Shown here: one piece after another, positions 1 through 24,000 of the stretch
Layout of the letters: the number at the start of each line of letters is the position of its first letter
How positions within the stretch are numbered: position 1 is the first letter of the stretch
From: Candidatus Methylomirabilota bacterium
Lineage (GTDB): Archaea > Thermoproteota > Bathyarchaeia > 40CM-2-53-6
Direction of reading: 5' to 3'
DNA length: 24,000 bases
NCBI GenBank assembly: GCA_035524675.1
Contig: DATKOK010000073.1
Coordinates: 1 to 24,000, forward strand
The notes under the pieces: model-generated
Seen by the model: the letters and a program-made list of their open reading frames with translations, nothing else
Told to the model about the DNA's origin: nothing
The model's database searches: none
Position numbers and translations under genes: made by a program

Positions 1-3
1 GAA

Positions 4-792
4 ATGTCTAAGCTCGCAGTAACTTTCGACCTGTGGGACACGCTTCTGAATGATCAAGCTGGATATGATAGAGAGCGTCGTGAGATGCGATGCACAGGAA
101 TATTGAACGTTCTCAAATCTCACGGCCTCGAGCCTTCTTGGAGTAAACTTCTTGAAGCATACGATAAAAGCGGGACATGGCTTCAGACCGCATGGCAGAC
201 ACATAAGGAAATCTCAACCCTGGATCAGGCCCGGCGCATCGCCATTGAATCGGTTGAGAGTCTGCCTCAGAGTCCTGGGTTAATGCAGGAACTCGACAAC
301 GCCTACGTCAAGCCAGTCTTAGAGCTTCCACCACGGTTGAGTGGTGAGGCTTTTGAGACTCTCAATGGAATCCGCGATCGTTCGCTCAAGATTGGGTTGA
401 TCTGCAACATCGGACGGAGCTCAGGCAGGATTCTCAGACATCTTCTGACAGACTTCCGTATTCTGGATTTTTTCGCCGCCACCATCTTCTCTGACGAAAT
501 CGGAATCCGCAAACCTGACAGGAGAATCTTCGAAGCTGCCGCAAACAAACTTAACGTTGACATCTCAACAATCGTTCACGTAGGCGATCATCCGGAAGCA
601 GATGCGTGGGGGGCTAAACGTGCAGGTATGAAAGCAGTTCTCCTTGAACTACCCGCTGAACTTCTTGAAGGACGTGACCTAGCCTCGCTATGGAGATCGA
701 CCAAAAGCATTCCGGATTCCGACGTACAGCCAGACGCTCGGATCAGATCACTGAAAGAAACTTTGAGTTTCGTCGATCGCTATGCCACTTAA
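4..792 (+). CDS. HAD-superfamily hydrolase (subfamily IA-like phosphatase/dehalogenase fold)
   Basis: HAD motifs are visible in the translation. Motif I is FDLWDTL (nucleophile Asp plus the second Asp). The motif III Lys lies in GIRKPD. Motif IV is VHVGDHPEADAWGAKRAG. ATG at 4, TAA at 790-792. Confidence 0.8.
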   Translation: MSKLAVTFDLWDTLLNDQAGYDRERREMRCTGILNVLKSHGLEPSWSKLLEAYDKSGTWLQTAWQTHKEISTLDQARRIAIESVESLPQSPGLMQELDNAYVKPVLELPPRLSGEAFETLNGIRDRSLKIGLICNIGRSSGRILRHLLTDFRILDFFAATIFSDEIGIRKPDRRIFEAAANKLNVDISTIVHVGDHPEADAWGAKRAGMKAVLLELPAELLEGRDLASLWRSTKSIPDSDVQPDARIRSLKETLSFVDRYAT

Positions 793-959
793 CGACAGCG
801 CCTAACTTGGACGAATGACTCTCTAGGGGTTTATTCTGATGACTGGACAATCATCCTGTTGGGGTTTGATAAGATCGCTGTTAAATCCCACGTCGTCGAA
901 TCTATAATGGTGAGAGAACGAGCAGTCCTGCTCTCAATGTTCTGCCCTACCTCCTCATA

Positions 960-1130
960 TTGGGTACACTAGTCCTCCTAGCCAGGTTCATCCTCGGATT
1001 ACACTACACGGGCTCCCGCAAAAGATTCAAAGAGAGCACCGTCATTACCGTTTTCATTATCGTGCTCGTTGCGTTTGCCGTCTTTCTCCTCTTCATGCAT
1101 TGCATCGAGTTAGGGATTTGCCATATCTAG
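960..1130 (+). CDS. Possible unannotated small two-TM membrane protein (56 aa from TTG 960; 62 aa if CTG 942 is used)
   Basis: I translated the frame that opens after TAA 882-884. It reads ..VLPYLLILGTLVLLARFILGLHYTGSRKRFKESTVITVFIIVLVAFAVFLLFMHCIELGICHI*. That is two hydrophobic helices separated by a basic loop (GSRKRFKES). It falls below the 60-aa cutoff of the ORF track. I recognise no homolog, and the start codon is uncertain. Confidence 0.25.
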   Translation: MGTLVLLARFILGLHYTGSRKRFKESTVITVFIIVLVAFAVFLLFMHCIELGICHI

Positions 1131-1147
1131 CCGACTACAGAGTCACA

Positions 1148-1173
1148 TTATAGAACGACTATAGAATATTTAG
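1148..1173 (+). promoter_or_regulatory. Candidate archaeal TATA region for the acd-like/hox transcription unit
   Basis: Tandem A/T boxes TTATAGAA (1148-1155) and CTATAGAATATTTAG (1159-1173) sit 60-85 nt upstream of the ATG at 1233. They lie in an otherwise non-coding 440-bp spacer. This rests on position and composition only. Confidence 0.2.
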
Positions 1174-1232
1174 CAAATCGGCTTAACGACCGCAGAGTCA
1201 AGATTTCCCCGTAAACAAAGGTCGCCGCAATC

Positions 1233-2006
1233 ATGTTGACAGGTTCAATCATTTCGAATGCTCTTGAACAGAAGCGCACTGCTCTGCTCGAGCCGGAGGC
1301 AAAGAACATCTGCAGAGCTTACAATCTTCCTGTCCCCGCATTCAAACTCGCCATCAATGTGAACCAGGCAGTTAAGTACGCTGAGAAGATCGGCTTTCCA
1401 GTTGTCATGAAGATCGTCTCTCCAGACATCCTTCACAAGACAGAGGCAGGCGGTGTCATTCTAGGTCTTCACACGAGAAAAGACGTCGAAAATGGGTTTT
1501 CGAAGCTCTTGTCAAACGCTAAAGCGTTCAAGAAGACCGCCAGGATTCATGGCGTGCTAATTGAACGCATGGCCCCGCCTGGACTCGAGGTTATCGTAGG
1601 CGGCATGCGTGACCAGCAATTCGGACCTGTGGTGATGTTCGGCTTGGGCGGAATATTCACACAAGTGCTCGAGGACGTCACTTTTGGTCTCGTCCCGATA
1701 AAGAAATCCGAAGTCCGCGAGATGATCAGAGGAATCAAAGGATACCAAGCGCTCACAGGATTCAGGGGCATGCTTCCCGTCGACGAAGGAGCCATTGCGT
1801 CGACTGTCGTTCAGGTCTCCAAGATCATGAATGAAAATCAACAGATCGGTCAAATAGACCTTAATCCAGTGAGGGCATACAGTCGCGGCTGTTCAGTGGT
1901 AGATGCACGAATCCTGCTTGCATCCGCGCACGGGACCAAGCGCGAGTTGACCAAGAATGATGGCTCCAGTCCAAGAAAAAAAACAAATTGCTCCACCTAC
2001 CGATGA
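1233..2006 (+). CDS. ATP-grasp protein resembling the beta subunit of ADP-forming acetyl/acyl-CoA synthetase (ACD)
   Basis: The layout is typical of ACD-beta / ATP-grasp_5: LLEPEAKNICRAYNLPVP, FPVVMKIVSPDILHKTEAGGV, VLIERMAPPGLEVIVGGMRDQQFGPVVMFGLGG and IDLNPV..VVDARILL. No alpha (CoA-binding) subunit is adjacent. The 3' tail overlaps hoxE by 50 nt. Confidence 0.75.
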   Translation: MLTGSIISNALEQKRTALLEPEAKNICRAYNLPVPAFKLAINVNQAVKYAEKIGFPVVMKIVSPDILHKTEAGGVILGLHTRKDVENGFSKLLSNAKAFKKTARIHGVLIERMAPPGLEVIVGGMRDQQFGPVVMFGLGGIFTQVLEDVTFGLVPIKKSEVREMIRGIKGYQALTGFRGMLPVDEGAIASTVVQVSKIMNENQQIGQIDLNPVRAYSRGCSVVDARILLASAHGTKRELTKNDGSSPRKKTNCSTYR

Positions 2007-2466
2007 CAAAAGGTGGAAGCTCGTCCAGGCGACGATGCGCCGTCACGGGCACGCTCCCAACTCGCTGATTGAAACGCTGCACACCGTGCAAGAAACCTTC
2101 GGTTTCCTAGAAAAGCGAAGCCTGGAATACGTGTCATTAGCCCTGCGTGTTCCCCTGAGTCGCGTTTACGGAGTTGCCACATTCTACCACTTCTTCACAC
2201 TCAAACCCCCAGGTGAACACGTCTGCGTCGTGTGCATGGGCACGGCTTGTTACATCAGGGGAGCCCAGAAAGTGCTTCAAGATATCGAGCAGACAGCAGG
2301 AACCAAACCGGGGGAAACGTCCCCTAACGGTCGCGTATCACTCGTGACTGCACGTTGCCTCGGATCATGTGGCCTTGCACCAAACGCGGTCTTCGACGGC
2401 GAAGTCGTTGGCAAGCTCACTCCAGCCGAAGCGCACAAACGAGTTGAAGGATGGATGAAGAAATGA
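1957..2466 (+). CDS. hoxE: HoxE, NuoE-like [2Fe-2S] diaphorase subunit of bidirectional [NiFe] hydrogenase
   Basis: NuoE/HoxE family features are present: LIETLHTVQETFGFL, and the Cys ligands CVVCMGTAC and CLGSCGLAP. It is followed directly by hoxF. Confidence 0.85.
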   Translation: MMAPVQEKKQIAPPTDDKRWKLVQATMRRHGHAPNSLIETLHTVQETFGFLEKRSLEYVSLALRVPLSRVYGVATFYHFFTLKPPGEHVCVVCMGTACYIRGAQKVLQDIEQTAGTKPGETSPNGRVSLVTARCLGSCGLAPNAVFDGEVVGKLTPAEAHKRVEGWMKK

Positions 2467-4100
2467 ACGGCGAAGATCTTGCCAAAATAATGGACGAAGA
2501 GAAACGGAACAAAAAATCTCAGCCGCACCAAATACACGTCTGTATCGCAGCAGCATGCTTGTCGGCGCATAGCGAAAGTCTAAAGGAAGATTTCGTCAAG
2601 GAAATCAAACGCCGAGGAATGGATCACCAATGCAAGGTGAAAGGTGTAGGATGTCTCGGCCTATGCGCTCAAGCACCACTCGTCTCAGTAGAGAGTGAAG
2701 GAGTACTCTATCACGATGTCACGCCTCAAAATGTCCCGCAAATTATCGACGGCCTCGGAAGGAAACCCGTGAAAGAAATTCAAGCATCACTCGAAGTACC
2801 ATTCTTCAGCCGACAGCATAGGGTTGTGCTTGACAATTGCGGGAAAGTTGATCCAGAACGAATTGAAGATTACATCAGCCTCGGCGGCTATTCAGCCCTA
2901 CTCAAAGCACTAAATGAGATGCGCCCACCAGAAGTAATCGAGCAAGTCACTCGCAGCGGGCTTCGAGGACGAGGCGGGGCAGGATACCCAACAGGACTCA
3001 AGTGGAGTACTGTCTCCAAAGCAGTTGGAACAAGAAAATTCGTAGTATGCAATGCCGACGAAGGTGACCCTGGAGCCTTCATGGATCGTACCATTCTGGC
3101 CAGCGATCCCCACAAAGTTTTGGAGGGCATGGCAATAGCCGCATATGCAGTCGGCGCATCAGAAGGTTACATTTACGTTCGAGCCGAATACCCGTTAGCC
3201 GTCAAACGACTCAGAACTGCAGTTCATCAGGCAGAACGGTTGAATATACTCGGGAAGAATATTCTCGGCACTCAGTTCAACTTCAGCATAGAAATCCGGC
3301 TCGGTGCAGGCGCCTTTGTCTGCGGAGAAGAAACAGCACTTCTCGCTTCAATCGAAGGAAAAAGAGGAACACCCCGTCCTCGACCACCTTACCCTGCCGA
3401 ATCAGGATTATGGAACAATCCCACTTTGCTCAACAATGTCGAGACATACGCTCATGTTCCACGCATAATCGCAGAAGGCGGGGAATGGTACTCGAAACTT
3501 GGCACAGAGAAGAGCAAGGGCACAAAGATGTTTGCACTCGCAGGACGAGTTACAAACACTGGACTAATTGAAGTACCAATGGGAATCACGCTCCGTGAAA
3601 TAATCTTCGATATAGGAGGCATTCCGGAAGGCCATAAATTCAAAGCAGTGCAGACAGGCGGACCATCCGGAGGATGCGTCCCAGAGCAATACCTTGACAC
3701 TCCAGTCGACTACGAGTCCCTAACAAGACTAGGGTCCATCATGGGATCAGGAGGAATGATCGTGATGGACGAAACATCATGCATGGTCGACGTTGCGAAA
3801 TATTTCATGGACTTCTGCAAGAGCGAATCTTGCGGCAAATGTATTCCATGCCGCGTCGGCACAGCCCAAATGCATGACATCCTGACCAAGATTACGAACG
3901 GAACCGCAACCATGAATGATCTCGCAACACTCGAAGAGTTGTGCGACGTCGTTCAAAACACAAGCCTCTGCGGTCTAGGACAGACAGCTCCCAACTCGAT
4001 CCTTAGCACGTTACGTTACTTCCGAGATGAATACCTCGCACATATACAACGCAGAACATGTCCGGCCGGAGTCTGCAAGCTACAGGAGCCGTCCACCTAA
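2451..4100 (+). CDS. hoxF: HoxF, NuoF-like NAD(H)/FMN/[4Fe-4S] diaphorase subunit with N-terminal thioredoxin-like [2Fe-2S] domain
   Basis: Motifs seen: [24 protein letters not shown], and the 4Fe-4S site [18 protein letters not shown]-terminal Cys motifs are CIAAAC and GCLGLC. The start is either ATG 2451 or the in-frame ATG 2463, which forms an ATGA overlap with the hoxE stop. Confidence 0.9.
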
Positions 4101-4819
4101 TGGCCACGGCAGTTCACGTCAAGACGTTCAAGATTGACGGCATAGACGTCAGTGGTCGCGAGAACGAGACCATCCTACAAGTCGCACAGGAGAACGGAGT
4201 CTTCATCCCCACACTCTGCCAAGTGAATGGACTATCCTCAGTCGGGGCTTGCCGATTGTGCTTAGTTGAAATAAAGGGCAGACCAAAACTTTTCCCCGCA
4301 TGCACGCTCCCAACAGAAGAAGGCATAGAAGTCGTAACGCAATCCGAGCGACTAAGCAAGTACCGCCGCATGATTCTTGAACTATTGTTCTCGGAACGCA
4401 ACCATATCTGTGCAGTATGCGTGTCAAACGGACATTGTGATCTCCAGGACTTAGCGCAGAAACTAGGAATGACTCATGTCCGCTTTCCATACCGTCATCC
4501 ACTCATGTCAGTCGATGCTTCACACAAACAATTCATCATCGACCATAACCGCTGCATTCTGTGCACTCGCTGCGTCCGCGTCTGCGATGAAATTGAAGGA
4601 GCTCACACCTGGGACGTCATGGGACGAGGCATAGACAACCGAGTAATCGTCGACCTAGACCAGCCCTGGGGAACATCAGAAACCTGCACAAATTGTGGCA
4701 AATGCGTACAAGTCTGCCCCACCGGCGCGCTCTTTGAAAAAGGAAACGCAGTTGGAGAAATGAACAAGAGAAGACAGTTCCTGAGTTACCTAACTGTGAT
4801 GCGAGGGGCTGGAACCTGA
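4100..4819 (+). CDS. hoxU: HoxU, NuoG-N-terminal-like Fe-S subunit ([2Fe-2S] plus [4Fe-4S] clusters)
   Basis: The sequence begins [17 protein letters not shown]. Cluster motifs are [19 protein letters not shown] (2Fe-2S), [23 protein letters not shown] and [13 protein letters not shown] prefer ATG 4100 (TAATG overlap with the hoxF stop) over the tracked 4058 start. Confidence 0.9.
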
Positions 4820-5346
4820 AAGCAAGAATCGCGACCGTCTGGCTGGACGGATGTTCCGGATGTCACATGTCCCTCCTTGACATGGACCAACGCCTGCTTG
4901 AACTAGCCGACAAGATTGATCTGGTCTATAGCCCTCTTGTGGATGCAAAAGAGTTCCCCGAGAATGTAGACGTAACGCTCGTCGAAGGATCAATAAGCAA
5001 TGAAGAGAACCTGGAACAGATTCGACGGATACGCGAGAGAACCAAGATTCTAGTCTCACTAGGCGATTGTGCAGTAACGGGAAACGTCCCATCAATGCGA
5101 AACGAATTCCCCGTAGATCAAGTAATCGACGCCGCATACCATATGCACAACAGAACGGATACAAAGTTTCAGTTCGAGGGAGTACCCAAACTCCTGAAGA
5201 CAGTCACACCCGTTCACTCGGCAGTGAAGGTCGACCTCGTCGTGCCTGGGTGTCCACCCTCGGCAGACGTCATCCACTATACCATAACAGAACTCCTGGA
5301 AGGCAGAATCCCAGACCTAACCACACGGACCCGCTTCGGCAAATAA
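4816..5346 (+). CDS. hoxY: HoxY, [NiFe] hydrogenase small subunit (proximal cluster only), apparent CTG start
   Basis: The in-frame sequence upstream of the tracked ATG 4867 reads [17 protein letters not shown]. That is the conserved small-subunit N-terminus and carries two proximal-cluster Cys. Later ligands are GDCAVTG and VPGCPP. There is no ATG/GTG/TTG between the upstream stop (4735-4737) and 4867. CTG 4816 overlaps the hoxU TGA (CTGA), and GAGGGG lies 7 nt upstream. Confidence 0.85.
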
Positions 5347-5358
5347 CGGTGAGAAAGA

Positions 5359-6780
5359 ATGAGAACAATCGAGATCAAGCCTGTAACTCGCATAGAGGGA
5401 CATGCAAGAATCACAATTGAACTCGACGAAGAGGGAAGCGTACACGACGCGCACTTCCATATCACTCAGTTCCGAGGGTTTGAAAAGTTCTGTGAAGGTC
5501 GCCCATTCTATGAAATGCCCTCACTAATGGCCCGAATATGTGGCATCTGCACGATCAGCCACATGCTTGCTTCAGCAAAAGCTTGCGAAGCCTTAATGGC
5601 CGTACGAGTGCCAGAGACAGCAATCAAACTACGCCGTGTCGCCAACTTAGCGCAGATGATCCAGTCGCATGCCCTAAGCTTCTTCTACCTTGCTGCACCA
5701 GACCTACTCCTCGGAATGGACGCAGACCCGGCCCAACGTAACATATACGGGCTCATGAAAACGAACCCACAATTTGTACGCGACGGCGTCCGACTTCGAC
5801 AATTCGGGCAAGAGATAATTGAGCTCCTCGCTGGCAAACGATTACACCCGACATGGATAGTTCCCGGAGGAGTAAACTCACCTCTCACAGTTGAGACCAG
5901 AGACAAAATCCTCGCATCAATTCCTGAAGCATTAGGCATCATACAGCGCACGTTGAACTGGTACAAGACCGTCCTTGACAATTACCGCGAAGAGATTCGC
6001 ACCTTCGCAACCTTCCCGTCCCTATTCATGGGTCTCGTAACTCCGACAGGAGAGCTGGAACATTACCATGGACGCCTGAGAGTCGTTGATCCAACCGGAA
6101 CTATCGTAGAGGACCAAATCGACCCCAAGCTATATCCAAGCTACATCGAGGAAGAAGTACTACCATACTCATATCTCAAGGCCCCCTACTACAAATCGCG
6201 CGGATACCCAGAAGGAATCTACCGCGTAGGACCACTTGCACGCCTCAACATAATAGACCGCACTGGGACACCAAGAGCAGAGGAAGAATGGGTCGAGTAC
6301 AGAGCGCTCAGAAGACAGGCTAACCTAAGCAACTTTCACAACCACTATGCCAGATTGATCGAAATCCTCTACTCCATCGAACGAATTGAACAACACCTAA
6401 ACGACCCTGAAATTACAAGCAGTCACGTCCGAGCATACGCCTCACCTAACAATAACGAAGGCATAGGCGTCACAGAAGCCCCTCGAGGAACATTGATACA
6501 CCATTACAAAATCAACGAAGATGGGCTAGTAAACTGGGCGAACCTCATAGTCGCGACCGGCCACAATAACCTCGCAATGAATCGTGGCGTACTACAAGTC
6601 GCAAAACATTTCGTGACAGGAAACCATCTGCAGGAAGGCATCCTAAACCGCGTGGAAGCAGTTATCAGAACCTTCGACCCCTGTCTAAGTTGCTCAACCC
6701 ACGCAATAGGCCAGATGCCACTTGACATACGTCTCATGGATGCTCAAGGTCGCACGCTAGACCGTCTGAAACGAGATTGA
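5359..6780 (+). CDS. hoxH: HoxH, [NiFe] hydrogenase large (catalytic) subunit
   Basis: RIEGH and RICGICTISH provide the N-terminal CxxC ligands. The C-terminal DPCLSCSTH is followed by a 25-aa tail, which is the expected protease substrate. The gene is partnered with hoxEFUY, the group 3d architecture. Confidence 0.95.
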   Translation: MRTIEIKPVTRIEGHARITIELDEEGSVHDAHFHITQFRGFEKFCEGRPFYEMPSLMARICGICTISHMLASAKACEALMAVRVPETAIKLRRVANLAQMIQSHALSFFYLAAPDLLLGMDADPAQRNIYGLMKTNPQFVRDGVRLRQFGQEIIELLAGKRLHPTWIVPGGVNSPLTVETRDKILASIPEALGIIQRTLNWYKTVLDNYREEIRTFATFPSLFMGLVTPTGELEHYHGRLRVVDPTGTIVEDQIDPKLYPSYIEEEVLPYSYLKAPYYKSRGYPEGIYRVGPLARLNIIDRTGTPRAEEEWVEYRALRRQANLSNFHNHYARLIEILYSIERIEQHLNDPEITSSHVRAYASPNNNEGIGVTEAPRGTLIHHYKINEDGLVNWANLIVATGHNNLAMNRGVLQVAKHFVTGNHLQEGILNRVEAVIRTFDPCLSCSTHAIGQMPLDIRLMDAQGRTLDRLKRD

Positions 6781-7226
6781 ATCAAGTGCACTCCGTGTTA
6801 GTGATAGGATACGGAAATAGTCTACGCGGAGACGACGGAATCGGCATAGCAGCCGCCGAACAGCTCCGTGACACCATACAAAACAGCCGAGTAAGAATCA
6901 TTACATGTCAACAATTAACCCCAGAACTCGCAAACGAGATGAGCAAAGTCGACCGCGTAATAATGATTGACGCCGCCAAAGGAGAAACACCGGGTCAAGT
7001 CACAGTCACGAAAATCGAAACAAGCAATGACTCAGCGACATTCACACATGAACTTCAACCATCCACACTGCTAGCATGCTCACAAGAACTCTACGGGAAA
7101 AATCCCGCAACATACCTTGTATCTGTAACAGGATACTCATTCGACTTTAGTGACGAATTATCGGATGGCGTAACGCTGATCATGCCTCAAGTTCTCACGC
7201 GAATTCGCGAACTCATAGATCAATAA
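6777..7226 (+). CDS. hoxW: HoxW-type hydrogenase maturation endopeptidase
   Basis: The N-terminal VLVIGYGNSLRGDDGIG motif matches HoxW/HybD/HycI proteases. The gene sits immediately 3' of hoxH. The start is TTG 6777 (TTGA overlap with the hoxH stop) or the in-frame GTG 6786. Confidence 0.85.
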   Translation: MNQVHSVLVIGYGNSLRGDDGIGIAAAEQLRDTIQNSRVRIITCQQLTPELANEMSKVDRVIMIDAAKGETPGQVTVTKIETSNDSATFTHELQPSTLLACSQELYGKNPATYLVSVTGYSFDFSDELSDGVTLIMPQVLTRIRELIDQ

Positions 7227-7315
7227 GACTCATAGTCAGAGGGTTACCCAGGACTCCTTGGTGACTAGCTAATATAGAGTGAAGCAGCCTACAAACTACT
7301 CGAGGATTAACTGAA

Positions 7316-7750
7316 TTGGAGTTTCGATTCTGGTACACCGGCATTCGCGTACGGGACCTTGACGGCGCAATCAATTTCTTCACAAAAATCCTTGGTATGA
7401 AGCTTGAGTCCAGGGTGAAGGCGCCCCGGAATAAGGGAGAATTCGCTAACCTAACAAGCGCAGGCGGAAAGCATTGGCTGGAATTGAACTGGTACGCTGA
7501 GGGCAGTCCTGTCGCGGGCCCGTTTCGTGAAGGCGAAGAACTCGACCATCTCGGCTTCCAAGTAGATGACTTCAACAAAGCGCTGGACCGACTCAGAGAC
7601 GCAGGGTATCCAGTTGTTCTAGGCCCTCACCATGGCGAAGGCTGGAGCGTCGCCTTCGTGAAGGCATTCGATGGAATTTGGCTAGACATATTCAAAATGC
7701 CAATAAAGAAAGAGACCAAAACGAAATCCAAAATCCGAAGACGCCGTTAA
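7316..7750 (+). CDS. VOC/glyoxalase I-family protein with a highly basic C-terminal tail
   Basis: WYTGIRVRDLDGAINFFTKILGM and ELDHLGFQVDDFNKALDRLRDAGYPVV fit the paired beta-alpha-beta-beta-beta VOC modules. The start is TTG. The tail is KKETKTKSKIRRRR. Confidence 0.7.
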   Translation: MEFRFWYTGIRVRDLDGAINFFTKILGMKLESRVKAPRNKGEFANLTSAGGKHWLELNWYAEGSPVAGPFREGEELDHLGFQVDDFNKALDRLRDAGYPVVLGPHHGEGWSVAFVKAFDGIWLDIFKMPIKKETKTKSKIRRRR

Positions 7751-7787
7751 CAATCCTGCATAACCCCCGCAATACGGTGAACACGAG

Positions 7788-8519
7788 GTGGCTTCAAACG
7801 AGAAGGTACAGGGACTCTCAAAAGAGACTTGGCGAAAAGTCATCCAAGCAATCGAAGACTCAATCCCCCTATACGATCACGTGAATGATCTCATATCATT
7901 CGGCAAGGCACAAATGGCAAGAACCTACGCGATTGAAAACTTGAATCTGTACAACGGTTCAATAGTCCTCGATGGCGGGATAGGCCCAGGAACCACTTCC
8001 CGCCTGATACTTACCAAAATCAAACCCAGCATGCTGATTGGATTAGACGGATCAACACGGCAGCTCGAAACTGCCAAGGCGAACCTTAACGAACGCCGCG
8101 AGATGCTACACCTCGTGAATGCCTCATTTGAATACCTACCATTCAGGGAAGATATGTTCGATGCAATCATCACCTGTTATGCATTACGAGATAGCCTCGA
8201 CCTACCAAGATCGATATCAGAGTACGCGAGAATCTGTAAGGAAGATGGGGTATTTGCAGACGTCGACATTGGAAAATCAGATAACACAATCAAACGCGCC
8301 ATGAGCGTCCTATACGTCAAGTACCTCATGCCTCTACTTGCGAAGATGGCAATCCGACATCAGATGAAAACTAACCCCTGGAGAATGATTGCACCAACAT
8401 ACGATTCGTTACCGCCTAATAGTTCATTGCTGGAAATGTTGCAACGCTATTTTCCCAACATTCAAGCGAAAGAATTCCTGAATGGCGGCATCATCGTTAT
8501 AATGAGCCGTAAACGCTGA
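7788..8519 (+). CDS. Class I SAM-dependent methyltransferase, UbiE/MenG (demethylmenaquinone methyltransferase)-like
   Basis: It has the UbiE-type N-terminal signature YDHVNDLISFG and the SAM motif I VLDGGIGPGTTS. Context also supports it: a MenA-like prenyltransferase starts 5 nt downstream. Confidence 0.7.
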   Translation: MASNEKVQGLSKETWRKVIQAIEDSIPLYDHVNDLISFGKAQMARTYAIENLNLYNGSIVLDGGIGPGTTSRLILTKIKPSMLIGLDGSTRQLETAKANLNERREMLHLVNASFEYLPFREDMFDAIITCYALRDSLDLPRSISEYARICKEDGVFADVDIGKSDNTIKRAMSVLYVKYLMPLLAKMAIRHQMKTNPWRMIAPTYDSLPPNSSLLEMLQRYFPNIQAKEFLNGGIIVIMSRKR

Positions 8520-8523
8520 ACTC

Positions 8524-9441
8524 GTGTGGAATGCCTTGTCTTTGGGATTAAGGGTCTGGGTGGGAGAAGCGCTCGAGCCATCTCTCCTCATGAGTTTTCT
8601 ACTTGTAAGCCTGGGCACGGCAGTGGCAGCATACGATGGCTTCTTCAATCTAGCGTTCTATATTCTCGCAATTGTTGGCGTAACCCTGACTCAGAACGCA
8701 GTGAATGTGTTAAACGACTATCACGACTTCAAAACGGGCGTCGACGTCAAAGCACGGAAGACCCCCTTCAGCGGCGGAAGCAAGTTCCTCGTATCGGGAT
8801 TAATCAACCCTCGCAGCGCCCTCCTCTTCGGAATAGCATCATTCTTACTGGCGCTACCAATCGGCGTATACTTCATCCTCCTCCGAGGAGAGGCACTCCT
8901 CGGTATCGGAATCATTGCCGCAGTATCGGTACTCTTCTACACCACGACTTTCGCAAGAATATACCTAGGAGAGTTCTTTGCTGGACTCAACCTTGGACCT
9001 CTCGTAATCATCGGAGCATACTACGTTCAAGCAGCCCGAATTAGTGTCGGAACAATCGCAGTCGGAGTAGCCCCCGGTATCATGATCGCGATGGTTTTGT
9101 ACCTTAACGAAATCCCTGACATTGAGGCAGATGAGAATGCCGGTCGCAAGAATCTGCCGATACTGCTAGGAAGAAAGCGGGCCTCGCAACTCTACGCTGC
9201 TATTGAATGTTTCGCCATAGCGTGGATACTGATTTCAGTATTAACGGGGATGACTCCGGTCGCCACATTGCTTGCTCTCGGATGTCTACCGTTTGCGCTG
9301 AAGTCAATTCGAGGTGCTCTGCGGAGTTACAACAATCTGGAAAAGCTTGTACCTGCACTTGCCGCGAACATTGCCACAGCTTATGTGACACTCACGCTCT
9401 TAGCTGTCGGATATCTACTCCCCATCATTATGCGGTTGTGA
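8524..9441 (+). CDS. UbiA-family polyprenyltransferase, MenA-like (1,4-dihydroxy-2-naphthoate prenyltransferase type)
   Basis: The protein is polytopic and hydrophobic. The first Asp-rich motif is NVLNDYHDFKTGVD. The second is NEIPDIEADENAGRKNLPILLG, which matches the MenA pattern D-x3-D-x3-G-K/R-x-T/N-L. Confidence 0.7.
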   Translation: MWNALSLGLRVWVGEALEPSLLMSFLLVSLGTAVAAYDGFFNLAFYILAIVGVTLTQNAVNVLNDYHDFKTGVDVKARKTPFSGGSKFLVSGLINPRSALLFGIASFLLALPIGVYFILLRGEALLGIGIIAAVSVLFYTTTFARIYLGEFFAGLNLGPLVIIGAYYVQAARISVGTIAVGVAPGIMIAMVLYLNEIPDIEADENAGRKNLPILLGRKRASQLYAAIECFAIAWILISVLTGMTPVATLLALGCLPFALKSIRGALRSYNNLEKLVPALAANIATAYVTLTLLAVGYLLPIIMRL

Positions 9442-10286
9442 AGACATTGGAGTTCAAGAAACTCGGAAGAAGTGACGAGAAGATCCCCGTCTTGGGCTTG
9501 GGTACGTGGGGTATCGGCGGCTTCAGCTCAAAAAATGTCGCTGGTGACGATGATGATATTCAAGCACTTACCTTCGGCTTGGATCTTGGAATGCAACTCG
9601 TCGACACGGCGGAGATGTACGCGAGCGGTCACTCTGAAGAGGTCGTTGCCAGGGCAATAGAGAATAGGCGTGAATCAGTCTTTCTAGCCACAAAGGTCTC
9701 ACCAGAACATTTCTCGTCGGAAGGTGTCTTGAAAGCATGCGACAGGAGTCTGAAAAGGCTCAGGACAGAATATGTCGACCTGTATCAGGCTCATTGGCCG
9801 AACCCTCGAATTCCTATCTCTGAAACAATGAAAGCGATGGAGAGGCTTGTGAGGGAAGGCAAAGTCCGTTTCATCGGTGTAAGCAATTTCTCTGTTGAAC
9901 AAACTCAAGAAGCGCGAGAAGCATTATCAACGGTTGATGTAGTTTCGAATCAAGTTGAATACAGTCTTCTTGATCGAGCGATTGAATCTGAACTGCTTCC
10001 TTACGCAGAACAAGAGCAGATCACAATCATAGCCTACAGCCCCTTAGCCCGCGGGCGAATCGCTAAAGGATCGAGCAGAGAAAGCCAATGGAGTACAATC
10101 GATAAGATTGCGACGAAATATGAGAAAACCAGGAATCAAATTGCATTGAACTGGCTAATTACCAAGCAGCAAGTAATAGCGATACCCAAATCTGCCAACC
10201 TTCCACACCTCAAGGAAAACCTTGGCGGTCAGGGATGGAAGATGCAAAATGAAGATTATGACCTCCTAAACCAGACGTTCAGGTGA
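9438..10286 (+). CDS. Aldo/keto reductase family oxidoreductase
   Basis: AKR hallmarks: LGLGTWGIGG, DTAEMYASGHSEE, YVDLYQAHWP, FIGVSNF and NQVEYSLL. The tracked 9207 start runs through the menA-like gene. GTG 9438 forms a GTGA overlap with the upstream stop and gives the normal N-terminus MKTLEFKKLG. Confidence 0.85.
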   Translation: MKTLEFKKLGRSDEKIPVLGLGTWGIGGFSSKNVAGDDDDIQALTFGLDLGMQLVDTAEMYASGHSEEVVARAIENRRESVFLATKVSPEHFSSEGVLKACDRSLKRLRTEYVDLYQAHWPNPRIPISETMKAMERLVREGKVRFIGVSNFSVEQTQEAREALSTVDVVSNQVEYSLLDRAIESELLPYAEQEQITIIAYSPLARGRIAKGSSRESQWSTIDKIATKYEKTRNQIALNWLITKQQVIAIPKSANLPHLKENLGGQGWKMQNEDYDLLNQTFR

Positions 10287-10308
10287 GTTCGATCGAGATG
10301 CGCCTCTC

Positions 10309-10545
10309 TTGAGCGAATCATCCAGAGTCGCACAAATAGCTAGAAGAATCGTATTCATGTTTCAATTCTACAAGCAGAATATTGACCCTGACGACGAAGT
10401 TTTTGTCACATTCGTCTCCAATTATCTTGAAAGAAAAAAAGTGAATGTTAAAACGATCTCGTACTATGAGTTGTATACGCACGTCAAAAATGCAATCCGC
10501 GAATACCTGCAAACAGGAGACAGCAAGCCACGAAACGACGCATAA
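10309..10545 (+). CDS. Hypothetical small soluble protein (78 aa from TTG; 62 aa from the internal ATG)
   Basis: The ORF is open, has protein-like composition, is co-directional and packs tightly between the AKR gene and fap7. I recognise no motif. Confidence 0.35.
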   Translation: MSESSRVAQIARRIVFMFQFYKQNIDPDDEVFVTFVSNYLERKKVNVKTISYYELYTHVKNAIREYLQTGDSKPRNDA

Positions 10546-11111
10546 TCGTAATCACCGGAACCCCGGGCACCGGGAAGACCACCTTTGCAAGAAGGCTCGC
10601 ATGCGAGCTGAATGCAGAGTATCTCTCTCTTGGAAATTACATTACGAGGCGGCGACTATTCAGCAGGCTCGATGAGAGGAGAAGCACGAGAGTAGTCGAC
10701 ATGGCTAAAACCCGCCGCCAAGTGCGCAGACTCACCGCCGCCATCAATAATTGTCCCTTAGTAGTGGACACACACCATCCCGAAGGAATCATCCCAAATA
10801 AGATGGCCACAATCGTTTTCGTGCTCAGGTGCAACCCCGTCATCCTCAGACGCCGACTACGACGAAAGAAGTGGAGCAGAAAGAAGATTCGAGAGAATGT
10901 CATGGCCGAGACGCTGGACTCATGTTACATACACGCCGCGTCATACTATGCTATGAAGAAGCTAGTGCAACTGGACACGTCGCATTCGACCCCAGAGCGA
11001 TCCGTAAGAACCGCGAAGAGTATCCTATCAGGAGGTAAAGCACCGATTCTCAAGGTCAATTGGTTACGCAATCTGGAAAGCGACTTGTCACTTTCAAAGC
11101 TCCTCGGGTGA
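10542..11111 (+). CDS. Fap7/AK6-type adenylate kinase-like NTPase (ribosome biogenesis factor), apparent ATA/ATC start
   Basis: The in-frame sequence upstream of the tracked ATG 10701 reads RRIIVITGTPGTGKTTFARRLA, which is beta1 plus the Walker A motif. Downstream, VVDTHH, VFVLRCNPVILRRRLRRKKWSRKKIRENVMAE and VNWL match archaeal Fap7 as I remember it. No ATG/GTG/TTG exists between the stop at 10467-10469 and 10701. Confidence 0.75.
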   Translation: MIVITGTPGTGKTTFARRLACELNAEYLSLGNYITRRRLFSRLDERRSTRVVDMAKTRRQVRRLTAAINNCPLVVDTHHPEGIIPNKMATIVFVLRCNPVILRRRLRRKKWSRKKIRENVMAETLDSCYIHAASYYAMKKLVQLDTSHSTPERSVRTAKSILSGGKAPILKVNWLRNLESDLSLSKLLG

Positions 11112-11356
11112 AGAGATTGGAAATTCCAGAGAAGAAACATTACTTAATTCTCGAATGTAACACGTGCAAGCGATATCTTCTGGCCGTCTCGAGCAACAAA
11201 ACACGAACATGCCCGTACTGCGGGAAACGTGTAGCATTAGAAAACGCCAGATTAGTTAGCCGATTGAAGAGCGCCGAAGAGGCACGGTTGGCTCTTCAAA
11301 AGCTGAAGATACAGGGCCAGCAGAATGAAACCGCTGTCAAATTAGCACGCCGATAA
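11108..11356 (+). CDS. Small zinc-ribbon protein (archaeal DUF1922-like)
   Basis: CNTCKRY..(17 aa)..CPYCGKR forms a CxxC...CxxC ribbon, followed by a helical basic tail. GTG 11108 forms a GTGA overlap with the fap7 stop. The tracked 11060 start overlaps fap7. Confidence 0.55.
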   Translation: MKRLEIPEKKHYLILECNTCKRYLLAVSSNKTRTCPYCGKRVALENARLVSRLKSAEEARLALQKLKIQGQQNETAVKLARR

Positions 11357-11395
11357 CGTTACTAATGCCTCATGCTATGACTGGGGCGAAATTCC

Positions 11396-11824
11396 ATGTC
11401 ATCGCTACCAGACCGTAGATTCATGGAGGAGATTACGAGCCTTCTTCAGAAGCCTGTTACCGTGTCAACTTCTAACGGAAAGAACTATTCAGGTGTCCTA
11501 GCTGGAGTAGACTCTCACTCACTAAACATCTGCCTAACCGAAGCCAAGGACGAGTCAGGCAAGTTATACCACAAGTTGTTTCTAAGCGGCAGCACAGTCA
11601 CTCAAATCTTCAGTTCTGTGAAACCCTTCAATCTTCAGGCGCTAGCAGATCGCTTGGAAAGAGTCTTCCCAAGAATGGTGAAGACCAGTGAAGGCGCAGG
11701 GATCATCGTAGTCATGGACAGAATCCGAGTCTCAGAGAAGGGTATCTTGGAAGGCGCAGGTCCAGCTGCGGAAAGAGTCCACAAGGTCTACGATGAGTTC
11801 ATCCGGGAACAATCAACTGGTTAG
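11396..11824 (+). CDS. Sm-like (LSm) RNA-binding protein with a roughly 70-aa C-terminal extension
   Basis: The N-terminal half fits the Sm1/Sm2 pattern: KPVTVSTSNGKNYSGVLAGVDSHSLNICLTEA...KLFLSGSTVTQI. I do not recognise the C-terminal half. Confidence 0.6.
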   Translation: MSSLPDRRFMEEITSLLQKPVTVSTSNGKNYSGVLAGVDSHSLNICLTEAKDESGKLYHKLFLSGSTVTQIFSSVKPFNLQALADRLERVFPRMVKTSEGAGIIVVMDRIRVSEKGILEGAGPAAERVHKVYDEFIREQSTG

Positions 11825-11852
11825 GACAAAGAGCAAAGCTTGACTAACTAAA

Positions 11853-13442
11853 TTGTCGTTCGAAATCCGCAGCAAAGACCTTCTTGGCAGAATAGGTCAA
11901 CTGCGCACAAAACGGGGAACCATTGAAACCCCCTTCCTGCTGCCAGTGATTAACCCTATTTCCCAACTTATTCAAGCCAGAGAGATACGCGATACCTTCA
12001 AGTTTGAAGCAGTCATTACAAACTCGTACCTAGTATGGCGTCGATTCAGAGATAATCCCCCTAAAATTCATGAACTTCTAGGCTTCGACGGCATAGTCGC
12101 GACGGACTCGGGAGCTTATCAGATACTCCAATATGGGGACGTCGAAGTTGACCCAAACGAAATAATCCGATTTCAGGAACAATTAGACAGCGACATTGCC
12201 GTCATCCTCGATATTCCAACCGACCAAACTGCGACTGAACACCGTGCAAAATGGACAGTCGACGAAACGCTCCGCCGTGCCAAGGCAGCCGAACGGGCGA
12301 TCACGCGGCGAGACATGCTGTGGGTCGGACCGGTGCAAGGCGGCGTATATCCCGATCTGGTATCATACTCCGCACGAGAAATGGCCAAGCTGAACTTTCA
12401 GATCCACGCACTTGGAAGCCCAACAACTGTCATGCAGCAATATCACTACGACAAGATGGTGGATATGATAATGGCTGCAAAACTTAACTTGCCTCCGGAT
12501 CGCCCTCTCCACCTATTCGGAGCTGGTCACCCGATGATGTTTGCTCTAGCGGTGGCCCTAGGTTGCGACATTTTCGATTCGGCATCATATGCGCTATTCG
12601 CACGCAACGATCGATACTTGACCCCTCAGGGAACCGCAAAACTGGAGGATCTCGAGTACTTTCCATGCCATTGCGAATCATGCTACAAGCGGAACCCGCC
12701 CCAAGTAAGGAAGATGTTGAAGTTCGAACGAGAACGGTTCTTGGCCGAACACAATTTACGTGCGTGCTACAGCGAACTTCAAACGGTCAAACAAGCAATT
12801 TCGGACGGGCGTTTATGGGAACTGGTAGAAGCAAGAGCGGGCAATCATCCAGCGTTATCAAGAGCCTTCGACACGTTCCTCAAGTACGCACAACACATGG
12901 AATCTGAAACTCCGTTAAGAAAGAAGAAAGGGCCCTTTGTGATATCGGAAAAATCTCTCTCACGCCCAGAAATCATCAGACACCATAGGAAACTGATTAA
13001 AAACTATACTTCACCAACGACCGCGAAACGAGTTATACTCATGCCCGACAAGTACTTGGAGCCGTTCCGCCAGAACTTCAATAACGACACTTCACTGAAG
13101 AAACTCCTTCGTAACCCTCAGATCCATCTGTGTTCTTACAACTTAACCTACGGAATAATACCAAACGAACTAGCCGACGTATATCCACTCTCCCAAACAG
13201 AAGACTCCGTCAAACCTACCGCACCAGTATTGCGCAACACCACGAGAAGAATCGCCGAATGGTTTCGAAGATCAGGTTACAAGTCACGGTTGATCGTCGT
13301 CGAGGATGCATGGCAGCATAAGATAGTAGAATCTCTTAGGAAACAATTGAGAATTCAACTCTTGGAAATCAAACCAGGCGAGGACGCGACCTCCAAACTT
13401 CTCACCGTGATCAGCAGAAAGAAACGTAAACGAACGAGATAA
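11853..13442 (+). CDS. tgtA: Archaeosine tRNA-guanine(15) transglycosylase (ArcTGT)
   Basis: N-terminal FEIRSKDLLGRIGQLRTKRGTIETPFLLPVINP, then DSGAYQ, GSPT, and the Zn site CHCESC followed by LAEHNL. The start is TTG. The C-terminal ~170 aa do not look like a PUA domain to me and end in SRKKRKRTR. Confidence 0.85.
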   Translation: MSFEIRSKDLLGRIGQLRTKRGTIETPFLLPVINPISQLIQAREIRDTFKFEAVITNSYLVWRRFRDNPPKIHELLGFDGIVATDSGAYQILQYGDVEVDPNEIIRFQEQLDSDIAVILDIPTDQTATEHRAKWTVDETLRRAKAAERAITRRDMLWVGPVQGGVYPDLVSYSAREMAKLNFQIHALGSPTTVMQQYHYDKMVDMIMAAKLNLPPDRPLHLFGAGHPMMFALAVALGCDIFDSASYALFARNDRYLTPQGTAKLEDLEYFPCHCESCYKRNPPQVRKMLKFERERFLAEHNLRACYSELQTVKQAISDGRLWELVEARAGNHPALSRAFDTFLKYAQHMESETPLRKKKGPFVISEKSLSRPEIIRHHRKLIKNYTSPTTAKRVILMPDKYLEPFRQNFNNDTSLKKLLRNPQIHLCSYNLTYGIIPNELADVYPLSQTEDSVKPTAPVLRNTTRRIAEWFRRSGYKSRLIVVEDAWQHKIVESLRKQLRIQLLEIKPGEDATSKLLTVISRKKRKRTR

Positions 13443-13457
13443 ATTGTAATCATCACT

Positions 13458-13679
13458 ATGGTAGAGTGGAGAACTATGAATCTTACCCAGGTCAAACAGG
13501 AAATAACGGAGCTAGGGAAGACTCCTGCCTCCGAAAAAATGTACCCTATCACGTCCGAATGGGTTCCATTGCCTGATGTAATGGCGATAATCTCTAGGTT
13601 TGAAAAACATTGGAAACAATTACCGAAAAAAGACGAAAATGTGGGGCGAATGATGAATGAAATGTTTGGTGAAGCATAG
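13458..13679 (+). CDS. Hypothetical small protein (73 aa)
   Basis: The ATG ORF is co-directional between tgtA and dys and has a plausible hydrophilic composition. The antisense 13355..13690 ORF looks like a shadow. I recognise no motif. Confidence 0.35.
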   Translation: MVEWRTMNLTQVKQEITELGKTPASEKMYPITSEWVPLPDVMAIISRFEKHWKQLPKKDENVGRMMNEMFGEA

Positions 13680-13708
13680 TTATCGCGCACGCAGGCAATA
13701 TTCGCAGA

Positions 13709-13718
13709 TTTTATTTAA
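13709..13718 (+). promoter_or_regulatory. TATA-like box upstream of dys
   Basis: TTTTATTTAA ends 16 nt before GTG 13734. That spacing implies a leaderless or near-leaderless transcript, in which case the true start could be GTG 13737 or TTG 13746. This rests on position and composition only. Confidence 0.25.
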
Positions 13719-13733
13719 CGTGAATGCACCTAA

Positions 13734-14819
13734 GTGGTGAGCCTCTTGAAGCGGGAACAGGTACTACGACGTCCGACCAAACCGATCGAGATTAATCCTG
13801 AAAAATCGATCAGTGAATTAGTCCGCGACATGTCCCTGACAGGATTTCAGGGACGCAAACTCGGGGAGGCCGCGGAAGTGTGGACAACGATGCTGAAGAA
13901 ACGGGAGATGGTCATCTGGTTGGGCTTGGCGGGGGCAATGGTTCCTGCTGGAATGCGGTCACTCGTAACCTACCTGATTCGGCGCAGGATGATCGACGTC
14001 CTCGTCACAACCGGCGCGACACTATACCACGATGCTTACGAGACCATAGGTGGTAAACATTGGCAGGGCACTGACCAGATAGACAATGTGATGCTGCGAA
14101 AACATCGCATCGATCGTGTCTACGATGTATACGCGGACGAGAGAAAATTCTATCGACTTGACGTTATGATCGAGAAGGAATTCGCGTCTCGCCTACAACC
14201 TGGCAGACCATACTCATCTCGTGAAGTACTATACGAGTTTGGAAAATGGATATCAGAAATGTCGCGTGACCGCGACGGAATCTGCGTAGCAGCCTACGAG
14301 TCAGGCGTTCCAGTGTTCGTTCCATCATTCTGTGATAGCGGAATGGGCTTCTCGCTGATGTTCTCAAACAGACGTAGAAAGCGACATGTGATAGTTGACC
14401 ACATGAGAGATGTGGACGAAAGTTCCAAAATCACCGAAAAATCAAGCCACACTTCTGTCATAGTCGTTGGCGGCGGTGTACCGAAGAATTTCATACAGCA
14501 GACAGCAGTGATCGCCAGCTACCAAACACGACATGATCGAACTCACGACTTCGCCATCCAGTTCACAACAGATGTCCCACAATGGGGAGGCTTGAGCGGC
14601 TCAACGTTCGAAGAAGCGCAAAGTTGGGGAAAGTACAACCCACACGCGAAGATGGTTCAATGCTTCACGGACGCTACTATCGCACTGCCCGTGGTTGCAC
14701 ACGCCCTGAGTCAGCGGTTCAAACGATTCAGACGAAACGTACCTAGATTTGACTGGAGCGATCATCACAATAATCTGAAAATTAGCTTCCAACGGACCCG
14801 GCTGCCCGACAAGGTCTAG
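13734..14819 (+). CDS. dys: Deoxyhypusine synthase
   Basis: Family motifs: GFQGRKLGEAAEVW, LVTTGATLYHD, VIVVGGGVPKNF and QWGGLSGSTFEEAQSWGK. Confidence 0.9.
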   Translation: MVSLLKREQVLRRPTKPIEINPEKSISELVRDMSLTGFQGRKLGEAAEVWTTMLKKREMVIWLGLAGAMVPAGMRSLVTYLIRRRMIDVLVTTGATLYHDAYETIGGKHWQGTDQIDNVMLRKHRIDRVYDVYADERKFYRLDVMIEKEFASRLQPGRPYSSREVLYEFGKWISEMSRDRDGICVAAYESGVPVFVPSFCDSGMGFSLMFSNRRRKRHVIVDHMRDVDESSKITEKSSHTSVIVVGGGVPKNFIQQTAVIASYQTRHDRTHDFAIQFTTDVPQWGGLSGSTFEEAQSWGKYNPHAKMVQCFTDATIALPVVAHALSQRFKRFRRNVPRFDWSDHHNNLKISFQRTRLPDKV

Positions 14820-15085
14820 CCATATTTGTAGGAAATTCCGAAGCCACCCTTCGGATTCTTCCATCCAATGTCATAGCACGCAATCCTGCAGGCTCCGCAC
14901 TCAACGCACGCGTCGTACGTGATCGTGATCTTATTCTCCTCCCACTTGAAAACGTCCGTCGGGCACACTCTGATACACCTCAAGTCAAACGGACACTTTA
15001 GACACATCGTTGGGTCCTTAATCCACAAATGCGAGTCTTCATCAACCTTGTATCGATTACGATACAGCTTGTCCTCTATAGCCAT
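14816..15085 (-). CDS. fixX: FixX, ferredoxin-like protein of the FixABCX/ETF-quinone oxidoreductase system
   Basis: The sequence is MAIEDKLYRNRYKVDEDSHLWIKD..CLKCPFDLRCIRVCP..CVECGACRIAC. I prefer ATG 15085, 11 nt after the fixC stop. The tracked GTG 15115 is an alternative that overlaps fixC by 19 nt. Confidence 0.85.
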   Translation of the reverse strand: MAIEDKLYRNRYKVDEDSHLWIKDPTMCLKCPFDLRCIRVCPTDVFKWEENKITITYDACVECGACRIACYDIGWKNPKGGFGISYKYG

Positions 15086-15096
15086 GACACGTTGAC

Positions 15097-16377
15097 TCAA
15101 GACATAATCCTCCACAAATGGTAAGCATCCTTCAGAAGGTTAAGCTTCGAACGACGTTTGTAAAGTGCTGACTTCATCTCCTTCACATGCTCCTCTTTTG
15201 TTCCATCATCCACGATGTGCCACCTGTACGCCAGTTCGTTGGCGACTTCTGGATAGAGGGTGAAGAAGTGTTGGTTGGTCGAGAAAAACTTCGGGGCGTC
15301 TTTGTATTTTTTCAGGTCCTTCATGACAAAACTTTCCTCAAGCTTCTGTCGGTAGTCTGCGAGTGTTCGTGATGAGAAATCGCCTTTCTTCTTCGCGTCG
15401 ACTGCTGTGTTCCCCGCCAATGTTCCCGACGTCATAGCTAGGTTCGTGCCCTCCCAGTTTATGGCGTTTACAAGCATAGCAGCGTCTCCAACCACGAGCA
15501 TACCGTCCGTGTGGATCTTTGAGACGTAGTCATACCCTCCTTCCGGGATTAGATGAGCTGAATACTCTTTCAGCTCTCCATCTTGAACCAGCGGCGCTAT
15601 CGAAGGATGATTCTTGAATTGCTCGAAGAGAACGTGAGGGCGTTCCCCGCTCTTGTCAAGGTCGCTTAGGCTAATTCCGATTCCTAGCGATATCGTGTCG
15701 CGATTAGTGTACATGAAACCTGCGTGCATTCCACTTCCCCAGCCAACTAGCATGGCTGCCACGCCTTCATCGGGACCAAGGTTGAATCGTTCCTCGATTC
15801 GCTGGCGGGGCAGAGCGATCACCTCTTTCACGGCTAGTACGACTGATTCGGATGGTGATTCCTCACGTAGCCCGGCATGCTTTGCCAGCATCGAATTGAC
15901 TCCGTCTGCAGCGATAACGACGTCGCTAAGCACATCGCCACGGTCAGTCCTTACGCCAACAATTTTGCCCTTCTCCTTTATCACATCCTCAACCGTGGTT
16001 CTGTTCAGTAATACTGCTCCCGCGTCCTCAGCGAGTTTAGCGAACCAAGGGTCGAATTTCGCTCGATGAACGGTGAATGCGTTGAATGTTTTGTTGAATC
16101 GCTGATTTTTATGGCTTAGAAGTACGTGTGATTCTTTCGTTAAAAACCAGTATTGGTACTCGACAACATGCCTCTCGATTGGCGCAGTCTTCCAGAATTC
16201 AGGTGCGAATTGCTCGGTATGGCGTCTGAATATGACTCCTCCAAACATGTTCTTGGAGCCGGGTTTCTCTCCCTTCTCGAGGACAAGGACATTCAGGCCA
16301 GCCTTTGCCATGGTATATGCTGCGGAGGCGCCAGCAGGTCCCGCCCCAACGACCACCGAATCGAACTTCTCCGTCAT
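15097..16377 (-). CDS. fixC: FixC, FAD-dependent ETF:quinone oxidoreductase-like flavoprotein
   Basis: The N-terminal dinucleotide fold is DSVVVGAGPAGASAAYTMAKAGLNVLVLEKG. The ~430-aa length and the position between etf and fixX fit FixC. Its ATG forms an ATGA overlap with the etfBA stop. Confidence 0.9.
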   Translation of the reverse strand: MTEKFDSVVVGAGPAGASAAYTMAKAGLNVLVLEKGEKPGSKNMFGGVIFRRHTEQFAPEFWKTAPIERHVVEYQYWFLTKESHVLLSHKNQRFNKTFNAFTVHRAKFDPWFAKLAEDAGAVLLNRTTVEDVIKEKGKIVGVRTDRGDVLSDVVIAADGVNSMLAKHAGLREESPSESVVLAVKEVIALPRQRIEERFNLGPDEGVAAMLVGWGSGMHAGFMYTNRDTISLGIGISLSDLDKSGERPHVLFEQFKNHPSIAPLVQDGELKEYSAHLIPEGGYDYVSKIHTDGMLVVGDAAMLVNAINWEGTNLAMTSGTLAGNTAVDAKKKGDFSSRTLADYRQKLEESFVMKDLKKYKDAPKFFSTNQHFFTLYPEVANELAYRWHIVDDGTKEEHVKEMKSALYKRRSKLNLLKDAYHLWRIMS

Positions 16378-18260
16378 GATTTCAGCTCTGCTGGTCGAGT
16401 CTTTTCCAACTCTTGGATTAAAGCCGGAACTACCTTGAAGAGGTCGCCGACGACGCCGAAGTCAGCCATCTTGAAAATTGGCGCGTTTGCATCGCGGTTT
16501 ATCGCGGCGATGTAATCTACATTCATTATGCCGACGATGTGTTGTATGGCGCCTGATATGCCTGCTGCAATGTAGATTCTAGGCCTAACGGTTACTCCCG
16601 TCTGACCTACTTGATGGTCGTAGCTGATCCAGCCTGCTCGCACTGCAGCCCGTGATGCGCCCACTTGGCCATGCAGCGCTTTCGCGAGTTCTTCAATCAG
16701 ACCGAAATTACTTGCCGCTCCTAGTCCCCTCCCGCCTGAGACAATGACTTGAGCGTCCTCAAGTCTTACTCCCACCTTTTCGATGGGAACGAAGTCTAGG
16801 ACTTCTGTGTTGAAATCCTCGGGAGTCAGCGACACGTCGACTTTGATTACTTCGCCGCTTCTCGCCGGGTCAGGGGTAAGACTCTTCATGACACGTGGAC
16901 GCACGCTCACCATGGTGGGTCTATGCTTCGGGCAGATTATAGTGGACATGAGGTTCCCACCATAGTCCGGTCTGGTTCCCATGAAGGTGCCAGTTTCAAT
17001 GTCGACGTCGAGAGCCGTGCAGTCGGCAATCAGCCCAGTTCCGATGAGTGTTGCGGCTGATCCTGCCAGGTCCCTTCCTCTAATCGTTCCACCTAGCAAG
17101 AGTGCTTCAGGCTTGAATTCCCTAACGGCCTGAGTGAGTGCGATAGCGTATGGTTGAGTGCGATACTCCTCCAGTCCGGCGTCTTCTACGAGGTAGACCT
17201 TATCCGCCCCATGAGCGAACGCGTCTTTGGTGAGGTGTGAGACGTTGTTGCCAATCGCAACCGCGGCCAATCTAGTGCCATATGTCTTCGCCAGACGTTT
17301 TCCTTCTCCTAACAGTTCCCATGAGACTTGACCAACCTTCCCATGGAGGTGCTCTATCCACACCCAAACGTCTCCGAAACGCGAGGAATTTTCAGAGTAC
17401 GCCGGTTCCGAAGTCTCCGCTTCTTTCCCATCAGTTCTTGCTGGGGCGAATGCGCCTACAGTTATTAGTTTGTGAAGTAGCCATTTTGCTGCTTGGTGAG
17501 CATCGTCACTGCCATTGAAGAGTTCGCCTTGTTTCCTGCCCGGCGGTGGGAACACCTTCTTTACGATAGTCGGGGACCCCTTCAGTCCTAGCTTGTTTGA
17601 TTCCGCGCCTATCGTGTTCTTATCCCAAACCTCGATCTTGGTTCGCTTTGCCTTCAGCATCCCATCGATCGTATACTTTCGCGGTTTGTTTGCCACTTCA
17701 GTAATAGTAAGAACCGCCGGAAGCTTCGCCTTTACCGTCTCGACTCCATCGTCAAATCGATGTTTCGCAACGATGGTTCTGAGGTCCGGATCGACGGTGA
17801 CAATTTCAGTCACGTTCGAGATTATGGGAATGCCAAATCTGACTGCCAATCCAGGCGGAACTTGCCCAGTCTCTCCATCAATCGCAACCCTGCCCGTCAA
17901 GATCAAGTCAAACGGCTTCCTCTCCGCAACCGTTGTTAACGTCCGCCACAGAGTGTATGACGTGGCAAGAGTGTCCGCGCCAGCCATCTCCCTATCCGAG
18001 ACCATAAACGCGTCATCAGCACCCATCGCGAGTGCTTCACGTAATCCCTCCTGGGCTTGAAGCGGCCCCATCGATACCGCGCTTACAGTTCCGCCATGCT
18101 TCTCCTTGATTCGAATTCCCTCTTCTACTGCGTTGAGGCAGCAAGGGTTGACGATAGAGGGAACCCCTTCCCTAATCAGGTTCAGCGTTATGGGGTCGAA
18201 TCGGATGTCTGTAGCGTCCGGGACATGCTTCACGCAAACCACTGTGTGCAACTGATTCAA
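16374..18260 (-). CDS. etfBA: Fused electron-transfer flavoprotein: EtfB (FixA)-like N-terminal half plus EtfA (FixB)-like C-terminal half in one 628-aa ORF
   Basis: Residues ~1-270 look like EtfB: VVCVKHVPD and AIDGETGQVPPGLA. Residues ~297-628 look like EtfA: VWVWIEH.., GGRGL, and PRIYIAAGISGAIQHIVGI..IAAINRDANAPIF. A low-complexity linker (PARTDGKEAETSEPAYSENSS) joins them. The frame is continuous with no internal stop. The start is TTG 18260 or the nearby in-frame TTG/GTG. Confidence 0.9.
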   Translation of the reverse strand: MNQLHTVVCVKHVPDATDIRFDPITLNLIREGVPSIVNPCCLNAVEEGIRIKEKHGGTVSAVSMGPLQAQEGLREALAMGADDAFMVSDREMAGADTLATSYTLWRTLTTVAERKPFDLILTGRVAIDGETGQVPPGLAVRFGIPIISNVTEIVTVDPDLRTIVAKHRFDDGVETVKAKLPAVLTITEVANKPRKYTIDGMLKAKRTKIEVWDKNTIGAESNKLGLKGSPTIVKKVFPPPGRKQGELFNGSDDAHQAAKWLLHKLITVGAFAPARTDGKEAETSEPAYSENSSRFGDVWVWIEHLHGKVGQVSWELLGEGKRLAKTYGTRLAAVAIGNNVSHLTKDAFAHGADKVYLVEDAGLEEYRTQPYAIALTQAVREFKPEALLLGGTIRGRDLAGSAATLIGTGLIADCTALDVDIETGTFMGTRPDYGGNLMSTIICPKHRPTMVSVRPRVMKSLTPDPARSGEVIKVDVSLTPEDFNTEVLDFVPIEKVGVRLEDAQVIVSGGRGLGAASNFGLIEELAKALHGQVGASRAAVRAGWISYDHQVGQTGVTVRPRIYIAAGISGAIQHIVGIMNVDYIAAINRDANAPIFKMADFGVVGDLFKVVPALIQELEKTRPAELKS

Positions 18261-18502
18261 CCCTTGGCCAATTCAATCTCCATGTAACGGTGAACATCCT
18301 CAGGAGAGGCCGGACATGGACTAGCCTTTTAGCGTTACCCGCAATAAATCGCGTGAAATATAGAGTCTACCATGAGTACCAATCGCTGGTGAACTGCATT
18401 TTCTATGGGCACTGCGAATTACAAGGCTCAGGGCCAGGTCCACCCTGCTGTTTCCAAGTCCATAAACCAGGGAACAATCGAACACCGAGACAGCCATAGT
18501 TG

Positions 18503-18521
18503 TTCAAATCAGTGATTTGAA
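18503..18521. repeat. 19-bp perfect palindrome TTCAAATCA-G-TGATTTGAA (candidate dimeric regulator site)
   Basis: I read this directly. The 9-nt arms are exact reverse complements around a single central G. It lies ~245 bp upstream of etfBA in a 397-bp gene-free spacer. Its function is unknown. Confidence 0.5.
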
Positions 18522-18635
18522 AGTGACACAGGTAAGTAGTGTTAATTGAATTAGGTGGTGCTAAACAGTTACAGAGACCGTCAGACTAATCCTGATTAGA
18601 CTACTCGATAGCGATTTCTACTGAACAGATAGTCC

Positions 18636-18642
18636 AAAATAA
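18636..18642 (-). terminator. Oligo-T tract (TTATTTT on the minus strand) just downstream of rps17e
   Basis: It lies 16-22 nt after the rps17e stop. Archaeal termination commonly uses T-rich tracts. This rests on position and composition only. Confidence 0.3.
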
Positions 18643-18657
18643 GCTGAAATGTAGAGT

Positions 18658-18912
18658 CTATTCTTCGACTTCTTCGGGAGCGGGTTCAGAGCCTTCTGCA
18701 GCTACCTGCGTCGCTGCGATTCTCTCTGCTTCGACGACTTTTAGTCTCGTGACGTAGCCTGCTATTCTATTGCGGAGCCGTTTAGATTGTGTTATCACGA
18801 GGTCGTTTACTGCTTGTTTGTCTGATTCAAAGTCGCCTGTAAACCGTTCAGGGTACCGTCTGATGAGTTCACGCGATGTGCGTTTCACGGTGTCCGTTCG
18901 TACTTTGCCCAA
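18658..18912 (-). CDS. rps17e: 30S ribosomal protein S17e
   Basis: GKVRTDTVKRTSRELIRRYPERFTGDFESDKQAV...SKRLRNRIAGYVTRL is the S17e signature. I prefer TTG 18912, which gives MGKVRT. The tracked 18948 start adds 12 non-conserved residues. The acidic C-terminal tail is AAEGSEPAPEEVEE. Confidence 0.85.
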   Translation of the reverse strand: MGKVRTDTVKRTSRELIRRYPERFTGDFESDKQAVNDLVITQSKRLRNRIAGYVTRLKVVEAERIAATQVAAEGSEPAPEEVEE

Positions 18913-18990
18913 ATCTAACCGCTCTATTTCGAAGTACAGCATGAGCAAGTTAGTTTCAACATAAACTTTGCTAACTACCCGAAACGGGGC

Positions 18991-19683
18991 CTAGACGGCG
19001 CTGGGGTCTATTGTACCGGTACTATCCTGCGCTCTGCCTCGGATAGTCCGCTTAAGTCGAACCACTACGACTACGATGAACAGAACGCTGAGTAGTACTG
19101 CAAAGAGTATGTAGATTTGATCTGTTGAGAGGGGAAATCCACTTTCTGTAATCGAGTACGTCGTGAGAGTGGAAGTTGCAGATGTCTGTGTGGTTGTACT
19201 CGATGCCCGTGTCGAAATTGTAGTCGTATTTGTTACTGCGCCTGGCTGAACCTGAACGGTAAGAGCCGATGAGGTAGACGCATAAACCTTGCCACTAGAC
19301 TGCGCGATTACGTATACGTTAACTAGAAGGTTTAGGTCGCCCTTTTTCTGAGGTGCCATGAAGATATTCGTAACATTCGTTTGCGTATGTGCGTATGATG
19401 CGTACACGTACTGAGTGGAATTTGTCGAGGCTATATTGTATTCGGTATTCGAAATGTCAACTCTCACTTTCCAAACATTCTCGTAACTCGGGCCACATAT
19501 GAACGTGACCTGCGACGTAATGTAGACTGTTTGTCCTGCAATAGCGGTCTGTGGATAGAAGCCAACTGCAGAGATGGAGCAAGGACTTTGAGCGCATACG
19601 ACAGCGGTACCAGTAGTAGTTAAGAGCATAATGAAGAGCGCAGTCATAGCGCACTGCGATTCTCGCAAAATCCACACGAACAA
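18991..19683 (-). CDS. Predicted secreted, C-terminally membrane-anchored surface protein with an S/T-rich stalk (function unknown)
   Basis: The N-terminal hydrophobic signal-like segment is TALFIMLLTTTGTAVVCAQS. It is followed by a ~130-aa beta-rich domain and then a Thr/Ser-rich stretch (TNTTTISTRASSTTTQTSATSTLTT). A TM helix (IYILFAVLLSVLFIVVVVV) and a basic cytoplasmic tail complete it. The start is ambiguous: TTG 19683, GTG 19677 or ATG 19647. Confidence 0.5.
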   Translation of the reverse strand: MFVWILRESQCAMTALFIMLLTTTGTAVVCAQSPCSISAVGFYPQTAIAGQTVYITSQVTFICGPSYENVWKVRVDISNTEYNIASTNSTQYVYASYAHTQTNVTNIFMAPQKKGDLNLLVNVYVIAQSSGKVYASTSSALTVQVQPGAVTNTTTISTRASSTTTQTSATSTLTTYSITESGFPLSTDQIYILFAVLLSVLFIVVVVVRLKRTIRGRAQDSTGTIDPSAV

Positions 19684-19734
19684 TTGTCGATGTGTGAGTA
19701 TACGGATAAAATGGTTTGCATAACCACAACCTTT

Positions 19735-20523
19735 CTATCGCTCAAGTGAAATGAATGAATTGAAATTTCTCCAAACGATCTCCTTAATATCTTCAACAGT
19801 CGCATGCTTGGTTTCAGACAATTTCTTTACCACATCAACGATGAATGACGGGCGAGTCGGTCTGTTCTTGAATGGGCCGTAGTAGCTTACGGGACCGTCG
19901 GTTTCAGTGAGCATGATCGATACGTCAGCTTCGCGAGCGACTTCTGCAATTCTCTTGGAATAGAGAATTGATGGGCCTACACTGATGAAGTATCCTCTAT
20001 CCTTGAACAGGTGAAGGTTTTCTGACGGTCCGGAGTACCAGTGGAGTAGGACTTTCGCTGGCTTGAATGACGGGAGGATCTCCAATATCTCGTTGATCGC
20101 GAGCCTTGAATGGATCACAACCGGCAGTGACCGTCGCTCTGCAAGGGAGAGAAAGTGTTGAAAAATCTCCTTCTGCCGTCGCTTCTTCTCATCATCTGAT
20201 GCGTAATGCCCGTCAAGGCCAATCTCCCCAATCGCCCTTATGTGTTTCTGGTTTTCGTTTATGAGCGAATCAAATTTACTCAAATCCAACTCGACATTCG
20301 AGTTCATGACGGTCCAAGGATGGATCCCCACCGCTGCAATCACTCTGTCAAATCGCATTGACAGCTCGACTGTGCGAAGGGATGACTCATAATCCATACT
20401 ATTGCTGAGAAGGTAAGCTACCCCGCTGGCTGCGGCATCATCCAGCACCGGAGCAACTTGATCATATGCGGGATCCGCAAGGTGAATGTGTGCATCTATG
20501 TAGCTCAAATCGTATCCCATCAT
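19735..20523 (-). CDS. tatD: TatD-family metal-dependent hydrolase/DNase
   Basis: YIDAHIHL supplies the HxH metal ligands. Other family motifs are GEIGLD, VVIHSR, LLHWYSG and TETDGP. Confidence 0.85.
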   Translation of the reverse strand: MMGYDLSYIDAHIHLADPAYDQVAPVLDDAAASGVAYLLSNSMDYESSLRTVELSMRFDRVIAAVGIHPWTVMNSNVELDLSKFDSLINENQKHIRAIGEIGLDGHYASDDEKKRRQKEIFQHFLSLAERRSLPVVIHSRLAINEILEILPSFKPAKVLLHWYSGPSENLHLFKDRGYFISVGPSILYSKRIAEVAREADVSIMLTETDGPVSYYGPFKNRPTRPSFIVDVVKKLSETKHATVEDIKEIVWRNFNSFISLER

Positions 20524-20624
20524 ATGATCATCATTATCCGCTCAATTCTCTTTTCAATTAAGCTATTCTAGACTAACTCAGACTTTATTTCCTGAGGAGC
20601 TGAGTCTGCCACTGCTGAGCAATA

Positions 20625-21875
20625 TTGGAAGTACAGATTGGTCAAACAGTCGTCGAACGTTTTCTAAGATACGTGAAGTACGACACACAGTCTGCGGATA
20701 ATGCGACGACCTATCCCAGCACACAGAAACAGAAAGATCTGGGGAGACAGTTGGTCAAGGAGCTGAGCGAGATGGGTCTGAATGATGCGTCAATTGATGA
20801 GTTTGGTTACGTTACGGCAAGCTTACCGGCGAATGTTCAACGAAGTATCCCTACGATAGGATTCATCGCTCACATGGACACTTCACCAGAAGTATCCGGG
20901 AAAGACGTCAACCCACAAATTCATGAGAACTATTCCGGAAATGACATAATTCTCCCTGGCGACAATACGCAAGTCCTTCGTGCTTCAGAGAACTCGGACC
21001 TTGCGAAGAAGATAGGTGACGGGTTAATTACGTCGGACGGAACGACCCTGCTAGGTGCAGATGACAAAGCAGGCGTAGCAGAGATCGTTGACGCAATGCA
21101 CTACCTCGCACATCACCCTGAAATTGAACACGGAATGATCAAAGTCGCCTTTACACCTGACGAGGAGGTAGGTGCAGGGGTAGATCATTTCAACGCGCAA
21201 AGGTTCGATGCTAAGTACGCTTACACTCTAGACGGAGAAACTCTCGGTGAAGTTGAAAACGAAACCTTCTCCGCAGACTCTCTCACGATAACGTTTCGAG
21301 GAGTGCCCTTTCATCCAGGGTACGCGCGGGGACGATTGGTTAACTCCATCAAGGTTGCATCCGCATTTGTGGACAAGCTTCCTAAAGACGGGAACTCGCC
21401 TGAAACTACTGATCGAATGGAAGGATTCGTGCACCCAAACGTCATCCAAGGTGGAGTGGAAAATACGAGCGTCAAATTCATCATCAGAGATTTCGAAGAT
21501 GGCGGACTCAGGAGGAAGGAAGAAGCCCTGAGGGCTCTGGCGGACGAGACTGTTCGAGGCTTTCCAAATTCAAGCTTCACTTTCAAAGTTGACGAGTCCT
21601 ACCGAAACATGCGACACATTCTTGACAAGTATCCACAGGTCGTGGAGAAGGCAATGGATGCTGTGAGAAAGGCCGGGTTGCAACCTAAACTTCACAGTAT
21701 CCGCGGAGGGACAGACGGGGCAAGATTATGCTACATGGGGCTTCCTACACCCAACCTAGCAACCGGCGGACATAACTTCCATTCAAGAGTCGAATGGATC
21801 TCGATTCAGGATATGAAGAAGGCAGTGGAAATAATCGTGAACTTAGTCAAGCTATGGTCGATAGTTACTGCATGA
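20625..21875 (+). CDS. pepT: Peptidase T (M20B tripeptide aminopeptidase)
   Basis: Family motifs: RFLRYVKYDTQS, GFIAHMDTSPE, LLGADDKAGVAEI, FTPDEEVG, GGTDGA and GGHNFHS. The start is TTG. Confidence 0.9.
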   Translation: MEVQIGQTVVERFLRYVKYDTQSADNATTYPSTQKQKDLGRQLVKELSEMGLNDASIDEFGYVTASLPANVQRSIPTIGFIAHMDTSPEVSGKDVNPQIHENYSGNDIILPGDNTQVLRASENSDLAKKIGDGLITSDGTTLLGADDKAGVAEIVDAMHYLAHHPEIEHGMIKVAFTPDEEVGAGVDHFNAQRFDAKYAYTLDGETLGEVENETFSADSLTITFRGVPFHPGYARGRLVNSIKVASAFVDKLPKDGNSPETTDRMEGFVHPNVIQGGVENTSVKFIIRDFEDGGLRRKEEALRALADETVRGFPNSSFTFKVDESYRNMRHILDKYPQVVEKAMDAVRKAGLQPKLHSIRGGTDGARLCYMGLPTPNLATGGHNFHSRVEWISIQDMKKAVEIIVNLVKLWSIVTA

Positions 21876-21880
21876 AAACG

Positions 21881-22300
21881 TCAGGCTTCACTGTGCCGGA
21901 TAGCGTTACCGTGCTGACATTGATTAGGTCGGTTGAGCGCCTTACACATTTCAGCGACGAGGTCAGGATCGAGTAAGTAATCAATTTTCGAGGCTTCTGC
22001 ACAAGAGCGTTTGGAATCAAATCCAAGTTTCGTGTTAAAGTAAGATTCAACGATTCTGTGTTGATGCATTATTGACTCGGCGACGACGACGCCTCTTTTT
22101 GTCAATACTGGTGCCTTCCATGGTTTCTTTGCTACGAGATGTTTTTGTTCGAGCTTATCTAAGATTTCAATCGTTGTAGGCAGCCTCACGTCGAATCTCT
22201 TAGCCAACGTGGAGACTGAAGCGGAGTCGTTTGATTCGCTGAGACGGTACATTGCTTGCAAATACGCTACTTCGGACCTGCTTAATTCAGGGAGCTTCAG
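21881..22300 (-). CDS. DtxR/MntR-family metal-dependent transcriptional regulator (short form, no SH3-like domain), apparent CTG start
   Basis: LSRSEVAYLQAMYRL matches helix 1 of DtxR/MntR, followed by the wHTH VSTLAKRFDVRLPTTIEILDKLEQKHLV. The dimerisation/metal region includes HQHRIVESYF and CQHGNAI. The first canonical start (TTG 22261) falls inside helix 1. CTG 22300 has a perfect GGAGGT 8 nt upstream. Confidence 0.75.
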   Translation of the reverse strand: MKLPELSRSEVAYLQAMYRLSESNDSASVSTLAKRFDVRLPTTIEILDKLEQKHLVAKKPWKAPVLTKRGVVVAESIMHQHRIVESYFNTKLGFDSKRSCAEASKIDYLLDPDLVAEMCKALNRPNQCQHGNAIRHSEA

Positions 22301-22350
22301 ATCACCAGACCTCCAATAGTGTCGAGCGATTGATTTTCATGGTTGCCAAT

Positions 22351-23202
22351 TCACCTGGAATGTGATCCAATCCACTTTGCCACCATCGTAGTGAGAAGTA
22401 ATCCTAGCCCGACCAGCACAATTGTTCCGCCGGGCGCAGCGTGAGGTTGGATTATAGAGACAAGCATCCCCACGATCACCGACAATGATCCGAAGATGGG
22501 TGAGAGTAAGACAGTTTGCTTGAAGGACCGGGCGATTTGCATACTGGTTAACGCCGGAAGCACGAGGAGTGCCGATATGAGCAGGATGCCTACTATTGGG
22601 ATTGAAACGATAACTGTTATTCCGGCGAGTAACGCCAGCAAATAATCAAACCTGCAGGTTACTATCCCTGAAGCTCTAGCCTGGACCTCATCGAAGATCG
22701 TGTAGAGTAATTGCTTGTAAAATGTGAATAATATCAGTACTGTCACTACCAGAACGAACGCGGCGGCGTAGATCTGGTTCCATGTGACAAGCAAGATACT
22801 TCCAAAGAGCAATGCGTCCAGATTGAAACCGTAATTCAGCGTGACGCTCGTAACAAAAATCCCTGTGGCCAGCCCAAGTTCTAGAAAAACTGCCACTGCC
22901 GCGTCGCCGCTGAACCTTGCGGAACGAATAGTCTTCGTGATCATTATGGACCCAAGCACAACTATCGCGCCCCCAATCAAGTATGGGTTGACTCCTGACA
23001 AGCTAGGGATTAGTGCTCCGATGGCAAGTCCTATTGCGATTCCTCCGTAGGCAGTGTGTGCGAGGCCGTCGCCGATGAGGGACAACCTCTTGAGCACAAT
23101 GTACACGCTTAAGATCGAGCTTAGGACTGCTACGATTATTCCTATGATGAAGGCGCGCTGGATGAACCCAGCGTTGAGATATGTGAGGATCGGATTAAGG
23201 AT
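22351..23202 (-). CDS. ABC-3 family metal (Zn/Mn/Fe-type) importer permease, apparent ATC start
   Basis: RLSLIGDGLAHTAYGGIAIG is the family signature, and the protein is polytopic. The in-frame sequence upstream of the tracked GTG 23106 reads LTYLNAGFIQRAFIIGIIVAVLSSILSV, which is the conserved first TM helix. There is no ATG/GTG/TTG between the stop at 23218-23220 and 23106. ATC 23202 or ATC 23190 are the candidate starts. Confidence 0.85.
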   Translation of the reverse strand: MLNPILTYLNAGFIQRAFIIGIIVAVLSSILSVYIVLKRLSLIGDGLAHTAYGGIAIGLAIGALIPSLSGVNPYLIGGAIVVLGSIMITKTIRSARFSGDAAVAVFLELGLATGIFVTSVTLNYGFNLDALLFGSILLVTWNQIYAAAFVLVVTVLILFTFYKQLLYTIFDEVQARASGIVTCRFDYLLALLAGITVIVSIPIVGILLISALLVLPALTSMQIARSFKQTVLLSPIFGSLSVIVGMLVSIIQPHAAPGGTIVLVGLGLLLTTMVAKWIGSHSR

Positions 23203-23962
23203 GGTCTCCGTGTTTGATCACTTCAACTGCGTAATTGTAGGCTTTCGGGAGGATTGAGTCTGCGTCGAATCGGGTCGTCAGACCGTCGAAGTACAATCGG
23301 CGGTTTATGCATATGATTGTCCGGGCGAGCTGCGTTACGACTCCGAGATCGTGGATCGAGAGGATCGTTGTGATGCCGAGGTCTCTGTTAAGTTGCTCTA
23401 GGATGCCGTAGAACTCTTTCTTCGCTTCCATGTCGACACCACTCGTAGGTTCATCGAATATCAGCATCTGGGGTTCTCCCACCAGGGCCTTGGCTGTGAA
23501 GACTCGTTGTGTTTGTCCGCCTGAGAGTTCGCCGATTCGCCTCTTTCTAAGATGTTCAATTTCGAGCCGATTCAATGCTTCCTCGACTTTGCGATGATCT
23601 TCTTTCCTGAACCATGGGGAATGCATCGAGTATGGGACTCGTCCCATCAGTACGGCTTCGTAGACTGTTGAAGGGAAATTGCTATCTTTCGAATAGGGTA
23701 TTTGAGGGACGTAACCTATCCTTTTCAGATTATTTGGGGAGATTGGTTCTCCGAAGAGACGGACAGTTCCTGTGGTTGGTTTTATGATGCCGAGTATTAC
23801 GTTGAGGAGGGTTGATTTTCCTGCACCGTTAGGTCCTATGAGGCCAACGAAGTCGCCTTTATGGATCTCTAGGGTTATGTGTTCGAGTGCTTGGACGTCG
23901 CCTGGGTATGTGACGCCGACGTCATTTAGTTGAACTATTGTTTCTTTTGAGTCAGCCTTCAT
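23195..23962 (-). CDS. ABC-3 family metal importer ATP-binding protein (ZnuC/MntA/TroB-like)
   Basis: Walker A is GPNGAGKST, the signature motif is LSGGQ, Walker B is LIFDEPTSGVD, and the H-loop is SIHDL. It is followed by the cognate permease. Confidence 0.9.
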   Translation of the reverse strand: MKADSKETIVQLNDVGVTYPGDVQALEHITLEIHKGDFVGLIGPNGAGKSTLLNVILGIIKPTTGTVRLFGEPISPNNLKRIGYVPQIPYSKDSNFPSTVYEAVLMGRVPYSMHSPWFRKEDHRKVEEALNRLEIEHLRKRRIGELSGGQTQRVFTAKALVGEPQMLIFDEPTSGVDMEAKKEFYGILEQLNRDLGITTILSIHDLGVVTQLARTIICINRRLYFDGLTTRFDADSILPKAYNYAVEVIKHGDHP

Positions 23963-24000
23963 TGGTCATTAACATCCGACGTGTGTTAGGGCTAGCTTTA

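Follow-up and report, generated by a model that had tools for sequence, protein, structure and literature searches.

The question raised by this locus, a 24,000-nt stretch of DNA (hereafter the window) from the peat or soil genome of an uncultured Bathyarchaeia archaeon, is where translation begins in conserved genes whose frames offer no ATG, GTG or TTG ahead of their N-terminal domains. An earlier note on this DNA had claimed that such genes start at near-cognate codons and are truncated by gene callers. Orthologue alignment, the first check it had proposed, upholds the core of that claim, with relatives carrying ATG or TTG at the equivalent codon, and the JGI/ENA calls for the four genes concerned are indeed shortened (159, 136, 251 and 123 aa). 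Judging from these comparisons, translation of HoxY, Fap7, a DtxR-type regulator and an ABC-3 permease most likely begins at CTG (HoxY, regulator) or ACG (Fap7, permease), each differing from a canonical start by a single base.

Four reading frames with no canonical start ahead of the domain

A scan of each of the four frames from its upstream stop found no ATG, GTG or TTG over an open run of 43 codons in HoxY, 77 in Fap7, 25 in the regulator and 37 in the permease, after which the first canonical codon appears. The lack of a canonical codon across 25–77 codons is by itself not rare. Pfam domains, with positions counted from the in-frame upstream stop, begin at residue 39 in HoxY (Oxidored_q6; first canonical start at codon 44), 26 in Fap7 (AAA_18; codon 78), 18 in the regulator (Fe_dep_repress; codon 26) and 18 in the permease (ABC-3; codon 38), and alignments of the four proposed products to solved homologues begin at residues 2–15. 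The weight of the case for near-cognate starts lies in the exact coincidence of orthologue start codons with the CTG and ACG codons. The four genes and their neighbours upstream are as follows:

4100..4819, forward strand: HoxU-like gene, likely coupling partner of HoxY (Pfam Fer2_4 and NADH-G_4Fe-4S_3)
4816..5346, forward strand: HoxY, [NiFe] hydrogenase small subunit; probable start CTG (CUG) 4816-4818, placed by orthologue ATG
10309..10545, forward strand: 78-codon ORF (orf10270) upstream of Fap7, conserved in L001, L002 and L003
10530..11111, forward strand: Fap7/adenylate-kinase-like NTPase; probable start ACG 10530-10532, where the called proteins of relatives begin
21881..22300, reverse strand: DtxR/MntR-family regulator; probable start CTG (CUG) 22300-22298, placed by orthologue TTG/ATG
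22351..23211, reverse strand: ABC-3 (ZnuB/MntB-type) permease; probable start ACG 23211-23209, placed by orthologue ATG
23195..23962, reverse strand: ABC transporter ATPase, ATG start, upstream of the permease (Pfam ABC_tran)

All codons named in the earlier note sit at the positions it gave. Its choice of CTG 4816 for HoxY and CTG 22300 for the regulator stands, whereas for Fap7 and the permease its ATA and ATC candidates give way to ACG.

Start codons in orthologues and within the species

HoxY is the small subunit of a Group 3 [NiFe] hydrogenase (HoxY/MvhG-like), an Oxidored_q6 protein with N-terminal CxxC cluster ligands; HoxH is adjacent and HoxEFU lie upstream, in operon order. Its residues 2–170 match residues 3–173 of 7t2r_E (E=8.7e-47), and omega is ~0.06. 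The sequence at the equivalent codon in L001, L003 and L057–L064 is ATG AAA GCA, with ATG in all relatives read; CTG is found in ten independent assemblies of the species. The HoxU-like gene is called at 239 aa in eight of those ten and at 253 aa in L011, and is cut by the contig end in L012. The NCBI annotation begins HoxY at another CTG. HoxY relatives called at 159 aa nonetheless carry ATG, so a truncated call is not proof of a missing start.

At the position of the regulator's CTG, orthologues carry TTG (eight) or ATG (L018), and CTG is present in L014 and six same-species contigs. Residue 3 of the product pairs with residue 8 of 2x4h_A, and omega is 0.02–0.04 for the three closest relatives in the comparison and 0.08 for L017. 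Because this CTG and that of HoxY are confined to one species, constraint after the codon change is not separable for these two genes.

Fap7, which we take to be an essential gene, has its Walker A motif (GTPGTGKT) from 10557, and its match to 4cvn_A starts at query residue 5. The called proteins of P0002, P0003 and P0009 start MKRR/MTRR/MRRR-IIVVTG at the ACG-equivalent codon. The ACG itself is conserved in L001, L003, L041, L042 and L044–46 (five lineages read), and in L041 and L001 stop codons 2–3 codons upstream bound the start. It is retained across lineages at dS up to 1.5, in unbroken ORFs of 192–193 codons (omega 0.14–0.32). A start at ATA 10542 or ATC 10545 was rejected, since orthologues place it at ACG 10530, four codons 5' of the ATA. 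The equivalent codon in L043 is TCG, two mismatches from AUG, and therefore another codon (ATA) must serve there.

For the permease, 10 of 17 orthologues begin with ATG (followed by GAG ACC ATC CTT) and 7 of 17 have ACG, which occurs in at least four clades of a neighbour-joining tree. Both codons are also found within the species of the window, ACG in eight contigs and ATG in L048 and L014; the C/T change is synonymous (His) in the frame of the ATPase, whose protein is identical on nine contigs. Omega is 0.06–0.09 (0.078 inside an ACG clade, L017 vs L019). ATC 23202 and 23190 were rejected as starts, the orthologue start mapping to ACG 23211, three codons 5' of ATC 23202. These comparisons demonstrate that presumptive near-cognate starts arise repeatedly and that one of them segregates as an ACG/ATG polymorphism inside a species. 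They also point to ACG as an archaeal start codon that would have arisen repeatedly and been long kept.

Initiation signals, mechanism and alternatives

SD-like motifs stand 7–9 nt 5' of all four near-cognate starts: GAGGGG at 4803-4808 for HoxY, AGGAGA at 10515-10520 (9 nt) for Fap7, GAAGTGATCA at 23224-23215 for the permease and, as the earlier note had observed, a GGAGGT at 22314-22309, 8 nt from the regulator's CTG. With an assumed anti-SD, not read from the genome, duplex energies run from −7.1 to −10.7 kcal/mol where the background is −3.75, and average −8.7 kcal/mol compared with −5.4 at the 21 canonical starts in the window (one-sided Mann-Whitney p=0.014). Three of the four starts overlap the gene upstream. 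The HoxU stop (TGA 4817-4819) shares bases with the HoxY start (CTGA), a 4-nt overlap. The 78-codon ORF, called as a 64–82 aa gene in L041–L046 and having no Pfam match, stops at TAA 10543-10545 and overlaps Fap7 by 16 nt; the ATPase stop lies 14 nt downstream of the permease start (overlap 17 nt). From the permease stop to the regulator start there are 50 nt, in which only mini-uORFs end at or beside the CTG.

Our best explanation, which we regard as probable on this comparative evidence, is that all four codons are near-cognate starts guided by Shine-Dalgarno pairing, partly coupled to translation of the gene upstream and read by the initiator tRNA. Pairing 7–9 nt upstream would position the small ribosomal subunit, and at HoxY, Fap7 and the permease ribosomes on the overlapping upstream gene would also supply subunits to the start. 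The initiator Met-tRNA (anticodon CAU) would then pair with one mismatch, at position 1 for CUG and position 2 for ACG, to give a Met-initiated full-length protein, probably less efficiently. Termination-reinitiation, which the earlier note had offered as a possible source of the pattern, fits HoxY but is less clean for Fap7 and the permease, whose starts lie 13–14 nt upstream of the stop of the preceding gene, which counts against it; with respect to the permease it does not fit the regulator. Reinitiation is reported to be less efficient for overlaps longer than the −4/−1 nt class (Huber et al., PMC10666635).

Among the 25 starts assigned in the window there are nine ATG, nine TTG, three GTG, two CTG and two ACG. 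That TTG is as frequent as ATG in the lineage suggests that start-codon identity is weakly discriminated, or under weak selection. Relaxed start selection across the lineage, also put forward in the earlier note, is a plausible reading of these sequences. It is rather doubtful that the start-codon check is generally relaxed in this Bathyarchaeia lineage (e.g. because aIF1, aIF2 or the initiator tRNA has changed), with CUG and ACG regular for about a tenth of genes alongside unusually frequent UUG. In L001 and L003 the comparison of orthologous starts turned up one near-cognate start only (Fap7), and the apparent rate of 4/25 may reflect a local cluster. In archaea, discrimination against non-AUG codons is the task of aIF1 (PMC6237735, PMC4705826), and in Haloferax ~30% of the harringtonine-mapped alternative initiation sites are near-cognate (PMC7261190).

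Every site is a single substitution from a canonical start, as would be expected if consensus, assembly or sequencing errors had turned ATG or TTG into CTG or ACG in one assembly. This reading has next to no probability and is already refuted, because independent assemblies (Logan, ENA and JGI samples) carry the same codons: 6 to 10 same-species assemblies cover three of the sites (HoxY ten, permease nine, regulator six) and all match the window except for the permease ATG allele of L048, which disposes of consensus errors there, a concern of the earlier note. The contigs over the permease and regulator sites carry other SNPs (0–11 relative to the window), and at the permease and Fap7 sites other species have ACG as well. 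A loss of the start codons, leaving silent or decaying pseudogenes or truncated non-functional products from a downstream canonical codon, would agree with the recent, species-specific changes in HoxY and the regulator, and the permease polymorphism might reflect an allele that is mildly deleterious. We nevertheless consider it improbable: all four ORFs are intact and full length with omega of 0.02–0.3, indicating purifying selection, constraint holds inside the ACG-only permease clades, and Fap7 has kept its ACG over deep divergence. Downstream starts would moreover cost the CxxC cluster ligands, the P-loop, TM1 or helix 1 of the DNA-binding domain.

Canonical starts could also be restored by C-to-U editing of the mRNA (ACG to AUG, CUG to UUG) in the manner of plant organelles, where creation of starts from ACG is documented (e.g. 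PMC12548569). One such change would make all four codons canonical, and likewise the TCG of L043 Fap7, but the commonest mutations are themselves T-to-C transitions. To our knowledge archaea have no mRNA editing system, and in eukaryotic studies CUG and ACG rank relatively high as non-AUG initiators with eIF1/eIF2-type machinery, which leaves editing very unlikely. Less likely still is that programmed frameshifting or read-through joins the downstream proteins to the product of the upstream ORF and makes a start codon unnecessary. Three of the four starts do fall within an upstream ORF or at its end, but in relatives the same codons are ordinary ATG or TTG with SD motifs, which makes separate initiation the ancestral state; no slippery heptamer was seen by eye at the junctions, and the distance between permease stop and regulator also speaks against fusion.

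Known systems, implications and a further small ORF

Bacterial near-cognate starts include those of E. coli infC and pcnB (AUU), and NCBI translation table 11 allows CTG, ATT, ATC and ATA. The starts proposed here resemble them in that a single-mismatch codon would be read by the initiator tRNA 3' of an SD motif, with an efficiency below that of ATG, and in being overlooked by standard gene callers. They differ in their archaeal host with its aIF1/aIF2-type initiation, in the use of ACG, which is outside the table 11 starts, and in their number (four in 24 kb), recurrent origin and within-species ACG/ATG polymorphism. Start efficiency has been measured for all 64 codons (Hecht et al. 2017, cited by PMC10666635). 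As in termination-reinitiation pairs (Huber et al., PMC10666635), HoxU and HoxY, subunits of one complex, show the classic NTGA overlap, and ATPase/permease and orf10270/Fap7 overlap unidirectionally. In contrast to such pairs, the restart codon would be CTG or ACG and not ATG or GTG, two overlaps are of the longer class, and the regulator has no overlap with the permease. The same two codons, CUG and ACG, serve in eukaryotic non-AUG initiation, which depends on good context and is policed by eIF1; archaeal aIF1, aIF1A and aIF2 are homologous to the eukaryotic factors (PMC4705826, PMC6237735). Here, however, the start would be placed by SD pairing or coupling and not by scanning, and would be the sole start of housekeeping genes instead of an isoform or uORF start.

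If the four starts are as proposed, all four genes are mis-annotated in public data, and in metabolic reconstructions of Bathyarchaeia four functions would come out as defective: a hydrogenase subunit, a ribosome-biogenesis NTPase, a metal regulator and a transporter subunit. The strictness of archaeal start selection also becomes testable through natural alleles. Should the check prove relaxed, the lineage would offer a natural archaeal example of non-AUG initiation in the eukaryotic manner, and the segregating ACG/ATG polymorphism could be used to measure fitness cost.

One small ORF near the beginning of the window, put forward in the earlier note as a possible fifth case with CTG 942, also has near-cognate codons among its possible starts:

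885..1130, forward strand: small two-TM ORF, stop TAG 1128-1130

Its in-frame start candidates are ATC 885, ATC 900, ACG 918, CTG 942 and TTG 957. The sole homologue, P0115 (58% identity, E 1.6e-16), starts with TTG 13 codons 5' of the equivalent of CTG 942, and GERT and LPYLLI are conserved 5' of TTG 957.

Missing canonical starts in four genes

The earlier note had held that several conserved proteins of the window lack an ATG, GTG or TTG upstream of essential N-terminal motifs, and had suggested recurrent initiation at CTG, ATA or ATC. The absence was confirmed for all four genes listed here by reading of the sequence and a stop-to-stop ORF table, with no canonical start between the in-frame upstream stop and the first canonical codon, and by Pfam, whose domains begin upstream of that codon in each of them. 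The codons themselves stood in part: CTG was retained for HoxY and the DtxR regulator, while ATA/ATC gave way to ACG for Fap7 and the permease once orthologue DNA was aligned.

4816, + strand: HoxY; CTG; open run without canonical codon, 43 codons; 4-nt overlap with HoxU
10530, + strand: Fap7 (adenylate-kinase-like NTPase); ACG; open run, 77 codons; 16-nt overlap with orf10270, a 78-codon ORF
22300, - strand: DtxR/MntR-family regulator; CTG; open run, 25 codons; 50 nt downstream of the permease stop
23211, - strand: ABC-3 permease; ACG; open run, 37 codons; 17-nt overlap with the transporter ATPase gene

If translated from the first canonical codon, HoxY would lose its CxxC ligands, Fap7 its P-loop, the regulator helix 1 and the permease TM1. 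The products as proposed align to solved homologues from residue 2 (HoxY, 7t2r_E), 3 (regulator, 2x4h_A), 5 (Fap7, 4cvn_A) and 15 (permease, 7kyo_C). Judged from the comparative data, which strengthen it, the observation is real; after correction, the putative starts comprise two CTG and two ACG.

Equivalent codons in relatives

Used as the query in a genome scan, the TGT protein matched three Bathyarchaeia MAGs, L001 and L003 at 81% amino acid identity and L002 at 64%, and synteny with L001 and L003 extends across window positions ~1200–21900. As the transporter and DtxR genes are not in the L001–L003 DNA compared, both of these sites were studied through a separate metagenome scan.

At the exact site of the window's CTG AAA GCA AGA, the HoxY genes of L001 and L003 read ATG AAA GCA CG., the NTGA overlap with the HoxU stop being common to all three, and ATG occupies the same codon in 8 further loci from two other lineages, in agreement with initiation at CTG 4816. 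The NCBI record P0116, 99% identical to the window HoxY, is annotated as a protein of 167 aa starting MDGCSGC, i.e. from a different CTG (4843); a start there would remove the conserved first strand of HoxY. This record is labelled 'Methylomirabilota bacterium', and since the locus is clearly archaeal (Bathyarchaeia) its contig is probably mis-binned. Truncated calls as a sign that relatives too are without canonical starts were rejected, given that the 159-aa HoxY clusters of other lineages (P0151, P0149) have a normal ATG in their DNA. Truncated database calls alone were thus not taken as evidence, and the Fap7 count was limited to lineages whose DNA was read.

For Fap7, ATA 10542 and ATC 10545 were dropped in favour of ACG 10530, because the window and seven related loci (L001, L003, L041, L042, L044–46) all share the run ACG AAA CG. 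CG. and, 9 nt before it, AGGAG(A/G), in-frame stops two (L041) or three (L001) codons upstream bound the start, and three related protein clusters begin there with MKRR/MTRR/MRRR-IIVVTG, indicating a canonical start at the ACG position in those relatives. There are zero canonical codons before the P-loop in L003. A further locus, L043 (ERZ25039515 contig_88158), has TCG at the equivalent codon, some 75 nt ahead of the gene as called, and before its P-loop offers nothing but ATA ATA. As TCG is two mismatches from AUG, near-cognate pairing cannot account for it; either ATA would be used or something else operates.

Ten of 17 full-length permease orthologues read ATG GAG ACC ATC CTT where the window and six others have ACG GAG ACC/AGC ATC CTT. 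The start was therefore placed at ACG 23211, three codons upstream of ATC 23202, which was discarded together with ATC 23190. In the ATPase frame that overlaps it, both the C and the T variant encode His (CAC/CAT), a synonymous change, and in a neighbour-joining tree ACG occurs in at least 4 separate clades interleaved with ATG clades. The codon equivalent to the regulator's CTG 22300 is TTG in 8 orthologues and ATG in one, which upholds that assignment.

Exact-protein look-ups with the truncated permease and DtxR products gave no match, and the exact ATPase was used in their place to gather same-species contigs. Among the 9 contigs found (0–11 other SNPs relative to the window), the permease start is ACG in 8 and ATG in one (L048), and the regulator start is CTG in all 6 that reach it. 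Another contig, L014, shares 99% identity with the window; its permease codon is ATG and its regulator codon CTG. With both codons within the species, the permease start is a segregating ACG/ATG polymorphism.

Initiation signals and competing explanations

SD-like motifs lie 7–9 nt upstream of all four starts (GAGGGG, AGGAGA, GGAGGT and GAAGTGATCA), with duplex energies of -7.2, -7.1, -10.7 and -9.8 kcal/mol, respectively, when the archaeal anti-SD GAUCACCUCCU is assumed. With the same assumed anti-SD the mean is -5.4 kcal/mol at 21 canonical starts and the background -3.75, the near-cognate starts being the stronger (4 vs 21 starts, one-sided Mann-Whitney p=0.014). A Kozak-like context (purine at -3 and +4 in 4/4 near-cognate starts) was dropped because, by eye, a purine at -3 is also present in about 12 of the 21 starts with canonical codons. 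At the regulator, uORFs of 2–23 codons (window 22340–22297, - strand) have a TGA that overlaps the start (NTGA) or ends 1 nt before it; they are present in the window and 8 of 9 related sequences (among L015–L033), being absent only in L019. They may represent a coupling or leader-peptide arrangement, or merely follow from the initial A of the second codon.

The best explanation of these patterns would be SD-guided initiation on near-cognate codons, partly coupled to the upstream gene. Archaeal overlapping pairs are coupled through termination-reinitiation (PMC10666635), aIF1 serves archaea as the fidelity factor that guards against non-AUG codons (PMC6237735, PMC4705826), and in Haloferax near-cognate codons, which that study left aside, made up about 30% of the alternative initiation sites mapped with harringtonine (PMC7261190).

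Assembly error as the source of the CTG and ACG codons is excluded. Three of the sites are repeated in same-species contigs: CTG 4816 in all 10 contigs read among those with an exact match to the truncated HoxY protein, which come from Logan, ENA and JGI samples, and CTG 22300 and ACG 23211 in the exact-ATPase contigs, apart from the permease ATG of L048. For Fap7 and the permease, ACG also recurs in other species. Pseudogenisation is unlikely, as the ORFs are intact and omega (dN/dS) spans 0.02–0.32 across the four genes: about 0.06 against relatives for HoxY (176 codons); 0.14–0.32, with dS up to about 1.5, for Fap7 (192–193 codons from the ACG); 0.02–0.04 against the three closest relatives and 0.08 against L017 for the regulator (138–139 codons); and 0.06–0.09 for nearly all pairs computed for the permease (17/17 intact, 283–286 codons), including 0.078 for L017 vs L019, which belong to a clade with ACG alone. 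C-to-U editing, or translational fusion of these genes with the ORF upstream, also appears unlikely as the origin of the pattern. SD-guided near-cognate initiation would have practical consequences for the annotation of uncultured archaea, and the natural permease polymorphism makes it testable.

Start-codon usage and gene content

Among 25 window genes with starts assigned through orthologue alignments, ATG and TTG are used 9 times each, GTG 3, CTG 2 and ACG 2, an unusually TTG-rich usage (TTG at 11853, 13746, 18251, 18912, 20625, 7316, 9447, 15100 and 10309). TTG is conserved across relatives for TGT, DHS, ETF, S17e and the M20 peptidase; several others stand where relatives have ATG (AKR, FixX), a sign of drift, or of tolerance, in the choice of start codon. 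Fap7 is the only near-cognate start in L001 and L003 among the orthologous starts compared. A literature search did not find a paper on Bathyarchaeia start-codon usage.

The fifth candidate, a small ORF proposed to start at CTG 942, has one homologue (P0115, 58% identity), whose own start, a TTG, lies 13 codons before the equivalent of that CTG; the window has TAT in place of this TTG. Upstream of TTG 957, which is in frame in the window, GERT and LPYLLI are conserved, and the candidate starts are ATC 900, ACG 918, CTG 942 and TTG 957.

Pfam matches show a HoxEFUYH-type [NiFe] hydrogenase operon in the window, alongside archaeal housekeeping genes (Fap7, Lsm, archaeosine TGT, deoxyhypusine synthase, S17e), a FixABCX-like set, and a ZnuABC-type transporter followed by the DtxR-family regulator; tRNA and Rfam scans of the whole window gave no match. 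HoxF (2451–2465) has ATG 2451 in the window and CTG in L001 and L003, and its start may be a second ATG common to all three, 3–4 codons downstream. After HoxH, an ORF resembling a hydrogenase maturation protease (6777–6786) has a TTG overlapping the HoxH stop (TTGA), replaced by CTG (CTGA) in L001 and L003; with a conserved GTG three codons downstream, the codon used is ambiguous. The electron-transfer flavoprotein (16374–18260, - strand) is a single beta-alpha fusion of 625–628 aa, depending on the TTG used, with two ETF domains and ETF_alpha, followed by FixC- and FixX-like genes with ATGA and 4-nt overlaps. A UbiA prenyltransferase gene (8506–9441) is missing at the syntenic position in L001 and apparently retained in part in L003.

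Follow-up and report, generated by a model that had tools for sequence, protein, structure and literature searches.

A hoxEFUYH-hoxW operon for a group 3d-type [NiFe]-hydrogenase, likely of bacterial origin, in a Bathyarchaeia chromosome

The Bathyarchaeia genome analyzed here very probably carries a chromosomal hoxEFUYH-hoxW operon for a soluble group 3d [NiFe]-hydrogenase, likely of bacterial origin and since shifted to the base composition of its host, which may serve as a redox valve. The operon lies in a stretch of 24,000 nucleotides (hereafter the window), comprising positions 1-24,000 of the forward strand of contig DATKOK010000073.1 (assembly GCA_035524675.1). The source genome (G000) is a metagenome-assembled genome (MAG) of 180 contigs, with 93.6% completeness and 5.3% estimated contamination.

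Gene content of the hox operon

The six genes hoxE, hoxF, hoxU, hoxY, hoxH and a HoxW-type endopeptidase gene occupy positions 1957-7226 of the + strand. All six are free of internal stops, and neighboring genes either overlap or are separated by at most 12 nt. They are listed here together with the gene that precedes them:

1233-2006, + strand: acdB-like gene, beta subunit of an ADP-forming acyl-CoA synthetase; ATP-grasp_5 (Pfam PF13549, 258.9 bits)
1957-2466, + strand: hoxE, 169 aa, NuoE-like [2Fe-2S] diaphorase subunit; NCBIfam HoxE equivalog NF005747, 240.9 bits (cut-off 224)
2451-4100, + strand: hoxF, 549 aa, NuoF-like FMN/NAD(H)-binding subunit; Pfam Complex1_51K (Nuo51 FMN), NADH_4Fe-4S and an N-terminal 2Fe-2S_thioredx domain
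4058-4819, + strand: hoxU (longest open reading frame, 253 aa), short NuoG-like subunit with one 2Fe-2S and three 4Fe-4S clusters; HoxU equivalog NF005745, 402.9 bits (cut-off 333)
4816-5346, + strand: hoxY, 176 aa, minimal small subunit; Pfam Oxidored_q6; CTG start
5359-6780, + strand: hoxH, 473 aa, [NiFe] large subunit; Pfam NiFeSe_Hases
6777-7226, + strand: hoxW, 149 aa, hydrogenase maturation endopeptidase; TIGR00072, 95.6 bits (cut-off 47.45); TTG start overlapping the hoxH stop

Cofactor ligands could be recognized throughout. HoxE contains the cysteine motifs CMGTAC and CLGSC. HoxF scored 499 bits against the NuoF model TIGR01959, below the NuoF cut-off, as expected of a HoxF, and lacks a C-terminal ferredoxin domain. 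In HoxH, the L1 motif RICGICTISH (residues 59-68) and the L2 motif DPCLSCSTH (residues 440-448) supply the ligands C61, C64, C442 and C445, and a 25-residue C-terminal tail extends beyond H448. Both motifs are invariant in an alignment of 14 sequences that includes bacterial HoxH, and they match group 3d features; public HoxH records are annotated with Pfam PF27537 (HoxH). In bacteria, as in other species of the genus, a hoxW ortholog stands at the corresponding place. Based on domain content, equivalog-level HMM matches, the L1/L2 motifs and tree position, we assign the operon to HoxEFUYH-W, predicting a group 3d-type, NAD-linked [NiFe] hydrogenase. Rfam and tRNA scans of the whole window found no RNA genes.

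Two start codons required attention. The true start of hoxU is probably the ATG at 4100, giving a protein of 239 aa, with hoxU overlapping the hoxF stop by 1 nt. This shorter form is called in three public assemblies, and the NF005745 match begins at residue 19 of the 253-aa frame. The hoxY frame is open from position 4738 and has no ATG, GTG or TTG before 4867, where its first ATG lies downstream of the essential CSGC motif; at 4816 the window reads CTGAAA, in place of the ATGAAA seen in other species of the genus. We therefore place hoxY at 4816-5346, starting from CTG. The resulting protein contains CSGC, a motif of the proximal cluster, as well as GDC and GCPP; CSGC would be lost on initiation at 4867. 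The CTG start is common to four independent assemblies, the window and three further ones that are 99.6-99.7% identical to it. CTG is an accepted though weak start codon in translation table 11, and its overlap with the TGA stop of hoxU (CTGA) allows translational coupling of hoxY.

A first-pass annotation of this DNA had described five structural subunits and a dedicated endopeptidase, tightly coupled and with identifiable ligands, and the HMM matches, motifs and gene spacing bear this out. Its description of the set as intact holds for the reading frames and all ligands, but has to be qualified with regard to the CTG start of hoxY and to hypD, hypE and hypF, which were not found in the genome (see below).

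Genomic context

The flanks are archaeal, as the first-pass annotation had stated, encoding ribosomal protein S17e, deoxyhypusine synthase, an archaeal TGT, an Lsm plus Lsm_C protein and a Fap7-like AAA_18 protein; the genus belongs to Bathyarchaeia. They further carry a fused ETF beta-alpha gene with FixCX. The order HAD-acdB-hoxEFUYHW-glyoxalase-ubiE...dhs-fixXC-etfBA-S17e is kept in the related genomes G002, G003 and G007, with partial conservation in G008; a JGI contig from a different strain shows it too.

The 3' end of the acdB-like gene overlaps hoxE by 50 nt, an arrangement that recurs in G002, G003, G007 and G008. Because of this overlap, the acdB-like gene is probably co-transcribed with the hox operon. 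In more distant species of the genus, the acdB-like loci share no synteny with the window, and in three of them (G013, G014 and G022) the block on the dhs side is kept only as far as an aldo/keto reductase gene, where the variable block ends. No clean empty insertion site was found at either of these places in the more distant species.

Phylogeny and origin

Per-subunit identity to bacterial operons (Thiocapsa, cyanobacteria, Chloroflexota, Omnitrophota) is 52-73%, with identical gene order. HoxH is 64-71% identical to bacterial HoxH versus 47-51% to the hydrogenases of sister families. A maximum-likelihood tree of HoxH (102 rows) united the window with six further species of its genus in one clade (SH-aLRT 99), which fell within a bacterial 3d clade of 86 rows (SH-aLRT 98). 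The HoxF tree agreed with the HoxH tree, and in a concatenated FUYH tree the window clade lay within a 31-row clade with cyanobacteria and Thiocapsa (SH-aLRT 98). The 3b-like and 3c-like paralogues of relatives fell in the outgroup of the HoxH and FUYH trees. Thus, HoxH groups with bacterial 3d enzymes; clustering with group 3b or 3c, which the first-pass annotation had named as a possible objection, was not seen. AU tests did not reject trees in which the window clade was joined to the pair of loci L075 and L097 (p 0.39) or to the sister-family clade (p 0.45 for HoxH, 0.24 for the concatenated set). Nesting within bacteria is therefore favored but statistically unsecured, as the alternatives that these tests leave standing include a basal position.

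Within the genus, 7 of 23 species have a close copy of the operon; a search of the family's other two genera gave none. All but four of the best 80 loci in species-representative genomes are bacterial, the exceptions including L020 (Bathyarchaeia, the genus of the window), L075 and L097. A related E-F-U-Y-H cluster is present in sister families within the same order.

Two readings would place the origin of the operon elsewhere. That the contig is a bacterial-archaeal chimera of assembly or binning, a concern raised in the first-pass annotation, might be suggested by the fragmented and partly contaminated MAG and by the bacterial affinity of the operon's nearest relatives outside the genus. However, both junctions (acdB/hoxE and hoxW/glyoxalase) are found again in MAGs from four other species as well as in four independent metagenome assemblies, and the composition of the operon is ordinary for the genome: its tetranucleotide distance to the genome mean lies at the 83rd percentile of 263 windows of the same size, and its GC content is 50.4% vs 49.2%. 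We consequently reject a chimera, which we regard as extremely improbable. The operon might instead be an old, vertically inherited archaeal hydrogenase from the base of group 3d that was lost many times, consistent with the wholly host-like composition, with the related cluster in sister families of the same order and with the AU tests, which permit grouping with these families or with other archaeal 3d loci. Against this, the sister-family clusters are just 47-57% identical and differ in architecture, with NuoF fused to GltD (1028 aa) and a NuoG-like subunit of 628 aa, whereas the bacterial operons are collinear and 58-73% identical to that of the window. The nesting among bacteria in the trees, the restriction to 7 of 23 species and the bacterial character of nearly all best-matching loci likewise speak against vertical inheritance, which we consider unlikely.

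Lateral acquisition from bacteria is thus the better supported of the two options offered by the first-pass annotation (the other being an under-described archaeal clade), given the patchy distribution, the greater similarity to bacterial HoxH than to that of sister families and the collinearity with bacteria; the nesting itself is the part that the AU tests do not secure. We infer that transfer ran from a bacterium; the recipient of the whole operon was most likely ancestral to a small subclade of the genus. Since then, it would have adopted the base composition of the host and come under strong purifying selection.

Proposed function and relation to bifurcating enzymes

Judging from the enzyme family, H2 would be split or formed at the Ni-Fe site of HoxH, next to the single proximal [4Fe-4S] cluster of HoxY. 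The Fe-S clusters of HoxU and HoxE would relay electrons to the FMN in HoxF, where NAD(P)+ would be reduced or NAD(P)H oxidized; as in cyanobacteria, ferredoxin or flavodoxin may be further electron donors. After metal insertion, HoxW is expected to cut off the 25-residue C-terminal tail of HoxH. The adjoining acdB codes for one subunit of an ATP-yielding acyl-CoA synthetase. Its junction with hox points to a possible redox valve, through which the NAD(H) pool could be coupled to acetate production by fermentation or to H2 uptake feeding the Wood-Ljungdahl pathway.

The best PDB matches of HoxH were 7t2r_D and 5xf9_D. The closest solved structure is therefore the electron-bifurcating enzyme of Acetomicrobium mobile, not the plain NAD-reducing one. 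HoxF aligns to residues 8-537 of the 597 residues of 7t2r_B, ending ~60 residues short; only two cysteines follow its NADH_4Fe-4S domain, and the C-terminal cluster domain of HydB is missing. HoxU (239-253 aa) matches no more than residues 5-208 of 7t2r_A (HydA, 692 aa).

Maturation genes

The genes hypA, hypB and hypC are located on contig C102 of the source genome, where a DUF6390 gene adjoins hypC. Neither HMM searches nor tblastn with the genes of other species of the genus recovered HypD, true HypE or HypF from this genome; at 93.6% completeness, this absence is not proof. A HypE-like match on contig C11 (132 bits) proved to be a generic AIR-synthase paralogue, which occurs also in relatives with true HypE. 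HypD, HypE and HypF were likewise not found in G002, G003 and G007, nor in the near-closed genomes G010, G014, G016 and G018; near-closed genomes of the genus repeat the pattern seen in the source genome. The canonical HypABCDEF set thus appears incomplete in the source genome, and maturation by the canonical route is not a safe assumption.

The DUF6390 gene occupies the slot usual for hypD. Its product is weakly HypC-like in the C-terminal part, with sub-threshold Pfam HupF_HypC matches only, and a BLASTP comparison with the genome's own HypC gave no match. In the genus, DUF6390 and intact hypDEF are mutually exclusive; the sole overlap is G022, in which hypD and hypE are apparently degraded. 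A literature search found no paper mentioning DUF6390.

Selection and alternatives to an active group 3d enzyme

The ratio dN/dS is 0.02-0.08 for hoxE, hoxF, hoxU, hoxY and hoxH, resembling that of dhs and fixC, and 0.14-0.22 for hoxW.

An electron-bifurcating NiFe-HydABCSL (Bfu-type) enzyme, coupling H2 to both NAD+ and ferredoxin, was considered since 7t2r is the best PDB match, and the N-terminal 2Fe-2S domain of HoxF is present in Bfu enzymes too. We rejected this assignment because the HydB C-terminal domain is missing and HoxU is short. In true Bfu enzymes, BfuB always retains five clusters (PMC9304861), and neither a five-cluster BfuB with its C-terminal domain nor a HydA/BfuA of ~690 aa is present here; moreover, HoxE and HoxU both score above the cut-offs of equivalog models for the bidirectional enzyme of cyanobacteria. 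A Bfu-type enzyme is therefore very unlikely. The operon could also be a decaying or repurposed relic from which active [NiFe] hydrogenase is no longer made. This would fit the failure to find HypD, HypE and HypF in G000, G002 (99% complete), G003 and G007, the 336-aa HypF stump that is all G002 retains, the truncated hypD and the internal stop in hypE of G022, and the CTG start of hoxY. However, hoxF, hoxU, hoxY and hoxH show dN/dS values of 0.02-0.06 at a dS of ~1-2 across species that all lack HypDEF, every metal ligand and the protease are retained, hypA, hypB and hypC are still present, and the CTG is an admissible start with possible coupling to hoxU. We judge a relic to be quite improbable and favor a functional group 3d hydrogenase.

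How such an enzyme might be matured is a more tentative matter. The position of DUF6390 in the hypD slot, its mutual exclusivity with hypDEF and the strong purifying selection on hox in species without HypDEF support the idea that Hox is matured without HypD, HypE and HypF via an undescribed hypC-DUF6390 route, as would be the other [NiFe] enzymes in most of the genus. We consider this possible, though doubtful. If true, the textbook view of HypCDEF as indispensable for the Fe(CN)2CO center would need revising, and the lineage would offer a compact gene set for testing Fe(CN)2CO assembly. The apparent lack of HypD, HypE and HypF is in any case a less ordinary point than the hox operon itself, and intact [NiFe] genes under selection without hypD, hypE and hypF in near-closed genomes could matter more than the annotation.

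Comparison with known systems

A bacterial-style hox operon in Bathyarchaeia has been known since 2021, and its novelty is low, a possibility that the first-pass annotation had raised. Group 3d hoxEFUYH was reported in Bathy-6 Bathyarchaeia of the family UBA233, alongside an Fpo-like hydrogenase (Hfo) (Loh, Herve and Brune 2021; PMC7886697), and the operon has also been documented in Bathyarchaeota MAG117 (PMC9534799) and in Brockarchaeota (PMC8065059). The annotation is thus routine and adds one more Bathyarchaeia species to the published pattern of 3d Hox with an Fpo-like enzyme in Bathy-6, a pattern tied to acetogenesis, whether H2-dependent or fermentative, in habitats such as peat, soil and gut. 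It also provides a clean, well-replicated case of a complete six-gene bacterial redox operon, as its likely origin would make it, fixed in an archaeal chromosome and kept by selection.

The operon resembles the Bathy-6 Hox of Loh et al. in host class (the genus here is not confirmed as UBA233/Bathy-6), in hoxEFUYH order, in subgroup 3d and in co-occurrence with Hfo: the source genome has an Hfo-like cluster on contig C104, with a HycI-type protease and an RTCGICSFVH motif. Lateral origin, the hyp genes and the hoxY start codon are not discussed in that study. The A. mobile NiFe-HydABCSL (7t2r, 7t30), which likewise joins a NuoE/F/G-like module to a group 3 NiFe dimer, provides the best structural match for HoxH, HoxF and HoxU, but differs in the C-terminal cluster domain that the window HoxF lacks and in a HydA three times the length of HoxU. 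HoxFUYH of Hydrogenophilus thermoluteolus (5xf9), the second-best HoxH relative (421 bits), shares a short HoxU (242 aa) but is farther in sequence than the 7t2r chains; we take the deposited complex to consist of these four subunits, without HoxE. The cyanobacterial and purple-sulfur HoxEFUYH (Synechocystis and Thiocapsa type) shares the subunit order followed by hoxW, the L1 and L2 motifs, the minimal small subunit and passage of the HoxE and HoxU equivalog models, with per-subunit identities of 50-63%. In contrast to these bacterial systems, the operon of the window has an archaeal host, a hoxY with a CTG start, no HypD, HypE or HypF found in its genome, and a junction with acdB.

Identification of the hydrogenase genes

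Translation of the window yielded six closely packed genes on the + strand at 1957-7226, which were identified by HMM search.

HMM identification of the genes at 1957-7226
HoxE, + strand: NF005747, 240.9 bits (cut-off 224)
HoxF, + strand: Nuo51 FMN domain, NADH_4Fe-4S domain and N-terminal thioredoxin-like 2Fe-2S domain
HoxU, + strand: NF005745, 402.9 bits (cut-off 333)
Small subunit (HoxY), + strand: Oxidored_q6 family
HoxH, + strand: [NiFe] large subunit
Maturation protease (hoxW), + strand: TIGR00072, 95.6 bits (cut-off 47.45)

HoxH carries the L1 and L2 motifs RICGICTISH (residues 59-68) and DPCLSCSTH (residues 440-448), both invariant in alignment with bacterial HoxH, and a tail of 25 residues beyond H448. 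Together with the HMM matches, this shows that the first-pass annotation was correct in reading the genes as HoxEFUYH plus endopeptidase. Its assignment of cofactor ligands to every subunit also holds, as the expected Cys motifs are all readable in HoxE, HoxF, HoxU and HoxY.

The start of hoxY required closer definition. The reading frame of the small subunit stays open from 4738 onwards, with no ATG, GTG or TTG upstream of 4867, and the ATG at 4867 lies downstream of the CSGC motif, which provides two ligands of the proximal cluster. Where the window reads CTGAAA, all other species of the genus carry ATGAAA, the ATGA of which overlaps the hoxU stop. Because no usable start precedes CSGC and the ATGAAA of the other species falls at this position, we assign hoxY to 4816-5346, starting from CTG. 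Read in the hoxU frame, the A-to-C change is silent, and ATG is retained in the closest other species (86% nucleotide identity). An assembly error was ruled out as the source of the CTG, since the C also occurs in three further assemblies, which come from different samples and share 99.6-99.7% identity with the window. hoxU probably starts at 4100 (239 aa), as called in those three assemblies.

dN/dS was computed against three other species, at a dS of about 1-2 with synonymous sites near saturation. Values were 0.02-0.08 for hoxE, 0.02-0.06 for hoxF, hoxU, hoxY and hoxH, and 0.14-0.22 for hoxW; among flanking genes, dhs and fixC gave 0.02-0.03, and acdB and ubiE 0.16-0.19. Strong purifying selection acts on the hox structural genes.

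Integrity of the contig and origin of the operon

The window belongs to contig C73, one of the 180 contigs of a 1.85 Mb MAG (93.6% complete). As first proposed, its flanks are archaeal, with genes for S17e, deoxyhypusine synthase, archaeal tRNA-guanine transglycosylase and a Fap7-like kinase, to which we add an Lsm + Lsm_C domain protein and a fused ETF beta-alpha with FixCX. The latter genes lie at 14816-18260 on the - strand (a 628-aa fused ETF beta-alpha protein, then FixC-like and FixX-like genes) and form a complete EtfAB-FixCX-type module with synteny conserved across the genus.

A bacterial-archaeal chimera, the concern raised at first pass, was excluded by the junctions and the composition. 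The order HAD-acdB-hoxEFUYHW-glyoxalase-ubiE...dhs-fixXC-etfBA-S17e is kept in three other species of the genus (G002, G003 and G007), and the left junction of the operon recurs in a fourth (G008) and in a JGI contig. The tetranucleotide distance of the operon to the genome mean falls at the 83rd percentile of 263 windows of equal size, and its GC content is 50.4% (genome, 49.2%); both are ordinary for the genome. In the genus's more distant species, the tatD...aldo/keto reductase block is retained, but the stretch from ubiA to HAD is missing altogether. At this site, the block that contains hox is therefore specific to a five-species subclade.

Two origins had been put forward, lateral acquisition or an under-described archaeal clade. 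The window HoxH shares 88-92% identity with four species of the genus and 71% with two more, and a further match at 78% is labelled Candidatus Bathyarchaeia. Identity falls to about 40% for the genus's other group 3 paralogues and to 47-51% for hydrogenases of sister families. The best matches outside the genus are bacterial, at 64-71% (Acidobacteriota, Chloroflexota, Omnitrophota and others). The order E-F-U-Y-H(-W) is shared by bacterial operons, among them those of Thiocapsa and cyanobacteria, at 52-73% identity per subunit. In the HoxH tree (102 rows), the seven archaeal sequences group in a single clade (SH-aLRT 99) nested in an 86-row bacterial 3d clade (SH-aLRT 98), which supports the group 3d classification; the HoxF tree agrees. 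In a concatenated FUYH tree (1427 columns), the window clade lies within a 31-row clade with cyanobacteria and Thiocapsa (SH-aLRT 98). The operon is patchy, occurring in 7 of 23 species of the genus and in no other genus searched in the family.

Transfer of the operon from bacteria to archaea is thus likely, though not proven. The case for it consists of the maximum-likelihood topology, the operon's patchy occurrence, its greater identity to bacterial sequences and the architecture it shares with them. Against this, the 3d radiation has a short backbone, and AU tests did not reject an archaeal grouping, either of the window clade with two other archaeal 3d sequences (p 0.39) or with the sister-family clade (p 0.45 for HoxH, p 0.24 concatenated). 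Lateral acquisition accordingly stands as the probable one of the two proposed origins.

Further hox loci were seen in other lineages. A Bathyarchaeia JZ-2 MAG (L075) and a Nitrososphaeria MAG (L097) encode hoxEFUYH with 56-58% HoxH identity. The two make up a separate clade close to the base of group 3d, suggesting one or more additional archaeal acquisitions or lineages. Two Acidobacteriota MAGs (L021 and L066) have two hox-like operons in tandem, the first of the short hoxEFUYH form; the second, with a gap of about 1.5-2 kb between hoxF-like and hoxU-like matches, may be a longer form.

Maturation genes and DUF6390

The search for hyp genes suggested at first pass succeeded in part. At 705-2938, contig C102 of the same MAG encodes hypA and hypB on one strand and, divergent from them on the other, hypC followed directly by a 257-aa DUF6390 gene. 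Neither HMM search nor tblastn with the genes of other species in the genus detected HypD, true HypE or HypF in this genome.

Among 41 relatives, intact hypD, hypE and hypF occur together in five genomes of the genus (G001, G005, G009, G013 and G017), as they do in almost all sister families. Within this set, DUF6390 is confined to the genus (15 genomes), and none of these 15 has intact hypDEF, giving zero overlap with the five. In G022, hypD is truncated N-terminally and hypE has an internal stop; in G002, HypF is reduced to a 336-aa stump. Four near-closed genomes (G014, G016, G018 and G010) have DUF6390 and lack HypDEF, while still encoding [NiFe] large subunits. The relatives are not independent samples, and the complementarity could therefore reflect one event. 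The C-terminal 100 residues of DUF6390 gave consistent sub-threshold HupF_HypC matches in three species (E 2e-4 to 1e-2); BLASTP against the MAG's own HypC gave no match. A literature search found no paper mentioning DUF6390. This HypDEF-less context is the sole part of wider interest.

An ADP-forming acyl-CoA synthetase beta subunit (ATP-grasp_5) at 1233-2006 of the window overlaps hoxE, and an alpha-type subunit (CoA_binding_2, Succ_CoA_lig) lies at 4030-5586 of C102, about 1 kb from hypA. The synthetase halves thus adjoin hydrogenase and maturation genes, respectively.

Comparison with known hydrogenases

Group 3d enzymes have been reported in a Bathyarchaeota MAG (PMC9534799) and in Brockarchaeota (PMC8065059), and a closed Bathy-6 genome is listed with genes for HoxUFE and HoxH (PMC11697101). 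The operon is therefore already known as a kind, as the first-pass annotation had allowed for the host lineage, and its novelty is low. In Bathy-6 Bathyarchaeia, for which a group 3d hoxEFUYH cluster was described in 2021, Hox has been found always together with the Fpo-like hydrogenase Hfo (Loh et al., PMC7886697). On contig C104 of the MAG (6028-8603), a gene for a HycI-type protease precedes NuoB-, NuoC- and NuoD-like genes, and the contig end cuts the cluster short. With RTCGICSFVH retained in the NuoD-like protein, it represents a putative second [NiFe] enzyme, matching the Hfo described for Bathy-6.

An electron-bifurcating (Bfu-type) identity was rejected, as the window HoxF and HoxU lack its defining features. 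HoxF ends about 60 residues before HydB of the Acetomicrobium mobile bifurcating enzyme (PDB 7t2r) does, and HoxU spans just the first 208 of the 692 residues of HydA. In true Bfu enzymes, BfuB retains five clusters, most of which are missing from non-bifurcating homologues (Schut et al., PMC9304861). By this cluster criterion and the shortness of both subunits, the window enzyme is of the plain Hox type. A long form is found in sister families (L016, G031:C6, 1074-8602; also L015, L017, L018 and L019). The cluster encodes a NuoE-like protein (172 aa), a 1028-aa fusion of NuoF with a GltD/Nfn-like module (Fer4_20+Pyr_redox_2), and a NuoG-like protein of 628 aa that contains a molybdopterin-type domain; the small and large NiFe subunits come last. 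In our trees, the HoxH-like protein of this cluster branches as sister to all group 3d sequences. Compared with this cluster, the window operon is related but shorter.

Follow-up and report, generated by a model that had tools for sequence, protein, structure and literature searches.

A CTG codon overlapping the hoxU stop as the probable start of the hydrogenase small-subunit gene hoxY in a lineage of Bathyarchaeia

Genes that begin with a near-cognate codon are known in prokaryotes and include bacterial infC, which starts with AUU, and genes with CUG starts reported in Deinococcus and Caulobacter. When bacteria initiate de novo, CUG is commonly held to be a very weak start. Coupling of two genes by termination and re-initiation has been described for the four-nucleotide ATGA overlap (Huber et al. 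2019, PMC6728339; follow-up in PMC10666635). In overlapping gene pairs of Haloferax volcanii the downstream gene is strictly dependent on translation of the upstream gene, and a Shine-Dalgarno (SD) motif aids the re-initiation (PMC6728339). Ribosome profiling of H. volcanii found near-cognate codons at about 30% of alternative initiation sites (PMC7261190). Switches from AUG to CUG are very rare among annotated starts (2/61,358; PMC5622118), which counts against the use of CTG.

The hoxU-hoxY junction considered here lies in a stretch of archaeal DNA of 24,000 nucleotides, referred to below as the window. Like the described ATGA systems (PMC6728339, PMC10666635), it joins two co-directional genes for subunits of one complex, the proposed start shares two bases with a UGA stop codon, and an SD-like motif is situated inside the upstream gene. 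It differs from them in the first base of the overlap, which is C and makes the codon CUG, whereas the published experiments concern AUG or GUG; coupling at the hoxU-hoxY junction is predicted. With the known near-cognate starts the locus shares an intact conserved gene, the lack of AUG, GUG or UUG ahead of essential N-terminal residues and a single near-cognate codon at the homologous start position. Unlike those starts, the hoxY CTG seems to be a recent lineage-specific replacement and not an anciently conserved regulatory start, and it is known from sequence alone. A near-cognate start at a stop/start overlap is a thing of a known kind, and the particular value of this one is that the switch is recent and that the sister lineages keep the canonical junction.

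The predicted protein resembles the HoxY/HydS small subunits of group 3 NAD-linked [NiFe]-hydrogenases (5xf9 chain C; 7t2r chain E) in its length of about 176-189 residues, in the N-terminal strand followed by a CxxC motif, in the single proximal [4Fe-4S] cluster and in the gene order hoxEFUYH plus protease. It differs from these systems in its archaeal host, in the non-canonical start and in that Hyp genes were not found in the assembly.

The source genome (designated G000) is a metagenome-assembled genome of 1.85 Mb in 180 contigs, 93.6% complete and with 5.3% contamination. Its 16S rRNA is archaeal, and the nearest HoxY homologues carry the source label Candidatus Bathyarchaeia. The host is an uncultured soil archaeon (Bathyarchaeia). 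Profile matches place a full hoxE-hoxF-hoxU-hoxY-hoxH operon, together with a maturation endopeptidase gene, at positions 1957-7226 (Table 1). The hoxE/hoxF junction is an ATGA overlap (2463-2466), and the junction of hoxH with the hoxW-type gene is a TTGA overlap. ATG 4100 is the likely start of hoxU, because the HoxU profile match begins at residue 19 of the long open reading frame. The hoxH product retains both metal-binding motifs, RICGIC...H and DPCLSCSTH, as well as a cleavable C-terminal extension.

Table 1. Genes of the hox operon and sequence features around the hoxU-hoxY junction in the window.
Feature	Position	Strand	Evidence
hoxE, NuoE-like diaphorase subunit	1957..2466	+	NCBIfam HoxE equivalog, 240.9 bits (cut-off 224)
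hoxF, NuoF-like FMN/NAD-binding subunit	2451..4100	+	NuoF_fam, Complex1_51K and NADH_4Fe-4S matches
hoxU, NuoG-like Fe-S subunit, stop TGA 4817-4819	4100..4819	+	NCBIfam HoxU equivalog, 402.9 bits (cut-off 333)
In-frame TGA after which the hoxY frame opens	4735..4737	+	Direct reading
SD-like purine-rich GAGGGG within hoxU, 7 nt 5' of CTG	4803..4808	+	Direct reading
CTG, proposed hoxY start, over the hoxU stop (CTGA 4816-4819)	4816..4818	+	Aligns with the ATG of relatives
hoxY, minimal [NiFe]-hydrogenase small subunit, 176 codons counted from CTG	4816..5346	+	Pfam Oxidored_q6, 1.4e-31
ATC, weaker alternative near-cognate start candidate	4828..4830	+	Conserved Ile codon of the first beta strand in all homologues
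CTG chosen by one public gene call, 167-aa product	4843..4845	+	Database protein P0003 (MDGCSGC...)
Cys-Ser-Gly-Cys, ligands 1 and 2 of the proximal [4Fe-4S] cluster	4852..4863	+	Direct reading
ATG, first canonical start, 3' of CxxC	4867..4869	+	Automatic gene callers, 159-aa product
hoxH, [NiFe] large subunit, intact	5359..6780	+	Pfam NiFeSe_Hases
hoxW-type maturation endopeptidase	6777..7226	+	TIGR00072, 95.6 bits (cut-off 47)

The earlier note on this DNA had proposed that the hoxY frame lacks a canonical start ahead of its cysteines and that the gene begins at a CTG embedded in the hoxU stop, and direct reading agrees with it in all coordinates. The frame is open after TGA 4735-4737, and none of the 43 sense codons from 4738 to 4866 is ATG, GTG or TTG, so that ATG 4867 is the first canonical start. 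Both cysteine codons of the CxxC motif (TGT 4852-4854 and TGT 4861-4863) lie upstream of that ATG, and translation from it would leave the proximal cluster with only two of its four cysteine ligands, as had been claimed. The CTG at 4816-4818 does share its TG with the hoxU stop codon TGA 4817-4819, and the GAGGGG said to precede it by 7 nt was located at 4803-4808. The chance of meeting 43 codons without a canonical start is about 0.11, which is not improbable alone; the missing start is meaningful because of homology and not because of its rarity by chance.

The homologous junction reads ATGA in five genomes of the same genus (G002, G003, G007, G011 and G022) and in seven further metagenome lineages. 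In all 12 distinct related junctions the ATG of this overlap aligns codon for codon with the CTG of the window, in agreement with the proposal that the CTG represents a coupled ATGA junction with C in place of A. The alignment of HoxY orthologues, which had been recommended as a check, leads to the same place, with 101 full-length homologues beginning with M-K/S-... at the CTG position or within a codon or two of it. Database homologues of 159 residues were considered as a possible sign of widespread non-canonical hoxY starts and rejected, as their contigs all have a normal ATGA. Such entries in ATG-bearing relatives are artefacts of gene callers, which took an internal ATG although the upstream ATGA is present.

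Besides the window, CTGA was found in the contigs L039, L043 and L045, which come from three different JGI metagenomes. They are 99.5% identical to the window, each differs from it by 16-18 SNPs, and they are mutually distinct, so that C stands at 4816 in four distinct haplotypes. Because the three contigs were assembled independently and agree, this C is a real base and not an assembly error. An A at this position, which the earlier note had named as the observation that would turn the junction into an ordinary ATGA, was not seen in any of these four haplotypes. All lineages other than the window and its three near-identical contigs read ATG. The hoxY CTG is limited to one species-level lineage and therefore shows the switch happening, not its maintenance. 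The last sense codon of hoxU is ACC in the window, and the nearest relatives have ACA there. Both encode Thr, so that hoxU is unaltered by the A-to-C change and would offer no resistance to it. The comparison of junctions shows that an evidently ancestral hoxU-hoxY ATGA became CTGA by an A-to-C substitution that was fixed in the population.

When the whole genome was scanned for CTGA junctions with a long open frame behind them, 15 matches were obtained. Apart from hoxY, two of the candidates, C47 and C147, turned out on inspection to have an ordinary ATG start and to be non-coding, respectively, and all the others possess a canonical start no later than the third codon past the junction, in some cases at the junction itself or ahead of it. 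Besides hoxY, the 1.85-Mb genome contains no CTGA junction whose downstream gene needs the CTG. Coupling through CTGA is therefore not a general habit of this genome detectable by a junction scan.

The protein read from the CTG bears the features of an intact small subunit. The Oxidored_q6 profile (PF01058) matches it over profile positions 1-128 with 109.3 bits (cut-off 27). Its best solved relatives, 7t2r_E (8.7e-47), 5xf9_C (4.3e-37) and 5odc_E, can be aligned with it beginning at residue 2-4. All four cysteines that bind the proximal [4Fe-4S] cluster, contributed by the N-terminal CxxC, GDC and PGCPP, are contained in the CTG-started frame and fall in conserved columns. The CxxC motif is invariant in the 101 homologues and present in every solved relative. 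In the 71 HoxY columns conserved in at least 95% of homologues, the consensus residue is kept in every case (71/71).

No stop codon or frameshift was found in hoxY in any of the four CTG haplotypes. The dN/dS of hoxY against the nearest ATG-bearing relatives is 0.06-0.09, compared with 0.06-0.08 among the ATG-bearing relatives themselves, and the gene displays no rate acceleration (dN to the outgroup L003 is 0.100, against 0.099 for L046), values of a branch dN/dS and of a relative-rate test that cannot date the A-to-C substitution. Polymorphism within the CTG clade comprises two non-synonymous and two synonymous changes in hoxY. Under neutrality, 8.8 non-synonymous changes would be expected with the pooled pS (P = 0.007) and 6.2 with the pS of hoxY itself (P = 0.05), in a population test that rests on these four polymorphisms only. 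The pN/pS of hoxY is 0.32 and that of the other hox genes is 0.13, a difference that is statistically indistinguishable (Fisher P = 0.58). These few sites are suggestive of hoxY still being under constraint after the change of its start.

Genes for HypD and HypF, and a HypE match above the cut-off, were not found in the source genome, which is 93.6% complete. The Hyp maturation genes, which an active enzyme requires, are likewise missing from the ATG-bearing genomes G002 and G003 and from fragmented assemblies, and G002 carries a hypF fragment at a contig end, which makes assembly gaps possible. In view of this gap the hydrogenase counts as a putatively active enzyme.

The 3' tail of the 16S rRNA of the source genome reads ...GGATCACCTCCT. 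Throughout the genome the SD-like tetramers GAGG, GGAG and GGTG, when pooled, peak at -15 to -11, and the GAGG before the hoxY CTG starts at -13, within this peak; the motif is weak. The best anti-SD pairing at hoxY uses the adjacent GTGAT (4796-4800), and the predicted duplex has an energy of -7.6 kcal/mol, compared with -6.6 to -7.5 kcal/mol in the nearest ATG-bearing relatives. A compensatory strengthening of the SD sequence at hoxY was considered and discarded, as the predicted duplex energy is the same as in these relatives. A search for an unusual initiator tRNA detected 10-11 tRNAs in the assembly, most of them intron-containing, with no Met tRNA among them.

Four genes within the 24 kb, hoxY among them, carry a near-cognate codon at the homologous start position. 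The gene fap7 has an ATA placed on the stop codon TAA or TAG of the upstream reading frame in five species (G000, G002, G003, G007 and G008). This ATA lies four codons before the P-loop, and the upstream reading frame is 80-91 codons long. In three of the five species no canonical start precedes the P-loop; in the remaining pair the sole one is a GTG, two codons ahead of it. The gene of a metal ABC permease has ACG, followed two codons on by ATC, in G000, G002 and G014 at the position of the ATG start of G004; no canonical start was found ahead of the first membrane helix. A gene of an MntR-like regulator has CTG after a GGAGGT motif in the window, TTG in G002, G003 and G021, and ATG in others. 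Two of the near-cognate cases in the window are conserved across species, and one of these is fap7, a ribosome-biogenesis gene.

These genes suggest that the lineage accepts near-cognate starts quite generally, and most of all where genes overlap. A broader version, which we put forward tentatively as a real possibility, is that the stringency of start selection is relaxed throughout the genus, mainly after termination on an overlapping stop codon, that CUG, AUA, ACG and AUC would all work, and that the identity of the start would drift in a nearly neutral manner. If this is true, the change from ATG to CTG in hoxY and from TTG to CTG in the MntR-like gene would be recent instances of such drift, and the ATA of fap7 in five species and the ACG/ATC of the permease in three species would be older ones.

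On balance, CTG 4816 is probably the working start of hoxY, used by ribosomes that have just finished hoxU, and probably with reduced yield. We infer initiation at this CTG because hoxY is intact and constrained, because the SD-like motif is kept and because three more genes of the window have near-cognate codons where their relatives start. Ribosomes translating hoxU would terminate at UGA 4817-4819 and could remain on the mRNA, aided by the SD-like sequence 8-20 nt upstream. They would then move one base back and re-initiate, with the initiator tRNA placed on the near-cognate CUG. The product would be a full-length HoxY of 176 residues in which the two N-terminal cysteines that bind the proximal [4Fe-4S] cluster are retained, and its yield per translation of hoxU would probably be below that from an AUG.

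Another reading of the same substitution is that hoxY has recently lost its start, the A-to-C change, silent in hoxU, having been fixed by drift or hitch-hiking, with HoxY absent or made in traces and the module decaying or already dispensable. The confinement of the change to a single shallow lineage, whose nucleotide diversity is about 0.5%, is consistent with it, as are the inability of long-branch dN/dS to date the event, a within-clade pN/pS of hoxY nominally above that of its neighbours, the failure to find HypD and HypF in the genome, and the deletion of the entire hoxEFU in the related lineages L037, L042 and L047. We nevertheless consider this unlikely, as four haplotypes contain zero disabling mutations, non-synonymous polymorphisms stay below the neutral expectation (P = 0.007 to 0.05), and the downstream hoxH and hoxW are intact. 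The Hyp gap does not separate the two readings, since G002 and G003, which have the ATG, show it too. The three further genes of the window with near-cognate codons at the homologous start also argue against start loss, two of them being shared across species and fap7 being unlikely to be dead; tolerance of near-cognate codons explains all four genes, and an account by dying genes would be needed four times. Should the recorded base be a consensus or assembly error, the true base being A, the junction would be an ordinary ATGA; the origin of the window from a metagenome-assembled genome of 180 contigs with 5.3% contamination gives some ground for such a doubt, but three contigs distinguishable by SNPs and derived from three other samples all read C, and an error is extremely improbable.

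The remaining alternatives keep the C and place the beginning of the protein elsewhere. ATC 4828 and CTG 4843 are both in frame and 5' of the cysteines, and either would give a slightly shorter HoxY still containing the CxxC motif; the start of the database protein P0003 corresponds to the latter. Their use is improbable, because no homologue start aligns with either codon, their distances of 19 and 34 nt to the SD-like motif do not fit the -15 to -11 peak, they make no contact with the hoxU stop, and the first beta strand (K-A-R-I-A-T-V-W), which is covered by the alignments to all solved structures, would be lost partly or entirely. CTG 4843 is preceded by no SD motif, and a start there would cost the whole strand. 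The mention of ATC 4828 as a second candidate in the earlier note was right as to position and frame, but the codon, at its distance of 19 nt from the motif, looks like an ordinary conserved Ile codon. Hardly any weight can be given to ATG 4867 as the start of a 159-residue product functional without CxxC: it is the sole canonical start and the choice of gene callers, but it is preceded by no SD motif, its use would sacrifice the CxxC pair of cluster ligands together with the first beta strand, both of which are invariant in the 101 homologues and occur in every solved relative, and the codons upstream of it are conserved as coding sequence in all relatives. A HoxU-HoxY fusion is very improbable as well; it would need ribosomes to slip into the -1 frame somewhere in 4738-4816, the stretch in which neither frame has a stop. 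The hoxY frame, at -1 relative to hoxU, is indeed open for 26 codons 5' of the CTG, and an A-run (GAAAAAG, 4736-4742) occurs at the very start of the overlap. The hoxU frame, read here as GAA AAA GGA, offers no X-XXY-YYZ heptamer. The A-run simply codes for a conserved Phe-Glu-Lys-Gly and recurs in G007, in which a stop in the hoxY frame stands two codons before the ATG. Stops interrupt the upstream extension of the hoxY frame in G007, G011 and G022, and the extension is open in G002 and G003, both of which have the ATG; its openness in the window is thus incidental. A fusion product had been named in the earlier note as evidence that would speak against a separate hoxY start, and with no slippery heptamer and a closed frame in three relatives there is no sign of one.

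Initiation at CTG 4816 thus being the preferred reading, the locus bears on the annotation of related genomes. The public HoxY calls at this locus are 159 or 167 residues long and lack cluster ligands or the first strand. Given that truncated calls are made here, and that even in ATG-bearing relatives the call is often 159 residues, surveys of hydrogenases in Bathyarchaeia built on such calls can misjudge HoxY as defective. The occurrence of four cases in 24 kb suggests that gene finders limited to ATG, GTG and TTG may systematically mis-start genes in this clade. If the CTG works, the junction would represent a natural single-base experiment, with AUG in the sister lineages and CUG here at the same coupled junction, and it would allow one to ask to what extent the choice of restart codon matters for termination-reinitiation in archaea.

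The codon located at the start position of a gene for an MntR/DtxR-like regulator in the window is represented by TTG in the related genomes G002, G003 and G021 and by ATG in G011, G017 and G018. By comparison of these homologous codons, the CTG of the window is a second lineage-specific change to CTG within the same stretch. The motif GGAGGT precedes this codon in the window.

Genes of two other proteins in the window also feature unusual start regions. The P-loop of the Fap7/adenylate-kinase-6 protein (fap7) has no canonical start ahead of it. In five species of the genus, an ATA codon overlapping the TAA or TAG that ends an upstream ORF of 80-91 codons has been conserved, and in the remoter members of the genus fap7 possesses an ATG placed further upstream. 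Likewise, the genome of the window (G000), G002 and G014 lack a canonical start ahead of the first membrane helix of the metal ABC permease; these three genomes carry ACG at the site of the ATG of G004, with ATC two codons further on, and the start region of the permease gene and the terminal part of the ATPase gene overlap.

Coordinates of the start regions considered, with the loci used for comparison
Feature	Location	Strand	Codon	Compared loci	Identity
MntR/DtxR-like regulator	window 22298-22300	minus	CTG at start position	L067-L072	
fap7 start region	window 10470-10703		ATA 10542-10544 on TAA 10543-10545	L051-L054	
Metal ABC permease start region	window 23200-23211	minus		L081-L083	
HoxY-like small subunit	L008 (G046, same order), ~1490-1530	minus			43%

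Only 10-11 tRNA genes, most of them with predicted introns, were detected in the 1.85 Mb genome G000 with ARAGORN or Rfam RF00005, and no Met tRNA was found among them.

The survey of hydrogenase maturation genes covered 23 genomes of the genus, including G000, G002, G003, G007, G008 and G011. HypD was detected in six of them, and a hypF-hypD-hypE cluster is present in G013. HypD was not found in most of the surveyed genomes bearing hox or Mvh-type hydrogenases, even in assemblies reported as 99-100% complete and consisting of few contigs (G002, G010, G014, G016 and G018).

The HoxY-like gene of L008 has ATT at the position of the ATG of its homologues and no canonical start in frame; this ATT lies 7 nt downstream of eight consecutive G, and three stop codons are located shortly before it. 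In three metagenome contigs (L037, L042 and L047), hoxE, hoxF and hoxU are absent and an ATP-grasp gene directly precedes hoxY-hoxH. About 25 nt of the former hoxU 3' end, with the SD-like motif and ATGA, are retained there ahead of hoxY.

The database HoxY entries P0033-P0064 are 159 and 154 residues long, and numerous further public entries from the clade have one or the other of these lengths. In every checked lineage whose hoxY has the ATGA start, automatic annotation places the first codon at the internal ATG and loses the CxxC motif with the first two cysteine ligands of the proximal [4Fe-4S] cluster. Public HoxY entries of 159 or 154 residues therefore look defective because of their length, but they probably are not.

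Follow-up and report, generated by a model that had tools for sequence, protein, structure and literature searches.

Near-cognate initiation at ACG and CUG codons is known in eukaryotes and in viruses, AAV VP2 and the Sendai virus C' protein being examples, and rare AUU, AUC, and CUG starts are known in bacteria, e.g., in infC. In plant organelles, AUG start codons are created from ACG by C-to-U RNA editing. As for archaea, only AUG, GUG, and UUG starts are described in the literature searched, and no report of an ACG start in this domain was found there, although such an absence is not a proof. The archaeal initiation factors aIF1, aIF1A, and aIF2 are of the eukaryotic type, and aIF1 of Sulfolobus discriminates in vitro against a non-AUG (AUU) start codon (PMC4705826).

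Coupling of translation by termination and reinitiation has been described for overlapping gene pairs of bacteria as well as archaea (Huber et al. 2019, PMC6728339; PMC10666635); the overlaps dealt with there are of 4 nt (ATGA) or 1 nt (TGATG) and involve canonical starts. The metal importers PsaBC (structures 7KYO and 7KYP) and ZnuBC (9OKO) have the same gene set as the locus presented here: a solute-binding protein (SBP, PF01297), an ATPase (PF00005), a permease (PF00950), and a DtxR-type repressor. Their permeases align with the present one over the whole length, including the first transmembrane helix (TM1). The proteins of the locus are ordinary, and it differs from these importers only in the start codons, putatively ACG for the permease and CTG for the repressor.

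With the known cases of near-cognate initiation the locus shares a codon that differs from AUG in a single base, presumably read by the initiator tRNA, at the beginning of a normal conserved protein; the difference is that the host is an archaeon, that the cistrons are internal and apparently led by Shine-Dalgarno (SD) motifs, and that the ACG would not be the start of a minor isoform. With the coupled gene pairs it shares the overlap of co-directional genes for subunits of one complex and the location of an SD-like motif within the first of the two genes. In contrast to the overlaps of 4 or 1 nt in the papers cited, or the very short distances typical of termination-reinitiation, the overlap here is of 17 nt if counted from the proposed ACG start and of 8 nt if counted from an ATC codon considered previously. 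Near-cognate initiation as such is already known; what appears to be new is the archaeal host and the nearly cost-free use of the codon.

The importer operon and the N-terminus of its permease

The window, i.e., the whole stretch of 24,000 nucleotides that was analysed, lies on contig C73 of a metagenome-assembled genome (MAG) of a soil/peat archaeon of the Bathyarchaeia, and the positions given are those on this contig. The operon consists of genes for a ZnuA-type binding protein, an ATPase, a permease, and a DtxR/MntR-type repressor, in this order (Table 1). The ZnuA (PF01297) gene is located directly upstream of the ATPase gene, which is the arrangement of operons that combine an ABC ATPase with a binding protein of cluster A-I. 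The ATPase gene begins with ATG 23962 and ends with TAA 23197..23195, its product having the C-terminus ...K-H-G-D-H-P; the permease gene ends with TGA 22353..22351 and, if read from the ACG, overlaps the ATPase gene by the 17 nt mentioned above.

Table 1. Features of the importer locus, with positions on contig C73
Feature	Position	Strand	Basis
ZnuA-family solute-binding protein, 3' end	23969..24000	-	Pfam PF01297 ZnuA, E=8.6e-65
ZnuA-family gene, whole	C73 24979..23969, mostly past the window end	-	ORF L083:70-1080(-)
ABC ATPase (ZnuC/PsaB-like), 255 aa	23195..23962	-	Pfam ABC_tran (PF00005), E=6.7e-33
Shine-Dalgarno-like GAAGTGATC, within the ATPase 3' end	23216..23224	-	sequence
ACG, proposed permease initiation codon	23209..23211	-	aligned to the ATG start of orthologues
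ATC, earlier candidate start, judged less likely	23200..23202	-	SD spacing 18; ACC in L164
Proposed CDS of the ABC-3 metal permease, 286 aa if read from ACG	22351..23211	-	Pfam PF00950, PsaC/ZnuB homology
First transmembrane helix (TM1), ~residues 20-42 of the extended ORF	23092..23160	-	hydropathy, PsaC alignment
DtxR/MntR-type repressor	21881..22300	-	Pfam Fe_dep_repr_C + Fe_dep_repress

The permease frame opens on the minus strand after TGA 23220..23218 and runs through 37 codons (23217..23107) without ATG, GTG, or TTG, GTG 23106..23104 being the first canonical start. These coordinates, reported in an earlier note on this DNA, were verified, and so were those of the two ATC codons named in it, one (23202..23200) overlapping the ATPase gene by 8 nt and the other (23190..23188) lying 4 nt beyond its stop. 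A run of 37 codons without a canonical start has a probability of ~0.12–0.25 by chance; since it is not improbable by itself, the significance of the extension comes from homology and conservation and not from its length.

The same note recognized in the gene an ABC-3 metal permease whose conserved N-terminus and TM1 are located upstream of the first canonical start, and both points are borne out by profile and structure comparisons. Residues 18–279 of the extended ORF match positions 4–256 of the 258 positions of the PF00950 (ABC-3) profile (E=4.4e-51), residues 13–262 of PsaC (7KYO/7KYP) align with residues 17–276 of the permease, and ZnuB (9OKO) also aligns with it from residue 17 on. A hydropathy peak of 2.78, the second highest in the permease, falls within residues 13–49; GTG 23106..23104 corresponds to residue 38, inside TM1, and the peak is situated mostly upstream of it. 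As the conserved N-terminus precedes any canonical start, a non-canonical start codon overlapping the 3' end of the ATPase gene is needed, just as had been supposed. On two further matters raised there, no relative without the helix was present among those compared, and the extension is kept in relatives, under purifying selection.

Full-length orthologues of the permease have 283–287 aa. The public gene calls for the family are bimodal: one class of ~283–287 aa, beginning with M-E-[T/I], and another of ~247–259 aa, beginning inside or after TM1. Three of the four short calls inspected come from lineages with ACG, and the remaining one is an ATG gene that was mis-called; very probably, gene finders wrongly remove TM1 from the permease in genes starting with ACG.

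ATG and ACG at the permease start

The ATPase/permease junctions compared came from 40 related genomes and from the whole family (59 genomes), as well as from named genome contigs, metagenome contigs, and the contigs behind public protein clusters. The earlier note favored ATC 23202..23200 as the start; the ATG start of the orthologues aligns instead with ACG 23211..23209, three codons upstream, and no canonical start accompanies this ACG in the stretch that separates the conserved N-terminus from the stop before it. Within the clade of the permease itself (76–100% identity), every row has ATG or ACG as the third codon following that stop. ACG is found in ~8 of ~19 lineages, from independent assemblies and samples: the window, L002/L039/L052, L050/L054, L051, L003/L038/L057/L064, L162, L164, and L165. 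The lineages with ATG are L047, L065, L048/L049/L063, L053, the L004 group, L060, L058, L163, L023, L028/L061, and L062. Some more distant orthologues have TTG directly after the stop or an internal ATG ATG.

Base 23210, in the middle of the start codon, is at the same time the third position of an ATPase His codon (in the frame CA[T/C] GG, His-Gly), which is CAC in the window and CAT in the ATG lineages. Because this is the wobble position of a conserved His codon, ATG and ACG at the permease start are synonymous for the ATPase, and the start codon is limited to these two unless the ATPase is changed. Trees inferred from the permease DNA without its start codon require at least four changes between ATG and ACG, and six when more rows are included, the latter count being less certain because of the poorly resolved deep backbone; three changes fall within well-supported clades. 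The His codons of the genome comprise 4383 CAT and 4613 CAC, as against ~11 ATG and ~8 ACG lineages. The closeness of the lineage split to the CAT:CAC ratio, together with the repeated toggling, makes ACG appear a low-cost, nearly neutral variant; to judge from these alignments, it seems to substitute for ATG at the permease start at little cost.

This dual coding is also relevant to the idea that the ATPase and the permease are fused by +1 frameshifting of ribosomes where the ATPase gene ends (CCT TAA). The permease frame is indeed +1 relative to that of the ATPase, and all close relatives retain CCT-T with a stop after it, but the conservation of CCT-T is accounted for by the dual coding, and to our knowledge CCU-U is not a slippery +1 site. 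Moreover, ~60% of the lineages have an ordinary ATG with the SD-like element, and distant orthologues have TTG or ATG starts of their own, so that of the hallmarks of programmed +1 frameshifting neither a known slippery site nor the lack of an independent start in relatives was found. What singled out the dhaK and gnd genes described below was a near-cognate codon in the start column of the orthologues, not a junction with an upstream gene. A frameshift is therefore regarded as extremely improbable.

The SD-like motif GAAGTGATC, which also encodes conserved ATPase residues, has an aligned spacing of 9 nt to the ACG and of 18 nt to ATC 23202, whereas the SD spacing in this genome peaks at 7–10. 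The hexamer GTGATC within the element is a perfect complement of the usual archaeal 16S 3' end; the 16S 3' end of the host was looked for in the MAG and not found, and the anti-SD sequence was therefore assumed. With this assumption, the element, retained in 18 of the 18 tabulated lineages, has a predicted duplex energy of -6.3 to -16.7 kcal/mol. No clear difference was seen that would make the SD stronger in the ACG than in the ATG lineages.

In the alternative reading, ribosomes that have terminated at the TAA of the ATPase gene would reinitiate at ATC 23202..23200 (or 23190..23188). The 8-nt overlap with the stop is nearer to the classical coupling geometry, the length of the product relative to PsaC suits either start, and AUC, AUU, and AUA are known as weak starts in bacteria. 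In addition, ATC or ATA occurs close to the start column in L035, L031, and L007, which are more distant orthologues, and every ACG lineage examined except one keeps the ATC. The exception, L164, whose protein is recorded on 14 contigs, has ACG in the start column but ACC in place of the ATC, and in the ATG lineages ATC is the majority Ile codon too, ACC being found there in several of them. Apart from the spacing of 18 nt, this reading is countered by the genome-wide enrichment of SD motifs, which is present for ACG and absent for ATC (a single SD-associated case), and by the dhaK and gnd genes, which indicate ACG specifically. Reinitiation at ATC is on this evidence unlikely; the alignment and the spacing suggest that ATC 23202 is probably wrong as the permease start, while its use as a minor or additional one is possible. 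A link between the ACG state and the retention of ATC was also considered and proved not to be informative, ATC being in the majority in both groups and L164 breaking the pattern.

The selection acting on the permease was estimated as dN/dS by the NG86 method, and the values for the 34 codons preceding the GTG were obtained from the dN and dS columns for the region from the start column to the GTG. For pairs in which both members have ACG, dN/dS is 0.059–0.091 for the whole permease and ~0.04–0.09 for the 34 codons, and pairs with ATG in both members give the same values. L002 and L050, which share ACG by descent, are separated by a dS of 0.236 and a dN of 0.018. The ACG lineages remain under strong purifying selection, the extension between the ACG and the GTG included. 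For the window itself dN/dS is not informative, as it is only 0.5% diverged from its closest counterpart, L047.

Between L047, a metagenome contig of 2219 bp, and the window there are 13 differences (99.41% identity). Position 23210 is among them: the window has C (ACG), and L047 has T (ATG). The ACG of the window is therefore a very recent variant. It might be thought that this C results from a mistake in the assembly or consensus, or from a recent loss-of-function mutation, and that the real or ancestral start is ATG, as suggested by L047 itself, by the distance too short for dN/dS to be used, and by the 5.26% contamination of the MAG and its three divergent copies of the operon. Yet ACG is fixed under purifying selection in at least seven other lineages, position 23210 belongs to a set of 13 SNPs that look ordinary, ACG is also found at the start of dhaK and gnd in this genome, and, even with an error in the window, the phenomenon holds in the relatives. 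Such an explanation is considered quite unlikely; the ACG of the window may be a genuine strain variant, like those fixed in other lineages, or else an error, and it might also be mildly deleterious. Corrected reads creating an ATG had been named beforehand in the earlier note as a refutation of its claim; this holds in part, in that the nearly identical contig does have ATG, but many other lineages are stably ACG.

Candidate near-cognate starts in other genes

Near-cognate codons occupy the start position of several other genes of this genome and of its relative G014. The gene for the DtxR repressor of the same operon has CTG 22300..22298 with GGAGGT 8 nt upstream; the orthologues have TTG or ATG in this column, and the sequence of L047 at this site does not differ from that of the window. 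CTG 22300..22298 is probably the start of the repressor, judging from the column and the SD motif. In dhaK (C17:677), ACG takes the place of the expected Met in M-KKLIND. It is preceded by GAGGT at a distance of 7 nt, and the first canonical start follows only after 63 codons; the Dak1 profile is matched over positions 1–313 of 313, from residue 17 of the protein. Five species of the genus share this ACG, four of which also have TTG or GTG a few codons upstream, and the start column of more distant relatives contains ATG or TTG.

The gnd gene of this genome (6-phosphogluconate dehydrogenase, C79 3208..3206) has ACG, while 15 relatives have ATG (4) or TTG (11), and in gnd no canonical start was found before the Rossmann beta-1 strand. 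A CoxM-like gene (C59:49053) has ACG with GGGAGGT upstream, and its counterpart in G014 has ATG. G014 in turn contains one ACG with AGAGGTGG upstream, located 87 codons before any canonical start, one CTG with GGAGG upstream, and a ZnuC-like ATPase gene without a canonical start ahead of the first beta-strand.

In a rough gene set of 1773 ORFs from the whole MAG, in-frame codons at least four codons upstream of the first canonical start were examined for a correctly spaced SD 5-mer. The highest share was obtained for ACG, 14 of 235 (6.0%) versus a background of 2.35%; this enrichment is modest, with a binomial P estimated at ~0.002 before correction for 61 codons, and is suggestive of ACG starts. 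In addition, 433 orthologue pairs were compared with 1.2 Mb of G014, a complete-looking relative. In a strict test of the start column between the two genomes, near-cognates accounted for 6 of 18 cases without a canonical alternative, with ~11% expected, an excess that is likewise suggestive. This test is noisy, many of the other cases being alignment shifts or conserved untranslated regions. If ACG and CTG do serve as starts, the affected pairs make up at least ~1% of the orthologue pairs inspected.

The recurrence of ACG in these genes also bears on a conversion of ACG to AUG in the mRNA by C-to-U editing, as in plant organelles, where a genomic ACG is likewise located at the initiator Met position of conserved proteins. 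At the junction, in dhaK, and in gnd the non-canonical codon is specifically ACG, which editing could repair. However, the CTG starts co-occurring in the same genomes are beyond such repair, which sets them apart from the organellar cases, and at the junction the His codon constraint forces ACG, so that its specificity there needs no editing. We know of no C-to-U editing of mRNA in archaea, and this route is held to be very unlikely. Two potential accessories of near-cognate decoding were looked for: a search for an initiator-like tRNA with a CGU anticodon by aragorn recovered only 10 tRNAs from the MAG, none of them for Met or Thr, and the SUI1 homologue (aIF1) encoded on C86 begins with a normal ATG and not with an unusual start.

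Proposed initiation at the junction and its meaning

The explanation that fits these data best, and that we hold to be fairly likely, is that the permease is translated with the assistance of the SD-like motif from the near-cognate ACG 23211..23209, giving a protein of 286 aa with TM1 and, by prediction, Met as its first residue. The ACG would be decoded as a near-cognate start, presumably by the initiator Met-tRNA, and ribosomes would initiate internally, inside the ATPase gene, guided by GAAGTGATC. Such SD-guided internal initiation is made likely by the location of the motif at the usual spacing of the genome before the ACG, and ribosomes translating the ATPase gene or terminating on it 11 nt downstream may help. 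The switch between ATG and ACG recurs in related lineages and the same kind of change is met in other genes, and ACG is therefore very probably a functional start.

A broader proposal, put forward tentatively and with somewhat less than even confidence, is that ACG and CTG are regular and efficient, not leaky, initiation codons in this genus of Bathyarchaeia. The interchange of ATG and ACG four to six times, at the proportion of CAT to CAC, suggests near-neutrality, and near-neutrality would imply a start-codon repertoire wider than in any accepted prokaryotic table. A wider repertoire could reflect an altered stringency of aIF1 or of the initiator tRNA or, less likely, the C-to-U editing discussed above.

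To what is known of near-cognate initiation the locus adds a toggle between ATG and ACG forced by an overlapping His codon, and an ATG/ACG pair of 99.4% identity. As the His codon permits only these two codons, the junction constitutes a natural experiment on the cost of an ACG start, and the frequency of switching is a direct evolutionary read-out of this cost. If the ACG and CTG starts are true, a measurable proportion of the genes in a very abundant lineage of sediments and soils is annotated wrongly by standard gene callers; the set of archaeal start codons would then extend past AUG, GUG, and UUG, which would bear on the stringency of the eukaryote-type initiation factors.

The repressor gene and the completeness of the operon

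The start column of the DtxR/MntR-type repressor gene of the metal-uptake operon is occupied in the window by CTG, as opposed to TTG (most) or ATG in the orthologues. This CTG, with GGAGGT located 8 nt upstream, is also present in L047, the metagenome contig 99.4% identical to the window; initiation at TTG 22261, the earliest canonical start of the gene, would truncate helix 1 of the repressor. A 12-codon ORF beginning with ATG 22340 stops 1 nt short of the same CTG. Since a gene encoding a ZnuA-family binding protein lies directly upstream of the ATPase gene, just beyond the window, the operon is complete.

Permease copies and relatives

The permease is present in three copies in G000, the MAG containing the window. 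Protein identity of the two additional copies is 82% and 76%, and each of their contigs, C141 and C129, also carries a homologue of the ATPase. Given the MAG contamination of 5.26%, these copies may represent co-binned related populations rather than paralogues.

Loci from other genera of the family, L035 (G054), L031 (G062), and L007 (G017), contain ATC or ATA at or near the start column of the permease. In L035 the earliest canonical start falls within TM1, in L007 two consecutive ATG codons are found ten codons downstream, and in L031 an ATG is located ten codons upstream. In the related genome G014 the ZnuC-like ATPase encoded in the same operon offers only ATT and CTG ahead of its first β-strand, and thus both the ATPase and the permease lack a canonical start there. 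Yet another G014 gene, PurM-like, has no single-base neighbour of ATG close to the conserved boundary; its N-terminus without a start could be due to frameshifting, to gene fusion, or to faulty assembly.

Candidate near-cognate starts elsewhere in the MAG

Several other G000 genes have candidate starts one base off ATG (see the table). The dhaK gene has GAGGT 7 nt upstream of its ACG, and the earliest canonical start follows 63 codons on; ACG is kept in G002, G003, G007, and G008, while ATG is found in G005, G009, and G019, and TTG in G016. In gnd, encoding 6-phosphogluconate dehydrogenase, no canonical start precedes the strand with the Rossmann GxGxxG motif, and the start column, ACG in G000, is ATG or TTG in 15 relatives.

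Genes discussed, with their positions and start codons
Gene	Location	Strand	Start
DtxR/MntR-type repressor	window 21881-22300	minus	CTG 22298-22300 in start column
ZnuA-family binding protein	C73 23969-24979 (3' end, window 23969-24000)
Additional permease copy	G000 C141:2163-2999		ATG
Additional permease copy	G000 C129:435-1280		ATG
ZnuC-like ATPase	G014:C1 ~876977 (ORF s1755), 5' of L003	+	no canonical start ahead of first β-strand
PurM-like	G014:C1, ORF s2157	minus	conserved N-terminus, 88 codons without canonical start
dhaK	G000 C17:677-1675 (locus L077:301-1296)	+	ACG in place of initiator Met codon
gnd	G000 C79:3206-3208 (locus L166)	minus	ACG in start column
CoxM-like	G000 C59:49053	+	candidate ACG, GGGAGGT 5' of it
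3-methyladenine-glycosylase-like	G000 C47 13122-13766	minus	candidate CTG, GGAGGA 5' of it
HflX-like	G000 C80 6198-7283	minus	candidate ATT or CTG directly after stop
β-CASP nuclease	G000 C124 12789-14111	minus	candidate, possibly ATT
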